Positions 1 through 64,000 of a DNA stretch of 64,000 nucleotides are shown here, piece after piece; position 1 is the stretch's first letter, and every line of letters begins with the position of its first letter. The notes under the pieces were generated by a model, which ran no database searches, was not told the origin of the DNA, and saw only the letters and a list, made by a program, of their open reading frames with translations. This DNA comes from a virus: the IMG/VR virus record IMGVR_UViG_3300032313_000500, positions 1 through 64,000 of that record; one strand, 5' to 3'. A program made the position numbers and the translations under genes.

Positions 1-100
1 GTCTTGCAAAAGTTTCTTGGTCTACAAAAATTGTCAACCCATCGGAGCCAGCAGAGGACAAGTTCTTAATGGCGATAGGGGTTATAAATTTTTGAGCCAT
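1..100 (-). CDS. Partial virion/fibre-like protein (5' end only; runs off the window)
   Basis: ATG at 100-98 preceded by GAGG gives MAQKFITPIAIKNLSSAGSDGLTIFVDQETFAR with no stop to base 1. It has the same MAQKF start as the 430-aa protein. Not in the supplied ORF track. Confidence 0.7.
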   Translation of the reverse strand, partial: MAQKFITPIAIKNLSSAGSDGLTIFVDQETFAR

Positions 101-143
101 GACCTCGGTCGTTTCTCTTGTTAATGCCCCTCAGGGCTAAACA

Positions 144-332
144 TTAAGCCTTTTTGCCGAATGCTGTGTCTTTTGGATTTAGGTAACGAAGAATAACAGG
201 AAGTGCTGCTGCCCAAAGAGCGTTAGCAGTAAGTTTTAAATCGTTTGTTGCTACATATGTTGCGACTGCTGCACCAAGGACGCTTCTTGCGTACGATGCT
301 GCCATTGCTTTTTGTTCTGCTGTAATTTTCAT
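144..332 (-). CDS. Holin-like small membrane protein
   Basis: 62 aa with two hydrophobic segments (SVLGAAVATYVA, ALWAAALPVIL) and a basic tail (LNPKDTAFGKKA), typical of small phage holins. Confidence 0.5.
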   Translation of the reverse strand: MKITAEQKAMAASYARSVLGAAVATYVATNDLKLTANALWAAALPVILRYLNPKDTAFGKKA

Positions 333-338
333 GTTTTT

Positions 339-1631
339 CTATCCTGTTACTACGATTGTGTAGTCGCCTGCGCCGATTTCTCCTTGCAGGACTACGGTTA
401 CTGTGTCTGTTGTTCTGTTGGTGACGTCTCCAATAACTATTTCTCCAGTTGAAACTTGAAAAACTTGTACCATCACAACAGTGGTATTAAAGTTATGCGT
501 GACTATGGTTGTTGAAACAGCACCAGAGTGAGCCAAACATGCCCTGCTTGCAATGCGAGCGAGCGTAGGAGTTGTGCTGGTACGACCGGTGGCCTCACCA
601 GATGCCGATGCTAAGTTGGTACGAGCACCAGACTCTGTTGAGGAACCAGTACCACCGTGTGCTACGGCAACATCTGTTGCTGCCCAAGTACCAGTTCCGA
701 TTGTTCCAAGTGTCGTAATTGAGTCTTGACCAACGTAAGTTGATGCAATGTCAATACTGTCGTTATTGGCAGTAATACGGTCAGCCGTACCAACAACGTC
801 AAGCGTATTTCCGCTCTTTGTAAGACCGAAGCCAGCGGTGATTTGACCAGCACCTGAAAACTGAACCCAAGCGATTGCGTCAGTACCTACAGTAATGGCT
901 CCGTTGCTTGTAACAACCCAGCCAGAGTCTGCGTTTACGGTACCTTCTTCAACGAAAGTGAAGGCCCCACCGGACACTTCACCAGTTCCGTCAAAGTCTG
1001 TTGCACGAACTGCAGCGCCAGATGCTTGAACAACGTAAATTCCGTTTTCAGAAGCCGTGCCCTGGTTTTTTACAAGAACACGGTCACCAGCAACAAGAGT
1101 AACACTGGTGTCAAGAGTGTCGCCAGCCTCAAGTTGTGATGTGAGGTTTACCGCAGCGGTAGTAGCGGCACGAACCGACTGCTTAACATCAAGACCCGAG
1201 CGGGCTGCGTCTACATAGGCCTTAGTGGCAGCATGGGCATCAGCGGTTGGGGTGGCAACAGAAATATTACCGTCTCCGTTGCGCTTTACGAGCGTGTTTA
1301 TTGTGGCAGAAGTAGTGGCATTAGTAAGGTCGGTAAAAAACGCCGCAGTAAGCAGACCGGCATTTTCAGCAGTTGCAACGTTGAGAGCAATGGTTACGGT
1401 TCCGTTTGCGGCAGGAGTAACGGTTATTGCGCCGGTATTAGCACCAGTCGTGGTGATGGAGGTGATTGCATTTACCCAAGCGGTACCGTTGTACACACGA
1501 ACAACGCCATTGGTGCTGTTGTAGTACATGCGACCCGCATAACCTGTTGGGTCAGTGGTTAATACTTGAACCTTAAAGTTTAGGAGTTCGTTTTGATTTA
1601 GGTCAATATTTGTTAAAAACTTTTGTGCCAT
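339..1631 (-). CDS. Tail fibre / fibre-like structural protein
   Basis: Thr/Ala/Gly-rich. Contains DAHAATKAYVD and the VRAATT..AGDRVLVKNQ..ENGIYVV module common in phage fibre proteins; lies downstream of the baseplate genes. Confidence 0.65.
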   Translation of the reverse strand: MAQKFLTNIDLNQNELLNFKVQVLTTDPTGYAGRMYYNSTNGVVRVYNGTAWVNAITSITTTGANTGAITVTPAANGTVTIALNVATAENAGLLTAAFFTDLTNATTSATINTLVKRNGDGNISVATPTADAHAATKAYVDAARSGLDVKQSVRAATTAAVNLTSQLEAGDTLDTSVTLVAGDRVLVKNQGTASENGIYVVQASGAAVRATDFDGTGEVSGGAFTFVEEGTVNADSGWVVTSNGAITVGTDAIAWVQFSGAGQITAGFGLTKSGNTLDVVGTADRITANNDSIDIASTYVGQDSITTLGTIGTGTWAATDVAVAHGGTGSSTESGARTNLASASGEATGRTSTTPTLARIASRACLAHSGAVSTTIVTHNFNTTVVMVQVFQVSTGEIVIGDVTNRTTDTVTVVLQGEIGAGDYTIVVTG

Positions 1632-1643
1632 TTTTACTCCACC

Positions 1644-1958
1644 TTACGTGAGATATGCTTTTCCAGAAAATGCCGCAGAAAACAGGACAGTAACTACAGT
1701 ATTACTACTGTATTGTACCTCACCGAATACATGCGTATCTGCAGAGTCCACAATGGTTACCTGTGGCTTACCTCCGAGCGCATGAGTTATGACCCAAGTT
1801 GCTGCTGGGGTTGCCTGAGTAAATTCAAGTCTGTTTGTAAGAGAGTTAGAAGGAGACGTTGAGCGAACAACAACAAGGTTTGGCGCATCCTGGTCAACAG
1901 TTACGCTGTTCGGAGTATCTTGATAAATATTTACATTGTTTGGAAGCGTGTTGCTCAT
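1644..1958 (-). CDS. Small virion structural protein
   Basis: C-terminal beta module (TWVITHALG..PQVTIVD..VFGEVQY..VTVLF) resembles the C-terminus of the 430-aa protein. Confidence 0.55.
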   Translation of the reverse strand: MSNTLPNNVNIYQDTPNSVTVDQDAPNLVVVRSTSPSNSLTNRLEFTQATPAATWVITHALGGKPQVTIVDSADTHVFGEVQYSSNTVVTVLFSAAFSGKAYLT

Positions 1959-2329
1959 CGTGTTACCTCTAGAGAGAGAGTAAATGTTCCTTGTATCACG
2001 CGTGATACAAGCCCGCTGGAAGAAATAATCTCAAGGTCGTAGACACCACTAGAAGTAAGAGCCGCAGTATCAGCAGCACTTATACTTAGGCTTATTAAGC
2101 CAGCAGCACCATTGAGGGTGATTCTTCCGTTCTCGGTTGTCAATGTAATCATTGGAGTTGTTGACTCAATTGTTCTTCTAACCTGCATCCTCGCCGTGTG
2201 GTTCGTGAGAGGGTAAGCCTCATATTCATCCGGGTTTTGTTCTGTTGGAGTCCTTGGTTGCTCAATCGCTATGATGCGTGAAAAACTAGACCCTTGCTGA
2301 CAAAGCATGTTGTAATTTCCTGCAATCAT
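1955..2329 (-). CDS. Baseplate/fibre-associated Ig-like protein
   Basis: YNMLCQQGSSFSR..ARMQVR..GVYDLEI..RVIQGTFTL pattern seen in small tail-accessory proteins; ATGA overlap with the preceding gene. Confidence 0.55.
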   Translation of the reverse strand: MIAGNYNMLCQQGSSFSRIIAIEQPRTPTEQNPDEYEAYPLTNHTARMQVRRTIESTTPMITLTTENGRITLNGAAGLISLSISAADTAALTSSGVYDLEIISSSGLVSRVIQGTFTLSLEVTR

Positions 2330-2383
2330 TTTTCCGCCCGCATTACGTTTATTTGGATATACATATTGTGCCTCATTAAGTCA

Positions 2384-3928
2384 TCACAGAACAGCAGCAC
2401 CGAGTACGCCATAAATAGGGTCGCCAAGGGTAAGCGTGAACTTCTCTACCACCCTATGAGTAATTGAATACCCAAGAGGTCTTGCTGGTTCAACGGCGGC
2501 CAATACTTCTGGGGAGTCAGTAAACTCAGCAAAAATCAAACCTGTTGTACCGAGAGTAATTGTTCCTGTTGTTGTCAGGGTGAATGCCGTACCGCTATTG
2601 ATGGTTCCTTCAGTAACAAAGAACAGCGCACCGCTGGCTACTTCTAATGCAGAAACTGCGTCAAAGTTGGTCGCACGACTCCAGGTGCTAGCACCAACAA
2701 CGTAGACACCGTTTGCTGAAGGAGTTGCTTGGTTCTTTACGAGAACACGGTCACCAGCAACAAGGGCTACGCCATCAATAGTTTGTGTACCTGAGAGCGT
2801 AATATTCCCTGTAGTGTTTGTCCCTCCAGTGTTTATGGTCGCTGCTCTTACGTTGGGTCTGATATCAAGACCTGGGGTTTGACTACCAACCGTAGTTATT
2901 CTTATAGCCCAAGGGTTGTTATCGTGTCTTTGGCTAATAATTACAGATTTTGCTCCAGTAAGAACAAATTCAGCGGCCTCTCGTATTGCGGACTGAGTTC
3001 CAGCACCACGACCATATCCAGCAGGATAAAGTTGCCAGGTCTTAAACGCGGCTAGGTCGTTATTTCCTATAATTCCAGTATTGTTTAAATATATTTGATT
3101 TTTAATTTTATTTCCAGAAAACTGCATCAACCATTCGCTGTTTTCATTTCTTACATGTTGATAATCAACTAGCCTACTTTTTGTCTCGTATGTATTTAAA
3201 GGAATATTTGATGGAATTTCTCTTCTGTCATACCTAAACCATTCGCTATATAAGTTCATGGTGTCAGATATCGTGTCAGTTAAAACTTCCACAAATCTAA
3301 AGAATGGATAAGTCGGGTCTTCTTCTCTGCCGTCATAAGTTTGATAAAAATCAGGGATAAAAGAACGCATGCTTTGTATGACTGGAGAGTTTGCCCACGC
3401 AATATCGTTTACCAAGTTAGGTGTTGATATGCGAACATTTTTGCCGTTGTGGTTTGAAATAGTCAAAACAACTTTGTAATTAGTACTTGCTGGAGCGTTA
3501 TTTGCAATCGTTATCTGGTTTGACCTTACGGCCCCCCATGCTCCACCCTGGATTGTTCGCGTGTTTCCAGCGTCTACTAATCCGTTAGCATCGTAGAGAG
3601 CGGCATTTATGGTGAAACTTTCATCTTCCGAATAGGCAACACAACTGAATACAAAAATGCCTCCCCTATCGGCTACTTCAAAAACATTATTTACATTCAG
3701 TGTCATGACTACGGGCGCTAAACGACCTGTAGACATTTCAATAACGTAATGAGATGACCAGTAGAAATCGTCTCCGGTTACGTTTAGCGAAGCAGTACCG
3801 ATAGGGTCGGTGCTAACAACCGTCCAGTCATGGTTGGCGATTACGTAACTTAAAGGTATTGAGCGATTGGTCTCAATACTATAAGTTCTTAGCGCATTTT
3901 CGTCTAATAGTCTTTGTAGTGTTTTCAT
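2384..3928 (-). CDS. Baseplate wedge protein (P2 gpI-like position) with inserted fibre module
   Basis: Directly follows the baseplate J-like gene. Has YGRGAGTQSAIREAAE and a closing AVEPARPLGY motif, with an inserted AGDRVLVKNQ module. Confidence 0.55.
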   Translation of the reverse strand: MKTLQRLLDENALRTYSIETNRSIPLSYVIANHDWTVVSTDPIGTASLNVTGDDFYWSSHYVIEMSTGRLAPVVMTLNVNNVFEVADRGGIFVFSCVAYSEDESFTINAALYDANGLVDAGNTRTIQGGAWGAVRSNQITIANNAPASTNYKVVLTISNHNGKNVRISTPNLVNDIAWANSPVIQSMRSFIPDFYQTYDGREEDPTYPFFRFVEVLTDTISDTMNLYSEWFRYDRREIPSNIPLNTYETKSRLVDYQHVRNENSEWLMQFSGNKIKNQIYLNNTGIIGNNDLAAFKTWQLYPAGYGRGAGTQSAIREAAEFVLTGAKSVIISQRHDNNPWAIRITTVGSQTPGLDIRPNVRAATINTGGTNTTGNITLSGTQTIDGVALVAGDRVLVKNQATPSANGVYVVGASTWSRATNFDAVSALEVASGALFFVTEGTINSGTAFTLTTTGTITLGTTGLIFAEFTDSPEVLAAVEPARPLGYSITHRVVEKFTLTLGDPIYGVLGAAVL

Positions 3929-5136
3929 TCATCTACCGACACCAAAGTAACCGTCGTATTTGCAATAACCAAAGACGGCAAAGAACCCTTTTTTGTAAAA
4001 AGAACATTTCCGCTACTACTTGTTCCACCGGAGCCAGGAGTGACGGTTAAAGACTGAATATATAAAACTCCAGGAACTGAAGATGCTATGGAATAAAATT
4101 CAGAAAGTTTTATTCCGTCTGTAAATCTATAGTTAATTGGGGAAAAGTAATTTGTTAAAACAGTTTCAACGTTTTCCTGAACTACAGTGCTTTCGTAAGA
4201 AGAAGAATACGCCACCTCAACGCTTACAGTAAGAGTGACGATGTTTGCATCACGGACTTCAAGTTCAAGACCGGCAACGGTTCTATCTTGAAGGTCAATT
4301 AAAACATCTGATTTTTGGTCAATAGTTAGAGTCTTGTTAATACCGTATACGAATACTGTTACATATCCAGGCTCGTCTGCATCTGCCCACTCAAGTCCGC
4401 TTGCAGAATTTGTAAGGTCATATGCTTTACACCTACTTACCGTTGAGGCAAAAGTAGACAATACATATCCGTCAATTTGAGATGCGCGAGCAAAAGAAGA
4501 AGACAGTGAACCGAGAAACTGTACAGACCTATTTAAAAACTCTTCAGTTGATTCAGGGCTTGTGCCGTTGCTGACAAAGGCATCAACCGTTGCCCCAATT
4601 ATGCTTGAAGTCGGAGTATCAATCTCCAAGACAGTTCCAGCAGCAATTGGCAAAGTTGCTCCTACGTCAATTGCTCGCGCTTCTACCGTTACCGTGGGTA
4701 AAGGCTCTACCCCCGTGTACACGACAGATGCGATTGTCCCCTCTTCCGTTGTTTCAAAATAAATAGACTTTTGTTCTCCCAAGAATTCGTAGTCATATCT
4801 AACGATTGTTCCTTGTGGGACGATTGTTCCGTCATAATCAATACAGGTGAATTCAACATCAATGACTGCTTGAGTGCCGTCATTTATTTCAACACCCATC
4901 ATTCCCACCAAGCCGGCCATGAGTCTGTCGGGAAGCCTGTTGATTGCTGAAATATTAAGCGCTGAGATGTAGGAAACAGCCTGCAGTATTGCGTCTTCTG
5001 GAGTTCCTTGCCTTGGCTGGAATTCAGGTAGCGCTATTTTTGCGTACTCAATTGAGTCTAGGTAAACAGCAGTTGGAGAAACGTCAAAAGGGACTAGGTA
5101 GACATATTCTGAAAAATCTATTGGCATACCAATCAC
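3925..5136 (-). CDS. Baseplate J-like protein
   Basis: NRLPDRLMAGL, PQGTIV, GTSPESTEEFLNR, PGYVTVFV and SVPGVLYI match the baseplate J pattern; follows the gp25-like gene. Confidence 0.8.
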   Translation of the reverse strand: MIGMPIDFSEYVYLVPFDVSPTAVYLDSIEYAKIALPEFQPRQGTPEDAILQAVSYISALNISAINRLPDRLMAGLVGMMGVEINDGTQAVIDVEFTCIDYDGTIVPQGTIVRYDYEFLGEQKSIYFETTEEGTIASVVYTGVEPLPTVTVEARAIDVGATLPIAAGTVLEIDTPTSSIIGATVDAFVSNGTSPESTEEFLNRSVQFLGSLSSSFARASQIDGYVLSTFASTVSRCKAYDLTNSASGLEWADADEPGYVTVFVYGINKTLTIDQKSDVLIDLQDRTVAGLELEVRDANIVTLTVSVEVAYSSSYESTVVQENVETVLTNYFSPINYRFTDGIKLSEFYSIASSVPGVLYIQSLTVTPGSGGTSSSGNVLFTKKGSLPSLVIANTTVTLVSVDE

Positions 5137-5453
5137 CCACGCAACTTAAAGGAAAATTCTACACTAAGCCCACCGTTTGGAGTAAAAGATGGGTTTATTC
5201 CTGTTATTTCTACTTCAGGTACATATCTTGCTGCATTAATTATAAAGTCTTCTGGTTCAATTGGCGTAAAAGATGGGTCAAGAACTCCGAATTCCGGAGT
5301 TATCGGATGCTCTCCTGGCTCTGTAAGTAAAGAAATTGTCAAGATTTGTTTGTAAAAATCAAAAGTTCCCTCTTCTAGCCGCTTGAGGCCAGTATCGGTA
5401 AATTTAATTGGGAAGGAAAGACAGTCCATCCCTGTATTATCCCATACCATCAT
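5133..5453 (-). CDS. Baseplate wedge subunit, gp25/gpW-like
   Basis: LSFPIKF..LLTEPGEHPITPEFGV..YVPEVEI matches the GPW/gp25 consensus; sits between spike and J. Confidence 0.75.
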   Translation of the reverse strand: MMVWDNTGMDCLSFPIKFTDTGLKRLEEGTFDFYKQILTISLLTEPGEHPITPEFGVLDPSFTPIEPEDFIINAARYVPEVEITGINPSFTPNGGLSVEFSFKLRG

Positions 5454-5522
5454 GGCTTTGTTGCACTTCTACCGGATTAACCCAAGACAGAGACGGTGCG
5501 TTTGGAAAATTAATAGCCATAA

Positions 5523-6945
<1,423 letters not shown>

Positions 6946-6953
<8 letters not shown>

Positions 6954-9228
6954 CGCAAACTCCTATGTATGGGACCGGTGCCGGTCCGTATGTAACCAAG
7001 TTTAACCATGTTACCTGAATGGTATTAAGGTTTTGAATATATGTAACTGCATCAGCAGTATTACCACTAGCAAATTTTCCCAAATGCTTTCCTGTAGTCA
7101 AGTAATAATCCCGAGCGTCTGCATCTGAATAAATTCTTCCGTTAATAACTGGGGTGTACACAACTTCATTGGCTCCGTCGTTAAAATAAGAACTCAACAA
7201 AGTGCTAATTGAACCATCAGTGTTCTTTACCAAAGGTCTAGAAGTTAGCGTAATATTTCCAGCCACAAGCGGACTGGGTCCAGACGACGGGTAAAGAGTG
7301 GCGGGAAGTCCTGCTGCCGATATCTGCCCTCCTGTTGGGTATATAGGCATGTCAACCGTCCATGGCTTTGCAGTTCTGTTTAGTATGCTTTCTGCTGATT
7401 TTGGAAATCTAATTTTAAGAACATTTTTTTGCACCAAAATTAATATTTCTGCATATTTTTTGGCTTTTTCTTCAGTAATAAATATTCCATGATGCAAGTC
7501 TTCTGATTCGTATTTTGTCTGTGCTTGAGCGGTTGTTAGAACGGTTGGTACATTGTCGCACCAAAGACGTTCTGTTACGACAAATACGCCGGCAATAGAA
7601 AATGACCACGAAGCATAAGTTCCAGAACTGCCAATTGTGTCGCACGTCATTGTCAAGGTAGTTCCTGAGACTGCAACAATACCTTCCATAAATCTTGCTG
7701 AGTTTGCTGTATTTGATGCACGAACTCTTTGACCAGTTGCGAATTTACTTCCAGCAGTGATTGTGAACACTTTTGAACCAGTACCGATTGCTAGTGATGT
7801 TGTTGAAGTAATTCCCGTATAACCAGTACCTGTAGTTCCGGCGATACCCGCTACAACTGTTGAGTAAATGTGAGGATACAAAGTTGGACCCGCCAGGGCT
7901 CCATATTCATATTCAAGACTTATTGGTCTGTTGTAGCAGTCAATATTTCCACCAACTAAAATATCTTCAGGAATTAAACCTGAACCCTTGAAGGAAAGTA
8001 GTTCCGCTTTTGTGTTTGGATAAGTCCTGAGCCTTCTAGAGTTTGGAATTTTTGCAATATTTTGAGGGCCGACTGGATTTATAGTTGTTCCAACTCCAAC
8101 AAATTGAGGAGTTGTCTCATTGAAAACTGGACGACCAACAGTTGTTGCTCCGAGCCTAGGCGAAGGCTGAAAATAACTACTATTAAAAATTTTACCTACT
8201 GGCAATTGGGGTATTTTGGGTTCTTTACCGTTTACTTTTAATCGCTCTGGTGTTCTAAATTCAACAGCAACTGGGTCTGTTATCTGTTCACCAAACGAAA
8301 CGCTAGTGATTAAATAGAAACTACTCATAGTTGGAATATTGTTTATTCTTATTGTCATACCTGGCCTGAGTTGAACGCCGTTGTCTCGTGCAACTAGTAG
8401 GTTTCCGGAACCTTCCAATGGGTCGTTCCCAGAGTCTCGCATTGAGGGAAGGCTCAGTACTTCAAACTTTCTATTGTTTGATTTATTTATTGGCGCATAT
8501 TCCATTGGAATAAAAAATTTATCTGGGTATTTTTCTGGAAGTTTATTTTTTCCAATTATCGGCTTGCCATTTTTTAATTTTATTTTACCTTCAATTTTTT
8601 CTGTTCCCCATTTATACATGAGCCATTGATGTGTTCCAAAGTACAAAGTTCCATCAGCAACAAATAAAACATACTGAGAATTGTCGGCAATACTTTTCAT
8701 TACGGTCCACACAGAGTCCTGTTGACCATCTCCTGAGTTTTTAGAAGCGCTTTTTATTCTTGCGCTTTTTTCACCAACAAAACGAAGTCCGTATTTATTT
8801 GCTGCTTTCTGAACAAAAGTGTAACCAGAACCACCAACAGAACTTGGTTTTTTGTCTCTTTTCATCTGCTGAACCGCTTTGGGCATTGCTTCAACCGACC
8901 ACTGAGGGGAAGCGCTTCCTTGCTGCTGAACACTAACAGAACTAATTTCGTAAAGATGTCTAATTCTGCTTATGATTGGCTCACCAGTTCCAGACGAAGA
9001 GTTAGCAACTTTTATTTTTGATACTGAAGTCGTTTCATAAACAATGTCACGACCAATGTTGAAATAGTTATTGGAAGCCATCTCAAAACCAGGGTCAATC
9101 ACAACAAAAGACAATTGACTAGCCATATCCATTGTGTAACTAATATTTAACGTCAATAAATTTGACGCTACTGTAGCCATTTGTTTTTCTGTTAAATCGC
9201 CTATTTGAAGTGATGTTGATGTAAACAT
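6946..9228 (-). CDS. Baseplate hub (gpD/gp27-like) with long C-terminal extension
   Basis: N-half has the hub pattern ([18 protein letters not shown]; [20 protein letters not shown]). The C-half has two copies of a GNI..RP domain. Located between tube initiator and spike. Confidence 0.65.
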
Positions 9229-9239
9229 TTTTACCTAAA

Positions 9240-10811
9240 TTAGGGTGTTTTTTCTGCAATGGCAAGTGCTGGTTCAAAAGTAAAACCAGGTGTCAAAAGG
9301 GAATTTTGAGGGTCTACCGGTTTGCAAGGTTTTGGTTTGCATGTTTTTGGAACTGGATTAGCCGGAGTTAGTGGAGGCAAAGCAATAATATCTCTAGCAA
9401 TAATTGGGTATTCATTTAAAGTTATTGAAACTTCTGCTGCTGCCATCTTGCGACCATTTGGCGTCAATCTTGTTGCAGTAATTGACATGTCGGCAATCAC
9501 CCACTGCAGGTTGCGAGTATTGTTTACATAGGGAAATCTAAAAGATGTAGAAGTTAATGTATTTAAATTATGAAGAGTGACTGGATAAGGAGAGCCGCCC
9601 ATTGCTCTTAAAATTTCTATTTGTTCATCAATAGAAACGTCCATACCGTCATTTACTACAGTTGACTTGGTCGCTGTCTGCCCTACGGGAACGGTGTCGG
9701 TTCTTTTGCCGGCAACAAGAAATCTAAACGTACACTTAGTTAAGTTATATTTAGACCAATCAACCATTGCGTAGTTGCCACTTCTCTCAACCTCATTCCA
9801 TACCGAAGAAAGTTGACTAAATTCAAAACTATTTGGAACTATGTCAAATACGTGAGTTCTTATTATTTTTTCACGAGTATTGGTGACTGAATTAAAATCT
9901 GTAATAGTTTGCTGCATGTATGGAACGTTTGCGTTTTCCGAACCAATTCTTCTATCTGGCAAATAATTCAGAACTGCAGTAGATTGACCAGTAGGAGGGT
10001 TTTCTCTTCTTCTCGTATTTGGGTTTGGACTTCTTCCGCCACTTGCCGAACTTGGGTTGCTTCCGCCTCCAGGGCTAGCAAAAGATTTTTGTGCTTCTTC
10101 TATTCTTCTGAAATCTGCTGCTGAGTCAAGTACTGAACGGCCTGCTCCAAATCCGCTATTTCCATTTGCGTCTGTTCTATTGATTTGTGCAGGAGTAGAA
10201 CTGGCACCAAATCCACTATTTCCATTTGCGTCTGTTCTGTTTGCTGTTAAAGCGCCGCTTCTTCCATTAGATTCGTTGTATAAATGATTGTACATTTCTT
10301 CAACTTCTCTAAAGGATTTAGTCAATACGCTTACTAATTTAGAGTCAGAACCTGTTGATATAACCGTAGTTGACTCAGCAGACGTTACTGGTTCGCCTTT
10401 TATGAATTTATAATCAGAATCGGTAATGCCAATGAATATGAAAGAACCCCAATTCTTAACGCTGTACTGGTTGCCTTTATTTAGTCTCTTTATCACAACG
10501 TCGCTTGAGTAGGTAATTTTTTTGCCATTAGCCGAAACTGCAGATGGCTCATTGCCAGACTTTCCCATGTTTACAAGAACTTTATAAACGGTTGTTGCTT
10601 TTAGTGTTTCTACGTTTACGAGAGCCCAAACTGGTTCGTCGTTTAATGTTCTATATGAAGTACATACATACGTGTTCCCATTTATGGGGTCATCTGCATA
10701 TTTTCCCTGAACCTGATTGTCAAATGCTTTTTTTCCTTTTTCCCACAAAAGAACGCCACTACCAGAATAGAAACTAATTGGGTTTTGATAAGAGTTACCT
10801 TCTTTTGACAT
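9240..10811 (-). CDS. Tail tube initiator-like protein with N-terminal extension
   Basis: The C-terminal ~190 aa (FDIVPNSFEFS..VERSG..WVIADMSITA..AEVSITLNEY) fit gpU/gp48-type tube initiators; directly follows the tape measure gene. Confidence 0.55.
   Translation of the reverse strand: MSKEGNSYQNPISFYSGSGVLLWEKGKKAFDNQVQGKYADDPINGNTYVCTSYRTLNDEPVWALVNVETLKATTVYKVLVNMGKSGNEPSAVSANGKKITYSSDVVIKRLNKGNQYSVKNWGSFIFIGITDSDYKFIKGEPVTSAESTTVISTGSDSKLVSVLTKSFREVEEMYNHLYNESNGRSGALTANRTDANGNSGFGASSTPAQINRTDANGNSGFGAGRSVLDSAADFRRIEEAQKSFASPGGGSNPSSASGGRSPNPNTRRRENPPTGQSTAVLNYLPDRRIGSENANVPYMQQTITDFNSVTNTREKIIRTHVFDIVPNSFEFSQLSSVWNEVERSGNYAMVDWSKYNLTKCTFRFLVAGKRTDTVPVGQTATKSTVVNDGMDVSIDEQIEILRAMGGSPYPVTLHNLNTLTSTSFRFPYVNNTRNLQWVIADMSITATRLTPNGRKMAAAEVSITLNEYPIIARDIIALPPLTPANPVPKTCKPKPCKPVDPQNSLLTPGFTFEPALAIAEKTP
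10147..10238 (-). repeat. Two-copy direct repeat (60-nt period) encoding RTDANGNSGFG
   Basis: ccaaatcc[g/a]ctatttccatttgcgtctgttct occurs at 10147 and 10207. Confidence 0.9.
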
Positions 10812-13800
10812 TATCTTCTCTCCGAGTTTGAACGTTCAGCATCTCTTACTCTTTGCATAACGATGTCTGCTATCTCTTTGGCAGAAGCATTTTGACTTCC
10901 GGTCACATAGAAGTTGTATTCGTTGCCTCCACCGCCAGAACCGACGGTCATTGGCTGCTGGAGTGTTCTTGCAACAGGCATTCCGTTGTCACCCATTGCG
11001 CCTGAACCGGGAACAACATGAAGATGTCTTGCTTTGTTTACTCCGTGAAACTCGGCAAAACCACCAGTTGACCTTACAAGGGATTGGTACTGTCCAAGGT
11101 TTTGTCCAACTAGGTCATACGCTCTTCCTGTTACATGGTCGGAGTTTATAGAACCAAGACCATAGTTTCTGTACCCAGAAGTAACGGTTCTTTTGCCAGT
11201 TAATGCGCCATTCATTGATGCGTGGCGACTCATTGTTTGAGAAAGACGACTTGAGGTTGTGTCACCAAAAGCCTGTCCACGAGGAGTAGAAGTGTCTTCC
11301 GGCTTTGTGTTCCACCATGTCGGAGGAGTGCTGTACCAAGAAGGAGTTGCCTTATCTGTTTCTTCAAAAAAGATTTTCATTTGGTCAATAAGCGCCGTTG
11401 TCTTCTCTGCTATTGCTTCAGGAAGTTTGGTTAAGTCTGTGGTTTCCGTTGGCGTTTTTGCGGTGACTAGCCCCTCTAGGCCTAGCGCCTTCAATAGTGC
11501 TACTTCGGCTTTTCCACCAGACGCCTCCACCAATCTCATTCCAGCAGCGCCAGAAGGTAAAGCAAAACCACCTTCTGCCGCTTTTTCTAGTGCCACCTGC
11601 TGCTCTGGAGTCATAGACTTGAATCGTTTTGTGAATTCGGCAACATTAATTGAATTTCCACCCTGGAGAAGTTTGGCATTTAATTCTCCACCAAGACTGT
11701 TACCTAGGTCTGTGCTTGTTTTGTCAAAATATTCTTTAAGGGCAGGATTATTGGCAAAATCAATCTGCCCTTCCATTCCTTCAAAAGTTCTTCCCTTGCC
11801 GAACGCGCCACCCTGTTCGTAGTCTTTGCGTAATTGCGCAAATGAACTGACCCCCTCGCCAAAGTAGGCGGTGTAGTTTTTGACCTGGTCTTCCATGTAG
11901 GTGTTGATGTCTGTTTCTTTTAATTTTCCAGCGCCCGCTTGTTCTCTAAGTGACTCTGCCCTTTCGTCAATTATTTCTGGAGCACGAGCAGCAGCAGTGT
12001 ATTTTTGGAAAATTGACGTGTTGTCTATTACTATGCTTGTTGTTGCTGCTCTTATTTGTTGAGCAGTTTTAACTGTCGTCAAGCCAAGTTCTTTGAGAAC
12101 TTCGTTGAAGTCTTTAGTGCTGTCCATGAGATTGACGCCCATTGTTTTAGCAAGGGCTATGTTTTCTTGGTCTGATTTACCTGTGATTTTTGCTAAAGCA
12201 TCAAGACGACTGTTGTAGTTTTTTTGAAGTGGAGCCATTGCTGCTTCGCTGACTTCCATATCTTTTTGCATTTTTCTCAAAGCCTCACCAGGCTTCTTCA
12301 TCATGTCTTTATATTGTGTTTCAGAAATTTTAGTGCCGTACTTAGATTGGTTTCTATAAATACTGGTTAGTTTTGATTCTTGTTTTTGTCTATCAACATC
12401 TTTTTTGTTATTAGTTCCATATCCAAGAGGGTTTAAAACCCTGTTGTCCAAAAGGCTCTTGCCACCAAGTTTGGAAACAATTCCAGCAGTCAGGTTTCCG
12501 ACGATGTCCATGTTCATCGTTGTTCCGCCAAGAATTTTTCTTACAATTTTTGGCATTCTTTTACCAGTAGCGCTTTCAAATGCGAGTCCGGCTTGACCAC
12601 CAGTGGCACCACGATTTAAAACGTCTGGAACTATTCCATAATAGTTTTTTCTGTTTAGTGGTACTCCGGCCGTATCTTCAGAAAGTTTTTTACTGTATTT
12701 TAATGCGCCTGCTAAAGCGTTTCTAGTACCACTTCTACCAACGCCAGTTTCTCCGCGTACAGCATCAAGAGCAAAAGAAAAAGCATTATCAATAATGCTC
12801 TGTGCTACTTCTCCAGCAGCCTTTTTTGATGCTTTAACTTCTTCCTTCTTCTTATTTAGTGTTCCCATGATTCCACCAGTAACACCACCAATAAGACCAC
12901 CGATGATTGCGCCTGCGGCCGTACCAATTACTGGAACAAAAGAACCAATAAGTGCACCAGCAGCGGCACCTCCAGCAAGACCACTAACCGCACCACCGGT
13001 TGCGGTCTTTGATTTCATTGCAGTTCCAAGACCTGCTACAGCAATACCCGCAAGTGGGTTCATTTGACCGACTGCAGCGCCTAAAGCGAGCGCACCTTGT
13101 GCTTCTTCTGGAGCAAACTGTGACGCAGCACCGAGAAGCATTGTTGTTCCCATTCGTGCGCTACCAGAGCCTTGGAACTTGCCCATGGCTTTCATTCCTC
13201 TAGATTGTCTTGGTCCAGAACGAGCAGCACGGTTAGCAGCGGCTCTTTGTCTTAGTTTTGCGCCTCTAGTGAATTGCCCTCTGCTGTTTCTTTTGTTGGC
13301 TTTGTCGGCTGCTGCTTTCTCGCCAGTAGGGTCTTCTGCGTCGCCATACATATAGTTGTATGTACCTTGTCTTGCCAACTGCGATATTGCCGCTAACTTA
13401 GGGTTTCTAAGTCTTGACATTCCGACTCTGTAACCGCCTGGATTTGAAGCAGACATTCCAGGACGATTCCAAATCATGTTTCCATCGGGGTCAACGTCGT
13501 TCATGCTGTACGTTCCGCCTGGTCGCACATTCCTTCCACCAAGAAAAGACGAAGGGCCGACTGGGTAACTTCCAACTCTTCCTAGGGCGCTATAGAAACT
13601 GCCTCCACCGCCAGCGCCTGTTCTTGATGCAAAGCCTCCACCGCCAGCGCCTGTTCTTGATGCAAAGCCTCCGCCAGTACCTGTTCTTGATGGAACACCA
13701 CCACCGGTTCCGCCGTAATAGGCTCCGGTTGTTCCTAGCGAACCACCACCGGTTACTCCACCTCTTCCGCCTCCTGGGGCATGACCTCCAGGTGTTCCGC

Positions 13801-15487
13801 TAGTAATGATTGTTGCATTGGGGGCATTGATGGTTGCGTTTTTTGTAACAGCGCTTGCTGTCCATCCACCTTTTGTGCCCTTCATTGCGTTCAATCCACC
13901 ACGAACAGCAAGAAGCGTTGCAAGTGCGCCTACGGTTCCGCCTCCACTCAATGACCGCATCCCCTTTATAAAACCAGTCATTTGGCTGACCATTGCAGAA
14001 ATACCATTGACAACATCATTGATAAATGGCATTAAATCCTGCAGCAACTTTTTCATTTCTGCTTGAAACTTCATTATTTCACCAATGAGTTCACCAATTC
14101 TGTCTCCGAACTCAATTACGGTTGCTTTGTTATTTACTAGCCAATCGTTGAACTGTCCAAAACTTGATGCGGCAATATTTTTGACATGCACCCAAATTGC
14201 GCCAAACATGCTTTCAATTACACGCGCACCCTCTATGAATGGCCTGAGTTTGTCAAGCGTGGCATCCCAGCCGTATTTAAACTCTTTCCACCATCCAGCC
14301 ATCCTGTCAAACATTCCAGTAACGGTTCCAAGGTTTTCGTTAATCAAGTTAACCGAAAGGTCTGTAAGTTTTTGTACCATGCCTACAAGACCATCAAGCA
14401 TTGATGTCATGCCAAATCTTTGTGTACTTCCTGAAATTTTTGCAAAGCCACGGCTGAGGATGCCAAAAATCTCAAACATTGATTTCTTGATTGGTTCCAG
14501 AAGCGGTTGACCCATATCTCCAAACTGAACCTTGAGAAGATTGAAGTATCCTTTAAGTTTATTAATCAAAGTTCCAGATACTGCTTCAAACTGGCCTTCA
14601 AGGCCAGCCGCCTTTGCAAGTTCACCAGACGTAATCGCCGCCTCAAGAGATTTCTTGTTATTGATTTTTAGGTCTTTGAATGCTTTGTCAACTTTTGCTT
14701 TATCGGGAAATAGTTTTTGCGCAGAAACCTTGGCCTCGGAAAAAGATTTTTTTGAATCCTGAAGAAGCGCAACTAGGTCTGCTGCTTTTTTGATTCCTTC
14801 TTCAATCGGCTGACCTGCTGAAGCAAAGTCCATCAGTCCTTTAAGAAGTCCTTGGCTCTTTCCTGTGAATGTTGAAGTCTTTGAGATGGTCGCAAAAGCG
14901 GCGTTTAAGTTTTCTACACCGACAGAAGCAAGGTCTACGTCAGCATGAAGGCCACGCATTACTTGTCTTGTTTGATTTAAACTAGAACCAAACTGGCCCT
15001 TGCTTGTTGTTTTGTATGCAAACATTGCCGCTTGCTGTTCACGTATTGCAGCCGACGCAGCAGCAGCCGCAGCCACCACAGCGGTCATACCAGCAGCAAG
15101 TGGACCTAGGGTAGACCTCATGAGTTTCATGGCTCCATTACCTAGCAGGAACGCAGCATGAACACCCAGCATTGCAGCGCCCATGGCTGCCATTTCTATA
15201 CTGGCACCCTTCAGAGAAAGGCTTAGACCTTTTAATCCGACAGTTCCAACCATTTTGATTGCTTTGTCAAATTCGTCAAATGTACGTTTCCATTTAACAA
15301 GGGTTTTGGTGACACTAGAACCACCTCCGCCGCCGCCACCTGCGCCAGTGCTTGACGCTAGGCCAGAACCAATTTTATTGATTCTTCTCTCAAGTTTGTC
15401 AACGGAACTTTCAACGCTTTTAAGTTGCGCTTTGGCCCTGGCGGCACCGTCTACATCAATCTGTAGTTCAATTTTCGCTTCGGCCAT
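10811..15487 (-). CDS. Tape measure protein with C-terminal M15-type (Zn D-Ala-D-Ala) peptidase domain
   Basis: 1558 aa, Ala/Gly-rich and helical with hydrophobic stretches, downstream of the tail chaperones. The C-terminus has VTSGYR, SDHVTGRAYD and HLHV, the M15/LAS Zn-ligand motifs. Confidence 0.85.
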   Translation of the reverse strand: MAEAKIELQIDVDGAARAKAQLKSVESSVDKLERRINKIGSGLASSTGAGGGGGGGSSVTKTLVKWKRTFDEFDKAIKMVGTVGLKGLSLSLKGASIEMAAMGAAMLGVHAAFLLGNGAMKLMRSTLGPLAAGMTAVVAAAAAASAAIREQQAAMFAYKTTSKGQFGSSLNQTRQVMRGLHADVDLASVGVENLNAAFATISKTSTFTGKSQGLLKGLMDFASAGQPIEEGIKKAADLVALLQDSKKSFSEAKVSAQKLFPDKAKVDKAFKDLKINNKKSLEAAITSGELAKAAGLEGQFEAVSGTLINKLKGYFNLLKVQFGDMGQPLLEPIKKSMFEIFGILSRGFAKISGSTQRFGMTSMLDGLVGMVQKLTDLSVNLINENLGTVTGMFDRMAGWWKEFKYGWDATLDKLRPFIEGARVIESMFGAIWVHVKNIAASSFGQFNDWLVNNKATVIEFGDRIGELIGEIMKFQAEMKKLLQDLMPFINDVVNGISAMVSQMTGFIKGMRSLSGGGTVGALATLLAVRGGLNAMKGTKGGWTASAVTKNATINAPNATIITSGTPGGHAPGGGRGGVTGGGSLGTTGAYYGGTGGGVPSRTGTGGGFASRTGAGGGGFASRTGAGGGGSFYSALGRVGSYPVGPSSFLGGRNVRPGGTYSMNDVDPDGNMIWNRPGMSASNPGGYRVGMSRLRNPKLAAISQLARQGTYNYMYGDAEDPTGEKAAADKANKRNSRGQFTRGAKLRQRAAANRAARSGPRQSRGMKAMGKFQGSGSARMGTTMLLGAASQFAPEEAQGALALGAAVGQMNPLAGIAVAGLGTAMKSKTATGGAVSGLAGGAAAGALIGSFVPVIGTAAGAIIGGLIGGVTGGIMGTLNKKKEEVKASKKAAGEVAQSIIDNAFSFALDAVRGETGVGRSGTRNALAGALKYSKKLSEDTAGVPLNRKNYYGIVPDVLNRGATGGQAGLAFESATGKRMPKIVRKILGGTTMNMDIVGNLTAGIVSKLGGKSLLDNRVLNPLGYGTNNKKDVDRQKQESKLTSIYRNQSKYGTKISETQYKDMMKKPGEALRKMQKDMEVSEAAMAPLQKNYNSRLDALAKITGKSDQENIALAKTMGVNLMDSTKDFNEVLKELGLTTVKTAQQIRAATTSIVIDNTSIFQKYTAAARAPEIIDERAESLREQAGAGKLKETDINTYMEDQVKNYTAYFGEGVSSFAQLRKDYEQGGAFGKGRTFEGMEGQIDFANNPALKEYFDKTSTDLGNSLGGELNAKLLQGGNSINVAEFTKRFKSMTPEQQVALEKAAEGGFALPSGAAGMRLVEASGGKAEVALLKALGLEGLVTAKTPTETTDLTKLPEAIAEKTTALIDQMKIFFEETDKATPSWYSTPPTWWNTKPEDTSTPRGQAFGDTTSSRLSQTMSRHASMNGALTGKRTVTSGYRNYGLGSINSDHVTGRAYDLVGQNLGQYQSLVRSTGGFAEFHGVNKARHLHVVPGSGAMGDNGMPVARTLQQPMTVGSGGGGNEYNFYVTGSQNASAKEIADIVMQRVRDAERSNSERR
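13601..13696 (-). repeat. 33-nt tandem repeat in tape measure gene (GFASRTGAGGG x2 plus a variant)
   Basis: gcctccaccgccagcgcctgttcttgatgcaaa occurs twice, followed by a degenerate third copy. Confidence 0.9.
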
Positions 15488-15523
15488 GGGCTACTCCAGA
15501 ATTACATGAGCGACCAAAGGTTT

Positions 15524-15724
15524 TTACGCTTTTTGCGCTTTTTGTTGTTCTTCGCGGTCGTTAGAAACCACTTTAGCACAAGCAAGGCGTATCAGCCATT
15601 CATCATCGCTACAATCAAGGAGTCTTACGGGGTCTGTTCCAAACAGTTCACCTAATCGCGCAGCAGAGACGATTAGGGGGTCATTTACTAACTCCCCGAA
15701 GACTCCGTCGTAGGGTCCGAGGTG
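15524..15724 (-). CDS. Tail assembly chaperone C-terminal extension (-1 frame, probable gpGT-type frameshift product)
   Basis: The -1 frame is open from 15724 to TAA at 15526-15524 (..ELVNDPLIVSAARLGELFGTDPVRLLDCSDDEWLIRLACAKVVSNDREEQQKAQKA). It has no ATG and no GTG/TTG near its 5' end, and overlaps the end of the upstream chaperone. Confidence 0.7.
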   Translation of the reverse strand, partial: HLGPYDGVFGELVNDPLIVSAARLGELFGTDPVRLLDCSDDEWLIRLACAKVVSNDREEQQKAQKA

Positions 15725-16227
15725 TCAATTGTATCCGAATAGCCAGCAGCGTCAAGAATCGCCAACGCAGCGGCTTCTAGGTGAGGGTCAACGCCAAAAA
15801 ATGCACGAACTGCCTCTGGAATCGGTCTAGTTGTGTCTGTCATCGTAAGGATGTCAGCCGCCGCAAAGTTAAGCGTGTAGCCGTTCTCGTCGTAAACTTC
15901 TTCGCCATCAAAAACAATGCCAACAGTCGTGCTTCCGATTACGTAGCAGGAGAACTTAATTGAGTCCATCCCGGCTTTGCTGTCTTCTCCGGAGTTCTTA
16001 CGCCACTGACGCAATTGATGTTGCGTGATGTTTGGACTAATTCGCAAAGAAACGCCTGGACGTTCTGGTACGTCAAGACGAACGACTGGTCGTTCAACCT
16101 TCTTTTGAATCACTTCTTTGAGGCGAGAAAGAACATTTGGTTCCTCAACTTTTGGAATTGATGGACTCTTTGGCTCAGCCTTCTTTGGTGAATCAGGCTC
16201 GGTATAAAGGGAGTTGTTTTCTGTCAT
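15688..16227 (-). CDS. Tail assembly chaperone
   Basis: Lies between tail tube and tape measure genes; ends in DPTTESSGS. Confidence 0.75.
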   Translation of the reverse strand: MTENNSLYTEPDSPKKAEPKSPSIPKVEEPNVLSRLKEVIQKKVERPVVRLDVPERPGVSLRISPNITQHQLRQWRKNSGEDSKAGMDSIKFSCYVIGSTTVGIVFDGEEVYDENGYTLNFAAADILTMTDTTRPIPEAVRAFFGVDPHLEAAALAILDAAGYSDTIDTSDPTTESSGS

Positions 16228-16291
16228 AACAGCACATTAGCACAACATCAGATGAGCGGTGCAACTAGGCTGTAAAACGTTTATTTAATTT

Positions 16292-16747
16292 TTATACAAC
16301 GCCTTGAACAGCGAACGTAAGGGCAAACGTTGCTGGAGCACCAGATGATGAGTCACCGTCTGGCTCGGTCATTCCGACAAGCAAGCAATTTGCGTAGGTA
16401 CGGTCAAGACCCTGAACTTTGATGTCGCAGTCATACGTTGTGACGGTGATGTCGTAGTACACGCGACCAATAAGCGGTCTCAATGTCTTAATCTTGGCTG
16501 CGATACCGCTACCGGTGTCTGAAACAACTCTGTCGTCATCGTAGTGAGCGGTAAGTGTGATGTCACCAATCTCTGCTGGTGCGCAAAGTACTTCAGGGAA
16601 CTTTGCTCCACCTGGGTAGATTTTTTCAACGGACGCTGTAATTTCGCCACCTGAAACCTGCGCAAATCTAAACCCTGTCCATTTTGGCGAAGTTGCGCCG
16701 ATTGGACTGATTTCTGCGAGGATTTGCCTCTGTGATACTTTAGCCAT
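16292..16747 (-). CDS. Tail tube protein
   Basis: 151 aa directly after the sheath gene; FAQVSGGEITAS..GDITLT..EPDGDSSSG..TFALTF matches contractile tube proteins. Confidence 0.8.
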   Translation of the reverse strand: MAKVSQRQILAEISPIGATSPKWTGFRFAQVSGGEITASVEKIYPGGAKFPEVLCAPAEIGDITLTAHYDDDRVVSDTGSGIAAKIKTLRPLIGRVYYDITVTTYDCDIKVQGLDRTYANCLLVGMTEPDGDSSSGAPATFALTFAVQGVV

Positions 16748-16760
16748 CGCTTACTCCTGA

Positions 16761-18236
16761 CTAGACTGTAACAGTTGATGTTAGATTTGATTTGACAATT
16801 GTAACTTCAATCTTGTCACCGATTGGCGAAACCCGGATGCCGAGTTGCGCTTTCACTGTTCCTCCTGCAAGTTGTGCAGTCGTATTGATTGAAGTATCGC
16901 ACTTGACCGAGTAACCAGGGTCAATAAGTTTTCCATTGACATCAAGTGCTTCATACAAAGCCCCTACTGCCTTCATTCTTTCGCAAATTCCGGTCAGTCT
17001 GCCCTCAATTGAAGAGAACAAACCGCCACGACCATCAACAACAGCGAAGATTAGGTCTTCCATTGAAGCGTTAGCCTCGGAGACAACGCTGTTGACTGTA
17101 TCTTGGGTTGTGATGAATCTGAAATTTTCTGTGTCCAGTGAAAGTGAACGTGCTCCATAGATTCTCACCGTGTTGGCAATGATTCTAATTGCGTTTACAT
17201 AGTCAGCATCAAGCGAGTCTCCAAGAGTCTTGTTGACGTCAACTTCAACTCCGGTAACAAAACGAGCAGCAGAGATTAAACCAGCATATGGCTGATGAGG
17301 ACCTGTCTGGTTGTGTGCGAGCGCACGCTTTCCAGCAGCGTAACCATCGGGTGGAATCAATCTTGTTACACCAGCAACGTCCGTTGGAACGTATACCCAC
17401 GGGTAGTAGAGAGCGGCATGCTCGGAACCAGTTTCAGCAGCGAGCGACGCTGCTGCTGCAGTAATTCCTGTTGCTGCTTCCGCAAGATGACAGAGTGCGA
17501 TTCTGTTGTATGTGTTTGCATGAGTAATGAGGTCCGTGTTGATTGCATGTGTTTCTGGGCAAGAAACTGCACCAGGACCAAAAGAATCGTTGAACAACTC
17601 AAGAGCATCAGCAAATGCTGTGAACGAAACGTCAACTGTGTTGTCTGTTCTGTCGTCGGCACCGTCAGTAAATGTTCCAGCACCAAATGCTGTTACTGCA
17701 CTCGCTTCTGGCATTCCGTCTGTCAACTTTACAGCCGCCATGTACTTTGAAGCAATAGGGCTGCTGTTAATTGCATTAACAAGAGCAGCGGTTGTCGTCT
17801 TGAGTCCTGTTGCGTAAACAAGTTCGTCGTTGTAATACAACTTAATGTTCTTACTTGAGGAACTAGCAACGACTTCAATATCCATGTCATGTGCCCAGTC
17901 GCCAGGGCCATTTGCCGTAAGTCGGATACAGTTGGCACCACCAACGCCGCCTACGTTAAGAAGTACTTGTGCTGAAGTTGCAGCAGGCCCTACGACTCTT
18001 GCGATATAGCACTGTGTGCCGCCTTCTTCAAAGAAGGTCTGAACGGTCGGGTGAAGGTATGCATATGTTACATAACCACCAAATGTTTCTTCAAACTCTG
18101 CAAGGCTTGTTACGAGAACTGCCTCATCAGAAGGACCACGGTGAGCAAGTCCAACGAAAAATGCCTGCGACGAAGCGCGCACTGTTGTGCTTGTAGGACC
18201 TGTTCTGACTGCTGTAGTAATTGATACGCCTGGCAT
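16761..18236 (-). CDS. Tail sheath protein
   Basis: MPGVSI..FFVGLAHRGP..SLAEFEETFG..FFEEGG..CYIARV; ALYYPWV..IPPDG; RIYGARSL are sheath family motifs. Confidence 0.92.
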   Translation of the reverse strand: MPGVSITTAVRTGPTSTTVRASSQAFFVGLAHRGPSDEAVLVTSLAEFEETFGGYVTYAYLHPTVQTFFEEGGTQCYIARVVGPAATSAQVLLNVGGVGGANCIRLTANGPGDWAHDMDIEVVASSSSKNIKLYYNDELVYATGLKTTTAALVNAINSSPIASKYMAAVKLTDGMPEASAVTAFGAGTFTDGADDRTDNTVDVSFTAFADALELFNDSFGPGAVSCPETHAINTDLITHANTYNRIALCHLAEAATGITAAAASLAAETGSEHAALYYPWVYVPTDVAGVTRLIPPDGYAAGKRALAHNQTGPHQPYAGLISAARFVTGVEVDVNKTLGDSLDADYVNAIRIIANTVRIYGARSLSLDTENFRFITTQDTVNSVVSEANASMEDLIFAVVDGRGGLFSSIEGRLTGICERMKAVGALYEALDVNGKLIDPGYSVKCDTSINTTAQLAGGTVKAQLGIRVSPIGDKIEVTIVKSNLTSTVTV

Positions 18237-18250
18237 GTGACCTCCGTGTC

Positions 18251-18628
18251 TTAAAGTTCGTCGCTGTTAAGCGTCTTACTGTCGTCTGGCAAGTCTAATT
18301 GTACAGAAACTTGCTCTCTAGAATCTGCAACTGTTGTTAAAGTTTCTTCTTTTACTTTTTCAACTTTTGTTTCTTCAATTTTTGTTTTTTTGGGCTTTTC
18401 TTTTGCTTCTTCAGTCTTGACAATTTCAAGTTTGTAAGACTTTACGGCAGAAAGGACATCTGGATTGTCGTCGCAAGAAAATGCTTCGTCCTCTGGATAC
18501 AGCAAAACAGGTGGCAAACCAATGGTTATATTTCTTCCGGAAATGTTCTTGACAACAATATGTCCAGAGCCGTCATTGTCAAAGTCGGATTGACTTTTGA
18601 TTTTTTCAACTTTGTGTGAATGGGTCAT
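18251..18628 (-). CDS. Hypothetical protein
   Basis: 125-aa ORF with GGAG RBS and a Lys/Glu-rich C-half; no recognised family. Confidence 0.6.
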   Translation of the reverse strand: MTHSHKVEKIKSQSDFDNDGSGHIVVKNISGRNITIGLPPVLLYPEDEAFSCDDNPDVLSAVKSYKLEIVKTEEAKEKPKKTKIEETKVEKVKEETLTTVADSREQVSVQLDLPDDSKTLNSDEL

Positions 18629-18667
18629 TTTTGCTCCTGATTGACTTTAATTAGTGTACATCACTAT

Positions 18668-19252
18668 TTACGGCGTTGTATCTAGATTGATAAATTCAAT
18701 CTCTACAGAAGACGCTGCAGCGAGTGGCCTTCTGTCAACAATTTCGTCAATAGATAAGTCATAAGATATGTAGGCCCCAGCAAGAACCCTGTCACCCTTC
18801 AGGAGGGTTAAATCAGAAAATTGTTCTTGCATTGAACCCTCATCTATCTGTAAACGAAAGGTCTCTTGTGGGTCTGTTGCTTTTAGACATGGGTAGTCAA
18901 GCAAGGCAGACCTAACAACCGTAGTGAACCTGTCTCTCATAAGTGTTGTTTCTGCAGAGCCGACGTCTCTAACCCACACATACGTGCGCATCGTGTAATT
19001 GACTCTATACAACGGGTTTGAGCCAGAATATCCAATTCTTTCAATCCTATTCGTGGACATAACGACCGTTATTATCGTTGGCCATTCGTCTAAAGCAATT
19101 GGCTCATAGGTCAAAAACTTGACTGGAGTCGGGAGTTGCTCGTCGTCTGCATTCCAACCGTTTCTGTAGTCAATAATTCTTATAGGAATATCATCACTTA
19201 GATAAGAATTAACGTAATCCTTGGCAAATTGGGCACCGTACATCAGTTCCAT
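18668..19252 (-). CDS. Tail terminator / completion protein
   Basis: Neck-gene position upstream of the sheath; DEWPTIITVVM..YTMRTYVWVR..RFTTVVRSALL fits the gpU-like terminator layout. Confidence 0.55.
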   Translation of the reverse strand: MELMYGAQFAKDYVNSYLSDDIPIRIIDYRNGWNADDEQLPTPVKFLTYEPIALDEWPTIITVVMSTNRIERIGYSGSNPLYRVNYTMRTYVWVRDVGSAETTLMRDRFTTVVRSALLDYPCLKATDPQETFRLQIDEGSMQEQFSDLTLLKGDRVLAGAYISYDLSIDEIVDRRPLAAASSVEIEFINLDTTP

Positions 19253-19686
19253 TAGTTACCCTCGGCAATGTATCGCTCAGCGTCTTTAGCCAGTTTCTTT
19301 GCAAACATCGGTGGCTCAAAGATGATTTCACGTTTTGGCATGCTCCATGTTCCATATTGGTGAAATCTTGCAACCGGTGCGTCGGTTCCAAACCTTGCTG
19401 ATTGACGGTTTATTTCACTAACTGAAAATGTTTCAATACTCTTGAACAGTCCACCAGACCTAACAAGTGTTGGTGCACCCGGAAAACGAACAGACTTCCA
19501 TGCTCCGTATTCAGCATCCAATGGAGCCCATTTTCCATTTCCGTTAGAAAGAAAATGCTTGGTGTAGATGTCTGATAAGTCTTCTTTTGCTCTTCTAAAA
19601 ACAGGACGCAAGTCTTCCACTCTGTCCCTTACGTCTTGTAAGAGTTCCTGAGCATCATTTGTGTTTACTTCAACCCGTACGCGCAT
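19252..19686 (-). CDS. Neck/virion morphogenesis protein (Mu gpG-like)
   Basis: F..NG.GKWAPL..TLVRSGGLFKSI..FGTDAPVARFHQYGT..MPKR matches the phage virion morphogenesis family. Confidence 0.75.
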   Translation of the reverse strand: MRVRVEVNTNDAQELLQDVRDRVEDLRPVFRRAKEDLSDIYTKHFLSNGNGKWAPLDAEYGAWKSVRFPGAPTLVRSGGLFKSIETFSVSEINRQSARFGTDAPVARFHQYGTWSMPKREIIFEPPMFAKKLAKDAERYIAEGN

Positions 19687-19687
19687 C

Positions 19688-20575
19688 TTACGCCACTCTT
19701 GAGCGTTTGTATTTCTTTACAGACATCAGTTCTCTGTCAGTAAATCCTGTTTCAAGTGGAGCGACATTTCTTGGCTCCAAATCTTTAATACCAACAACGT
19801 CGTCATGCATGTTCTGCATTTCCCTAGTTGCTGCCCTGAGAATCAAAAGTTTGAATACAGGTATTGAATCCCCGTCTAATCCAGCCTCGTAAGTAATCGT
19901 TACAGTGTCATCAGCAACAATGTTGAAAATGTCTATTCCGTATCTTCTTACCGTGTAGTTGCTACCAATTGCCTCTGCAAAACCTCCAGAAACATAGGCG
20001 GATAAAGCGCCAGCCTCAACTACAACAACAAACGTATTCGCAGTAACTTCTGTTATTTTTTTATTTAGAACATTGTAACCAATAGGCGTAATTCCAGTAA
20101 CTGTCACATATTGACCAACTGTAAATTTGTGATTAGCAGAAGTAAACGTTATTTTTGTTCCGACCTTTGCCGCTGATGTAACAGTTGCTTCCCTGCTCAC
20201 CGCTTCACCCAGATACGTCGGTGTTGTCCACTGGTTTTGCACCTGAACACTCAACACCCGAGCAACGGGAGAATTTCGCAAATACACCGTTTCTGGAGGC
20301 ATTGCGTAATTCATTGAAGATTGACTTGCGTTTCCATTAGCGGTGTAGAAAGAAGATTCAAGACTGCTTTGATAAAAAAACGAAGACATCGGTATGGCGT
20401 TATGAGTACTTGGAACTTTATATTCCTCAACAAACTCAACTACCTCAATTGGTCTTCTCAGATATGATTCTAATTCGCTTTGAAGGCCAGACAGCACAAT
20501 TTCAGCAGCATCTTGCTGCCTGAGGGACAGGGATATGTCCATGTATGTTACGAGGTCTCGTACTTCAACTAGCAT
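19688..20575 (-). CDS. Head-tail adaptor with an inserted beta-domain
   Basis: LVEVRDLVTYM..LESYLRRPI at the N-terminus and VTITYEAG at the C-terminus are the adaptor pattern. Insert: NHKFTVGQYVTVTG..KITEVTANTF. Confidence 0.65.
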   Translation of the reverse strand: MLVEVRDLVTYMDISLSLRQQDAAEIVLSGLQSELESYLRRPIEVVEFVEEYKVPSTHNAIPMSSFFYQSSLESSFYTANGNASQSSMNYAMPPETVYLRNSPVARVLSVQVQNQWTTPTYLGEAVSREATVTSAAKVGTKITFTSANHKFTVGQYVTVTGITPIGYNVLNKKITEVTANTFVVVVEAGALSAYVSGGFAEAIGSNYTVRRYGIDIFNIVADDTVTITYEAGLDGDSIPVFKLLILRAATREMQNMHDDVVGIKDLEPRNVAPLETGFTDRELMSVKKYKRSRVA

Positions 20576-20600
20576 TGTTTCCCCCTTGGGGACTTATTAA

Positions 20601-20798
20601 CTATCTTCCAGGGCGGCCACGACGGAAAATGGCACGGCCACCTTCTCGTATGATGTCTCCAGGACGCTCGCCACCGACACCGCCTCTGCCGAATCGTCTA
20701 CGACCAGCCTGGACAAGTGAACGGACAAAGCGGCGACCACGACCGGCGCGTTCTGCTCCGAGAGTTCTTCTTAAAAAACCAGTTTTTGGTACGTCCAT
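20601..20798 (-). CDS. Small Arg/Gly-rich basic protein
   Basis: 65 aa with about 18 Arg and 15 Gly; strong AAGGAG RBS and an upstream extended -10. Confidence 0.7.
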   Translation of the reverse strand: MDVPKTGFLRRTLGAERAGRGRRFVRSLVQAGRRRFGRGGVGGERPGDIIREGGRAIFRRGRPGR

Positions 20799-20829
20799 TG
20801 CTTAACTCCTTGAATTGGGTGCTCGGCAA

Positions 20830-20838
20830 ATTGTACCA
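20830..20838 (-). promoter_or_regulatory. Extended -10 element TGGTACAAT
   Basis: TGnTAnnnT match in the intergenic gap about 30 nt upstream of the 65-aa gene. Confidence 0.5.
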
Positions 20839-20842
20839 TTAA

Positions 20843-21394
20843 TCACCTATCAGCGTTTGGTGGGCGCTCAATGGCGACCTGTATTTCTGTCGCTTTAGGG
20901 TCCGCTTCAACTGGAACCCAAGCACGGGAATAGTTATGTTCAGAAATTTTACGGTGTTTAAGCAGTGAGCCATCAAGCATTAAATGGAATTCATCATGAC
21001 GCATTTGTAAGATTTCTTCAAAATCTTCTTTGCAGTACTTTTTTGACTTAACTAAGTTTCTGATAATGCTTGATACTGGTTTAGCCACAAGATTACCCCG
21101 AGAACGATTCAACCTAAGGTGCATAAATTGAGCATCAAGACTGTCGCATTCAACATAAAGAACAGGACAGTTGTCCCCAACGGTGCTTTTTACGTGCTTG
21201 TTTTTTGTGGCAAGCAAAAGACGTTCGTTCCCGTCAATCACAATATTTGTGTCTTTCTGCACAACTATTGGCAGCATAAAACCCAAATCCATCAAAGACC
21301 TAGAGAGAGCAAGAAGGTCGGGCCGCAGTATGTAAGTTGCCTTAAATGGGGCTACTTGTAAGTCCGAAAATGGCACCATCTCAATATTGTTCAT
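20843..21394 (-). CDS. ParB/Srx-like domain protein (IbrB-like)
   Basis: LSRSLMDLGFMLPIVV..VIDGNERL..HLRLNRSRG; translationally coupled to the PAPS-reductase-like gene. Confidence 0.75.
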   Translation of the reverse strand: MNNIEMVPFSDLQVAPFKATYILRPDLLALSRSLMDLGFMLPIVVQKDTNIVIDGNERLLLATKNKHVKSTVGDNCPVLYVECDSLDAQFMHLRLNRSRGNLVAKPVSSIIRNLVKSKKYCKEDFEEILQMRHDEFHLMLDGSLLKHRKISEHNYSRAWVPVEADPKATEIQVAIERPPNADR

Positions 21395-22523
21395 TATTTA
21401 ACTCCTGCTCTGCTGCTTTCGCCCTAAGTGTATGCGCTTTTGTTTTTGGTCCCACTGGTGCTGCTGCAGAAACAGTTATTTCATTGAGAATTAAGTTTCT
21501 GATAAGCCAGTTAATCGGGTAGGAGTAAGGGTCCTTGATATGTTTTTTTCTAAAATCTGCCGTGTATGCACGAGCGCGTCGCTTGTCAATCTCATCAAGC
21601 ATGTTTTCATTGATGCAGCGTTTTGCACCTTCAAAACCGTCAACAGCGTAACTCTGAATAAACTTCTCAATATCAAAATCGGGCCACCAACGCCTCTGTG
21701 CGTCAATATTGGGCCATATTTGCCAAAGGGTGTCGTAGAAGCCTGGCTCCGTCATAACGAGGTCACCGATGCGCCTGATAGCCACTGCGTGCAAAGGAAC
21801 GCCAACCCTGGTGTTTGAGCCAGTCATGGCGGCGAGGTCGTAGTACTCACAGTATTCGGCATTATGTTCTTCTGATATGAATTTTAGAACATCATCCATT
21901 TGCCAGTCATAAATAACTTTAGCAAACTTTAGTGGTATTGATTTTTTCATTTTGTAGGGAGAAACTATGTAGTTTTCGTGCACCTTCTGGACAAGGGACC
22001 TGTATCTAACCATTGATTCGTTTGCTCGTACGCCAGTAATAAACGCAATGCTCCCGGTCTTGCCCTGCATTGTGTAGTAATCAATTCCTTCTGGCATTAC
22101 TTGGTCGCCAGGGAGGCCAAAATGTCCAGCGTGAATTGCCCATTCAGGCATTTCCCTAACAAGGCGACCTTCTAGTTTTCTAAACGAATCCCACGAAAGA
22201 ATATTTTCCCTGACTCCTAGAACCCATACTTCTTGTGGGTAAGGAAGGCAGTACCACTCCATGTCAACCCAGTCGTACTGCCTGACTTTGTTTACATAGT
22301 CGTGAACCAGGGGGCTAACCATCTCTTGGTCTCTGAAAATTACTTTTACAGGACCCAGTCCTCGTTCTTCATGAATTTCTTTTGCAAGATACAAAACAGC
22401 AGTTGAGTCTTTTCCGCCGGAAAACTGTACGCATACGGTGTCAAAATTGTCATAGACGTGACGAATCCGCTGACGAGCGGCGTCAACACATGATATGTCT
22501 AGGAACATCCTCTGCTTGGTCAT
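21381..22523 (-). CDS. PAPS-reductase-family protein (IbrA-like)
   Basis: VCVQFSGGKDS PP-loop, VIFRDQE, TGVRANESMVR and IYDWQMDDV follow the IbrA/YbdN-type layout. Confidence 0.8.
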   Translation of the reverse strand: MTKQRMFLDISCVDAARQRIRHVYDNFDTVCVQFSGGKDSTAVLYLAKEIHEERGLGPVKVIFRDQEMVSPLVHDYVNKVRQYDWVDMEWYCLPYPQEVWVLGVRENILSWDSFRKLEGRLVREMPEWAIHAGHFGLPGDQVMPEGIDYYTMQGKTGSIAFITGVRANESMVRYRSLVQKVHENYIVSPYKMKKSIPLKFAKVIYDWQMDDVLKFISEEHNAEYCEYYDLAAMTGSNTRVGVPLHAVAIRRIGDLVMTEPGFYDTLWQIWPNIDAQRRWWPDFDIEKFIQSYAVDGFEGAKRCINENMLDEIDKRRARAYTADFRKKHIKDPYSYPINWLIRNLILNEITVSAAAPVGPKTKAHTLRAKAAEQELNNEQY

Positions 22524-22678
22524 TAGTATTTCGCAATCTGCGACAACCGTGAAACTTCTGCCCGCAATTCTTCTACTTGACGAAGTAGGGAATCTCGTTG
22601 TTCCGTAACGTCTTGAAGCGTAACGCCAATGACAGTATGTGCTTCATCAATTCGGCTCTTGTATTCATCCGTGCTCAC
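22523..22678 (-). CDS. Small coiled-coil hypothetical protein (51 aa)
   Basis: GTG start after GAGG; MSTDEYKSRIDEAHTVIGVTLQDVTEQRDSLLRQVEELRAEVSRLSQIAKY fills the gap and is coupled by a TAATG overlap. Below the ORF-track cutoff. Confidence 0.65.
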   Translation of the reverse strand: MSTDEYKSRIDEAHTVIGVTLQDVTEQRDSLLRQVEELRAEVSRLSQIAKY

Positions 22679-22679
22679 C

Positions 22680-23471
22680 TCAAACCTCCGTATGCATGTC
22701 AATAAAATCCATTAATTTTTCTGCTGTTGTAGTTCCAGATATTCCTGGGTCATTGCGCAGGTAGCGAACAAAGTCATACCATCTACGCTGTTGGTCTGGG
22801 TTGTCAAAAACAATCGTGTACTGAACCACTGCCTGAGGAGAAGAACCAGGAGAAACAAGAGTGCTACCACTGACGGCAACCTTGTTGTGGTCTACATCAT
22901 TGCCAGCAACAATTCGCCTAACGCCATCTTCGGATTCTTCAATATTTATATTGATTGGCGTACTGGGAGGAGCGATGGGTGCTGGGTTCTGCATTACAGG
23001 AGTGAAGTATGCATCAGCAATAGGGGAAATAATTTCTGATGCAATTTGAGTTTCCTCCATCGCCGCCACCTCAAACTCATCCCAACCAAGCCCCTCAAAT
23101 AGTTCTGGGTATTCTTCGTACAGGTCAATCACAATGTCGTTGAGAAGAGAAGGGTCTGTATGCCCTAATTCCATTGTTCTGTTGTCTGCTAGTGCAAACG
23201 CAATTGCTTCGTCGTTTTCAACCTCCATTTTAACAACGGCAATTTTGCTCCACCCAAGACGTCTCGCTGCCTCCAACTGATGGTTTCCTGCAATCACGGT
23301 AAATGTTCCGTTGTCGTTAGGTCGCGCCACTATTGGCTTCATCTGCCCAAACTCTTCGTAGGAAGCCATGATTGCTTCAATGTTTCCCTTACGAGGATTC
23401 TTCTCCAAAGGGACAAGTGAATCTATATCAACAGCAAGTGATTTCAAATCTTCAGAAATGTCGTTTTTCAT
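22680..23471 (-). CDS. ParB-like N-terminal domain protein
   Basis: LVPLEKNPRKGNI..SYEEFGQMKPIV..VIAGNHQLEAARRLGW..ALADNRT. Confidence 0.85.
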   Translation of the reverse strand: MKNDISEDLKSLAVDIDSLVPLEKNPRKGNIEAIMASYEEFGQMKPIVARPNDNGTFTVIAGNHQLEAARRLGWSKIAVVKMEVENDEAIAFALADNRTMELGHTDPSLLNDIVIDLYEEYPELFEGLGWDEFEVAAMEETQIASEIISPIADAYFTPVMQNPAPIAPPSTPININIEESEDGVRRIVAGNDVDHNKVAVSGSTLVSPGSSPQAVVQYTIVFDNPDQQRRWYDFVRYLRNDPGISGTTTAEKLMDFIDMHTEV

Positions 23472-23815
23472 TGTCCTACCTGAACTCTCACGTTAGCGTT
23501 TAGTGTTCGCATGGCATCAATAGAAGTGCGAAGAGAAAGAAGTTTCTCACGCTTGGACTTCAGTAGAGCCTCAGCAATTTTGTAATCAAAGTTTTCGTCA
23601 GCAAGTTTGTAATCTGCCCATGCTTCGCGTTCTTTGATGGAACCTTTTGCCGAAAGATATTCTTTAGCCCAATTGGCTTTGTAGAGGGATTCCTTTTTTG
23701 CAGAATCTTCTGCAAGCGATTCAAATGCTTCTGTTTCTTGTTCCAGCATCTCAAGGAGTCGCATCAACTCGTGTTCAATATCTATCTGACTAATAGGGCT
23801 ATTTCGCGAAATCAT
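23468..23815 (-). CDS. Helical hypothetical protein (possibly UvsY-like recombination accessory)
   Basis: All-helical 115 aa within the recombination cluster; the UvsY likeness is a weak impression only. Confidence 0.4.
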   Translation of the reverse strand: MISRNSPISQIDIEHELMRLLEMLEQETEAFESLAEDSAKKESLYKANWAKEYLSAKGSIKEREAWADYKLADENFDYKIAEALLKSKREKLLSLRTSIDAMRTLNANVRVQVGQ

Positions 23816-24338
23816 TTTTCTCCATTAAGTTTTGCATCGGTGACCAATCTATCTTTTCAAAAGCGGAAAGTTGTTCTTTAGTCCATTGATATGCGGATAA
23901 TCCTACTTTAGTCAAAGCCATCTGCTCAAGCACCCATGCATCGCATTCGTCGTTGCCGGAAGCGCCACTAAATATAATTCCAGTCTTTGCCGAGATGGCA
24001 GAGATGACTTCTCCTTTTGATGCGTTTCCCCGTCCAGTTGCAAACTTTGCACGACACGTGGGTGGCACTTCAATAATTGGGATATTGCATTCAAACAATG
24101 TCATCCGAACACATCCACCCAGTTCTCCGATACTGAAAGCCTGTCCACTACGAGAGGCAAAAGAGTAGCCCTCAATCACCACGCAGGAAATTTCGTTTTC
24201 CAAGCACTGATGCAAAACTTCCTTCGTAACGTCAGACAAACGCTCCGCACCTCGTGTCTTGGGGCGAACAACACTAGTTACACCATTCATAGATATTCCT
24301 GTTGAGGTGAGCGATAGGTCAAGACCCATCAGTCTCAT
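23799..24338 (-). CDS. RuvC-like Holliday junction resolvase
   Basis: MGLDLSLTSTG, VVIEGYSF, IGELGG, KFATGRGNASK and NDECDAWVL supply the RuvC acidic tetrad pattern. Start moved to the ATG at 24338 (ATGA overlap). Confidence 0.85.
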   Translation of the reverse strand: MRLMGLDLSLTSTGISMNGVTSVVRPKTRGAERLSDVTKEVLHQCLENEISCVVIEGYSFASRSGQAFSIGELGGCVRMTLFECNIPIIEVPPTCRAKFATGRGNASKGEVISAISAKTGIIFSGASGNDECDAWVLEQMALTKVGLSAYQWTKEQLSAFEKIDWSPMQNLMEKNDFAK

Positions 24339-24637
24339 CTCTCCCAACCCCTTTTAGCCAAACCAAGGTCAAAGGCTATTTGTGGATAGTTTCCTATACG
24401 GGTGTGGCATGGTCGGCATACAGCCATCAAGTTATCTTCATCAAGGATTGAGCCACCCTGAGAGCGACGCACTATTTCGTGGATGTCCTGCGAAGAACGG
24501 CGTACATATGTTGCGAGTTCGTCATATTCGGCAAATATTGGGCATGCTTCACATAGGGGTTTTTCGTTGAGAAGTTTCTCCACAAGTGGCCTACGGAGCC
24601 TGTATTCCGCTTCTTTTTTCTTGGACCTATGACGCAC
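24335..24637 (-). CDS. HNH endonuclease
   Basis: CEAC..DIHEIVRRSQGGS..DNLMAVCRPCH. Confidence 0.85.
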   Translation of the reverse strand: MRHRSKKKEAEYRLRRPLVEKLLNEKPLCEACPIFAEYDELATYVRRSSQDIHEIVRRSQGGSILDEDNLMAVCRPCHTRIGNYPQIAFDLGLAKRGWER

Positions 24638-24681
24638 GAACAGAGTCTAGTTTATTTCTGACCACCGTACGAGACGAGGAA

Positions 24682-25188
24682 CTATAAATTTCCCTCATTG
24701 ACGTCATCAAACTCCCAACTGCCATTTACTGCAGCCCATAAAGCCCTGTCAATTGATGTTTCTTCAAGGTCATATTCACGTAATAGATTTTTATGCTTGA
24801 TAATTGCGTTCTCAAGAAATGAAGCCCTATCCCAACCATCGGAAGAAACCGCTTCACCAGTTTCAATCATTGTCATGACTTCATCAAGACGACGGTTGAC
24901 ATAAAACTTGAATCTGTCAATTTTTTTTATTCTGTGTTGATATTCGCGAGCCGCTTCAGTAGCGAGTCGTTCACCACTTCTGCCCATTGACAAATACCTC
25001 TCAGCATCAGCATCGGCATCATCTTTAATGCCGTCAATCTGAATGTCAAGGTTTTCAATCAAAAGAAGCAGACCTTCTTTCCATCTTTCCCAGTTTTCAG
25101 GCTGGAGAAGTAATTGCTTCTGAACCAAGGAAAGTTTATTTTTAACATCCTCGGATACAAGTCGTGCGAATACGTCGTCGTTAATCAT
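24682..25188 (-). CDS. Hypothetical helical protein
   Basis: Likely start ATG at 25188 (TAATG coupling with the exonuclease gene); no recognised family. Confidence 0.6.
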   Translation of the reverse strand: MINDDVFARLVSEDVKNKLSLVQKQLLLQPENWERWKEGLLLLIENLDIQIDGIKDDADADAERYLSMGRSGERLATEAAREYQHRIKKIDRFKFYVNRRLDEVMTMIETGEAVSSDGWDRASFLENAIIKHKNLLREYDLEETSIDRALWAAVNGSWEFDDVNEGNL

Positions 25189-25949
25189 TACCGCCATGCA
25201 GGGCATACCTTTTTGAATGAGCACCAATTGCAAAGGATTGACTTGTTCGGTTCAAACTCACCAGTCTCACACTTTACGTCTATTTTCTTTTTTGTTTCAA
25301 TAACAGTTGATTCAACTTTGTCAAGGTCCTGCTGAGTTACTGCTTGACTAAACTGAACACCATCTTTTAGGTAAAGAAGTTCAACCTTCGTTGCTTTGCC
25401 GACACCAGTTGATTCAAGCAGGTGAGAATAAATTAGTAGTTGAAAAAACTTGTCGCTAATCCAGTTTTTCTTTGGAGTTTTTCCAGTTTTGTAATCCGAG
25501 ATAGTAAATCCTGTCTCGTTTTTATCAAACCTGTCAATGAATCCTTTGATGCGAACTCCGCCGATTTCACCGTTTAGTTCGTGCTCAAGCCCCATTGGGG
25601 ACAGAAGTGTTGGTTCTTCTATCTTCCATAGATTTTGGATACACCACCATGACTTCCATCTGAACATTCGCAGTGCTTCATCTCCACGAACCCAAGGCTT
25701 GACCCTATCGCTCCAGCCGTTTTCCCAAAGTTGGGCTGCTAAGAGTTTCGCTTCGTCCTCAGTCCTATAAGTGCTTTCAACATGATAGAGAGCCTCAAGA
25801 ACATCATGAACAAAGTTACCCATTAGGGTTGCCTCTGTAGGGTCTTCTTGCATCAAGTCAATTTTTGAGTACTTGAATTTGAGTGGGCACTGTTCAAATG
25901 TCCCCATGGAAGAAGGAGAAAGATGAGGTGGAGGATTAAACGTTGTCAA
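25188..25949 (-). CDS. PD-(D/E)XK RecB/Cas4-like exonuclease
   Basis: HLSPSS..QCPLKF, GNFVHDVLE, KGFIDR..ISDYKTG, QLLIY and CNWCSFKKVCP (Cys cluster). TTG start at 25949 chosen. Confidence 0.88.
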   Translation of the reverse strand: MTTFNPPPHLSPSSMGTFEQCPLKFKYSKIDLMQEDPTEATLMGNFVHDVLEALYHVESTYRTEDEAKLLAAQLWENGWSDRVKPWVRGDEALRMFRWKSWWCIQNLWKIEEPTLLSPMGLEHELNGEIGGVRIKGFIDRFDKNETGFTISDYKTGKTPKKNWISDKFFQLLIYSHLLESTGVGKATKVELLYLKDGVQFSQAVTQQDLDKVESTVIETKKKIDVKCETGEFEPNKSILCNWCSFKKVCPAWR

Positions 25950-26709
25950 TGTCTTCACGCGCCGTTGCGTCAAATGAGAGAACAAGACAATGCTCCAAGA
26001 GGGCAGTTAAGTCCTCCTGAGTGGCAGTTGCCTTTGTCGGCTTGGGGCGACCGTTTGAGTACTTTTCCCAAAATGCACCAAGTCGTGTTTTGTGTTCTGG
26101 AGACAAGGACTTTGAAAGACTCACAAAATTTATCCACAGTTCTTCAATAACTGGGTCAATAGTGGGCTCGGGAATTGCATCAACTGCCTCCATTGCTTCT
26201 TCGGTGCGAGCAAGATAAAGACCCACACCAAGTGCCTGAGCGGCTTTTTTAAGTGCATCAGAAACCGCACCCTTGAATTCGTCACCCAAGTCAACAATGT
26301 CGCCGTTTTTTGTGCGCTTAATCTTTTGACCACCAAAACCATCTTTGGTAACGCTAGTGAACCTGTCGGTTCCGTAAACATTCAAACGAACATGAGCAAC
26401 AATAAATTCTGGGTCAAGAGCATCTCGTTCGCACTTGATGATTTCGTATGACCAACCGTCAAATCCAAGAACCTTATTGAGTCGTGAGATTACTTCGCTC
26501 ACTGGAATGTAGGTAAGAGAAGTTCCGCCTTTTTTGAGTTGGCGTTCAACTTCTTTCGGGAATGCTTCATTCAGGGATACTTGAATACTGTTTCTCTCAG
26601 CAACTGCTTTTAGGCGCATTTCCTCTTGGCGACGTGTCCACATCTCTTCATTGTTCATGTTTTCTACAACCTCAGTCTCTTCTGCTGAGTCAATTTTTTT
26701 AGTAGCCAT
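25936..26709 (-). CDS. Rad52/Rad22-family single-strand annealing protein (Sak-like)
   Basis: LTYIPVSEVISRLNKVLGFDGWSYEI..KGAVSDALKKAAQALGVGLYL. Confidence 0.85.
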   Translation of the reverse strand: MATKKIDSAEETEVVENMNNEEMWTRRQEEMRLKAVAERNSIQVSLNEAFPKEVERQLKKGGTSLTYIPVSEVISRLNKVLGFDGWSYEIIKCERDALDPEFIVAHVRLNVYGTDRFTSVTKDGFGGQKIKRTKNGDIVDLGDEFKGAVSDALKKAAQALGVGLYLARTEEAMEAVDAIPEPTIDPVIEELWINFVSLSKSLSPEHKTRLGAFWEKYSNGRPKPTKATATQEDLTALLEHCLVLSFDATAREDIDNV

Positions 26710-26711
26710 TG

Positions 26712-27209
26712 TTATTTTTCACCTTTTGTATAGATAGCGATATTTGTTTTTGGTTCACCAACTTCGCAGTACTGGTCTGCGTTGATGCCCAAGTCGTTTA
26801 GTGCCCCAACCCGCCAATATGAAGGCTGGACATAATCAAGTATCTTATTGACAATTTCTTCAGTTGACAACGTAACTTCGCCAGTATCCATATCAACGGA
26901 AGACTGCTGAAGGCGTTCAAACACTTGCATCATGAGACCCTTACTGTCCCATGACTTACGGGCAGAACCAACCTTGCATTTGATTTCAGCACCGGTGCTG
27001 AGGGTCAATTCCGTCTTCTTTTCAGATTGCATTTTTTCAACCATCTTGGCTGCAAACGAATCGTAAATTAAGGCAATGTCTTTCTTTACATGGTTAAGCA
27101 TTACAAGATGCTCAGACCAAACATCAAGGTCTGCCTCGCTGACGTCTTCGCTATTAAGGAACTTGTCAAGGGTCATAAGCATGATTCGTAAATCTGCTGG
27201 AGTTATCAT
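26712..27209 (-). CDS. Conserved phage hypothetical protein
   Basis: 165 aa upstream of the annealase; RKSWD..TGEV..PSYWRV..LGI. Confidence 0.55.
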   Translation of the reverse strand: MITPADLRIMLMTLDKFLNSEDVSEADLDVWSEHLVMLNHVKKDIALIYDSFAAKMVEKMQSEKKTELTLSTGAEIKCKVGSARKSWDSKGLMMQVFERLQQSSVDMDTGEVTLSTEEIVNKILDYVQPSYWRVGALNDLGINADQYCEVGEPKTNIAIYTKGEK

Positions 27210-27254
27210 TTTCTCTCCGTCTAGTAGTAAGTACCTGGGGTTAGTAGTAGGTAC

Positions 27255-28562
27255 CTAGACGATGATACTGACGATTTTCCTTTGTGGCAACCCGAGGCCG
27301 GTTAAATGTGTGAATGCTCCAACAACGGAGTCAACTTGGTCGTCATGGTCGCACGCTTCAGGAAATGAGGAAAGTTCATCCATCCAGTCGCTCAACCACG
27401 TACCCCTTACAACTCTTACGTTTCCGTTGCCCACAGCCGCCGCAAATGGTCTAGCCCTGGTTAATTTATCACCAGTTGAGCGTATTCCTGCAAAATCAAA
27501 GCCGGGAACAACATATCTGGCATATTGGTCCACCAAGGCCTTGCCTGAAGAGCCAGGCTCCTGCTCCATCCTGATGGCGACTCCCCTGCCGTCCTCGTAG
27601 GCGGTCTGAGCGACCAGTTGCTCCACCTTCTCTCCTTTGACGCGGGCTCTCTTGACATCCAAGACATAAGCAACACCACCGTCAAAAAGCATCAATGTTC
27701 CGACTGTCCAGTCAGGGTTGGGGGTCGCATGGGACGGTTCAGTTGCTGCAAGGTCCCAGAAACGCACAGCCCTAGCCGCTGATGTGACGGTGGGCACCTC
27801 GTTGTTGTCAATTATTATTATATTTTCTCTTTCAAACAGGGTTCCCAGGGTGGTGCTCCACCAGTCACCTTCTTCTAGTCTTCGCCGTTCAACAGGGTCA
27901 AGAGCCTGAAGAGCCTGTCGGTAGGAGTCTGCGTCAATTCCAGGATTGTCTGTCAATTTTGACGGCACAAAAATGCGTCCCTTTTCCATTCCCTCAACGA
28001 TAAATCGCTGCCTAACCCAGTTGGGGGCGGGGTTTGATGCCGCCCTCATCCGAAGAGGAACCTGAGAAAGTGGTCCAGAGTTCGGACGACGGAGACGGGA
28101 GAACATGTACCTGTAGTCGGATTCTCGGATTTCGGTAACTTCATCCATTCCGATGAACTGAAATTCTGAACCCTTATAGCGAAGATAGTCGTTGGTGTTA
28201 TTTAAGTACCCAAAAGAGACTCTCGCACCAGAAGGGAAGGTGGCAACATAACTGTTTGCGTTCCAGTGAATTTCGTCAGAACCCTCTATCCATGTCTTGA
28301 ATCTGTCCATGAGAGCACCGGGAAGCGCCAAGTCGGCGTATGTACGCCTGAACAGAATTGCCGAATAGTTAGGCACATCTACATACTGAAGAGCAGACAT
28401 TAACAATGCAGAACTTTTGCCTCCACCTGCTGCTCCGCCAAATAACGCCTCAATACCGTTAGTTCTTAAAAAAACTTTTTGCGTGATAGATGCTTCCTCT
28501 GGACAGAATTCAGGTTTTTTAGGTTCTAAGTATTCAAGAACTTTTATCCAGTCGGTAGTCAT
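27255..28562 (-). CDS. terL: Terminase large subunit
   Basis: Walker A GGAAGGGKS, Walker B FIGMDEV, coupling motif RAASNP, nuclease FWDLA and HDDQVD. Start moved to MTTDW. Confidence 0.93.
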   Translation of the reverse strand: MTTDWIKVLEYLEPKKPEFCPEEASITQKVFLRTNGIEALFGGAAGGGKSSALLMSALQYVDVPNYSAILFRRTYADLALPGALMDRFKTWIEGSDEIHWNANSYVATFPSGARVSFGYLNNTNDYLRYKGSEFQFIGMDEVTEIRESDYRYMFSRLRRPNSGPLSQVPLRMRAASNPAPNWVRQRFIVEGMEKGRIFVPSKLTDNPGIDADSYRQALQALDPVERRRLEEGDWWSTTLGTLFERENIIIIDNNEVPTVTSAARAVRFWDLAATEPSHATPNPDWTVGTLMLFDGGVAYVLDVKRARVKGEKVEQLVAQTAYEDGRGVAIRMEQEPGSSGKALVDQYARYVVPGFDFAGIRSTGDKLTRARPFAAAVGNGNVRVVRGTWLSDWMDELSSFPEACDHDDQVDSVVGAFTHLTGLGLPQRKIVSIIV

Positions 28563-28623
28563 GGTTTTCTTTCTGTAGGGCAATTGCACATTAGGCATGT
28601 TTTATGCGCTACGGTGTGAGCAT

Positions 28624-28848
28624 ATGAATAATTTCATCACTAAAACGAAGTCTGTAAGTGTAAAGAGTATTAAGTTTTTATGGGGGGTAGTAAAAGAATT
28701 GTTAACACGCCCGTTCTTCGCCAACGTTTTAATGGTAGGATTTATATTATTTACAAGTATAGGGGCGAGCATGGTTTCGCCTGCTTTGGGTTTCATTGCG
28801 GCGGGTGTTACATGCGGAATTTTCGGTTTATTGCTAGGTCTTGAGTAA
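28624..28848 (+). CDS. Small membrane protein upstream of portal
   Basis: Two hydrophobic helices (FFANVLMVGFILFTSIGA; ALGFIAAGVTCGIFGLLLG); small two-helix genes are common before HK97-type portals. Confidence 0.6.
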   Translation: MNNFITKTKSVSVKSIKFLWGVVKELLTRPFFANVLMVGFILFTSIGASMVSPALGFIAAGVTCGIFGLLLGLE

Positions 28849-28851
28849 AAA

Positions 28852-30909
28852 ATGGCTTGGAACAACTTTAATAATAAATCACTGAACAATCAGTCCGCAA
28901 AGAGCGTAGGACCTGGCGCGCCAATTTCGCACAACCCCGGTTACGCAGGGAAGGCCTATTCCGACTCGTGGGATATTGAACGCGTTTATAAAGAAGGAAT
29001 GCAGAAAGTCACCTGGGTTGCTAGATGTATTGACGCAATCGCCGGAAACCAAGCAAGACTCCCGGTCGTGCTTAGGAAAGACAACTCTCCACAGGGTGAG
29101 ATTATTACGGGCTCAAAAGCAAAAAATTCAGAGATATTAAAAATTCTGAATACAAAATCCAATATAGGCGAAAATTCATTCATATTTAGATACAGGCTTT
29201 CTTCTCAACTTTTAATGAGCACCCGAGGCGTGTTTATAGAAAAAATTTACGGTAGGGACGGCGGCGTTATCGCTCTTAACCTCCTACCACCACAAAGTAC
29301 TGCTCCGATTCCCGACCCAAGAAACTTTGTTGCTGGGTACGAAGTAAAGATGCCAAACGGCAGCATTATAAACATGAAACCCAAAGATGTTATTTGGATT
29401 CGTAAGCCGCACCCATTAGACCCATATCTGTCAATGACCCCATTAGAGGCTGCTGGCATTGCTGTGGAAATAGAAAACTTGGCAAAGGTCTACAACAGAA
29501 ACTACCTACTCAACGATGGTCGCCCTGGCGGTCTCCTCGTTTTGCGTGGCGAAATTGACGATGATGACAAAGAAGAACTAAAAAGCAGATTTAGAGGAAA
29601 TATTGCTCGTGCTGGAGCAACGACTGTTATCTCATCCGACGACGGTGCCGACTTTGTTGACACCTCCGCTAGCCCCCGTGATGCTGCATACATTCAAATG
29701 CGCCAAATCACCAAAGAAGAGATTCTGGCATCTTTTGGTGTTCCTGAATCAGTTATCGGAAATGCCGCTGGCAGGACATTTTCTAATGCTGGCGAAGAAA
29801 TCCGAGTTTTTTGGAACGAAACAATGCTTCCACACTTGGAGCCAATTGCTCGCGCCTTGGACGAACTGGATGACCAGTATTATATTGATTTTGATGTTAG
29901 GAACGTCCCTGTACTGATTCTTTACGAACAGGAAAGAAACAGATACCTGAAAGACGAACTGGGTCAAGGTCTAATTAGTACTAACGAATACAGAATCGGT
30001 ACAGGCAGAAAAGAAGTTGAAAGCGACCTCGCTGATTCTCTTTTGATGAATCCAAACCTGACTCCAATTGCAAACACAAAGAAGAAGATGGAAGAACCTG
30101 CACAGGCTGGCGTAATGGGAGCACCAGGAGCACCAGGAATGCCAGGAATGCCACCAGGAATGCCAGGAATGCCAGGAATGCCTCCAGGGGCAGAGGGAAT
30201 GCCCCCAGACCCGACGACAATGCAAGGTGCCATGGAACTTGCAACACAAGGCGAGCAAATGGCGCAAGGAGCAGGAATGCCTCCAGTTGACGCGGCAATG
30301 TCTCCAGAGCAGGGAGCCATACCGACTGCTCCAGCGCAGGCATCTGCAAACTATTCAGCGCTACAAACCAAAACAGAGCAAGAGTGGCAAACAAAAGTTG
30401 ACACGACATTTAGCAGATGGACTGAGATTCTTGACAGAAGCCTAGAAAGGGTGTTTGAAAGACAGCAGAGAGTTGTTCTTGAAAAAGCATCTGGCATCAA
30501 ATCTAGAAAACTATTGGCAACAGGAGCGCTTGACGTTGAAAGCATATTTAGTACCGATATATGGGCTAAGCAGATAGACGAAGACATCAGGCCTGTTCTC
30601 AATGCAATTATCCAAGACGCACAAACAACGTATTCTGAAAAAAACCTTGTCAAGATGCCGTTGAAAAAAGAAGACATCGTTGCTCATGTCAACTCACAAA
30701 TTGCCAGAATTAAGTCAGTGAACGAAGAAACAGCACAAGAAATCAACAATGCGGTATATGCAACACTTGGTGTTCTTGGCGAAGAAGACAAGGTGACAAC
30801 CTTGAGAACCGCCCTTGTTGGAACCTTTACCAATCTTCTTGCTAAAAAGAAATCACAGATTGCCGAAGACGAAACACGTCGTGCGTGGTCAATGGGTTCA
30901 AACATCTAA
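28852..30909 (+). CDS. Portal protein (HK97 family) with PGM-repeat linker and helical C-terminal extension
   Basis: WVARCIDAIA, LNLLPP, HPLDPYLSMTPL, NDGRPGGLL, EILASFGVP and ISTNEYR are portal motifs. About 250 extra residues follow. Confidence 0.9.
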   Translation: MAWNNFNNKSLNNQSAKSVGPGAPISHNPGYAGKAYSDSWDIERVYKEGMQKVTWVARCIDAIAGNQARLPVVLRKDNSPQGEIITGSKAKNSEILKILNTKSNIGENSFIFRYRLSSQLLMSTRGVFIEKIYGRDGGVIALNLLPPQSTAPIPDPRNFVAGYEVKMPNGSIINMKPKDVIWIRKPHPLDPYLSMTPLEAAGIAVEIENLAKVYNRNYLLNDGRPGGLLVLRGEIDDDDKEELKSRFRGNIARAGATTVISSDDGADFVDTSASPRDAAYIQMRQITKEEILASFGVPESVIGNAAGRTFSNAGEEIRVFWNETMLPHLEPIARALDELDDQYYIDFDVRNVPVLILYEQERNRYLKDELGQGLISTNEYRIGTGRKEVESDLADSLLMNPNLTPIANTKKKMEEPAQAGVMGAPGAPGMPGMPPGMPGMPGMPPGAEGMPPDPTTMQGAMELATQGEQMAQGAGMPPVDAAMSPEQGAIPTAPAQASANYSALQTKTEQEWQTKVDTTFSRWTEILDRSLERVFERQQRVVLEKASGIKSRKLLATGALDVESIFSTDIWAKQIDEDIRPVLNAIIQDAQTTYSEKNLVKMPLKKEDIVAHVNSQIARIKSVNEETAQEINNAVYATLGVLGEEDKVTTLRTALVGTFTNLLAKKKSQIAEDETRRAWSMGSNI
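30115..30200 (+). repeat. 9-nt tandem repeats (ccaggaatg) encoding PGM/PGA
   Basis: gcaccaggagcaccaggaatgccaggaatgccaccaggaatgccaggaatgccaggaatg is read directly. Confidence 0.9.
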
Positions 30910-31017
30910 TTTCTGTAAATAGCAAAACCTATTTAAAGAAACAGCAATATCTGTATTCAATACTTGCAATCGTTTGAGTTCCTATCATTTATTATCAATT
31001 AGGACATTAGGAGCGAC

Positions 31018-34000
31018 ATGAGTCAGCAAGACATTCAATTTAAAGCCATTCCTGGCCAGTTCAACATTGACGAGGCTCAGGGCGTAGTTGAGTGTTTCGT
31101 CGCAGGTATCGGCAACAAAGATTCGGTTGGCGACGTTTTGATTACTGGGGCATTTACTAAAAGCCTTACCCGCCGCAAGCCTCGTGTTGTTTGGGGTCAC
31201 AACTGGAACGACCCAATCGGCAAAGTCCTTGAAATATATGAAGTTGCACCTGGGGATAGAAGACTCCCATCCAAGATGTTAAATGCTGGAATTGGCGGCC
31301 TTTACGCAAGAGTTCAGTTCAACCTCAACTCAGAAAAAGGTCGTGAGGCATTCGCCAACGTCGCTTTCTTCGGTCAAGAGCAAGAATGGTCAATCGGTTA
31401 TAAAACGCTTGATTCAATCTTTGACCCGAACATCCAAGCAAACATTCTAAAAGAAGTAGAACTTTACGAAGTATCGCCAGTACTACATGGTGCTAACCAA
31501 CTAACTGGAACAATTTCTGTAAAGTCTGACGAAACAGCCGAGAAGCACATGCCGGGAATGATGATGCCCCACCACGAAGGAATGGGTGCTGGTCCTAAAA
31601 TTGTTGTCGTAAGACAAAGCAACGATGACGACGACGATAAGCCGATTTTCTCAGAAGGTCTCGCTCAGGCACTTGGTGACAACGAAAAAGAAAGATTGAC
31701 ACGCGAACTGCAAGCCAGAAGCGGTTCATCAATTCAATTGGTTTCCGCTACAGAGAGTACGGCAAAGTTTAGAAGAATGACTTCTGATGGTCGTTCCGTA
31801 ATGTACAGAATTGGATACCACACTCCAGACAATTACGTTACCTTCATGTTTGGAAAGCCGGAACTGGCGGAAAGCCAACAACCGGGCGGTTCACGCACTG
31901 TTGTTCCGTCACAGATGCCTTCAATGCCAATGCAGGTTAAGCCACGAGTAACAACTGACTCAACAAACTATGTTGTTAGCCCTGAATACGTAATGCCAAA
32001 AGGCGAAGATTACGAAAAGTCAGCCTTTGACGAAGAACTAGAAAATCTTGCTCAAATTCTTGATGAGACATTTGATGTAAAAGTTGGAAGAACTCTTAGT
32101 TCTCGCAACATGTCAAAACTAAAAACTGTCCTAGAGACACTTCAGGATATTGTTTCATCAGCAGAAAAAGATGTTGAGTCAAAAAGCGATTACATCATTC
32201 CTGTCAAACTGGAAAATGCGTTTGAGACCAAGCAGTTACTTGACCCAATTTTTGATTACCACAGAGTTGAATCTCATGTGACAGAAGACGGAATAGTCAT
32301 CACAACAGGGGTAACTCAAGAATTTATAGAGGCCATTGGCGTGGCCGAAAAAGCCTTGGGGCGAACGCTGAGCGGTGGCCTGGGAAAATTAGGCCGCGCC
32401 GGTAGGGGCGCGGTAAACTTTGACCCAAAAGCATGGGACGGTGACGGAGACGGAATCGTACAAGAAGGAACACCGTACTCACGTCCAGCAATACCTGGAG
32501 TAAATGACCGCGCATCTGGCGGAAGAGTTGATGCCACTGCTGCAACCCGTGCATGGCAAAATCAACGCAGAGCCGGAATGGCATCACGTACTGGCCGTAT
32601 GGATGCAGATGACAACTTTGACGAATACGACGAAGCAATGGGTCCACCAATGCGTCGTGCAGGTAGAGGAATGGCTGAAGACCCAACTGGCGACGCTGCT
32701 TCAGAAAACCTTGATAGGGACAGAAACGCTGGCGCTGTAAGAAGAGGATTGAGTTCAAGCACACCAAAGCCTCGTAAAAAGTCAACCGATTACAAAAAAG
32801 ACAAAAACTACACAGACCTTGACGATGACGACAAGAAAATTGTAGACGTAATTCAAGAAGCAATAGAAAACGGCGAGATAACGGGTGAAAGTTATTGGTC
32901 GGATTGGGTGAGTAATACTCTTGGTGACTGGAGTCTGCAAGAACAGTACGAGGCTATTTATGGCAGGTCTGCTACTAGTGAAGACTTTCAAGAATCTGCC
33001 GACCAAAGCGGCAGTCGGTACAGAGATGGTGAAGGAAGATATGATGACGACATTGAGGAAGAATTCTATTCCGAATCAATAGCGGATGCATCCCCTCGTG
33101 AGAAACTAATAGGGCTAGTTGGAGAATACATGCCTGAGGGTTCAAAGTATGGCGACAAAAAGCACATTGCTGCACTTCGTCAATCTTTTTCTTCTGGAAG
33201 AAGCGGACTCAGTTCAAGCACTTCAGGTTCTAGAGGAAAACCGGAGCCGTTAAAGCGCGAGGGCGAATTTCACGGTGGGAATATCTACGACGAATTCAAT
33301 GGTCAATATGTTGAAGGTGAAGTAGTTGCTTTATCCGACCTTTATGGCGACGACAGACCAGGGTATGGAATAGTTGGTAGATACGACAGCGACGGAAGTG
33401 GCACTGTTGATTATTTCTACGGCGGAACGGACGACGAAGAATTTGAAACCATTGAGGATGCTATAGCGTTCTTGGAAAATGTTGAAAACGAAGCAGAAAA
33501 CGACAGATTCTATAACGAACCTGAATTTAGAAGCGTAGACCGTAAGCGTTCTGCTGGTAGACCTGGCGAAAGACCACTTGCAGGGTTTTCATCAAGCACC
33601 GCAGAGGTTGTGTCAAAAGATGACTTGCCAAAAGAACTTGTAAACGACGTAGCAAATGCTGCAGTTCGCGCCGTGGGCCGTAGTGGTGACGAGACACGAC
33701 TTATTGATGGGGCTAAAGAAGTATTGGCAAACCTTACTAGCGAAAAATTAAAAGACAGCGTCGGTAAGTCTATATCCAATGCAAGAAAACGATTAGCAGA
33801 AATGCTTTCTGACGAAAAAGTCATTGAAGAATTTCAGTCAAGAAAAGCAATTGAAGATTTTATGGACGAAGTGGGCTATGCCGTTCAAGAGATGCTTGAT
33901 TTACATGTTGGTTCTGTTAAAAAAAATGGAACCTCTGTTGAAAAAGAAGAAATTGAAGAAATTGTAGATAATGCAAAATCTAAATTTGATAATGATTTTA

Positions 34001-37000
34001 ATGAATTAGTTAAAGCGTCTAAAGAGTTTTGGAACAAGAGACGTAAGCCCGGCAGATTAGATGGCACTCCAGAAGAAGCAAAAAAAGAAGCAGCAATAGA
34101 TAGAAAAAATTTGATGGAAACCCTCAGGGAGGGTGGAGAGCCAGAAGACCTTGAATCAACGCTTGGTTCAATTTTTAAAATGTTTGATAATGATTCTGAA
34201 AAAATAATTTCCGGAACAATTTCTGTTGAAGATTTAAACTATCTAACAGAAAAAGCACTTGACCAAATTATTGAAAACGACCCATCAATTGACCCAGAAG
34301 AATTAGTAAACGAATTTGCTGAGGCTCTCCGTGAGGGAGCATCCAAGGATGGTGCAAACCCACTGATTGTTGCTTTAGCAAAAGAATTTGGCGATGAAAA
34401 GATTACTGGTGGCGACCTAATTGACTACCTGAATGACACTCGTCAAAATTCTGTTTACAGACCCGACAGAGGCAAGATTGAAAAAGAAAAACTTCGTGGC
34501 TTTGCTTCCAGGGTAGGCAATAACGACCCTGCCAACACTGGAGACGGAGAACGTGGTCTTGGTTCTTCATCCGATAAGCGTGAAATGGACATGACGCTTG
34601 CTGAATATGCAGAACTAGATAAAGTTCTTAAGAAATACATGGATGACAGCCAAGTAGACGGCATCGGTGCTGACGAAGACATGCAAGTAATTCAGGATAT
34701 TCTTGACAAACTTGATGAGAGTTCAGCCGCAAACGACTCAATTCCTCTTACGGACAAAGAAATTGACGACTACATGGACACTCTCACAAGAATGAGAGAC
34801 AACGGTCCAGTTGAAGATTTAGCAGATAAAGAATCAATAGACAAACTGATTGACTCCTTAAAGAAAACAAAAGAATCAACAGACGGAACCTACGAATCAG
34901 ATGCTCTTCAGCAGGCCGGAACAAGGCTCACTCCTCCTCCTGGCGGTCGTGGAAGAACCACAAAAGGCACTCGCCCATTCAAGAGTTCCAACGGAACAAT
35001 AAATCCACACAAAAAACTTGATTTTGAATTAGAAGATTCTGAAATTGGCGAACTTCGTGATGAACTTGATGGTTTTATGAAGATGACCAACAACCCTGGT
35101 CCACTTAGGGCTGTTGCTGAGAAACTAGAAAAAGCCACAAATGGCAAGTTTTCACTTGAAAAAGAAGAATACGAAGAAGTTGTAAAAGAAATAGAAAAAC
35201 TACGGACAGACAAAAAGATAGTTACATCAGACGTAATCGGACTTCTTGAGCAAGCAGCAGAATCCAAAAAAGGAAAGTACTCAAGCATTGAAGTCAATGG
35301 CGGACGAGGTTTCTCATCATCTACTGGTGGTGGCAAGAACAATGGAGCACCATCCGACATTCCCGAGACAATGCAAAAGCAATTACTCATGTGGGCTAGA
35401 CAGCAAAGAGGTCTTAGGCTCGCTCAAGAATCAGTTGAGAAGTTTGACAGGGACAAAGGAACTCTTCCAGCATCACATTGGAGAAGACTGCGCACCTTGT
35501 ATGAGAACATGGGACCAGGCTCAGCCAGTGGCGCTGCTCGCAGTGGTGGACGCAGAGGCATCTTCGGCCGTGGAAAAGATACTTCTCCGACTACGCAGGT
35601 TGGTCGTGGACCTTCCGCTGAAAGCAAACCACTACCCCAAGGCCTGCTTGATAACACAATGTCAAAAAATCCAATTGTCACAGATGGATTTACGGACATG
35701 AGGTCTGGAAGCATGGGTGGCTCACAGGGCGGAGGCGTATTCAAAGACCCAAAGACTGGTCAGGAATATTACATCAAGCCAGCAAAGACGCAGACTCATG
35801 CAGAAAACGAATCGCTAATGTCTCGTCTCTATGAAAGAATAGGTATTCCTGTTGCGAAAGTAAAAGTAGGAACCTACAAAGGTCGTCCAAAAATTGTTAG
35901 CATAATGATTCCAGGAGCAGAAAAAGTCAACCACGAATCCGAGATGAAAAAACCGGCGTGGAAGAAGGCGGTTCAAGATACTTTTGTGGCTAATGCGTGG
36001 CTTGCAAACTGGGACGCTGTTTCAAACGGCGGAAATACCATTAGGGGCGGAGACGGCAATGCGTACGTCGTTGATGTTGGCGGTGCTGGTCTTTTCCGAG
36101 CAAGAGGAGAAGCAAAGGGCTCGGCGTTTGGTCCTATCGTCGGGGAAATGGAATCCTTGAGAGACCCCAAACAGGACGGCGCTCAACGCGGTGTTGCATA
36201 CTGGGGAGATATTCCACCAGCAGAAATTGCTCGTCAGGTAAAAGTAATTGGAGCAATATCCGATTCTGAAATCAAACAAATGGTTGATGCGTTAATTTCT
36301 GACAAGGGTGAAGCAAAGAAACTTTCTGACACTCTTATTGCACGACGTGACTATCTCGTTCAAAACTGGAGCACTGGCAAAAACAGTGGCTCCGGCAGAA
36401 GAGGTCGTACTGGCTTTTCATCTAGAACAGACCCTAGCGACCTTTCCGACTACAGACCACCCCGGCGCACGCCTGGCGGAGTACCGGCAATGAGACCTGC
36501 CGATTTTGAAGTGCGAGCCGATAGCGAAGGCGTCACTGGTGTTGGCAAGGGTGGGGCAATGGGAACAAAGCCTGACAAAAAATTCTCTGGTGACTCTTTT
36601 GACCAAGTTAAGCCAGACAAGTGGGATGAACTCACAATTGACGAAAAATGGGAATGGATGCTTGGCGAAGGAAACCCTGAAAAGGGCGGAACCATGTCTC
36701 CTGCTGCGTACGAGGGCGCTATGAAGAAACTTGGCGACGAAGAAGCCAGAGAAGAAGCAAAGCGGATGTCTCCAGAAGAACGGAGAAAAGCCCGTACCGA
36801 GTCAAGAGAGAGCCAAAGAGCGCAACTTTCCGACAACGAAAAAGAAAGAATCTCTGCTGAAAGAGCAAAGCGTCAAGCAGATGCAGAAAGCCAATCCAAG
36901 CGAGTCAAGGAAGAGGCAACTGCAGAAAAAGCACAAGCCAAGAGACAGGCGCTTCTTGATGGTTTCAACGAATGGATTGATGACTCAGTCCGTCAACTTT

Positions 37001-37890
37001 CAGAAATGGAATATGACGGAACCGACATCAACCCTGATGCCGACGATATCTGGGACACCGTTTCCACAATCCTTGGCGTCAATGACATTACACCAAAATC
37101 CCTAAACGAAGCAATTGAGGAACTTTCATCATACGTTGACGTTAATTCACCTGGGGAAAATGCTTATGAAAAGAAGAGCATTGCCCGTGCCAACGCATTA
37201 TTGAAGAAACTTTCAAAGATGAAATCAGAGTATTCGGAAGACAAATGGTTCAACGGCAGAGAAGGCAGAAGGTCTGGATTTGACTCCAGAACTGGTGGCA
37301 GGCCACGTCCTGGAACCCCAGAAATGCCTCAATCAAACGCCAAGCGCGAGGGAGACATAAAAAGACTTTCCACACTGATTGAGCAGGTTGTCGCAGAACT
37401 TGAAGCAAAACGTCAAAACCCTTCACCCAAAAAGGGTCGCATGGGCTTCTCTTCGTCTACCGGAAAGACCATGATTACCGACGAAGCGACATTCTTTAAG
37501 GACATTGAGAATTCTCTTGCAAAAGAAATTAGAGCCGCACAGAAGGCCAAGAACACCAAGGCAATTACAGGGCTAACTAAACTTCAAGAAATAATCAAGA
37601 GAAACGAAGCATCCAAGACTGGCGACAGAAGAACAAATGTCGGAAGCATATACATGACGATGGATGAAGTTGACCTAATTCTTGACGGTCTTCAGTTTGC
37701 TCTTGACCAACAGGTGGACGCCGGTGGAGATAAGAGAATTGGCTGGTACTCAAAGTTGATTGAAAAGATTGCAGCAGCAGCCATGTCTACATTTATTGAT
37801 AAAAGCACAACAGAGATTGGTTCAACCAGAAGAACAGTCACCAACAAAGATGGCGTAAAGAAAAAAATCAATATTGTCCCAGAAGCATAA
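31018..37890 (+). CDS. Prohead protease (HK97/S78 type) fused to ~2100 aa of cargo including a HipA/PI3-PI4-kinase-like domain
   Basis: N-terminal ~170 aa: GNKDSVGD, VWGHNW (His), EWSIGY (Ser), LYEVSPV..AN. At ~35700-36380: GGSQGGG, YYIK, AENE, ANWD..GN, VDVGG. Confidence 0.85.
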   Translation: MSQQDIQFKAIPGQFNIDEAQGVVECFVAGIGNKDSVGDVLITGAFTKSLTRRKPRVVWGHNWNDPIGKVLEIYEVAPGDRRLPSKMLNAGIGGLYARVQFNLNSEKGREAFANVAFFGQEQEWSIGYKTLDSIFDPNIQANILKEVELYEVSPVLHGANQLTGTISVKSDETAEKHMPGMMMPHHEGMGAGPKIVVVRQSNDDDDDKPIFSEGLAQALGDNEKERLTRELQARSGSSIQLVSATESTAKFRRMTSDGRSVMYRIGYHTPDNYVTFMFGKPELAESQQPGGSRTVVPSQMPSMPMQVKPRVTTDSTNYVVSPEYVMPKGEDYEKSAFDEELENLAQILDETFDVKVGRTLSSRNMSKLKTVLETLQDIVSSAEKDVESKSDYIIPVKLENAFETKQLLDPIFDYHRVESHVTEDGIVITTGVTQEFIEAIGVAEKALGRTLSGGLGKLGRAGRGAVNFDPKAWDGDGDGIVQEGTPYSRPAIPGVNDRASGGRVDATAATRAWQNQRRAGMASRTGRMDADDNFDEYDEAMGPPMRRAGRGMAEDPTGDAASENLDRDRNAGAVRRGLSSSTPKPRKKSTDYKKDKNYTDLDDDDKKIVDVIQEAIENGEITGESYWSDWVSNTLGDWSLQEQYEAIYGRSATSEDFQESADQSGSRYRDGEGRYDDDIEEEFYSESIADASPREKLIGLVGEYMPEGSKYGDKKHIAALRQSFSSGRSGLSSSTSGSRGKPEPLKREGEFHGGNIYDEFNGQYVEGEVVALSDLYGDDRPGYGIVGRYDSDGSGTVDYFYGGTDDEEFETIEDAIAFLENVENEAENDRFYNEPEFRSVDRKRSAGRPGERPLAGFSSSTAEVVSKDDLPKELVNDVANAAVRAVGRSGDETRLIDGAKEVLANLTSEKLKDSVGKSISNARKRLAEMLSDEKVIEEFQSRKAIEDFMDEVGYAVQEMLDLHVGSVKKNGTSVEKEEIEEIVDNAKSKFDNDFNELVKASKEFWNKRRKPGRLDGTPEEAKKEAAIDRKNLMETLREGGEPEDLESTLGSIFKMFDNDSEKIISGTISVEDLNYLTEKALDQIIENDPSIDPEELVNEFAEALREGASKDGANPLIVALAKEFGDEKITGGDLIDYLNDTRQNSVYRPDRGKIEKEKLRGFASRVGNNDPANTGDGERGLGSSSDKREMDMTLAEYAELDKVLKKYMDDSQVDGIGADEDMQVIQDILDKLDESSAANDSIPLTDKEIDDYMDTLTRMRDNGPVEDLADKESIDKLIDSLKKTKESTDGTYESDALQQAGTRLTPPPGGRGRTTKGTRPFKSSNGTINPHKKLDFELEDSEIGELRDELDGFMKMTNNPGPLRAVAEKLEKATNGKFSLEKEEYEEVVKEIEKLRTDKKIVTSDVIGLLEQAAESKKGKYSSIEVNGGRGFSSSTGGGKNNGAPSDIPETMQKQLLMWARQQRGLRLAQESVEKFDRDKGTLPASHWRRLRTLYENMGPGSASGAARSGGRRGIFGRGKDTSPTTQVGRGPSAESKPLPQGLLDNTMSKNPIVTDGFTDMRSGSMGGSQGGGVFKDPKTGQEYYIKPAKTQTHAENESLMSRLYERIGIPVAKVKVGTYKGRPKIVSIMIPGAEKVNHESEMKKPAWKKAVQDTFVANAWLANWDAVSNGGNTIRGGDGNAYVVDVGGAGLFRARGEAKGSAFGPIVGEMESLRDPKQDGAQRGVAYWGDIPPAEIARQVKVIGAISDSEIKQMVDALISDKGEAKKLSDTLIARRDYLVQNWSTGKNSGSGRRGRTGFSSRTDPSDLSDYRPPRRTPGGVPAMRPADFEVRADSEGVTGVGKGGAMGTKPDKKFSGDSFDQVKPDKWDELTIDEKWEWMLGEGNPEKGGTMSPAAYEGAMKKLGDEEAREEAKRMSPEERRKARTESRESQRAQLSDNEKERISAERAKRQADAESQSKRVKEEATAEKAQAKRQALLDGFNEWIDDSVRQLSEMEYDGTDINPDADDIWDTVSTILGVNDITPKSLNEAIEELSSYVDVNSPGENAYEKKSIARANALLKKLSKMKSEYSEDKWFNGREGRRSGFDSRTGGRPRPGTPEMPQSNAKREGDIKRLSTLIEQVVAELEAKRQNPSPKKGRMGFSSSTGKTMITDEATFFKDIENSLAKEIRAAQKAKNTKAITGLTKLQEIIKRNEASKTGDRRTNVGSIYMTMDEVDLILDGLQFALDQQVDAGGDKRIGWYSKLIEKIAAAAMSTFIDKSTTEIGSTRRTVTNKDGVKKKINIVPEA

Positions 37891-37999
37891 ATAGTGTGCG
37901 TTCTCGCCCAGAGGGGCGTGCTACGTTATACTTTTATAAACTATTCATAATGTGATATTGACACTCGTGTCTTTACTCGCTAAAAAACAGGAGTTACCA

Positions 38000-39376
38000 A
38001 TGAGCGAAAAAGTTGAAGTCAGTGTTGATGCGGACGGCAATGTTCTTAAGTGCGCTAAGGGCGCAAATGCTGCCGATTGCGGGTTTACACCAGGGGCAAA
38101 AGTTTGTGGCAAGTGCGGAGCAATGCCTATTCAGATGAAGATGGTCCCAGTCACTGATGATGACTATGAAGTCAAGGGTGGCGATAACTGGGACGACAGC
38201 GCCATGTTTAACGCTATGAAAAAGCGTCAAAAGGGCATGGGTATGGGTATGCCTGACGAAGAAGACGAAGAAGAAATGCCAATGAAGGGTATGGGCTACG
38301 AAGAAGAAGACGACGAAGAAGACGACTTAGTTCCCATGAAAACTTCAAAGAAGAAGATGTCTCTTGAAATTGAAGAAGACGACGAAGAAGAAGACGACGA
38401 AGACGAGTTGTCCATGGACGGAGAAGTTGACCTAGAGGCAGCAAGAAAGAAGCGCCTTGCCAGCATGGGTGAAAAAGTTGCAGAACTCGGCAGAAATGCA
38501 TACATGTGTGCTGTTGAAAGAAAAGTTTACCCAGGTGGTTCAAGCGTTTGTGACGACTGCCCTGGTGGGTGTTTGCCAGAGCGCGGAATGCCAGGACTTC
38601 TTTCAGTTGAAGGAATTGCTGAACAAATGTTTCAGGGCAAGGTTCTTGACTCTGGATACTCTTCAGATGCAGACATGTTCGTAGTTGACATTCAATCAAA
38701 GAGCGGCCGTGCCGTTGAAGTATTTATTGACGGTACAACTGCAGAAGTTCTTGGTTTCCACAAACTTGACGACAACGCTTTTGAGCAAAAGTCAGCACTT
38801 GATTCAATGATGGTTATTGACTTCCATGAAGCAGCAGAAATTGCTGTTAAGTCTATTCAGGGTGACGTTGTTGCAGTTGAGCCAGACATTTTTGAAGGCT
38901 TTGATGCATACGCAGTTGAGATTGAAGGTCTTGATGGAAAGTCATACGATGTGTTTGTCTCTCTTGACGGTGAAGTTCTTGGATACGATAAGTACGAGCC
39001 AGAAGAAGCAGAAGCAATTGAAGCAGAAGCCGCAGAAATTGCATTAAAGCGTGCATTCAATGAAGACATGCGTACACAAATGGCGCAAGAAGGAAAAGCA
39101 CTTCCAGACGGCTCTTTCCCAATCTCCAACGTAGAAGACCTAAAGAACGCAATCAGCGCTTATGGTCGTGCAGGCGATAAAGAGGCAGCAAAAAAGCACA
39201 TCATGAAGCAAGCAAAGGCTCTCGGTCAGGAAAAACTAATTCCTGCTAACTGGGTAACTGGTGGAGCAAAAGTTGTTGAAGAGAAGTCCGGAGAAGTTGA
39301 CTCTGACCTTATGGCATCACTCGTTGAGTTTGAACTCCTTGAGGCCGAGGTTAAAGACGCAGACCCAACAATCTAG
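38000..39376 (+). CDS. Head-associated protein: two Cys clusters, acidic tract, two PepSY-like repeats and a C-terminal ALPDGSFPI domain
   Basis: AGGAG RBS before ATG 38000. CAKG..CGKCG and CDDCPGGC clusters. EAAEIAVKSIQGDVVAVE..YAVEI..YDVFVSLDGEVL is the PepSY pattern. Confidence 0.65.
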   Translation: MSEKVEVSVDADGNVLKCAKGANAADCGFTPGAKVCGKCGAMPIQMKMVPVTDDDYEVKGGDNWDDSAMFNAMKKRQKGMGMGMPDEEDEEEMPMKGMGYEEEDDEEDDLVPMKTSKKKMSLEIEEDDEEEDDEDELSMDGEVDLEAARKKRLASMGEKVAELGRNAYMCAVERKVYPGGSSVCDDCPGGCLPERGMPGLLSVEGIAEQMFQGKVLDSGYSSDADMFVVDIQSKSGRAVEVFIDGTTAEVLGFHKLDDNAFEQKSALDSMMVIDFHEAAEIAVKSIQGDVVAVEPDIFEGFDAYAVEIEGLDGKSYDVFVSLDGEVLGYDKYEPEEAEAIEAEAAEIALKRAFNEDMRTQMAQEGKALPDGSFPISNVEDLKNAISAYGRAGDKEAAKKHIMKQAKALGQEKLIPANWVTGGAKVVEEKSGEVDSDLMASLVEFELLEAEVKDADPTI

Positions 39377-39392
39377 AGAAAGCGTGGCCCGT

Positions 39393-42300
39393 ATGACGGG
39401 GGTGAACATTAATAAAATTCGCCATTACGCGCCTGGATTCAATAATAGAACAACGCGTCTTGATGCGGATATGTCTGCATTGCTTTTCAAGGCGGGAACA
39501 AGAGTTATTTCATCATCGGAAAGACTAATAGCCGACGTCTCTATTAAGGCAGCAATGGGTGCAGGTGCTCCTGCCGATGATAAAAAAAGAGGCCTTCAAA
39601 GCGCTGGTAAATCAAAGTACATAAACATCAACGGTCTTGTTTATGACCCAGCAGCAAAAAAACAAGAAGGTCAATTCTTTAAACCGTGGATTACGGAAAG
39701 AGAAAGAATTAATGCCATGCGCTCAAGCGACCCAGTTCCCAACTGGGGATGGGTTGATGCGCATCCAGAGCATCAAAATAAACTTGAAGCGCCAAGGAAT
39801 TCAAAAGGCAAAGTAACAAGATATCCAGTAAATCCTAAAACTGGTGAGCCAATGAAGAACCAGGGGTTTGACCAAGAGTTCAAATCTCTTGGACCAACGC
39901 TTGGTGAAAGAAATCCTGGCGGAAAACTGCTTGCACGAACAGCAAAGGCCTTTGGTTTAGTAGTTGATGCTCTTGGAAAATTCAGATGCCCTCCCGGCAC
40001 TCCAGCAGCAAACAGGTTTACAAACGAAAGAGGCGAAGGCTGTTTTGATATTTCAGTAGCCCAAGTACGTAATTTGGTTGGTTCTTTAGCCGACTCAATG
40101 CAGGGACCGCAGAACAGGTCACAAATAGTGTCATCTCTTGCATCTGCGGGATTAAGTATTGCTGAAATTAGAAAGTCCTACAAAGAAAATGGTATTGCCG
40201 GACTAGCAAGCCTCGCACGGCGTGTAGGCATTGATTACGTCGGTGAAAAATGGAACGACATGTCATATGTTTCACAAATACCAGTAAGACTAAGAGAAAT
40301 TTCTGGCTTGACAATGGGCGCTCAGTCAAGAATGGAAAGAATTGTTCAGGAAAAGGCTGCAACAATTGATTTTCTTGCAGAATATTACGGCATAACGGAA
40401 ACTGATGAATATAAAAAAATTGGTGAAATAGTCAAAGCGATGTCTGCCGACCCGGACTCGCCTTTAGCACCAAATCAATTTGAACTTTTGTTTAGAGGTG
40501 GCACTCCAGAAAGTCATGAAGACTGGGCAATTGATGCGCTAATTGAAACACACATTGAGGCAATTAACCAAAAACTTGGACTTGGAGGAACTCCTGATGT
40601 AATTAGGAGAGACCCAGTAATGATGGCAAGAGTTGCTGCAGATGCAAAAGAAGAGTATCTGCGAGCAAAGGCCGCTGGCGAAGTAACGCCAATTACTCAA
40701 TTCATTGATGCTGGTTTGAGAAGAGAAAAAGATTTTAGACTCGGAGCGTTTGAGGATATGGTAATCGCCGCACATGAGCGACCTCATTCTTTCACCATGC
40801 CGAATGGAAGTAAAAGAACATACGTAGCAGATGTTGGTGCCGGATATCAATACGATAAAAATGGAGAGGCTTGGCCTGACACTATTTTAATCAACTCCGG
40901 ACCTGCTCTTCTTGGATTTAGAGATACTCCACCTGCTGGATACATGGACCTATACGAAGCAACAGGCGGAGATATTGACGACCAGTGGAGGGCAGTTGCT
41001 TCAGCAATGGATGCAGACGAGCGCCTCAGAGCATATGCAACGCTATGGGGTACCGACTTGGCGGCAACTGAAGGTCGTGGATGGAGAGATTTTGGAGCAC
41101 AAACCTCTGCTCATGAAAGAGCCCACTGGGGTCAAATGGATGCAATTTTCCAGTATCACGCAGATAACGGAACCGGAAGAAATATAGAAGACTTAAACAA
41201 CGATGAACTGATGGATTTAACTAAAGAATTCATGACAAAAGCATCACCAGAAATATTGAGTGACGTTTTTGGTATTGATATTGATGATTTAATTGATAAG
41301 CGTTTTGACGCTCTTGCTGGTGCTTATAGCCAAGTGAAGCAACAAGAGGCGCTTGGTGAATTGACGGGAGGAGGAACTTCTGAAGAATTTAACTATGCCA
41401 GAACTCTTGCGTTAATGGAGACGCTTGCGGAATTAAAGGCAAATAAAGCAGTCGGCCTAATAGGCGACGACCCGGAGTTGGATGCAATTCTTGAAAAAAT
41501 GGACCCACTACCACCTTTGACTGGTGGCTCAATATCCCCATCGGGTGGAATTGTTCCATCAAGACCCGATGGTTCTCCTGCTCCTAGGTTCGTGCCGTCT
41601 GGCCGCGTTAGACCAACACTCCCTGGTTCGGCACCAGCGCTGCCAACCAATGCTGGAAGGGTGGTTACAACAACTCCAGGAAGAAGTGGCGGAAGAGGCC
41701 GACGAGGACCGGTTGACCCGTTTGAAAAGGAAAGATACGGAAAAGTCCCAACGATGATTAAAGAGGGGCGCTTTACCCTTGAAGACATTGACGAGTTCCT
41801 GTATGGAGAAGACGGCAAAGGTGGACTCAAGCGAATGCTTGAAAGTGTTGCAAACATGCGCACTAAAAAGAACGGCTACACCGACCCAGCATTGGTTAAA
41901 AGAAAACGTCTACTTAATGAACTAGTTGACACAATGGGTATTTCTTTTCCCGAACTTGAAGCACTAGCGCTTAAAGCAAAAAGAGGAGAGTCTTTAACTC
42001 CAGAAGAAAAGTCAAAACTTGTTGACGCTATTTCACATTTAAGAAACGGTGCAAATGAGTTTAAGGCAAAATCTATTGAAGCAAGAAAGAAATTTGAAGA
42101 CTATCGGTCTGTTGATGTATCCAGGGCAACTGGTGACGGTTCCGAATACGACGAAAAAGATACGAACGTATTAAATCTTGAACAAATACAAGACGAAATT
42201 GAAATGTATGAAGCACTGTTCAATAGGGTTGGGCGCGGAATAGCGCCAGCAGTGCATGACATTCTTACAATGACAGAGAATGGACCATACCCTCACCGCC

Positions 42301-45077
42301 TAACCGCAAGAAGACCTGGTCCGCAACCACTTTTAGGAATTGATGTTGATGGTGCTGACGGCATTGCCTCAAGACAGGCTTCAAGACTCAGTCCGCAGGA
42401 ACTTTCCGCCCTTTCTTCTGCTGTAACGAATCCACCTAGAATTCTTTCATATCCAAACCCGCAAAACGTTCCTGAACTTACTTTACTTTTGGAAGATATT
42501 GAAGAGGTTAGACAGGTTTTTGAACGCAATAATTTAACACCACCAATTACCGTTGCGGATAATGAACTCCAAAATGCAGCCCCAGTTATGTCTGGATTGG
42601 ATAAATCGGTGCTTCCAAGCGACATGGTCGTTGAACTTGAAATTGATACGCCAGAAGACACTTCGCCAGGTTCAATCTATGAAATGTCTCAAATATCTTC
42701 GGCTCAACTCATAACGGATTCAAACACAGAGGAAGTTGATGTTCCACGGTCTGGTTTCTCTTCCACTACCGGAATGAGAACAAAGGCCGGAATTGCCGGG
42801 AGACTAATTGCAAGTAAGAGAACAAGAAAACTTCTTGAAAAAGCAGGAATTGACGCAGAAAGAACAGACGTTGTTCAGTTGATGAGTGAAGTTGCTATTG
42901 GTTTTTCGGTTGGAGGACCGTACGGCGCACTTATTCCTATAGCGCGACGTGGAAGCAGAGACGCTGCCGAGCAAGCGCTAAAAATGATGGTTGAACGCGG
43001 ATGGATTGAGCAAGACCTTGCTAACAAAATTGAAAAATATGGTCTTGACAGAATTGCCGCAGAAGGACTTCCTGACGAAATACTTAATTTAGCAGAATCG
43101 GCCAAAGACAGACTCTTAACGGAAGAATCAAAACGTAGGGCTCTTGATTTTGGTTCGGTTCTTCAAGAAAGAAGCATTGAATTATCTGAAGCAACTCGTG
43201 AAAAAGTATCAGAATTAGCCGACACAGGAAAAGAAAAGGCTCGCGAATTAGCAGCCTCGGGCATGGATAGAGCAAGAAGATTAAGAAGTCGCTTTGACAG
43301 GGACTCCGAAGAATTGGATGCAGGTGACCCGTTTTCCCTTCCTCCATCAGGTGGCGCTGTTGATATGCCTTCCCCATACGACGACCCATTTAAGTCCGCG
43401 TTTGTTGACATTGAGTTTAAGCAACTCGGTTCTTCAATCGGGGAGCAAAAGCAAGTTAAGAAAACCAAGGTAAGAGTTGCTGTTCCCGCTGGCTCAAAAG
43501 GCAAGATTGAATCAGGTAAAAGCAAGGCAAGCAACATGATTCTCCCTCCAGGAAAAGTAAAATTTACTGGAGTTGGCGAAGATGGAGTTCCTGAAGCAGA
43601 AATTACTGAACAGATGTCCGCTGAGGAATACATGAAGAATGTTGAAAAGATGTCTTCAGAAATTGCCTCATCTTCCAACAAACCAAGTCTAAAAAAGGCT
43701 GCAAAATTAAGAGCAGATACTGCTAAAAAAATGCGTCAAGAAATGACCGCCAAGTCAGGAACACCTCAGTCAATGTCCGGAATATCAAAAGTTGTATTTG
43801 ATAAATCAAACTCAATAATGGAAAGAGGAAAAGCGGCTGGTATTAATTTCTTCACTCTTGAAAAAGTAAAAAATGACGATACGGATATTGAGACATCCGA
43901 GTACGTGCGTATGTATCAAGAAAAACTTGTATCAACTATTAATAATTACAGCAAATCTTTACCATCTCGTCTTTTTGATGAAGAAATAAGCGCAGATACT
44001 AAAAAGTTTATTTACAGCAATTCAGTAAAAGAGATAGTTAAAGAGGTTAACAAAGTAGCAATGTTGATACACGAAGACATAGATAGAAGAGTACGTGTAT
44101 CAATGTCTAAATCTTCGTTAGAACAATTTGTTGGTTCTGGAAAAATTGCAAATATTGACGTTGATAGTGAATCTTTAAAGATTTTAAAAAACAAAAGAAA
44201 TTCAATGTTGGGTAATTCTCCTGGAATTAAAGAGTTTTCTTTTACTCCTGTTGAGTTTATGCACGGAGTAATGATTGAAAAAATTGAAAAACAACTTTAC
44301 GAAAATGGCACCCATGTTGGCTCCGAAGAATTTACAGATTACGGAAGAGGAATAGAACTTGTACTTCGCGCAGAAAATTCCCCAAGAATTGGATACGGAA
44401 GAAAAGAATCTTACAAAAACGGCGGAATTTTTGTACAAATAAACGAAGAAGACGAAAACCTTATTCAGGCTTCAATTTTTGGACAAATGTTTATGTCAAA
44501 AAATGGTGCAGAAGAATACTTGGCGGAGATTATTGAAGCAAGTCTTTCTGGTGACTATTCAAAACTAATAAAGAAAAATGACGAAGATGTATTTGAAGCG
44601 TTTATAGTTGGAGAAATATCACTTAACGATGTTGAGCACATCAAAATACCTTTGTCAATATTCAACATCAGAAAGAAAAGGGTCCCCAAGAGCAGCATGA
44701 TTGGTGGGGCAGACTCAATCAATATGATATTTATGAACAGAGGAGTTCCAAAAGAAAAAATTAAAGACTTCTTTGATAAAGACGGAACAATAGGTGGCGG
44801 ATACACGCCAAAGCATTTGTCTTACCTAAACGAGTTAGAGGCTGCAGAAGAATTTAAAGAAAACCTAATATCTCTAGGCATATCTGAAGTCATATTTACG
44901 AACAAAGACGGAATTGACATCATGAGTGAGGACACTTGGGTGACCCCACCTCCGACGAAGAAAAAGGGCAAAGACGCCTTGAAGGAGATAGCAAGAAAAG
45001 AAGTTATGTCAATTATTGACAAAATTGCCCCACCACCCAAAAAGCCAATTCCTAAAAAGGAGACTGCAAAGAAATGA
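39393..45077 (+). CDS. Giant multidomain head-cargo protein: HExxH zincin-like, split ART-like and C-terminal DUF3626-like domains
   Basis: AHERAHW plus a distal ETLAE; LDKSVLPSD..PGSIYEMSQISSAQL with RVAVPAGSKG..MILPPG; DYGRGIELVLR..FEAFIVGEISLNDVEHI. Start moved to ATG 39393. Confidence 0.6.
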   Translation: MTGVNINKIRHYAPGFNNRTTRLDADMSALLFKAGTRVISSSERLIADVSIKAAMGAGAPADDKKRGLQSAGKSKYININGLVYDPAAKKQEGQFFKPWITERERINAMRSSDPVPNWGWVDAHPEHQNKLEAPRNSKGKVTRYPVNPKTGEPMKNQGFDQEFKSLGPTLGERNPGGKLLARTAKAFGLVVDALGKFRCPPGTPAANRFTNERGEGCFDISVAQVRNLVGSLADSMQGPQNRSQIVSSLASAGLSIAEIRKSYKENGIAGLASLARRVGIDYVGEKWNDMSYVSQIPVRLREISGLTMGAQSRMERIVQEKAATIDFLAEYYGITETDEYKKIGEIVKAMSADPDSPLAPNQFELLFRGGTPESHEDWAIDALIETHIEAINQKLGLGGTPDVIRRDPVMMARVAADAKEEYLRAKAAGEVTPITQFIDAGLRREKDFRLGAFEDMVIAAHERPHSFTMPNGSKRTYVADVGAGYQYDKNGEAWPDTILINSGPALLGFRDTPPAGYMDLYEATGGDIDDQWRAVASAMDADERLRAYATLWGTDLAATEGRGWRDFGAQTSAHERAHWGQMDAIFQYHADNGTGRNIEDLNNDELMDLTKEFMTKASPEILSDVFGIDIDDLIDKRFDALAGAYSQVKQQEALGELTGGGTSEEFNYARTLALMETLAELKANKAVGLIGDDPELDAILEKMDPLPPLTGGSISPSGGIVPSRPDGSPAPRFVPSGRVRPTLPGSAPALPTNAGRVVTTTPGRSGGRGRRGPVDPFEKERYGKVPTMIKEGRFTLEDIDEFLYGEDGKGGLKRMLESVANMRTKKNGYTDPALVKRKRLLNELVDTMGISFPELEALALKAKRGESLTPEEKSKLVDAISHLRNGANEFKAKSIEARKKFEDYRSVDVSRATGDGSEYDEKDTNVLNLEQIQDEIEMYEALFNRVGRGIAPAVHDILTMTENGPYPHRLTARRPGPQPLLGIDVDGADGIASRQASRLSPQELSALSSAVTNPPRILSYPNPQNVPELTLLLEDIEEVRQVFERNNLTPPITVADNELQNAAPVMSGLDKSVLPSDMVVELEIDTPEDTSPGSIYEMSQISSAQLITDSNTEEVDVPRSGFSSTTGMRTKAGIAGRLIASKRTRKLLEKAGIDAERTDVVQLMSEVAIGFSVGGPYGALIPIARRGSRDAAEQALKMMVERGWIEQDLANKIEKYGLDRIAAEGLPDEILNLAESAKDRLLTEESKRRALDFGSVLQERSIELSEATREKVSELADTGKEKARELAASGMDRARRLRSRFDRDSEELDAGDPFSLPPSGGAVDMPSPYDDPFKSAFVDIEFKQLGSSIGEQKQVKKTKVRVAVPAGSKGKIESGKSKASNMILPPGKVKFTGVGEDGVPEAEITEQMSAEEYMKNVEKMSSEIASSSNKPSLKKAAKLRADTAKKMRQEMTAKSGTPQSMSGISKVVFDKSNSIMERGKAAGINFFTLEKVKNDDTDIETSEYVRMYQEKLVSTINNYSKSLPSRLFDEEISADTKKFIYSNSVKEIVKEVNKVAMLIHEDIDRRVRVSMSKSSLEQFVGSGKIANIDVDSESLKILKNKRNSMLGNSPGIKEFSFTPVEFMHGVMIEKIEKQLYENGTHVGSEEFTDYGRGIELVLRAENSPRIGYGRKESYKNGGIFVQINEEDENLIQASIFGQMFMSKNGAEEYLAEIIEASLSGDYSKLIKKNDEDVFEAFIVGEISLNDVEHIKIPLSIFNIRKKRVPKSSMIGGADSINMIFMNRGVPKEKIKDFFDKDGTIGGGYTPKHLSYLNELEAAEEFKENLISLGISEVIFTNKDGIDIMSEDTWVTPPPTKKKGKDALKEIARKEVMSIIDKIAPPPKKPIPKKETAKK

Positions 45078-45484
45078 AAGCAGTATTAGTGGCAACTGTC
45101 CATGGCGACAAAAAACTATTCTATGTGGTTGACGCAAAAGACGAAAAAACCGACGGCGTACTTGATGATGGCGTTAAACCAAAAGTTGTAAATTTCTGGG
45201 CAACCGCTATGAATGCAATAAATCTAGTACCATTACGTTCAACGAAGTTTCATGATTTTTTATGGGATGGAGCATCTTGGGACAACAGCGACGAATGGGA
45301 AAGGGTTTTTATAAAAAAAACTCAAGTGGTTTCCCCAAGAATGTCGTCTGGTGTTGTTTTTTCAACAGATGCAATGAAATCAAAATTAAAAGAAAAATCA
45401 ATCAATTCTCGCGCTACAGAGTTCAAGACATTGATGCAGACGCAAAATATAAATATAGTACGTTCCAGAACGGGTAACCAATGA
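45074..45484 (+). CDS. Small hypothetical protein coupled to the giant cargo gene
   Basis: ATGA overlaps at both ends; 136 aa. Confidence 0.65.
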   Translation: MKAVLVATVHGDKKLFYVVDAKDEKTDGVLDDGVKPKVVNFWATAMNAINLVPLRSTKFHDFLWDGASWDNSDEWERVFIKKTQVVSPRMSSGVVFSTDAMKSKLKEKSINSRATEFKTLMQTQNINIVRSRTGNQ

Positions 45485-46077
45485 ACAATAGAGACATTAA
45501 GGCAGACCCGCTAGGTGGGATAATCCCCCAAGAACTAGTAACTGGAGACATCCTCAAAGGCCGTGGACCAAGAAGAGGAAACCTTGAAAGACTGCTTCGC
45601 TACTGGCGACCAATCATGAAAAAGCCAGGTGGCTTTAGGCGTTGCAAGGTCATTCTTGCTGACCATCCAGAGTTGTACCCACTGAACAATATATGTGCTT
45701 GGTTGCATCATGAAACTACCGGTCTTTGGCCAAACGAAGGTTGTCACCATCCCGGCATGAAAAACTGCCGTAAAAAAATTAAAAAAGGAACGAATGGTTC
45801 TCTTTTCTCTGACTCAGATTTTGATAAAAGGGTAAGAAAACTTGCTGGAAATAGTAAGAAGTCTTTACAGCCGGAAACCGAGCAATACGAAGACTCAGTA
45901 GTGACGAATGCCGACGAAAAACATTCAGTTCTAGTGATGCGTGACTTTTCTGAGATGGAACCAGATTTTTGCAAAACCATGTCTGACGATTCAAATTGGG
46001 AAATAGAGGGCGAAGACGAAATGGGAAACACCAAGTCAGTCCCTTATGATTCTGAACAGGACAACGACGTTGAGTAA
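45481..46077 (+). CDS. Head-associated protein with GNLERLLRYW..PGGFRRC..CAWLHH..GLWP domain
   Basis: I recognise this motif from domains appended to phage head-maturation proteins; recall, not a search. Confidence 0.55.
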   Translation: MNNRDIKADPLGGIIPQELVTGDILKGRGPRRGNLERLLRYWRPIMKKPGGFRRCKVILADHPELYPLNNICAWLHHETTGLWPNEGCHHPGMKNCRKKIKKGTNGSLFSDSDFDKRVRKLAGNSKKSLQPETEQYEDSVVTNADEKHSVLVMRDFSEMEPDFCKTMSDDSNWEIEGEDEMGNTKSVPYDSEQDNDVE

Positions 46078-48067
46078 TAGAGAAATAAATTTCGTTAAAA
46101 GAAGAGTTGCCCTACTTTCCGTAAAGACGGTACGTAAGGTAAACCCCGTAATTACCATGCGCCTAAACGGCCAGCAAAACGTAATAGATTACAAGGCCTT
46201 AGCAAAACGTTCTGGACTAACACGAAAGTACAGCGTGAAGGTTGGAATACTTGGCACGCACTCAACAATCGGCCAGGCTGCTCAATCTGCAATTTCTGCT
46301 GCAACTCCAGGAAACCTGAGCCCAATAAGAAGCCCGATTCGTTCTGGCTTATGGGGTGCCTTAACTCCTGGAAAGCCAAGAATTCCAGGTGGAACTGGTG
46401 GGGCAAATCGTGCCAGTCGTTGTCCAGAGGGATATCAGTATGGCGGTCGCTTTACTGACTCTCGTTTTTCTACATGTGGGGCAAAACTCTTTGACATACC
46501 TTCCGCTATTGGTTTAGCAATTGGCGCACTGAGAAGGATAGCCCGTGGCGCTAGAGCGGTTTCTGGAGACTCAACTCCAATCACTGGCGAAACTCCACCA
46601 GAGTCAATAGTTCAATCAAGACGTCCACAGATTCCAAGAGTCGGAAATCCCAACCCTGCAGCACGCGCGGCTGCGGCAAAAAACATCGTCTCTCAAATTG
46701 GGCAGACAGACGCGGCAGTCGTAAGAATGGTCAGAAAAGACGGTTTCGCATTGGAGCCAGTAGTCTCAGCGCAAGTACTCAGAGCAATCCCCGACAACAG
46801 GGACATGGAAGGCGCTGACTACATATTGTCAGTTCAGGACCTTCCACAACTCGGTGGCCAAGAACTCGGACTTTTATCAAATACCGGCGTTACTAAACTC
46901 ACCTATGTTTTGCCAGGTGGCTCAACCCTCTCGCTTGAAAAGAAGAGGCAACTCACTGTTGGTGAAAGAAGAAAACTTGGGCGCACCGTTAATGCTGCAT
47001 CAAAAATTGACATATCAAACGACCCCACTGCTCGCCTAAAAGAAGTCGTTGCTCAAACTGGGGATGGAATAGGTTATTCGGAAAACTTTTTAAACATCAA
47101 GAACCCAAATGAGGTGGTTTCTAAAGGTGGAAAGTCGGTTCCGAGATGGGCTGACGAATTGTTCGGCAAGGGAAGAAAAGCAAAGCCTGCAGCCAATGCA
47201 GAAAGAGCAACAGATTCAAGTAGTGCTGTGGGTAAAAACATCACAAGTGTTGACGCTGCAGTTGACCAGATAATGTCCGGAAGACCACTTTCTGAAATTG
47301 ACCCAATGATTTTGCAACAGGCTCTTACAAAGGCAAACGTATTTAAGAGACAAAAATTGGACCGAAGAAGAGAAATGCTTGAAACGCCAAATGGCAACAA
47401 GTACATGCTCTATTCCTCGTCTGGCAAATATGAGCACCTTGGTCAAAAACTTGCAAGCGATATCCAGCAGCACCTTGGTCTTGAGTCACCTGACGTTTTC
47501 TTTGTTGGCGAGGGAGATAAGAGAAAGTACATAGTGGAGGACCCTTCTTCTCTAATTAGGGGATTCCAGGTTGACCGTAGGCGTAAATTCTCCGACTACA
47601 AACCGGAAGATGTAGCAAAAATGCTTGTTTCCGACTGGCTTACGGACCAGAGAGAAAGAGACCCAGGCTCAATTGTTCCTGTTTCAAACGGAACTGACAC
47701 AAAGCCGGTTGTTACCAACAACTTCACTTCTGGACTTACTGACCTTGACCAAGTGTCAATTGTTGAGCGTCAAAAACTAACATTATCTCAATTCATGGAC
47801 GCAAATAGGGCTGAGACTTACTCGCAATATTTCCAAAATTTACAGCAACAACAGAGATTTGCCTTCAGAAGAGAGATTGACGCTCTACTATTAAGAGCAA
47901 GACAATTTAACTTTACACAATTTAAAAATCGCCTTTACAACGATGGTCGCTTAACCGACGCAGAAAAAGCACACCTGAACATCGTTGGGCGCATTCTGGA
48001 AATAAGAATTCAAAACTATGCAGGTAGTAGGGAAATTTTAATGGAAATCCTCGGAGTCAAAAAATGA
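46046..48067 (+). CDS. Head-cargo protein with RCPEG module and degenerate HipA/PI3K-like C-terminal domain
   Basis: RCPEGYQYGGRFTDSRFSTCG; C-terminal HLGQKLASDIQQHLGLESPDV..LVSDWLTDQRERDPGSIV. The true start may be the TTG near 46070. Confidence 0.55.
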   Translation: MILNRTTTLSNREINFVKRRVALLSVKTVRKVNPVITMRLNGQQNVIDYKALAKRSGLTRKYSVKVGILGTHSTIGQAAQSAISAATPGNLSPIRSPIRSGLWGALTPGKPRIPGGTGGANRASRCPEGYQYGGRFTDSRFSTCGAKLFDIPSAIGLAIGALRRIARGARAVSGDSTPITGETPPESIVQSRRPQIPRVGNPNPAARAAAAKNIVSQIGQTDAAVVRMVRKDGFALEPVVSAQVLRAIPDNRDMEGADYILSVQDLPQLGGQELGLLSNTGVTKLTYVLPGGSTLSLEKKRQLTVGERRKLGRTVNAASKIDISNDPTARLKEVVAQTGDGIGYSENFLNIKNPNEVVSKGGKSVPRWADELFGKGRKAKPAANAERATDSSSAVGKNITSVDAAVDQIMSGRPLSEIDPMILQQALTKANVFKRQKLDRRREMLETPNGNKYMLYSSSGKYEHLGQKLASDIQQHLGLESPDVFFVGEGDKRKYIVEDPSSLIRGFQVDRRRKFSDYKPEDVAKMLVSDWLTDQRERDPGSIVPVSNGTDTKPVVTNNFTSGLTDLDQVSIVERQKLTLSQFMDANRAETYSQYFQNLQQQQRFAFRREIDALLLRARQFNFTQFKNRLYNDGRLTDAEKAHLNIVGRILEIRIQNYAGSREILMEILGVKK

Positions 48068-51000
48068 AAAAAGTATCTACCCTATTTGATGCACTGCGTA
48101 ATGAAAAATTTGCTATTGCTATTCAAGATGATTATGGAGTCAAATACTATGGCTCCGAAGGCCAGGGAAAAGAATGGTCCGACTGGGCCAACTCTCTTAG
48201 CACCAAAACTATTGACGCAAACAATATTCCAGCAGGAATCATTCAGGGGCCCTACAAAAACATTAGCGAGCATTCCTTAAAGTCATTGCTGACTGCTTTT
48301 GGAAACAACATTAGCGAAATTGGCAACTCCTATACAGACTCCAAGTCATACTCTTACAAAAGTTCTGTAAAGATGGACAACGGTGCCCGTGTTCCAGCAG
48401 TAATGGATACACCAATTGGTCACTTTACCAAGTCCCAGTATTCAAGCGCTGTGAATTACAAGGGTCTTGCTATTCGCACCCAAATCAAAGAGGGAAGTTT
48501 TCTTTTTGAAGCAAGAGCAAACAATTACGCATTCAACTTTGACAACTGGATGTACAACTCAACCCCGTCAAAAGCCGAAATAAAGTCACTTCGTCACAGA
48601 ATTGACACAAACGTAGGTCGTTCTTCCGAAAGACGTCTGGGCATGAAATTTAAAGCCGCTCTTGTTGAAAGAGATGGACGCCACAGAGTTGGTTACGCGC
48701 AAACACTGGAAACCAAATCACTTGAAGACTCTCTTGAGTTGAAAGGAATTGGTCAAAGAATAGGTGGAGGAGCACGCATCGGCAGAAGAGCGGCTCGCAG
48801 TATGGCCATGTTTGACCCTAAAGCATGGGACGGCGATGGCGATGGCGTAGTGCAGGAAGGTACACCCTTTGAAAGACCTGCAATTCCCGGCATCAACGAC
48901 AGGGCAACTGGCGGTGCTGTTGACGCAGATGCTGCGAAGAAGGCATGGAAAGAATTTCAAAAGAATCCAGGCAGTTCAACGCCTTCTAGAGAGTTGAGTC
49001 CTGCACGCAGAGCCATGCGCGAAGGAAGCCGCTCAGTAGGAAGACAAGTTCTCACTAACCGTAAGCCAGCGGCAGCGGGTCGTAAATTACCTGACTCAAA
49101 ACCAATCAAGAGAAGCGGTCTTGCATCAAGATTGCCTGGCGACAAAAACGAAGCAGGAGTCAACCCACTAGTAGCAAAAGAAGTAGTTCGCAAAATAGAA
49201 GATGTTCTCTATAAACGAGACACATTAGATTCATTCAGTGCTTTCATTGATGGACTTGGTCCAGACGGTGGTCAGGAATTAAGTGCTGAACAAGTTTTTG
49301 ACATAAAAGAAGCAATCCAGTTGTACGACAATGAAGAATACGACATGGACGACCTTTACAGCAGTGTTTCAGCAGCCGTCACCAGAAAGAAGCCCGACGC
49401 TAAACCAAGTCAATCCGGAATGCGTTCACGTGTTGGTAAAGCACAAATGGACAGACAAGTTAATGGTCTCGCATCACGAAGTGGTCGTTCTAAGAAAAAA
49501 TCAAAACTGAAAGCAGTACCAGGACTTGACAAGGTTGACGAACGAGATGGTTCCCTATGGGCGTCTTTGACACCAGAACAGCAAGAAGTTGTAAAGAAAA
49601 ATACTCAAACAGCATATGAAAGACTTCAGACATCCATCAAAAAAGACAAGTATCTCAGCACGTGGTGGGATGAATTTTTACGTCTTCCTCGCAAAAAGGG
49701 AGCAACAGACGCTGACGGTAATGAGTGGTCTGAGCAATCAAGAATTGCTGGAGAGGCATTCACTTCTTTTGAAGTAGCAATAAACAGGTCAATTGACGGC
49801 GCAAATTCAGAAATACAAGCCGACGAGAGAGCGCTTGCAGCAATGAGACCTACAGGGTCTGATGCTGAAATTAAAAAAGCAGAAAACAGAATTGCAAATA
49901 AGAAGAAACAGGTTCAAAGAATTCAAAAAATTCTAGACGACCTTAAAACGTACGACCAAATGGACAAAGCCGATGACTGGTCGCTTCTTGAACACCTTCA
50001 CCCAGAACAAAGAAAGAAATCTTTCGGTACTGGATTGCAAAAAGATGAAATAAATCTGATTGTTAGCCCTTTTGCTGATGGAAAACTTCCAAAGGGAATG
50101 AAAGTTGGAGAACCATCAACAATTTTTGAAGAAATTGGTGGAGTTAAAAGAGCAAAGCCTCGTATTATCGGAGAAAAAGGTGATGCAAAACTTGCAGACT
50201 TTGCAGACAGAATTCTTCGCCCCAACCCAGTAAGGGCGGAAAGAAGAAGACTACGAAAGGCCGGAAAAGGTAAGACGTTCACAGAAGAATCGCCACGCGA
50301 AAAAATCTCAAAAGTTAAAAGAAGAATTTCTAAAGCAAAACGTCAAGTACAAAGCAAGATTCGTGGAAAGCGCAATCCAGAGAATATTGAAAGCGCTTTG
50401 GAAAAAGTCAGGAAACGTAACACTCCACTTATCGGCAGAGACAAAGACGACAATCCGGTTATCTCTCGCGAAACAATTGAGGGTTTTGCAAAACTGCTAA
50501 GAGGATACAAGCCTTCGGAAAAAAGAACCAAAGATGGAGCGACCAAAGGTAAGAACGCCGACTCGTTCCTTGGACAAATCTGGGACTCACAAAACTTCTC
50601 TGCACTTCCTACAGCGATAACTGAAGAAGAGGCCAGGGAACTAATATCTTTAGGATGGACACCAATTCAACGTGGGCATGGAGGAACAACACCCTCCCAG
50701 GCAGCCTCATGGGCGGAAGATTATATTTACGACCCTAGAAGATTTATTACTGGAGAAGGTGGACAAGCAGTAGGCCCTGGAGAATACTGGGCCCACCCTG
50801 AGAGCACCGGATGGGACAGTTGGATTAGAGGTCAATCTTCAAACACTGCAACACTTGCTTTCTTGCCACCTAACTCAAAAGTCCTAACGGAAGCGCAAGC
50901 GTCAAAACTTCAACAGGACGGCAATAGTATTGCAAACGCAATCGGTGGATACATAACTGGTGCTGGTAGTGGTGGAAAAGCGGAAGAACTTGACCCACAA

Positions 51001-51360
51001 GACCTTGTTAGAGAAATCAAACAGCATCTTTCAAGCGTGTTACCAATGGATTCAGGTGTTTGGAATAGCGAAGTAGGAAAAGTATATTCTCAAATATTCA
51101 GCCTCATGGAGGCTGGAAACTCGGCGGAAGGCAAGCAACTCTATGCCGCTCTGCAGTTCATGTTAAAACAAAGAGACTCTCATAAAAACATTTACGCCAT
51201 GATTCTTGGATACGACGGTGTTGATTATGGAAAATCAGACGGAAGATTGCTGATGTTTAACCGCGGTGCGCTATCTGTTGTTGGAGAAGCAGTTGTTCCT
51301 CTTGATAAACTCAAAGCCATAGCAGCGGGCCAACCTTGGCCACCCAGAAAGGACGCATAA
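48064..51360 (+). CDS. Head-cargo protein with DGDGDG module and C-terminal PARP-like ART domain
   Basis: FDPKAWDGDGDGVVQEGTP; QNFSALPTAITEEE..IQRG..GEGGQAVGPGEYWA..LGYDGV resembles MuF-associated ART-like domains. Confidence 0.55.
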   Translation: MKKVSTLFDALRNEKFAIAIQDDYGVKYYGSEGQGKEWSDWANSLSTKTIDANNIPAGIIQGPYKNISEHSLKSLLTAFGNNISEIGNSYTDSKSYSYKSSVKMDNGARVPAVMDTPIGHFTKSQYSSAVNYKGLAIRTQIKEGSFLFEARANNYAFNFDNWMYNSTPSKAEIKSLRHRIDTNVGRSSERRLGMKFKAALVERDGRHRVGYAQTLETKSLEDSLELKGIGQRIGGGARIGRRAARSMAMFDPKAWDGDGDGVVQEGTPFERPAIPGINDRATGGAVDADAAKKAWKEFQKNPGSSTPSRELSPARRAMREGSRSVGRQVLTNRKPAAAGRKLPDSKPIKRSGLASRLPGDKNEAGVNPLVAKEVVRKIEDVLYKRDTLDSFSAFIDGLGPDGGQELSAEQVFDIKEAIQLYDNEEYDMDDLYSSVSAAVTRKKPDAKPSQSGMRSRVGKAQMDRQVNGLASRSGRSKKKSKLKAVPGLDKVDERDGSLWASLTPEQQEVVKKNTQTAYERLQTSIKKDKYLSTWWDEFLRLPRKKGATDADGNEWSEQSRIAGEAFTSFEVAINRSIDGANSEIQADERALAAMRPTGSDAEIKKAENRIANKKKQVQRIQKILDDLKTYDQMDKADDWSLLEHLHPEQRKKSFGTGLQKDEINLIVSPFADGKLPKGMKVGEPSTIFEEIGGVKRAKPRIIGEKGDAKLADFADRILRPNPVRAERRRLRKAGKGKTFTEESPREKISKVKRRISKAKRQVQSKIRGKRNPENIESALEKVRKRNTPLIGRDKDDNPVISRETIEGFAKLLRGYKPSEKRTKDGATKGKNADSFLGQIWDSQNFSALPTAITEEEARELISLGWTPIQRGHGGTTPSQAASWAEDYIYDPRRFITGEGGQAVGPGEYWAHPESTGWDSWIRGQSSNTATLAFLPPNSKVLTEAQASKLQQDGNSIANAIGGYITGAGSGGKAEELDPQDLVREIKQHLSSVLPMDSGVWNSEVGKVYSQIFSLMEAGNSAEGKQLYAALQFMLKQRDSHKNIYAMILGYDGVDYGKSDGRLLMFNRGALSVVGEAVVPLDKLKAIAAGQPWPPRKDA

Positions 51361-51689
51361 TGTCTGAAGACGAATTTGTAGAAAAACACCGTGAGTACTC
51401 CGTGTACGCAGACTGGCCTCCGTTTTCAATATCTAGCAAAAAAAGAAATGACTATCTTGAAGATGTTGTTAAAGAAGACAGACGAATAGTTTCAAAAATT
51501 AACGCCAAAGACGAAGATGCATTTGAAAGAATGTACTCAACCGTAGAGGTTAAGTGGTCTGACGACCTTGAAGAAGCCCGCCTCTACCAAAAGAGGTATG
51601 GCAAAGAAAAGATTGACGCATTTCTCGCTGCTTTAGAACTGGAAGGTCTTGAAGAAGACAGCGACGGCGTTCCATTTGGAATTTTTTAA
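51360..51689 (+). CDS. Small acidic hypothetical protein
   Basis: TAATG coupling at 51358-51362; MSEDEFVEKHREYSVYADWPPF. Confidence 0.65.
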   Translation: MSEDEFVEKHREYSVYADWPPFSISSKKRNDYLEDVVKEDRRIVSKINAKDEDAFERMYSTVEVKWSDDLEEARLYQKRYGKEKIDAFLAALELEGLEEDSDGVPFGIF

Positions 51690-51690
51690 T

Positions 51691-54600
51691 GTGGAAAGCG
51701 AACTCAGAAGTCAAATTGCTGCCGTAAGGCGAGCAGCGGATATTGGATGTTTTGGTGCGCACCAAATTTCAAACGGTGAATGGCTGCCCTGTTCTTCAAC
51801 AAAACAATTTCTGACAATTACTAACGGTTTTGATGTCAAGTCAAGAATTTCACTTGACGACATGGAGAACTGGTCTTCAATCAGAAAATCAAAAGGAAAA
51901 AAGCGAAAGAAGCGTTGGGAAAAACTTCGTGAGCGCAGAATACTTGGAATTGAATCTCTGGAAGGCGGCGGTCTTGTTTCTCCAAGAAACTCAACAAACA
52001 TGATTAATGGTGGCACAAATCCACCAATCACGCATGGTGCTTCAAGTCCTTCGGGTATGTCTACTAAGAGCATTCAGCCCGCATTCATGCCTAGAGACAA
52101 CGACCCTGACGTGTTTGTTGATATTGAATCAGCAAGAAAAAGAGCGCAGCAACTTGGCTGTATCGGTGTAAGCAGAAGAATGTCAAAAGGTGGAAAGGTT
52201 ATATGGATGCCATGTACAAATATCACCGACTACAACAATCTGACCGGAATGACTTCTCTTGGAAGAACAAATCTTCAAAAAAGAAATGAAAAAATAATTA
52301 GAACCGTAATAAAAGAAAATCTTAAAAAGAAAAAAACAACTATTCAAGAAGATATTTACGGCAAGGCTCTCGGTCCAAGAATTAGAGGAATAGCCCGAGC
52401 AGCAGTTTCAAGGTTTGACGCAAATGCTTTTGACGGAGACGAAGACGGCTTAATCCAAGACGGAACCACGTTTGAGAGACCAAGCATTCCAACTCCATCC
52501 ATACCAAAACCCGCAGACAGAGAAGCCACACCAAAAACTGTAGACAGAGAAGTTTCAGCATCAGAAGTTTCTGCAGTACGCAAATTCATGAGCGCCATGA
52601 CTTCTTCGCAAATGGATTCTTTCAGAGGTGAACCAATTGAAGCGTACGACGGAGTTCCTGGGTCAAGGCGTGGAATGGCATCCAGTGGTCCTGGATTCAT
52701 TATCGGTCGCGGTCCAAAACCAGTAAGCGGAAGAAAGACACCAAAGCCTTTATCCATAGCGGAACTGAGAAACCCAGAAGCAAGTCCAACCAACCCATTT
52801 AGAAATCTCGGTGGAAGACTGATGGGCAAATTGATTAGGGGAATGGTCAAGCCTGAACATAGAAACAAACAAGATAGAACGACTTTCCTCATTGGTGGAA
52901 ATACTGGTTCGGGTAAAACAACCGTACTTGACGGACATTTAATACCAAAAGGCCTAGTCCCCTCACACGAGGAAGCCGCGCTCATTGACCCTGACTTCAT
53001 CAAGAAAGGTCTTGTTGGATACAACGACGGGGATGGTGCTGGTCGTGTTCATAGAGAGTCTCAAGCAGCAACTGACAAGACAATTAGGGATGCCGCTTCT
53101 GACCAAATGGACATGGTAATCACAGGTTCTGGTGCGTCAAGACAAATTCAACACATGCGTGAAGCGTCTGAGCGTGGAGAAAAGGTAGTCGGACACTGGG
53201 TGCACGTTCCACAACAGGAAGCATCTAGGAGAATTAAAAAAAGAATGGATGAAACCAATAGGTACATCCCAGACAACACAGCCCATATGGCTCAGAGTAT
53301 TCCTAAAGTTATTTCAACAGGATTTGAAGAAGACTTACTGGATGAGTTCTACCTATGGGACAACGACGTACCCGAAGGTAAAGAGCCAAAACTTATTGCA
53401 AAAAAAGTTCGTGGCAAAAAGTTTGAAATATACGACGCTAAAAAATTTGAAGAATTTGCCGGAAGTAAAAAGTGGGCAGACACCTGGGTTGCAACATCTG
53501 AAGGAAAAGATTCAGACAATGACAGCGCATCTGTACAGATGAGTAAAAATAGAAGCGGAAATCCTGCAAACAGAGGCGGGAGTGGACGTGTCACGCCTCC
53601 CAAAAACCCGCGAACCCCAATACCTAGCACAGGACAAGGCTCTCCCTTGGACCTAACTCCGTACTCACCGCCATCAAGAGAAAATTCTGTAAAAAAAACA
53701 TTAATAGGAAAAATTCAAAAAATTATACCGCGTGTTCAATTTGAGGGAGTACTTAGAATAGCATCGCGTATTCCAAAGGGAATGCCTCTTTATGAAGAAA
53801 CTGACGACAATCAAATTAAAATAAATTTAAAATCTTTGCAAATTAATCTTGACACTCCTCAGGATATTTTGAAAGCAGTTGATACCTACGCTCCACTCAA
53901 AGCAGACAACGAATCAATGGAGGATTTTGCAGCAAGAATTATTCAAACTATTCCGGCTATGAGGTGGGCGGTTGGGTCCAGTGGTCCAGGAGGAGCAAAA
54001 AGACTTGCAGACATATTAACTCAATCTGGATTCAGTAATAATTCTCAAGAAAAAGTAAGAGAAATACTAAAGAAAAATTTAGAAAATCCATCATTTGCTG
54101 AATTAGTAAAAATACACGGAATGCCATTGATTGTAAACGGTGACACATTATTTACAACAAACGAAAAACTAGCAGCAGGAGGGACGGATGCTTTTCATAC
54201 TGCAGGTTATGGGTTTATCCTCATGTCTGATTCTCTTCTACGGGAAGGAAAGTCGTATTCTCTTGGCTGGACCGAGGAAACCCCCCTTTACAATTATGTT
54301 GGAGAAACAATGCGTCACGAGTGGTTTCACTACTTAGATGGAATAATGAACGCAATGGACCCTGTTGCGAGAAACAATAGAATACAAAAGTACATGAAAA
54401 GTGTAAATGATTTTCTTTCAGACCCTCAGGCTCGTTTTGAAAAAGCGCTAGGAACTCCAGAAGAAATGATTAAAGAAGCAGAGTCAATAGCAGTAAGAAG
54501 TATTGCTTTTGCTCAAGGAAAATCAAAACGTGATGCCATAAGGTATTTAAGGAATAGGAAAGACAAAGATTATTTGGCTTTAATGGATTTAGCCATTGGA

Positions 54601-54900
54601 AAAATGATAGACGACGCAGTGGACTCACTGTTTCAAGACAGGGGTGGAGTTTACGATGATGTCGCTAAAAAATATAGTGTTTATTCTCGTCATGGGATGC
54701 ATGAGTTAATTGCTGAAATAGGAAAACTCATAACCTCAACCCCAGAAGAGAGGGGTTTGTCTGCAAGCGACACAAACTACGCCATTGATAGTGAAACCGT
54801 AGATTTCCTCATGGACATGTTTCCTTCAATATCAAGAGGATTATGGGTAAGTATAATAAAGACGTCTTATCCAGGGATTCAAATAAAGGTATTGAGGTAA
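51691..54900 (+). CDS. Head-cargo protein: two Cys-pair repeats, DGDEDG module, zeta-toxin-like P-loop kinase and HExxH metallopeptidase
   Basis: GGNTGSGKTT, LIDPDFIKK, VHRES, HVPQQEASRRIKKR..RYIP; RHEWFHY with a distal HELIAE. GTG start at 51691 chosen. Confidence 0.7.
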   Translation: MESELRSQIAAVRRAADIGCFGAHQISNGEWLPCSSTKQFLTITNGFDVKSRISLDDMENWSSIRKSKGKKRKKRWEKLRERRILGIESLEGGGLVSPRNSTNMINGGTNPPITHGASSPSGMSTKSIQPAFMPRDNDPDVFVDIESARKRAQQLGCIGVSRRMSKGGKVIWMPCTNITDYNNLTGMTSLGRTNLQKRNEKIIRTVIKENLKKKKTTIQEDIYGKALGPRIRGIARAAVSRFDANAFDGDEDGLIQDGTTFERPSIPTPSIPKPADREATPKTVDREVSASEVSAVRKFMSAMTSSQMDSFRGEPIEAYDGVPGSRRGMASSGPGFIIGRGPKPVSGRKTPKPLSIAELRNPEASPTNPFRNLGGRLMGKLIRGMVKPEHRNKQDRTTFLIGGNTGSGKTTVLDGHLIPKGLVPSHEEAALIDPDFIKKGLVGYNDGDGAGRVHRESQAATDKTIRDAASDQMDMVITGSGASRQIQHMREASERGEKVVGHWVHVPQQEASRRIKKRMDETNRYIPDNTAHMAQSIPKVISTGFEEDLLDEFYLWDNDVPEGKEPKLIAKKVRGKKFEIYDAKKFEEFAGSKKWADTWVATSEGKDSDNDSASVQMSKNRSGNPANRGGSGRVTPPKNPRTPIPSTGQGSPLDLTPYSPPSRENSVKKTLIGKIQKIIPRVQFEGVLRIASRIPKGMPLYEETDDNQIKINLKSLQINLDTPQDILKAVDTYAPLKADNESMEDFAARIIQTIPAMRWAVGSSGPGGAKRLADILTQSGFSNNSQEKVREILKKNLENPSFAELVKIHGMPLIVNGDTLFTTNEKLAAGGTDAFHTAGYGFILMSDSLLREGKSYSLGWTEETPLYNYVGETMRHEWFHYLDGIMNAMDPVARNNRIQKYMKSVNDFLSDPQARFEKALGTPEEMIKEAESIAVRSIAFAQGKSKRDAIRYLRNRKDKDYLALMDLAIGKMIDDAVDSLFQDRGGVYDDVAKKYSVYSRHGMHELIAEIGKLITSTPEERGLSASDTNYAIDSETVDFLMDMFPSISRGLWVSIIKTSYPGIQIKVLR

Positions 54901-54903
54901 CAG

Positions 54904-55110
54904 ATGACAACCTACGGACGTAACGCCAGATTTACGGGAATTAAATCAAAAATAGACGAGTTAGACATGTTGATAAACTCGTTTGAGTTTTCCAAGGAGA
55001 CCGACCTGTTGGCTCAACTTAAAAAGTTGCGTGAACAATTACTAGAAACACTTGACAATTTGGAAAAAACTTTAGGAGATAGCCAAAAATCTCCTGAAGG
55101 CGAGAAGTAG
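54904..55110 (+). CDS. Small helical hypothetical protein
   Basis: 68 aa coiled-coil-like ORF directly after the zeta/HExxH gene. Confidence 0.55.
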   Translation: MTTYGRNARFTGIKSKIDELDMLINSFEFSKETDLLAQLKKLREQLLETLDNLEKTLGDSQKSPEGEK

Positions 55111-55256
55111 TTACCAAATAATTATTGACTCAAAACCCAATACCTTCACTACGGCCACTAAAATAGCGTTATTATTTTTCAATAGGGCTTGGTGCTTACC
55201 TGGGCCGTCCAATTAGTAAACAAAAACCAATTATCCCAAACCAGGAGAAAAATAAA

Positions 55257-56615
55257 ATGTCAGACCAAGCAAGACTTACAGAATTGCAATCCGCCCTTCG
55301 CGCCAAGATGGCCGATAACAAGGCAATTGCAGACTCATTCCGCATTGAAGAAGGAACCGTTGTTGTCAACGCTCAGCAAAAGAGCGCATTTGATAAGAAC
55401 ATGACCGACATCAAGGAAATCAAGGGACTCATTGAGGGCCTTGAGGCAATGAACACCGTTGACCAATGGGGCTCACAGGCTCCAGCAGAATCAGTTGCTG
55501 CTGCTGCAGCCGCTGGCTACTCTCTCAAGAGCGTCTACGGCTCACAGAGCATCGGTGACCTCTTCCTCGCTTCACCAGAGTTCAAGACCCTTTTGGGTGG
55601 CAAGAATGGCGCAAACATGCCTTCCCCATTCCAACTCGGAGCATCACTCACCACTCATGGCGCATTCAGCGTTAAGGACGTTTACTCGGCACTTCCATCA
55701 GGCACATTGGGCCGTGGTGCAGATGCTCAGTTCGGTTCAATCCAGCGTGACCCAATGGTCATGTCACCACAGCGTGTAAAGCGCGTTCGTGACTTGTTCC
55801 CAAGCCGCACCACAACTGCTGCAGTTATTGAATACTTCCGTATGCTCGGTTTCACCGCAACAGGCGGCGGAGTCAACAATGCAGGAACAGTTGCTGAGCG
55901 TAACGCCGGAAACACAAACTTTGCTGCCAAGCCACAGTCCTCAATGGTATTTGAAGGCCACCAGGCCCCAGTACGTACCATTGCTCACTGGGAAGCAGCA
56001 CACCGTAACGTCCTCGCAGACGAGCCACAGTTGCGTTCAATCATTGACAACGAATTGATGTACGGTCTCCGTCTTCAAGAAGATGCTCAAATCCTCAACG
56101 GTGATGGCTCTGGCGAAAACCTTACTGGTGTTCTTCAGACTTCCGGTATCCAGAACTACTCATGGTCCAGCGGTTTGTACTCAGCAACTGCAGGAATGTC
56201 AGACACAAAGGCAGACGCAATCCGTCGCGCCGCTACTCTGTCGTTCTTGGCTTACTACGAGCCATCTGGTGTCGTTCTTCACCCGAACGATTGGGAAGAC
56301 ATTGAGTTGACCAAGGATGGCAATGGCCAGTACCTCGTTGCAGTTTCGGTTGCAATGGGTGGCGAGCCAAAGGTATGGCGTTTGCCGGTCGTTGAGACTC
56401 CTGCAATCCCAGAAGGCACCGCACTTGTCGGCGCATTCGGTACGGGCGCACAGTTGTATGACCGTGAGCAGGCTTCAATCCGCATCTCAGAGCAGCACTC
56501 GGACTTCTTCGTTCGCAACGCAATCGTTGTACTCGCAGAACAGCGCCTCGCCCTTGCGGTTAAGCGCCCAGAGTCATTCGTCAAAGTTACATTTGACAAC
56601 GCTCCAGCAGCCTAA
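55257..56615 (+). CDS. Major capsid protein, HK97 fold, with N-terminal scaffolding (delta) domain
   Basis: RVRDLF, AAKPQS..VRTIAHW, DAQILNGDGSGENLTG, VLHPNDW, WRLPVVET and FVRNAIVVLAEQRLALAVKRPESFV; AGGAG RBS; strongly biased codons. Confidence 0.93.
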   Translation: MSDQARLTELQSALRAKMADNKAIADSFRIEEGTVVVNAQQKSAFDKNMTDIKEIKGLIEGLEAMNTVDQWGSQAPAESVAAAAAAGYSLKSVYGSQSIGDLFLASPEFKTLLGGKNGANMPSPFQLGASLTTHGAFSVKDVYSALPSGTLGRGADAQFGSIQRDPMVMSPQRVKRVRDLFPSRTTTAAVIEYFRMLGFTATGGGVNNAGTVAERNAGNTNFAAKPQSSMVFEGHQAPVRTIAHWEAAHRNVLADEPQLRSIIDNELMYGLRLQEDAQILNGDGSGENLTGVLQTSGIQNYSWSSGLYSATAGMSDTKADAIRRAATLSFLAYYEPSGVVLHPNDWEDIELTKDGNGQYLVAVSVAMGGEPKVWRLPVVETPAIPEGTALVGAFGTGAQLYDREQASIRISEQHSDFFVRNAIVVLAEQRLALAVKRPESFVKVTFDNAPAA

Positions 56616-56627
56616 TAACTACTAAGT

Positions 56628-64000: not shown

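Follow-up and report, generated by a model that had tools for sequence, protein, structure and literature searches.

A recurrent G-Φ-x-S tag in the giant head proteins and tape measure protein of an uncultured phage, probably marking sites of proteolytic processing

The uncultured phage examined in this study, which has a genome of 118 kb, carries a recurrent short tag, G-[FLM]-x-S-[RS]-x (core G-Φ-x-S), in its giant cargo proteins and its tail tape measure protein (TMP). The recurrence of this tag is real, and we infer, with a probability of roughly 60%, that it is a proteolytic processing tag cut by a phage protease. The window, that is, the whole 64,000-nucleotide stretch that was analysed, had been described in a sequence-only reading, and ORF translations placed every copy listed there in frame at its coordinates. 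Ten copies lie in an S78 prohead protease fused to cargo modules (31018-37890, plus strand; 2290 aa). Three further copies, GLASRL (49117-49134), GMRSRV (49417-49434) and GLASRS (49465-49482), each found by both regex and PSSM, lie in a 1098-aa cargo protein (48064-51360, plus strand) with a DGDGDG tag at 48811-48879. The second giant head protein (39261-45077, plus strand; ORF of 1938 aa) has one copy, GFSSTT (aa 1165; 42753-42770), which is conserved among close relatives and has the second-highest PSSM score of the genome, 26.6. A 1083-aa cargo protein with DUF3721 (51649-54900, plus strand) also has one, GMASSG (52672-52689; PSSM 20.5).

The earlier suggestion that the motif exceeds chance was borne out by shuffled controls. 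The fusion has 10 copies against 0.30 expected from global shuffles, and none of 3000 shuffles reached that number; the 47 ORFs of the window together hold 19 regex copies vs 2.6 in shuffles. The 48064 protein has 3 copies vs 0.15, and the TMP has 3 vs 0.28-0.37, a count reached in 8-17 of 3000 shuffles. The lone copy of the 51649 protein, taken alone, had no significance in the shuffle test. A motif of this kind could arise without any reader, as a by-product of Gly/Ser/Arg-rich linkers or by repeated duplication of one linker; the linkers are indeed rich in G, S and R, and the GFASRT pair of the TMP is a tandem duplication. However, local shuffles that kept the composition within 40, 20 or 12 residues gave only 0.35-0.46 copies in the fusion against the 10 seen. 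Moreover, codons vary among copies, as had been noted from the sequence (mean nucleotide identity 58%, the two identical tandem TMP copies being the exception), G and S are unchanged amid variable flanks in diverged relatives, and a homologous TMP site switches form along with the cargo. The by-product explanation is therefore very improbable, being largely refuted by the shuffles, the conserved G and S in relatives and the lineage matching of the TMP.

Positions outside the regex were also informative. Across 25 sites, the strongest preference was for A or S at +2 (22 sites), followed by T or S at +5 (19), S or R at -1 (16), R at -2 (15) and G at +6 (10), and the extended consensus with these unselected flanks reads R-[SR]-G-Φ-[AS]-S-x-[TS]-G. 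The remark that copies are preceded by Arg holds for most of them. When the PSSM was run over all 118 kb of the genome, 31 matches scored at least 9 vs 2.1 in shuffles, and the best 28 all fall within five giant proteins and the TMP. In agreement with the absence from structural proteins that had been proposed, none of these top 28 matches lies in the MCP, portal, sheath or RNR. The bare regex also matches the sheath (GLFSSI) and a 124-aa ORF, neither of which is backed by the PSSM.

The placement of the copies is most easily followed in the fusion. Its S78 (HK97 gp4-type) protease domain occupies aa 1-176 (31018-31545), with H61 and S125 invariant; aa 23-169 match Pfam PF04586 (E 3.3e-11), and phrog_80 is matched at 1.4e-27. 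A K-A-L-G Lys site (aa 445; 32350-32361), with the family consensus xKALGxxLGGG, is a candidate S78 cut site of the HK97 type (K|S-L-G), and it is followed by the DGDGDG tag FDPxAWDGDGDGxVQEGTPxxRP (aa 468-490; 32419-32487), which hardly varies within the family. About 30 aa after this element comes the first G-Φ-x-S copy, GMASRT (aa 520; 32575-32592), which is kept in relatives. GLSSST (aa 577; 32746-32763) and GFSSST (aa 856; 33583-33600) are the exact start and the exact end of a deletion in the relatives L001 and L005, and between them GLSSST (aa 730; 33205-33222) flanks a module that is missing from most relatives. Relatives have a module of about 150 aa between GFASRV (aa 1161; 34498-34515) and the next copy, GLGSSS (aa 1180; 34555-34572), which has the lowest PSSM score of the fusion copies, 15.0. 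In general, both ends of module gains and losses among relatives coincide with tag copies, and 24% of BLAST segment ends lie within 15 aa of a copy vs 14% expected, which was matched by 0 of 2000 random sets.

The remaining four copies lie in the region modelled with AF2, which covers 891 residues. They are GFSSST (aa 1431; 35308-35325), with G and S at least 90% conserved in 50 sequences; GFSSRT (aa 1799; 36412-36429), where the flanks diverge and G-F-S-S stays; GFDSRT (aa 2087; 37276-37293), which is GFQSST or GFNSRT in relatives; and GFSSST (aa 2143; 37444-37461), which has a G invariant in 50 sequences and opens the conserved C-terminal module. All four fall within predicted disordered linkers of pLDDT <50, which make up 24% of the modelled residues, and the proposed location in flexible segments is upheld to this extent.

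The kinase of the fusion does lie between two copies, as had been stated: a protein-kinase-fold module (about aa 1550-1790; 35665-36387) stands between those at aa 1431 and 1799, and Foldseek matched it to H. pylori CtkA (3akl; E 3.9e-5, TM 0.59 by target). Its tblastn relatives carry the annotation ADP-ribosyltransferase. The 51649 protein has a zeta-toxin-type P-loop kinase (Pfam PF06414 at aa 408-547, 8e-9). With two kinase-type modules in the cargo and upstream basic residues beside an invariant Ser, this Ser might be a phospho-acceptor for either co-packaged kinase. Yet of 119 family members only 41 have the CtkA-like module, and those without it are no poorer in tags (7.7 per 1000 aa, vs 6.3 in those with it). 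It is missing from two complete genomes, G004 and G007; the latter, which lacks PF06414 as well, has an equal tag density. Because the tag persists in complete relatives that have neither kinase, the kinase-substrate reading appears highly unlikely. Zeta-type kinases are not known to phosphorylate proteins.

The tag was then followed through related S78 protease fusions, all of them from uncultured metagenomic contigs. Across this family, G[FLM].S occurs 1153 times where 179.5 would be expected, and for the G-Φ-x-S core 114 of 120 fusions have more copies than any of their local shuffles. The form of the tag is uniform inside one genome and different between lineages, with GLAS, GMRS, GLSSG and RLSSG among the lineage-specific forms and G-[FL]-[AS]-S-[RS]-T, G-L-A-S, G-M-R-S-x-R and [RKG]-[LF]-S-S-G-[RK] as lineage consensuses. 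Forms also overlap between lineages, G000 having GMRS, GFDS and GLGS in addition; because of this overlap, a changed reader need not explain all the uniformity within a genome, part of which could stem from the shuffling of modules with their linkers attached. The family fusions also carry ArdC-N, MPTase-PolyVal, UvrD, RNase T, sigma-70 region 4 and pentapeptide domains. In Gordonia phage GMA6, which has a related S78 and portal and separate cargo genes, the tag was not found.

The TMP (10811-15487, minus strand; 1558 aa) was assigned from weak TMP PHROG matches; its gene lies downstream of the sheath gene, and an SxHxxGxAxD motif lies close to its C-terminus. It is tagged at an N-terminal site, GLASST (aa 42; 15347-15364, minus strand), and at a mid-protein Gly-rich hinge (aa 597-623; 13619-13699, minus strand) composed of GVPSRT (13682-13699) and two GFASRT copies (13652-13669 and 13619-13636), which are an exact 33-nt tandem duplication. 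Homologues were found in five relatives. The N-terminal site is RLSSGA in G006, KFSSGR in G007 and GLATT in G005, and the hinge has GLASAT and GLASSG in G005 and RLSSGA in G006, whose TMP has the exact string RLSSGA twice (aa 38 and aa 681). The homologous TMP positions bear the tag form of their own lineage in four of six lineages. Under the PSSM of its own genome, the TMP is the highest-scoring non-cargo protein in G000, G005 and G007, and KFSSGR of G007 scores 21.4 with its own PSSM vs at most 4.4 with those of other lineages. In the other two lineages the TMP match under the own-genome PSSM was without significance (7.0 in G004, 9.0 in G003).

The marking of the TMP fits a translocation signal, one of the three functions offered by the sequence-only reading. 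In that case the tag would be an uncut short linear motif common to everything that travels through the tail and bound by a virion or host component at ejection, as a hand-over or translocation signal, or else an unfolding spacer. Its occurrence in exactly those proteins expected to exit the virion (cargo and TMP), its absence from shell, sheath and baseplate proteins and the disorder around its copies agree with such a role. However, a translocation signal would suffice once per protein, whereas here at least 10 copies per protein stand at nearly every module border and bound the indels, for which a separator is a better fit, and no candidate partner emerged. We consider an uncut motif improbable. 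Of the three functions, a second cleavage site fits best, given the disordered linkers at module borders, the lineage-specific uniform form and the distinctness of the tag from a separate K|[SA]-L-G site.

Each cargo protein has a single Lys site of this kind, which precedes the tag box by 20-35 aa. The 39261 protein, the true start of which is probably at about 39393 (its Atlas record begins at residue 45), carries a K-S-L-G site (aa 208; 39882-39893) with an RCPPG box 32 aa downstream, the KFRCPPGTPAAN box and an HExxH domain besides its single tag copy, and 10 homologues, drawn from six lineages, retain its E-x-K-[SA]-L-G. The 51649 protein has K-A-L-G at 52363-52374, a DGDGDG tag at 52414-52482 and an HEWFH motif. 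The HK97-type MCP (55257-56615, plus strand; phmmer vs HK97 gp5, E 1.5e-50) has no G-Φ-x-S tag and a candidate delta border, L-K|S-V-Y-G, at 55524-55541. In most of 80 relatives, K-[ST]-[ILV]-G sits at this boundary between the variable and conserved parts of the MCP, as in HK97 gp5, where the mature protein begins S-L-G. Judged from these motifs, the code of S78 itself seems to be the HK97-like K|[SA]-L-G, apart from the tag. Because the Lys code is found once per cargo protein and at the MCP border, the G-Φ-x-S tag would be a second code.

According to the processing model that we prefer, the giant 'polyvalent' proteins are probably packaged in the phage head and reach the host along with the DNA. 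Each would have one entry module, consisting of the K|[SA]-L-G site and then a DGDGDG or RCPPG box, with the Lys site presumably cut by the fused S78 protease. Cuts at the G-Φ-x-S tag would release the kinase-fold module, the conserved C-terminal module and others as separate domains, and the tag would also be placed at two points of the TMP. It would be read by an enzyme of the phage, with a preference that varies from lineage to lineage; with such a lineage-dependent preference, all copies of one genome, TMP included, would share one form. The scissile bond, the reader and the timing of cutting are likewise what we infer.

The fused S78 protease might itself read the tag inside the procapsid, so that the polyprotein would cut itself into modules during head maturation. 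In T4 (gp21), phiKZ and SPN3US, internal cargo is processed at short motifs by head proteases, and a reading by S78 is modelled on the processing of internal head proteins by T4 gp21 or phiKZ gp175. The protease is in cis with the most tag-rich protein and is present throughout the family, by construction of the family. Conserved in the MCP as well are A-[LM]-P-S-G-T and x-F-G-S (ALPSGT and QFGSIQ in the N-arm region), close to where HK97 S104 falls in the phmmer alignment, and the GMA6 MCP has R-G-F-G-S at the corresponding place; these Φ-x-S strings keep some weight on S78. However, the S78 domain is nearly invariant (72-99% identical among 50 family members using different tag forms) while the tag form switches across whole genomes, the MCP delta border and the cargo entry modules bear the different K|[SA]-[LIV]-G site, and lineage-matched copies mark the TMP, a protein outside the procapsid. 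We rank S78 second among the candidate readers, as an unlikely one.

As reader of the proposed processing tag, our first choice, though a tentative one, is a candidate gluzincin peptidase domain of the 39261 protein (41055-41507, plus strand), which would cut at G|Φ. It has HERAH at 41112-41126, and some 100 aa further on come Glu residues that do not vary; all of 11 sequences share H, E, H, Q and the later E, E. Each of the 11 loci examined, which represent six lineages, encodes the domain, and its identity between lineages is about 20% vs 72-99% for S78. Cutting might take place outside the capsid or follow ejection, and the TMP would then be within reach. No match was found in Pfam or Foldseek, nor any significant sequence match. 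The top VIA-align rows, for a model of mean pLDDT 56, were the anthrax LF catalytic domain at Z 7.2, a middling match, and PPEP-3 and PPEP-2 at Z 5.1 and 4.6. With its HExxH and downstream Glu helix, the domain weakly resembles the M34 peptidases (anthrax LF, PPEP-1, -2 and -3) in fold and motif, and is a candidate member of these zincins. PPEPs and LF cleave in flexible segments, LF favours basic residues upstream and a hydrophobic P1', and a hydrophobic P1' residue is a common gluzincin choice.

In the literature, no paper describing the tag was found. The proteins described here are like the polyvalent proteins of phages and conjugative elements, which, in passages of Iyer, Burroughs, Anand, de Souza and Aravind (2017, PMC5512222), string many unrelated enzymatic or binding domains into giant late or virion gene products and are predicted to travel with DNA and to be freed by an associated peptidase. 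The same passages describe assemblin-like peptidases as rare and always C-terminal, unlike the N-terminal S78 here, and a term search of that paper gave no passage on a recurrent linker tag, lineage-specific forms or TMP marking. The T4 internal proteins and Alt, which carry a capsid-targeting sequence (gp21), and those of phiKZ and SPN3US (gp175, gp245) are likewise ejected head proteins with a short consensus motif. They are cut by a phage protease of assemblin fold and lose one N-terminal targeting piece; Glu is the last residue of the motifs ([LI]-x-E or [SAG]-x-E), and the same code matures the capsid (PMC9026906, PMC5694885, PMC10052503). Here, in contrast, the linker tag is unlike the capsid-type code (K|S-L-G), one protein can hold as many as 16 copies of it, and the marked proteins include one of the tail. 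HK97 (gp4; gp5 K103|S104-L-G) has no cargo polyproteins and its site is dissimilar to G-Φ-x-S; nevertheless, the MCP is a clear gp5 homologue, the protease belongs to Pfam S78, and K-[SA]-L-G sites are found in every cargo entry module and, in relatives, at the MCP delta border.

In this study, the hexapeptide G-[FLM]-x-S-[RS]-x was found to be a real, non-random protein tag, with strong support, that recurs across a whole family of phage proteins, where it marks the joints between cargo modules and is also present in the tape measure protein (TMP). All copies listed in the sequence-only reading were confirmed in frame and with correct coordinates. The fusion, a 2290-residue protein of which residues 1-176 are an S78 (HK97 gp4-type) prohead protease (31018-37890, plus strand), holds 10 copies, where global shuffles give 0.30 and local shuffles (windows of 40, 20 or 12 residues) 0.35-0.46, and none of 3000 shuffles yielded 10 copies. 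These data indicated that the Gly/Ser/Arg-rich composition of the linkers is not the explanation of the tag. Moreover, positions outside the regular expression were informative too, giving the extended consensus R-[SR]-G-[FLM]-[AS]-S-[RST]-[TS]-G. A position-specific scoring matrix (PSSM) built from the tag sites gave 31 matches in the whole genome compared with 2.1 in shuffles, and the top 28 lie exclusively in five giant proteins and the TMP; the major capsid protein (MCP), portal, sheath and RNR are not among them, in agreement with the earlier impression that these proteins lack the tag. As had also been proposed, codons vary among the copies, except where the TMP contains an exact tandem duplication, so the signal lies at the protein level. 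The invariant Ser is encoded by TCN in 25 of 28 cases against a background of 73%, which is not significant when all sites are counted.

The window covers the initial 64 kb of a single virus record of 118,470 bp. The TMP (1558 residues; 10811-15487), the tail sheath (16761-18236) and TerL (27255-28598) are on the minus strand. On the plus strand, the cargo genes of the window are placed between the portal (28852-30909) and the HK97-type MCP (55257-56615). They comprise the fusion, a protein of 1938 residues two genes downstream of it (39261-45077), a protein of 1098 residues (48064-51360) and a large protein with a zeta-type kinase (PF06414; 51649-54900), the last three being referred to here by their start positions. 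The fifth giant protein, of 3212 residues, is encoded beyond the window (genome positions 66590-76228). No Pfam family was detected in the 3212-, 1938- or 1098-residue proteins. The listed GTG start of the 39261 protein overlaps the preceding gene by 116 nt, and a database record of this protein begins at residue 45, so that its true start is probably near 39393. The 51649 protein carries two DUF3721 repeats (PF12518, E 3.5e-12) at its N-terminus (51649-51800, residues 21-50), and a PAPS-reductase-like gene (21381-22523; phrog_2302, E 6.8e-74) lies within the block of tail and structural genes. The two ORFs of 447 residues, at 27255 and 117048, are not related to each other, and a terminal repeat was not detected.

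A search with the fusion recovered 295 metagenomic proteins of 1.3-3.9 thousand residues that share the same N-terminal protease and differ in their cargo, which includes sigma-70 region 4, HTH, pentapeptide repeats, UvrD helicase, RNase T, ArdC-N and MPTase-PolyVal domains. Among the 120 matches listed of these 295, G-[FLM]-x-S occurs 1153 times past residue 450 against 179.5 expected, and in 114 of the 120 the count is above that of all local shuffles. The form of the tag varies by lineage: the phage of the window uses G-F/L-[AS]-S-[RS]-T, while other lineages use G-L-A-S (up to 15 copies), G-M-R-S-x-R (up to 16), G-L-S-S-G or [RKG]-[LF]-S-S-G-[RK]. A related portal and a related S78 protease are present in Gordonia phage GMA6, but this phage encodes its cargo in separate genes and lacks such a tag.

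The sequence-only reading had placed the copies in flexible segments between domains, with the kinase bracketed by two of them, and the structural and comparative data bear this out. In close IMG/VR relatives, insertions and deletions of whole modules relative to the window start and stop exactly at tag copies, as for the fusion stretch 577-856 and a module of ~150 residues between copies 1161 and 1180. In BLAST comparisons with family members, 24% of segment ends fall within 15 residues of a copy (14% expected), a clustering matched by none of 2000 random sets. An AlphaFold2 model of fusion residues 1400-2290 (50-row alignment, mean pLDDT 68) alternates between folded blocks and stretches in which pLDDT is below 50; these stretches make up 24% of residues and contain all four modelled copies (1431, 1799, 2087 and 2143). 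The block between copies 1431 and 1799 has a protein-kinase fold, the best match being H. pylori CtkA (3akl, E 3.9e-5), and the module itself spans 35665-36387 (residues ~1550-1790). Its relatives found by tblastn in GenBank phage records (Aeromonas ST4, Yersinia fHe-Yen8-01 and Pseudomonas Jeremy) are labelled ADP-ribosyltransferase, labels that may be wrong for this kinase-fold domain.

Three functions had been suggested for the tag, namely a second cleavage site, a phospho-acceptor for the co-packaged kinase and a translocation signal. Of these, the first is most likely: from sequence, the tag reads best as a second proteolytic code. The idea that the tag Ser is the substrate of the co-packaged kinase is weak, as the CtkA-like module occurs in 41 of 119 family members and is missing from the complete related genomes G004 and G007, the latter of which is also without the zeta-type kinase (PF06414), and tag density is no lower in members devoid of the CtkA-like module. 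An uncut binding or translocation motif is a possible reading: the set of marked proteins agrees with it, but the pattern of one copy per joint does not.

The tag of the TMP, which is not a cargo protein, also proved real. PSSMs were built for each genome from cargo proteins only, with four whole IMG/VR relatives (G003, G004, G005 and G007) included, and the TMP was the highest-scoring non-cargo protein in the window's own genome, G005 and G007. The TMP of G007 carries K-F-S-S-G-R at residue 35, which scores 21.4 with its own PSSM and at most 4.4 with those of other lineages, and the TMP of G006 carries R-L-S-S-G-A exactly at residues 38 and 681. The sites in relatives are positionally homologous to GLASST (residue 42) and the GVPSRT/GFASRT/GFASRT cluster (residues 597-623) of the window. 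In the TMPs of G003 and G004, PSSM matches were not significant; lineage-matched copies are present in four of six lineages. That a homologous site of the conserved TMP shifts in form in step with the cargo tags favours one reader, presumably a protease recognizing the tag, common to the TMP and the cargo, with a preference that would differ by lineage. Near its C-terminus, the TMP also contains an SxHxxGxAxD motif (11114-11143, residues 1449-1458), kept as SDHVTGRA in relatives, which is similar to the zinc site of cell-wall peptidases of the LAS/M15 type.

A different site was also found in the cargo proteins. With the exception of the 48064 protein, they carry one K-[SA]-L-G site each, followed after 20-35 residues by a shared box. 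The box FDPxAWDGDGDGxVQEGTPxxRP is present in the fusion (32419-32487; Lys site at residue 445), the 51649 protein (52414-52482; residue 239), the 3212-residue protein (residues ~53-80; Lys site at residue 37) and the 48064 protein (48811-48879, residues 250-272), in which a search for K-[SAT]-[LIV]-G found no Lys site. In the 39261 protein, with its Lys site at residue 208, the box KFRCPPGTPAAN stands in place of the DGDGDG box; the pattern KFRCPPGTPAANxFT..G..CF (39978-40013) is invariant in this second head protein in all six lineages. The FDPxAWDGDGDG box, shared by four otherwise unrelated giant proteins and containing a DxDxDG pattern like that of Ca-binding sites, looks like a common head-entry module. 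In most of 80 related MCPs, K-[ST]-[ILV]-G stands where the variable N-terminal part gives way to the conserved rest of the protein, and in the window the sequence at this border is L-K-S-V-Y-G. In HK97 gp5, cleavage falls at K103|S104, and the mature chain begins with S-L-G. The simplest reading of these motifs is that the S78 protease uses an HK97-like Lys code and that G-Φ-x-S (Φ = F, L or M) would be a second code. The MCP region is nearly invariant across lineages, so that the MCP site offers no variation to compare with the cargo tag form.

If the tag were the S78 site, it would be expected in the MCP and in substrates confined to the procapsid interior. The MCP is without the G-Φ-x-S tag, so the tag differs from the motif of MCP maturation, although Φ-x-S strings further in (ALPSGT and QFGSIQ) leave some doubt about that result, and the TMP carries lineage-matched copies. 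Moreover, lineages with different tags have S78 domains that share 72-99% identity. The S78 protease is therefore a doubtful reader. A somewhat better candidate, still short of an even chance, is a putative zincin in the 39261 protein, in which an HExxH..Q motif and Glu residues ~100 positions further on are invariant in 11 of 11 loci from six lineages (H139, E140, H143, Q146, E241 and E245 in the numbering of 40698-41960), whereas proteins of this type are otherwise ~20% identical between lineages. Against 48,161 representative chains, VIA-align matched the model of this domain (mean pLDDT 56) to the catalytic domain of anthrax lethal factor (160 residues aligned, Z 7.2), followed by PPEP-3 (Z 5.1) and PPEP-2 (Z 4.6), all of which are middling Z values; we take these three to be M34 zincins. 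Foldseek found nothing for the model in the PDB at E ≤0.001, Pfam assigned no family to the domain in any of the 11 homologues, and ESM Atlas gave only sub-threshold leads, with LPD23 at 0.79. As zincins commonly choose hydrophobic residues at P1', the cut would fall at G|Φ. A reader acting outside the capsid or after ejection would have the TMP within reach. Another protease, or one of the host, is an improbable reader. MPTase-PolyVal (PF18818) was rejected as a universal reader, being found only in the RLSSG lineage, G006 and G007. A second HExxH module family, T-H-E-W-[GA]-H-[YW]-[LF], occurs three times in the 3212-residue protein and once in the 51649 protein (54316-54330), and these are further candidate metallopeptidase modules in the cargo.

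Taken together, a two-code system can be proposed, to which we give a probability of roughly 0.3 as a joint claim: a Lys code for the capsid protease, G|Φ-x-S for a fast-evolving injected zinc protease, and co-evolution of the two partners of the second code genome-wide. Each giant protein would gain entry to the head through the HK97-type Lys code, with the capsid protease as its reader. The injected zinc protease would cut the second code in every protein that leaves the virion, namely the effector polyproteins and the TMP, possibly only after ejection, within the host. What the phage injects would then be a string of exchangeable effectors that takes itself apart. Should the tag prove to be a cut site, hundreds of giant unannotated phage proteins could be divided into working modules by a simple rule, and a large pool of host-takeover enzymes delivered by uncultured, apparently freshwater actinobacterial phages would be indicated. 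Furthermore, one phage would run two separate proteolytic codes, for capsid entry and for module release, the second also used by a tail protein, and the tag with its reader would be a natural portable linker/protease pair.

A literature search found no described S78 cleavage consensus and no paper on the tag. In polymorphic toxins, demarcation motifs (VENN, PT-TG and similar) occur as one motif before one variable C-terminal toxin domain; the present tag differs in having at least 10 copies per protein, between all modules. The giant proteins fit the class of polyvalent proteins as described by Iyer et al. 2017 (PMC5512222), in which modules are predicted to be freed by an associated peptidase. 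The fusion combines S78, the kinase fold and further modules in one polypeptide, and the associated peptidases would be its N-terminal S78 domain and the HExxH domain of the neighbouring protein. According to the same authors, assemblin-like peptidases are rare in polyvalent proteins and always C-terminal, in contrast to the N-terminal S78 of the fusion; a term search of that paper returned no passage on a linker tag. In T4, phiKZ and SPN3US, head cargo is likewise processed at short motifs (PMC9026906, PMC5694885, PMC10052503), but there the cargo code is the same as the capsid code and ends in Glu, whereas in the phage of the window the tag is distinct from the Lys code.

Follow-up and report, generated by a model that had tools for sequence, protein, structure and literature searches.

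In the 64,000-nt window analysed here (the whole stretch of DNA), the portal and major capsid protein (MCP) genes are separated by 24 kb containing ten co-oriented ORFs (31018-55110, about 8,000 aa in total). On balance, we favour the view that this cassette encodes an internal head or ejection protein set, whose large products would be phage-type polyvalent proteins that are tagged, cut and ejected. As the original prediction had proposed, the gap between a portal gene (PF04860) and an MCP gene (PF05065) was filled by + strand ORFs of about 2290, 474, 1894, 136, 198, 673, 1098, 117, 1083 and 68 aa, in this order. Five of the products were large (2290, 1894, 673, 1098 and 1083 aa), and most neighbouring ORFs overlapped or abutted. 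No enrichment of promoter-like or terminator-like sites was found within the cassette. The source is an uncultured myovirus whose host is probably a low-GC freshwater actinobacterium, and its nearest isolates share only 48% MCP identity. The features were as follows.

28852-30909, + strand: portal protein, 685 aa, upstream border (PF04860, 8.6e-48; phrog_2662, 9.8e-69)
31018-37890, + strand: gpA, 2290-aa polyvalent protein with a protease, a conserved post-protease region, an entry module and variable multi-domain cargo
31024-31545, + strand: S78 (HK97-type) prohead serine protease domain, gpA aa 3-176 (Pfam 44 bits, cut-off 21; phrog_80, 1.4e-27)
32332-32505, + strand: gpA entry module, aa 439-496 (AEK-ALG, Arg/Gly-rich stretch, FDPKAWDGDGDGIVQEGTPYSRPAIP)
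35668-36384, + strand: atypical (CtkA/HipA/PI4K-like) kinase domain, gpA aa 1551-1789 (AF2 model, VIA, Foldseek)
37952-39376, + strand: gpB, 474 aa, with a Cys-rich N-terminus, an acidic tract and a weak PepSY-like match
39393-45077, + strand: gpC, about 1894 aa, true start ATG at 39393, HExxH conserved at aa 618
ORF aa 208-262 of gpC, + strand: second-type entry module (FKSLG ... RCPPG ... RFT ... C.FD)
45074-46077, + strand: gpD (136 aa) and gpE (198 aa, Cys/His-rich), small clade-wide genes (tblastn)
46046-48067, + strand: gpF, 673 aa, core gene (48 loci at 42-99% identity)
48064-51360, + strand: gpG, 1098 aa, with a conserved N-domain, an entry module, two linkers and a conserved C-terminal part
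48724-48897, + strand: gpG entry module, aa 221-278
51336-51689, + strand: gpH, 117 aa, small conserved ORF (24 loci)
51649-54900, + strand: gpI, 1083 aa, with two DUF3721 motifs, an entry module, one linker and a variable C-terminal domain
52345-52512, + strand: gpI entry module, aa 233-288
52870-53289, + strand: zeta-toxin-like P-loop kinase, gpI aa 408-547 (Zeta_toxin 35.7 bits, cut-off 22.3; Walker A intact)
54904-55110, + strand: gpJ, 68 aa, tenth ORF, poorly conserved
55257-56615, + strand: HK97-fold MCP, 452 aa, downstream border (PF05065, 5.4e-43)

Relatives of the portal and of the MCP were found on 201 and 440 contigs, respectively. In 11 related uncultured phage contigs containing both genes, the portal-MCP gap was 22-28 kb, and the cassette genes lay strictly between the two in all relatives examined. 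The anticipated combination of a kept layout, conserved leaders and linkers, and variable cargo was recovered in metagenomic phages. Residues 1-500 of gpA were conserved (about 70 loci, 294 protein clusters) and the remainder was variable, with homologues ranging in length from 2100 to more than 3300 aa. Across the 294 clusters, the domains fused to this N-terminus included Sigma70_r4/HTH, pentapeptide repeats, UvrD/AAA_30/DEAD helicases, ArdC-N with MPTase-PolyVal, RNase_T, WYL and LexA-type domains. In one locus (L143), the gpA gene was broken into two just upstream of the entry module. Other parts of the cassette, namely gpD (26 loci by tblastn), gpE (43 loci, 51-99% identity), gpF and the N-terminal portions of both gpG and gpI, were conserved like structural genes; these are core genes, not exchangeable cargo. 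The N-terminal 620 aa of gpI were found in 75 loci, and its C-terminal part in only 5.

The first cargo was indeed joined to the maturation protease itself, since the S78 domain forms the N-terminus of gpA; at least 95% of the 43 sequences in the alignment retained His61 and Ser125. For the gpA kinase domain, every Foldseek match was a kinase, and the VIA Z score was 15.2 to CtkA (3akj) and 12-14 to PI4KIIa, CotH, MavQ and HipA. Its match to HipA_C (16.8 bits) was below the cut-off. The conserved residues K39, E48, E50, N116, D118, N122, N125 and D138 (alignment A1) keep the Lys/Glu/Asp/Asn/Asp motifs, so that the predicted intact HipA/PI3K-like kinase was borne out. The same kinase domain was also found C-terminally in gpG homologues of other genomes, which demonstrates domain shuffling. 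The gpA region 868-1500 was modelled largely as long helical domains without an enzyme match. An ADP-ribosyltransferase (ART) in gpA was rejected: the region matching phage proteins so annotated is the kinase domain of multi-domain proteins. Three ART-like domains had been proposed for the cassette; the Pfam ART-PolyVal and MPTase-PolyVal models matched nowhere in the genome, and one lead was retained, a language-model link of gpG 830-1098 to ART-PolyVal clusters (score 0.92).

The predicted zeta-toxin-like kinase was located in gpI. The two proposed HExxH proteases corresponded to two conserved motifs, at gpC 618 and at gpI 890, the latter within an invariant RHEWFHYLD (aa 888-896) of the variable C-terminal domain. 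Another HExxH, at gpC 505, was not conserved and was discarded. No match to gpC was found in Pfam, PHROG or phage proteins. The proposed pseudokinase was upheld in part. Residues 200-673 of gpF were modelled by AF2 as another kinase fold, an atypical one (Foldseek 2e-5 to CtkA, and also AFK, CotH, HipT and PI3K), and pseudokinase status is plausible because the canonical catalytic-loop residues are absent. The N-terminal 195 aa of gpF are predicted to be disordered, yet carry a conserved KAL ... RCPEGYQYGGRFTDSR.STCG motif (alignment A2). The C-terminal motif of gpB was common to the C-terminus of the 1633-aa 'capsid maturation protease' of Gordonia phage DalanDe. Most of the cassette's protein length had no Pfam or PDB match by sequence, and the majority of its 8,000 aa lacked a recognisable enzyme fold.

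The claimed sharing of motifs between the cassette proteins was real and well above chance. The entry module, of about 55 aa, consists of K-[AGS]-[LI]-G, whose Lys is invariant, an Arg/Gly-rich spacer and an FD.xA.DGDxDG.VQ[ED]GT.F.RP loop resembling a DxDxDG calcium site; K15, D44, D46, D48 and R59 were invariant in 39 sequences. A second form, RCPxG..RFT..C, was present in gpC and gpF. The KALG of gpB, which is part of a conserved helical motif, probably has no connection with the module. In the relatives' loci, 91 matches (59 unique) were found, in ORFs ranging from about 80 to 3300 aa (mostly at least 500 aa); the head-gene strand carried 90 of these matches, and occurrence was confined almost wholly to this strand and this cassette. 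The module was preceded by 10-450 residues. A search of 1.84 billion proteins gave 953 representatives with E<=1e-3, or 221 when the limit was E<=1e-10, and the module was absent from the 50,697 isolated phage genomes searched. In the MCP alignment, x-[ST]-[LIV]-G-[DEQ]-x-F is conserved near aa 97-103; this putative maturation site, [K/Q/Y]-[ST]-[LIV]-G, is only loosely like the module's K-[AGS]-[LI]-G, its first position not being conserved.

A shorter motif, G-[FLM]-[AS]-S in this genome, forms the linkers. It occurred 28 times in the whole proteome against 4.4+-2.2 in shuffles, and 239 times against 51+-9 in the relatives' 390 unique large ORFs. In the modelled part of gpA, all four linkers fell in segments of pLDDT <50 separating folded domains. 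gpC has one linker (aa 1165); another pattern match, at aa 314, was without the usual context. Linker positions were kept across homologues of 35-90% identity and the form differed by genome: GFAS x8, GMAS x9 (plus one GMSS), GLAS x9 or GLSS x8 (permutation p<=5e-5). Distant relatives had RLSS x13, SRS[KR] x7 or RSRS x8, with fewer than 0.2 expected for each. Codons varied between copies, both TCN and AGY serines being used, and selection therefore acts on the peptide. The motif also occurred outside the cassette, in the following protein.

10811-15487, - strand: tape measure-like protein, 1558 aa, assigned from size and position (no PHROG annotation)

This protein carries the cargo-type motif three times (aa 42, 607 and 618), and its form tracks that of the cargo genome by genome. 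On this evidence, the prohead protease, which acts inside the prohead, is not necessarily the reader. Since the tape measure is not a prohead component, the reader could be something else, and the motif could serve a purpose other than cleavage.

We propose that gpA would enter the prohead through its covalent fusion to the S78 protease, and that gpC, gpF, gpG, gpI and gpZ would be recruited through the common entry module. A phage-specific protease, co-evolving with its sites, may then cut the module's Lys site, the linkers in disordered segments, or both. Cutting would free separate domains (the kinases, the zeta-like kinase, the zincin-like domains and possibly an ART), which would exit the capsid together with the DNA and then act on the newly infected host. 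gpZ is a module-bearing large protein located beyond the window (66590-76228). The gene layout, the protease fusion, the domain folds, the conserved module and linkers, the variable cargo and the genome-specific linker form were observed; packaging, cleavage, protease identity, ejection and targets are all inferred.

The linkers might instead be flexible spacers for docking or modification, with the proteins acting as intact giants; Ser phosphorylation by cassette kinases, or a chaperone keeping ejected proteins and the tape measure extended through the tail, would be examples. We consider this unlikely, although the motif is rich in Ser and flanked by basic residues, the cassette itself encodes two or three domains of kinase type, and the tape measure carries the motif. 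In its favour, too, N4 vRNAP enters the capsid without processing and a band of about 250 kDa is present in Burro virions (PMC5512222, PMC7302621). Against it, a genome-specific form at two positions over 8-13 sites is what co-evolution between an enzyme and its sites should produce. The related herpesvirus assemblins, for which PMC5512222 cites Welch 1991, cut an Ala|Ser bond, which the [AS]-S core recalls; both counterpoints would also fit a modification enzyme.

Two further alternatives were considered. The large proteins could be mainly architectural, forming an internal core, inner body or ejectosome (compare T7 gp14-16 and the phiKZ inner body) that organises DNA or builds a trans-envelope conduit, the module being an assembly interface. 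The clade-wide conservation of gpD, gpE, gpF and much of both gpG and gpI, the helical stretch of gpA, the missing catalytic residues of gpF and the many unmatched residues all agree with such a role. We nevertheless regard it as quite improbable, because the gpA kinase keeps its active-site motifs, the P-loop of the zeta-like kinase is intact and the HExxH is invariant; moreover, helicases, ArdC-N/MPTase and sigma-like HTH domains are present in relatives, and shuffled domains with variable C-termini are typical of effectors rather than of architectural proteins. Finally, the products could be late cytoplasmic polyproteins for host takeover or assembly that merely lie in the head operon, with a phage protease processing them and the tape measure in the cytoplasm. 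The tracking of linker form between tape measure and cargo speaks for this, since it implies that the reader works somewhere other than inside the prohead, or on proteins that remain outside. However, gpA is fused to a prohead protease, which in HK97-type heads is located inside the prohead. The strict portal-to-MCP position of the genes and the near-exclusive occurrence of the module on the head-gene strand and in the cassette also argue against it, and late synthesis would leave takeover enzymes with little purpose if they were not delivered to the next cell. We therefore judge it highly improbable, and retain packaging, processing and ejection as the preferred explanation.

Several known systems resemble the cassette. 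Phage polyvalent proteins, as described by Iyer, Burroughs, Anand, de Souza and Aravind 2017 (PMC5512222), are giant multi-domain proteins encoded among the virion genes of portal-terminase phages; packaging, possible processing and co-delivery with the DNA were predicted for them. Their domains include kinases, a zeta-toxin-like kinase, zincin peptidases, ARTs, helicases and ArdC-N, and some of these proteins are fusions with assemblin-like prohead peptidases. The hallmark pair of ArdC-N and MPTase-PolyVal occurs in relatives of gpA, whereas the cassette proteins themselves have no match to Pfam PolyVal models. No description of the entry module or of a genome-specific linker code was found in the sections of PMC5512222 consulted, in which the word 'linker' does not occur.

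In T4, according to PMC9026906 and PMC5512222, a capsid targeting sequence loads IPI-III and Alt, including an ADP-ribosyltransferase, into the prohead, gp21 trims them, and they are injected with the DNA. The entry module is the candidate counterpart of this short common peptide. However, the T4 tag is N-terminal, 10 aa long and cut after Glu, whereas the candidate tag is ~55 aa long, has a DxDxDG loop and lies 10-450 residues in; its putative cargo consists of multi-domain giants. In SPN3US, phiKZ and 201phi2-1, a large head-internal protein mass is cut by the prohead protease at a short phage-specific consensus and then ejected (PMC7411985, PMC10052503, PMC5694885). That protease is T4 gp21-like, with sites ending in Glu, unlike S78, and most of the proteins are encoded individually, not built as chains of shuffled domains, with no protease fusion known there.

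MuF-toxin fusions and portal-fused effectors of phages, including actinophages, place variable C-terminal toxins such as a VIP2 ART or a zeta-like kinase on a head protein (PMC7302621, PMC5512222). Similarly, the gpI zeta-like domain matches a 1499-aa 'minor head protein' of cyanophage PSS2. In the cassette, the protease or the entry module takes the place of the carrier, and no MuF domain was detectable in 118 kb of this phage's genome. Among actinophages, gp27 of Microbacterium phage Burro (4,400 aa) is virion-associated and probably processed (PMC7302621). Gordonia Bendigovirus (DalanDe, GMA6), Brevibacterium Cantare, Actinomycetia DSL-LC01 and Gordonia Sixama have 7-18 kb portal-MCP inserts with giant ORFs, but neither the entry module nor G-[FLM]-[AS]-S linkers, at an MCP identity of about 48%. 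The metagenome-assembled DSL-LC01 has a 3289-aa ORF with a gpA-type kinase domain, and the DalanDe protease is C-terminal in its protein, whereas that of gpA is N-terminal. The original prediction is thus partly supported. Its MuF independence held; a distinct new system did not, because capsid-packaged polyvalent proteins, some of them protease-fused, had already been predicted by Iyer et al. 2017 (PMC5512222). The cassette is a richly developed version of two designs already known, polyvalent proteins and internal head proteins, and not a new category.

The portal gene and the HK97-fold capsid gene (MCP) lie 24.3 kb apart, and the gap between them is filled by ten plus-strand ORFs, gpA to gpJ. 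Most of the ORF junctions are overlaps of 4-40 nt or spacings of less than 20 nt, and no enrichment of promoter-like or terminator-like sites was detected within the cassette. Taken together, the gap size, the ten ORFs, the tight junctions and the lack of internal site enrichment confirmed the layout of the original prediction, namely ten co-oriented, coupled ORFs over about 24 kb between portal and MCP. The features are as follows, in positions of the record.

27255-28598, minus strand, TerL
28852-30909, plus strand, portal
plus strand, gpA, 2290 aa
37952-39376, plus strand, gpB, 474 aa
from the true start ATG at 39393, plus strand, gpC, about 1894 aa
plus strand, gpD, 136 aa
45481-46077, plus strand, gpE, 198 aa
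plus strand, gpF, 673 aa
plus strand, gpG, 1098 aa
plus strand, gpH, 117 aa
plus strand, gpI, 1083 aa
plus strand, gpJ, 68 aa
55257-56615, plus strand, HK97-fold capsid gene
66590-76228, outside the window, gpZ, 3212 aa
79794-80006, minus strand, outside the window, WhiB-family gene (locus L169)
111658-111840, minus strand, outside the window, WhiB-family gene (locus L168)

The record is 118,470 bp long (CheckV completeness, 79%), the window being its first 64 kb, and it belongs to a contractile-tailed phage with a tail sheath, a 1558-aa tape measure-like protein and fibre genes on the minus strand. The head genes are on the plus strand. All tail genes, like TerL, are divergently oriented with respect to the portal-to-capsid block, which begins with the portal at 28852 (+), and the head cassette therefore forms its own transcription unit. 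With TerL, portal, MCP and tail sheath on its flanks, the cassette sits among virion genes and beside the portal-terminase packaging system, as polyvalent proteins (multidomain phage proteins predicted to be packaged in the capsid) do. The two WhiB-family genes score 52.7 and 49.6 bits, both above the cut-off, and the nearest cultured relatives of the capsid protein are those of Brevibacterium phage Cantare and Gordonia Bendigovirus phages (about 48% identity), which points to an actinobacterium as the host. The G+C content of 44% and the lake origin of DSL-LC01, the only related metagenome-assembled phage in GenBank (PMC10611076), suggest a low-GC, freshwater host lineage. Elsewhere in the window, a phosphoadenosine phosphosulfate reductase-like auxiliary gene lies among the tail genes (21381-22523, minus strand; phrog_2302, 6.8e-74), a ribonucleotide reductase gene follows the head genes (59842-61884, minus strand; 2.3e-136), and there is a single tRNA-Ile with the anticodon TAT (62273-62345, plus strand).

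A related capsid gene was found in 440 IMG/VR contigs, with at least 72% identity among the 80 matches listed, and a related portal gene was found in 201. In the 11 contigs carrying both, the gap computed from the coordinates was 21.9-28.4 kb. In all of the portal-anchored loci examined, the portal gene is followed by one for a giant protein (2100 to more than 3300 aa), the first 500 or so residues of which (the protease, the region after it and the entry module described below) are conserved while the remainder is not. At one locus, L143, two ORFs take the place of this gene: a 491-aa one for the protease and a giant one starting with the module. Residues 1-500 of gpA are shared by 294 clusters, whose cargo includes Sigma70_r4 and other HTH domains, pentapeptide repeats, UvrD/AAA_30/DEAD helicases, ArdC-N together with MPTase-PolyVal, RNase_T, WYL and LexA-type domains; the relatives of gpA carry up to six or more Pfam families. 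Thus, related contigs have the layout expected of them, with conserved modules and linkers and varying cargo. Domains also occur in different places: in other genomes, homologues of gpG have the gpA kinase domain at their C terminus, and only 5 of 75 loci have the C-terminal half of gpI. The core genes are gpD, gpE and gpF plus the N-terminal parts of gpG and gpI. Some relatives have no gpG-gpI at all, and gpF directly precedes the capsid gene there.

Two of the smaller proteins gave separate observations. The Cys/His-rich gpE is among the best-conserved products of the cassette (51-99% identity across 43 loci) and had no family match. In gpB, residues 360-440 form a conserved C-terminal motif, ALPDGSYPI..DLKNAI.AFGRA...HI..RAKALG; the 1633-aa "capsid maturation protease" of Gordonia phage DalanDe ends, at its C terminus, in a stretch 58% identical to it. 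This motif may be a scaffold-like or capsid-docking element. The KALG within it is probably not a cleavage site, since it is inside the part common to the DalanDe protease.

The N terminus of gpA is an S78 prohead protease domain (Pfam, 44 bits against a cut-off of 21; PHROG, 1.4e-27), with the catalytic His61 and Ser125 present in 95% or more of the 43 sequences aligned; the profile score and the conserved His and Ser place it in Peptidase S78, and the predicted fusion of the maturation protease to the first cargo is therefore borne out. An AlphaFold model of gpA residues 590-1789 (mean pLDDT, 65) contained folded domains at approximately 868-1163, 1187-1300, 1328-1424, 1440-1499 and 1551-1789, with low-confidence segments between them. 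The last of these aligned with Helicobacter pylori CtkA at a VIA-align Z score of 15.2 (212 residues; rmsd, 3.6), with PI4KIIalpha and CotH at 13.7, with MavQ at 13.3 and with HipA at 12.2; its top Foldseek matches were all kinases, and eight homologues have the motifs Lys, Glu, N.D...N and D.GG without change. Pfam HipA_C scored it at 13.4-16.8 bits, below the cut-off of 30.5, so the assignment is at the level of the fold. On the modeled structure, residues 1551-1789 are an atypical kinase fold of the CtkA/PI4K/HipA kind and not a HipA family member; an intact HipA/PI3K-like kinase had been predicted originally. In gpF, the N-terminal 195 residues are predicted to be disordered yet are conserved in sequence, and residues 200-673 have a second kinase-like fold (Foldseek, 2e-5 to CtkA). 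The invariant residues D530, D534 and R538 are at odds with the canonical catalytic loop, and gpF may be a pseudokinase, as had been proposed. A comparison of the gpA and gpF kinase-fold families by hhalign gave a probability of only 11%, a weak result.

A zeta-toxin-like P-loop kinase is present in gpI, as anticipated: PF06414 scored 35.7 bits against a cut-off of 22.3, and the Walker A motif GGNTGSGKTT is intact, which places the domain in the Zeta toxin family. The N terminus of gpI has two DUF3721 minidomains (WMP motif, Cys containing; 51709-51798 and approximately 52120-52230), which lie ahead of the entry module and are conserved in 75 loci. Two HExxH proteases had been proposed for the cassette. 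The motif RHEWFHYLD in the variable C-terminal domain of gpI is invariant in five homologues (39-82% identity), and the HExxH at residue 618 of gpC is conserved, while HERPH at residue 505 of gpC is unconserved and was ruled out as a metalloprotease motif; the peptidase role of the two conserved motifs is a prediction. The proposal of three ART-like domains fared worse. The region of gpA at 1575-1784 matches phage "ADP-ribosyltransferase" genes, but these encode multidomain proteins of 774-1177 aa, and the part shared with gpA is the kinase fold. What is left is a lead in gpG, where residues 830-1098 scored 0.92 in the ESM Atlas (171 shared features) to viral clusters of which 22-35% of the members have ART-PolyVal.

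Pfam models of the hallmark PolyVal domains (MPTase-PolyVal, ART-PolyVal, ArdC-N and LPDs) found nothing in this genome; the hallmark pair ArdC-N and MPTase-PolyVal occurs in homologues sharing gpA 1-500. At least two unrelated effector-type domains are joined in one polypeptide both in gpA (S78 and the kinase fold) and in gpI (the zeta-like kinase and the conserved HExxH). Most of the remaining sequence had no match by Pfam, PHROGs, PDB sequence profiles or phage tblastn. Single-sequence phmmer searches of gpA, gpC and gpI against the PDB gave nothing useful, and profiles of three alignments (A1, A2 and A4) gave only chance-level PDB matches. Pfam searches of all 15 homologues of the gpG C terminus and of gpZ were likewise uninformative, residues 300-760 of gpC had chance-level ESM Atlas scores (about 0.8), gpC and gpG had no tblastn match in 50,697 phage genomes, and megablast of the cassette had none.

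Inter-protein BLAST revealed one stretch common to gpA (445-589), gpG (227-364), gpI (239-349) and gpZ, here called the entry module. Its core consists of K-[AGS]-[LI]-G, 10-30 Arg/Gly-rich residues and then FD(P)xAxDGDxDGxVQ[ED]GTxFxRPxxP, the Asp-Gly part of which we take to fit the DxDxDG calcium-loop pattern. A second form, K-[AS]-L followed by RCPxG...RFT[DN]...C..FD, occurs in gpC and gpF. Common entry motifs had been claimed for the cargo proteins, and a short peptide is indeed common to these otherwise unrelated head proteins, as in T4. A module HMM found 91 copies (59 unique) in the loci of related phages, 90 of them on the head-gene strand; the ORFs that bear it are about 80-3300 aa long, mostly at least 500 aa, and it is located near residue 30, 220 or 450. 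Aligned over 39 sequences, the module has five invariant residues: the Lys, three Asp and one Arg. Against 1.84 billion representative proteins, the module profile had 953 matches at E<=1e-3 and 221 at E<=1e-10; by tblastn, the module is absent from the 50,697 sequenced phage isolate genomes. Some proteins of the representative library (P0224, P0218 and P0231) have the DxDxDG core 4-8 times in tandem, and the calcium-loop part may thus also occur away from the cargo, as a repeat in its own right.

The capsid maturation site of HK97 is Lys|Ser-Leu-Gly, and the K-[AGS]-[LI]-G of the module recalls it. In the capsid proteins of the clade, residues 97-103 (55545-55565) form a conserved site, x-[ST]-[LIV]-G-[DEQ]-x-F, at the end of the variable N-terminal part. 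The residue that precedes this site is unconserved, and its link to the Lys site of the module is therefore weak. It lies about 55 residues upstream of the HK97-equivalent cut position, and cleavage there would mean an unusually long N-arm. The HK97-equivalent position itself, 10 residues before GSIQ, is probably not a maturation site, as a conserved Lys is lacking there and many relatives have a deletion at this point.

In the proteome, 28 copies of the linker motif, G-[FLM]-[AS]-S, were counted, compared with 4.4+-2.2 in shuffled sequences: 8 in gpA, 10 in gpZ, 2 each in gpC and gpG, 1 in gpI, 3 in the tape measure-like protein and 1 in each of two other ORFs. In the 390 unique large ORFs of the relatives, it was found 239 times, against 51+-9 expected, and the common linkers of the original prediction are thus real. 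All four gpA linkers in the modeled region (730, 856, 1161 and 1431) are within low-confidence interdomain segments, and linkers occupy the same alignment columns in gpA homologues with 35-90% identity. The form of the motif is specific to the genome (permutation test, p<=5e-5): GFAS eight times in L098, GMAS nine times plus one GMSS in L103, GLAS nine times in L109, GLSS eight times in L128 and GFAS 10-11 times in L159. More distant gpA-type proteins have RLSS (13 copies, against 0.09 expected), SRS[KR] (7 copies) or RSRS (8 copies). The tape measure form tracks that of the cargo, with GLAS three times in the GLAS genome and GMSS in the GMAS genome; here, the tape measure protein has two GFAS and one GLAS.

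Several explanations of the linkers were considered. A DNA-level repeat or recombination site was ruled out because the codons vary between copies, with both serine codon families used; the constraint is therefore on the peptide. Fixed positions together with a genome-wide joint change of form are the pattern expected of a recognition motif for a coevolving enzyme. Herpesvirus assemblins, which are kin of the prohead proteases, cut an Ala|Ser bond (reference 56 of PMC5512222), and the [AS]-S core recalls that site. The motif is also found in the tape measure protein, however, so something other than the prohead protease at work in the prohead may be responsible. Candidates are the conserved HExxH domains and a host protease; the cut may also follow ejection. 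A nonproteolytic role of the conserved peptide, such as phosphorylation or chaperone docking, may also account for it.

The cassette is most likely a set of internal-head or ejection proteins built as polyvalent proteins. We infer that gpA would enter the prohead through its fusion to the protease and that the module would recruit the other large proteins and carry a cleavage site at its Lys; cutting of the linkers would then free the domains, and the freed pieces would leave the capsid with the DNA. The linkers may be a private code, common to the head cargo and the tape measure protein and changing at 8-13 sites together between genomes. A fuller reading, in which this code, read by a coevolving phage enzyme, marks all proteins leaving the virion, and the module is a new, possibly calcium-dependent loading or ejection tag of a modular load-cut-inject system in a large clade of uncultured actinophages, is tentative and rather doubtful as a whole. 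If true, such a system could be reprogrammed by swapping domains between tags. If the cassette proteins are indeed packaged and ejected, as inferred above, two sequence signals would make the ejected set ("ejectome") readable from metagenomes in a widespread clade, with 440 related capsid genes in IMG/VR, 953 module-bearing protein clusters and, probably, abundant freshwater actinobacteria as hosts. About one-fifth of the phage genome would then encode proteins carried into the next host. The cargo (kinases, sigma-like HTH domains, DNA-mimic pentapeptide repeats, helicases and ArdC-like antirestriction domains) points to immediate-early counterdefense and host takeover. The genome-specific linker form is a natural data set on the coevolution of a protease and its sites, and the module might serve as a portable tag with which to load foreign proteins into HK97-type capsids.

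The original interpretation as polyprotein cargo is supported in part by direct observations: the layout, the protease fusion, the folds, and conserved modules and linkers against variable cargo. Of what had originally been observed, all but the three ARTs was confirmed. The cassette had also been called a distinct, MuF-independent version. PF04233 (Phage_Mu_F) had no match at E<=10 in the 118-kb record (79% complete by CheckV), which sets the cassette apart from MuF-carrier effector fusions, but the principle has been published. Iyer et al. (2017) describe phage polyvalent proteins with similar kinds of domains in a virion-gene context and predict capsid packaging and possible proteolytic processing (PMC5512222). 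Functional precedents are T4 Alt and the internal proteins with a targeting sequence (PMC9026906), the ejection proteins of SPN3US, cut by the prohead protease (PMC7411985, PMC10052503), the Dar proteins of P1 (PMC9024508) and the virion-associated, 4,400-aa gp27 of Burro (PMC7302621). Cultured actinophages also have giant-ORF inserts between portal and capsid genes, but without this module and these linkers. The gain over polyvalent proteins, T4 Alt and internal proteins, and SPN3US ejection proteins is thus in the signals and the scale. In the account of Iyer et al., assemblin-like peptidase fusions of polyvalent proteins are "always" C-terminal (PMC5512222), and the protease domain of the DalanDe protein is C-terminal too, whereas that of gpA is N-terminal. 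This arrangement, the specific entry module, the genome-specific linker code common to the tape measure protein, and the scale appear to be new.

Follow-up and report, generated by a model that had tools for sequence, protein, structure and literature searches.

The type A peptide, which runs from a lysine site (K-site) through an Arg/Gly-rich spacer to a DGDGDG core, is widespread in related phages and is undescribed. In the window, the whole stretch of 64,000 nucleotides of viral DNA that was analyzed, it occurs in the large proteins P1, P4, and P5, and the fourth carrier is P6, a 3,212-aa protein encoded outside the window. The reading tentatively preferred here is that type A may be a portable cut-and-tag junction, with the tag that stays behind acting in docking or retention. 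The carriers would be head-packaged multi-enzyme ("polyvalent") proteins of an uncultured HK97-type actinophage lineage, and the phage's own S78 prohead protease would cut the lysine site, a motif that also ends the capsid scaffold domain. After the cut, a DxDxDG loop of the Excalibur/EF-hand kind would stay at the N terminus of the released piece, and inside the procapsid either the tethered protease or the shell could recognize this tag. The tag would thereby bring in free-standing cargo, offer the K-site for cutting, and keep the fragments from leaving the head before ejection. The cutting, the docking, and the binding of calcium are all predictions from sequence.

All-against-all BLASTP revealed that the module is the sole segment common to P1, P4, P5, and P6, with E values of 4e-6 to 2e-19. 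A profile of the four sequences matched 614 protein clusters (E ≤ 1e-3) among 1.84 billion representatives, nearly all from viral metagenome contigs, and a type A relative is encoded on 340 IMG/VR stretches. Together, these results place type A beyond chance. A search of 185,579 prokaryote species recovered the module from just 3 metagenome-assembled genomes.

The carriers in the window belong to a head-gene cassette (Table 1). The source is an uncultured lake phage of actinobacteria. Megablast with the cassette returned no match, and RNA runs contained small shares of the gene only. Residues 23 to 169 of P1 match Peptidase_S78 (PF04586, E = 3e-11) and phrog_80 (E = 1e-27) and share 40 to 45% identity with capsid maturation proteases of Gordonia phages; P1 also has a kinase-like region. 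An S78 protease is encoded within the same head module as the K-site carriers. The capsid protein matches HK97 gp5 chains (E = 1e-50) and is 48% identical to actinophage capsid proteins. The P2 ORF overlaps the gene before it, so its real start is probably the ATG at 39393. The P3 family has a constant length of about 670 aa, and the P5 leader matches DUF3721 (PF12518) in Pfam (E = 3.5e-12).

Table 1. Features of the head-gene cassette and of its junction motifs (window coordinates unless stated otherwise)
Feature	Position	Strand	Description	Basis
Portal gene	28852..30909	+	Upstream border of the cassette	phrog_2662/phrog_12, E 1e-68
P1, 2290 aa	31018..37890	+	Prohead protease, linker, type A junction, ~1800 aa of cargo	ORF, Peptidase_S78, phrog_80, TIGR01543
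P1 protease domain, HK97 family (S78)	31018..31545	+	Presumed K-site reader	Peptidase_S78, phrog_80, TIGR01543
Type A junction, P1	32344..32514	+	K445 site, Arg/Gly-rich spacer, DGD core aa 474-479, ERP tail	
P2, ≤1938 aa	39261..45077	+		ORF
P2 junction	39876..40043	+	K208 site with basic stretch, then type B Cys pair C243, C261	
P3, 673 aa	46046..48067	+	N-terminal 200 aa disordered, then folded domain, atypical protein-kinase fold	
P3 lysine site Y49-K50-A51-L52	46190..46201	+	K50 and A51 invariant in 33 relatives	
P3 stretch of the original prediction	46232..46480	+	K65 site to type B Cys pair C126, C144	
P4, 1098 aa	48064..51360	+	Leader of 226 aa, type A junction, cargo without family match	
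Type A junction, P4	48736..48906	+	K227 site, spacer, DGD core aa 256-261	
P5, 1083 aa	51649..54900	+	Leader (2 DUF3721 copies), type A junction, zeta-toxin-like P-loop kinase, HExxH near C terminus	
Type A junction, P5	52357..52482	+	K239 site, short spacer, DGDEDG core aa 262-267	
Major capsid protein (HK97 fold)	55257..56615	+	N-terminal scaffold (delta) domain; downstream border of the cassette	phrog_10
Capsid protein K91/S92	55518..55538	+	Candidate maturation cut, end of ~91-aa delta domain	
Type A copy, P6	66710-66823 of the genome, beyond the window		P6 aa 37-77	

The five motif sets that the original prediction had placed in the large head proteins are all present, with offsets of at most 3 nt. 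Its description of the first two copies as near-identical is too strong for the whole module, over which P1 and P4 share 63% identity across 70 aa; in the core, 28 of 34 residues are identical. Codons differ at 18 of the 28 identical core residues, so the claimed divergence at synonymous sites is correct, and the selection proposed on that ground is purifying, with the protein conserved while synonymous sites diverged. Across 24 diverged type A copies, 12 columns are invariant. The K-site consensus is hydrophobic-x-K followed by A/G/S, L/I, and G. The spacer is 4 to 33 residues long, with 24% Gly, 20% Arg, and 16.5% Ala, and the leaders ahead of type A range from 35 to 470 residues. In most copies F/Y-D-P directly precedes the DxDxDG loop, the Asp being invariant in the 24 aligned copies, and GT-x-aromatic-E/Q-R-P follows it. 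The module does lie, as had been proposed, at the boundary of leader and cargo in proteins that are otherwise unrelated, but the "entry" role ascribed to it is too narrow, since distant relatives repeat the unit at every internal junction. A passive conserved linker, copied by domain shuffling and with neither a specific partner nor a cut, would also be located between domains and be predicted unstructured, and AlphaFold2 gave the lone 61-aa module a pLDDT of 58 and no secondary structure, a result that also counts against the preferred reading. The linker explanation is nevertheless very unlikely: linkers do not keep such patterns as the invariant columns, the conservation of protein over synonymous divergence, and a fixed placement linked to the K-site.

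A K-site occurs within 45 aa upstream of 137 of the 204 internal modules (67%), compared with 121 of 4,080 random windows (3%), and this strong linkage with the DGD core supports the earlier claim that the Lys site belongs to the module; about one-third of internal modules have no strict K-site. The motif also matches the scaffold-domain boundary of the capsid in sister phages, whose capsid proteins have K followed by S/G-L-G at residue 91, with K-T-V-G in a more distant one. G-F/L-S/A-S, the other recurrent linker of the cargo, has no copy in the capsid protein, so the K-type site is the one common to capsid and cargo. In HK97, the gp4 protease cuts gp5 at K103/S104, and the mature chain starts with S-L-G. 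The present phage is like HK97 in the S78 protease family, in the capsid fold, and in a Lys before small residue-Leu-Gly at the scaffold-domain boundary, whereas HK97 itself is not known to package cargo proteins and lacks the DGD element. The enrichment of K-sites upstream of modules, the motif at the capsid boundary, and the resemblance to K103/S104 make the S78 prohead protease the likeliest candidate for cutting the K-sites. The window's own capsid site is degenerate (K followed by S-V-Y-G), and a phmmer alignment puts the HK97 mature start at capsid residue 150, not 92, so the true capsid cut could be elsewhere. Conserved K-site-like strings at the portal N terminus and in an acidic protein (37952-39376) seem to be parts of folded or otherwise conserved segments and were not counted.

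In distant relatives, a compact unit of K-site and DGD core is repeated ahead of each effector domain. The domains carried by relatives include ART-PolyVal, portal-MuF, GNAT, kinase, and zeta-toxin-type domains; one chain consists of a portal, MuF, and five compact units, and another has four ART-PolyVal domains with one unit before each. The K-site of the compact units is 4 to 7 residues from the DGD core, and both the basic spacer and the Asp-Pro are absent. This short distance, the tight linkage of K-site and core, and the unit's presence at each internal junction even where portal-MuF or the protease is part of the polyprotein would be consistent with a junction that is only cleaved. The DGD loop would then be a P-prime-side recognition element that guides the prohead protease to the lysine, without any part in addressing or anchoring, and loading would depend on leaders or on a fused protease or portal. 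A pure cleavage role is favored by the module's occurrence in such fused cargo, for which a separate address is superfluous.

A profile survey of position and gene neighborhood, which the original prediction had suggested, showed that 73 of 78 type A loci are flanked by portal, protease, capsid, or P3 homologues and that the remaining 5 are P6-type giants. Module positions cluster at about residue 30, at residues 220 to 260, and at residues 440 to 600. Of the modules, 53 begin within residues 1 to 45, most of them without a lysine site and with nothing to remove; some proteins open directly with the tag and have no leader; and small proteins with two tandem N-terminal tags are located just after the capsid gene. 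In the ESM Atlas, one small two-tag protein matched only unnamed viral clusters below 0.9. Tag-first and tandem-tag proteins argue for a role beyond being cut, and all-against-all BLASTP found nothing in common among the leaders of the four carriers P1, P4, P5, and P6 that is able to serve as a general address. Against these observations, a role in cleavage only is fairly unlikely.

A wider proposal is an unlikely one, namely that the DGD tag serves HK97-type capsids in general as a portable address, docking, possibly via calcium, onto the prohead protease or the shell, with the protease doubling as a cargo-loading receptor. Counting against the preferred cut-and-tag reading, the cultured Gordonia phage DalanDe and Actinomycetia phage DSL-LC01 encode giant head-region proteins without the module, and since these relatives have a similar capsid and protease, the module is not needed by this capsid type. 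Within-genome covariation of the residue before the core, sought as a sign of a phage-specific receptor, gave an inconsistent trend, which also counts against the preferred reading.

Neither type A nor the second motif, type B, matched any Pfam family at E ≤ 10, NCBIfam searches with the five whole proteins found no family over either module, and a PDB profile search with type A found no match at E ≤ 10. The only family match was that of phrog_7924 (function unknown) to the core, and because of it some sequenced phage probably carries the core. A tblastn search of 50,697 deposited phage genomes with two type A copies and the whole of P3 gave no hit, and its low-complexity filter may hide the DGD core.

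The proposed likeness of the core to a DxDxDG calcium loop is supported, as a resemblance only, by a cross-match of the module profile to a protein with seven Excalibur repeats. Excalibur (PF05901) and the module have the spacing D-x-D-x-D-G-hydrophobic-hydrophobic-x-E in common, but the Excalibur Cys before Glu is Gln in the module and the flanks are unrelated; the core is not an Excalibur domain by the Pfam model, which has no match even at E = 10. It is not a canonical EF-hand either, with Thr at position 12, no predicted helices, and no Pfam EF-hand match. In Neisseria FrpC, a self-processing module is cut at Asp-Pro when triggered by calcium. The Asp-Pro that precedes the loop in most type A copies, with its invariant Asp, might similarly self-cut and might even attach the freed end to another protein's lysine. 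Such calcium-triggered self-processing is highly improbable, as the Pro is substituted in several copies (P5 of the window has Ala), the compact relatives have no Asp-Pro, and the FrpC module is about 170 residues long versus about 30 for this core.

The loop and the spacer could instead act at exit or after entry. The Arg/Gly stretch would bind packaged DNA and the acidic loop divalent cations, and the fragments would leave with or before the DNA or would refold or become activated on a calcium change after ejection. The Gly, Arg, and Ala content of the spacer, the DxDxDG-type loop, the predicted presence of the tag at the mature N terminus of every fragment, and cargo enzymes that would act in the host (a zeta-toxin-like kinase, kinase-like folds, ART-PolyVal, and HTH/sigma-like domains) are in line with this idea. 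However, the compact relatives are entirely without the basic spacer, which means that the core function must be something other than DNA binding, and this alternative is distinctly unlikely.

Type B (RCPxG..RFT..C) is real and conserved, with 8 invariant columns across P2 and P3 orthologues. In both P2 and P3, it holds the only two Cys of the protein, 18 residues apart. The original prediction had treated types A and B as two forms of one module; both motif sets exist, but there is no homology between them, and only the position and the K-site are common. One relative has both types in a single chain, and no P2-cargo orthologue with type A replacing type B was found in a search for such interchangeability. 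Type B was also considered as DUF3721 (PF12518), and Pfam gave no match at E ≤ 10. In P3, the family-invariant lysine at K50-A51 is a better candidate cut than the K65 of the original prediction. Type B is a Cys-pair motif in its own right. It lies downstream of a K-site in the disordered N-terminal part of P2 and P3, both of them conserved, and, judging by this position, it may do a job similar to that of type A.

Internal proteins of T4 are among the closest known systems, in that a short peptide on the N-terminal side, by a prohead-protease site, is likewise shared by unrelated head-packaged proteins. IPI to IPIII and Alt of T4 have a capsid targeting sequence of about 10 residues at the extreme N terminus, which is removed by the gp21 prohead protease and lost; gp21 is an S77 protease that cuts after Glu (L/I-x-E). 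T4 delivers this cargo with its DNA, as the type A phages would theirs. Type A is not a T4-type capsid targeting sequence: its conserved residues come downstream of the putative cut and would remain on the cargo, the putative cut follows Lys rather than Glu, the protease is S78 rather than S77, and the leaders are far longer. Polyvalent proteins are giant multi-enzyme proteins of phages and conjugative elements that are encoded near portal and terminase genes and carry fusions to portal, MuF, or peptidases; their packaging and injection are predicted, with processing proposed via a metallopeptidase domain and not a prohead protease (PMC5512222, Iyer et al. 2017). No junction element is described in the text of that paper, from which the words "linker" and "calcium" are absent. 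P5 and P1 agree with this class, having at least two unrelated effector-type domains per chain in a cassette between portal and capsid genes. The myovirus phage P1 also packs very large multidomain proteins, the Dar proteins (DarB, DdrB, and others), into its head, with N-terminal processing and packaging determinants. No sequence similarity to Dar proteins was found, and their packaging determinants, unlike type A, are not known to be a motif common to the cargo. Encapsulin cargo-loading peptides are short terminal hydrophobic/Gly motifs (L-x-I-G-S-L kind) that bind the inner face of an HK97-fold shell; the K-site region has L/I-G-x-x-L/I-x-G and not the encapsulin pattern.

Beyond T4, how tailed phages choose the proteins that are packed into the head and delivered together with the DNA is poorly understood. 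Here, one short peptide is common to hundreds of giant enzyme-carrying proteins of abundant lake phages. Should its role be limited to recognition by the protease, it would still reveal the substrate code that one large uncultured branch of the S78 proteases follows. If it is a loading and cutting signal, it would explain how arsenals of injected enzymes are assembled and released, give a sequence rule to predict virion-delivered effectors in metagenomes, and provide a small tag to pack foreign proteins into HK97-type shells. Should the portable-address reading be true, the system would be the first of its kind beyond the T4-like phages, and a protein would need only the tag of about 30 residues to enter the head, undergo trimming at the lysine, and stay inside.

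The virus record IMGVR_UViG_3300032313_000500 has a length of 118,470 bp, and the window is its first 64 kb. The presence of a tail sheath gene reveals that the phage is a myovirus. Two whiB-family genes beyond the window mark it as an actinophage, as does its major capsid protein, which is 48% identical to its counterparts in Brevibacterium and Gordonia phages. Lake-water and freshwater metagenomes from many studies hold at least half of the sampled words of one cargo gene. Five large genes, encoding P1 to P5, sit between the portal and capsid genes, and the record encodes a further giant protein, P6. Cysteine is scarce in the giants P4 (0 of 1,098 residues), P1 (1 of 2,290), and P6 (3 of 3,212), and the few cysteines of P2, P3, and P5 all lie within paired motifs. 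In the P5 leader, each DUF3721 copy has a Cys pair (C34/C48 and C171/C189), and the P5 cargo contains the zeta-toxin-like P-loop kinase at residues 408 to 547 and a zincin-like H-E-W-F-H near the C-terminus. P6 has H-E-W-G-H near residue 275; it showed no Pfam match, and no polymerase domain was found in it. Its architecture is reminiscent of giant proteins packaged in virions, such as the N4 virion RNA polymerase. Residues 1575 to 1784 of P1, which look kinase-like by eye, share 33% to 38% identity with unannotated proteins of Actinomycetia phage DSL-LC01 and several Gordonia, Escherichia, Enterobacter, and Morganella phages and also match one Aeromonas phage protein annotated as an ADP-ribosyltransferase. 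The acidic 474-aa protein ends in a segment kept in all relatives, which also ends the 1,633-aa "capsid maturation protease" of Gordonia phage DalanDe and has a counterpart in phage DSL-LC01; this may be a scaffold-like or DUF6321-type element.

Features of the phage and of related contigs (window positions, unless marked as genome positions of the whole record or as contig positions)
Feature	Position	Length	Remarks
Portal gene	28852-30909		
Portal N-terminus	28852-28950		
P1		2290 aa	HK97-type S78 prohead protease within first 176 residues
P1 residues 1575-1784	~35740-36370		
Acidic protein	37952-39376	474 aa	gene between P1 and P2
P2		up to 1938 aa	
P3		673 aa	
P3 residues 200-673	46646-48067		
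P4		1098 aa	
P5	51649-54900	1083 aa	two DUF3721 copies and zeta-toxin-like kinase
Major capsid protein gene	55257-56615		
P6	genome 66590-76228 (beyond window)	3212 aa	encoded apart from head genes
whiB-family genes	genome 79794-80006 and 111658-111840 (- strand)		
Second punctuation motif	31018-54900; 10811-15487 (-); genome 66590-76228		usually R-x-G-F/L/M-S/A-S-S/R/T-T/S
Small two-tag proteins	L092 8001-8510; L093 8001-8510	150-170 aa	siphovirus-like contigs

The original prediction proposed a shared entry module in all five large head proteins, and the motifs that it quoted were all located within 3 nt of the coordinates that it gave. The type A form consists of a lysine site (K-site, a candidate cut of the S78 prohead protease), an Arg/Gly-rich spacer, a DGD core (the tag), and an ERP tail. 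A search of the whole record added to the copies in P1, P4, and P5 a fourth in P6 (residues 37 to 77), behind a 36-residue leader. In an all-against-all BLASTP comparison, the sole significant similarity among these four proteins was the segment running from lysine to ERP tail, and P2 and P3 showed no detectable similarity to any of them. The P1 and P4 cores are identical at 28 of 34 residues, 18 of which are encoded by different codons. This agrees with the earlier proposal of protein-level selection rather than recent duplication and indicates that the type A copies are old and maintained by such selection.

A profile built from the four copies matched 614 clusters (representatives at 50% identity) at E values of ≤1e-3 and 138 at ≤1e-10, and 340 stretches in IMG/VR encode a relative. 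Only three matches, all in metagenome-assembled genomes, were found among prokaryotes (one genome for each of 185,579 species), which indicates that the carriers are mostly lytic, uncultured phages. Type A was not found in cultured relatives whose capsid and protease genes are similar. A portal, protease, capsid, or P3 homolog flanks the module in 73 of 78 fetched loci, the other 5 being P6-type giants with the module about 30 to 60 residues from the start. The module takes three positions: at about residues 440 to 600, downstream of the S78 protease (PF04586 in many matches); at about residues 220 to 260, downstream of P4- or P5-type leaders; and at about residue 30 in proteins of 2,500 to 3,700 aa. 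Searches of Pfam, NCBIfam, and the PDB gave no match to the module, and the single library match, over the core, was phrog_7924, of unknown function. As a sequence feature, the type A junction is well established; its functional roles are proposals.

Across 214 proteins with 257 module instances, the consensus before the core is K, A/G/S, L/I, G, often followed by R/Q-R-I/L-G-G, with hydrophobic residues at -3 and -1 relative to the lysine, and the spacer comprises 10 to 33 residues of Gly, Arg, and Ala. Among the 204 modules preceded by 45 residues or more, 137 have a K-site within 45 residues upstream, compared with 121 of 4,080 random windows of the same proteins; most of the remainder have looser sites, such as K-A-N or K-A-S ahead of Arg-rich stretches. 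Capsid proteins of sister phages have Y-S-L/V-K followed by S/G-L-G at the end of the coiled-coil delta domain (the scaffold domain, about 91 residues), F-K precedes T-V-G there in a module-bearing phage that is more distant, and the capsid protein of the window has K91 followed by S-V-Y-G. The HK97 protease and capsid protein are homologous to those of this phage, and the mature HK97 capsid chain begins with S-L-G. The K-site, as a candidate cut, may be likened to the HK97 capsid cut at K103/S104 (PMC10275583). A second punctuation motif, distinct from the K-site, contains G-F/L/M-S/A-S-S/R/T and occurs 24 times in the cargo (10 times each in P1 and P6 and once or twice each in P2, P4, and P5) and 3 times in the probable tape measure protein; none was found in the capsid protein, portal, sheath, terminase, or P3. 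Because of the linkage of K-site and core, the match at the capsid delta boundary, the HK97 cut, and the absence of the second motif from the capsid protein, the S78 protease is the likeliest reader of the K-site. However, phmmer aligned the mature HK97 start to residue 150 of the window's capsid protein, in T-L-G-R-G, so the real capsid cut could lie in that stretch. The portal N-terminus carries a K-site-like string, K-S/A-V/L-G-P-G-A-P, kept in all relatives; it was not counted as a K-site.

In the core, D-G/A-D-x-D-G is followed by two hydrophobic residues and then by Q, E/D, G, and T; this pattern is spaced like a DxDxDG calcium loop, and the profile cross-matches a protein built of seven Excalibur calcium-binding repeats. 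Membership in the Excalibur family was rejected, since its Pfam model gave no match and the family's Cys is Gln in the type A core. We infer that the core may bind calcium, and it is possible that the tag serves in leaving the head together with the DNA or, after entry, in activation that depends on calcium. The module alone is predicted to lack a stable structure, which would fit a short linear motif or a metal-dependent loop.

Type B, the Cys-pair motif RCPxG..RFT..C, has eight columns invariant across P2 and P3 orthologs. In each protein, its two cysteines are the only ones and stand 18 residues apart. Such a pair in proteins otherwise nearly free of Cys points to a putative disulfide or shared metal site. 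P3 belongs to a family of constant size (about 670 aa). Disorder is predicted for its first 200 residues, where the lysine sites lie together with type B, and an atypical protein-kinase fold (best Foldseek matches, CtkA of Helicobacter, actin-fragmin kinase, CotH, and HipA/HipT) is predicted for the remainder, which matched no sequence family. K65 had been proposed as the P3 lysine site, but K50-A51, invariant in the family, is the better candidate cut. In P2, K208 followed by S-L-G-P-T-L makes a good K-site and comes with a basic stretch, resembling the first half of type A. One relative bears both types, B close to the start and A farther along. Types A and B had been regarded as one module. 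They have a similar position, but no homology between them and no orthologous cargo with one swapped for the other were found, so position is the sole ground for a possible equivalence.

In diverged matches, the unit is compact, with a lysine and small residue just 4 to 7 residues before the core, and it recurs at internal junctions. In one relative of 3,015 aa, portal and MuF domains come first and five units follow, and the pieces include a GNAT domain; another has a unit before each of four ART-PolyVal domains; and a third combines HipA-like and PI3/PI4-kinase-like domains. Some proteins have a tag a few residues from the start and a second copy behind an internal lysine. Small proteins encoded directly 3′ of the capsid gene have two tandem N-terminal tags, and a related one has a C-terminal peptidoglycan-binding domain. 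Because the unit is internally repeated, N-terminal, or tandem in relatives, an "entry" element is too narrow a description, and the unit marks each deliverable piece at its N-terminus. The core consists of lysine, DGD loop, and GT..ERP tail, and the basic spacer is dispensable. A self-cutting Asp-Pro element is possible but weakened, as the Pro is not invariant and is missing from the compact relatives.

The best reading of type A is a cut-and-tag junction. The S78 protease, working only within the procapsid, would cut after the K-site lysine, and the DGD tag would remain on the new N-terminus, where the protease or the shell would read it inside the head. The nearest working analog is the T4 capsid targeting sequence with gp21 processing, from which the protease family, cut residue, tag position, and tag fate all differ. 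A serious rival is that the tag is a recognition element for cutting only, because the unit is also kept in cargo that is itself fused to the protease or portal, which argues against an address role. However, some tags have nothing upstream to remove, small proteins beside the capsid gene bear tandem tags, and the tag is the sole element common to cargo with unrelated leaders, all of which suggest a role beyond cutting. The cargo can be classed under the "polyvalent protein" concept, whose description includes no junction or calcium-type motif (PMC5512222). With a cut-and-tag junction, reading of the tag would load free-standing cargo, present its site for cutting, and retain each fragment as the scaffold peptides leave.
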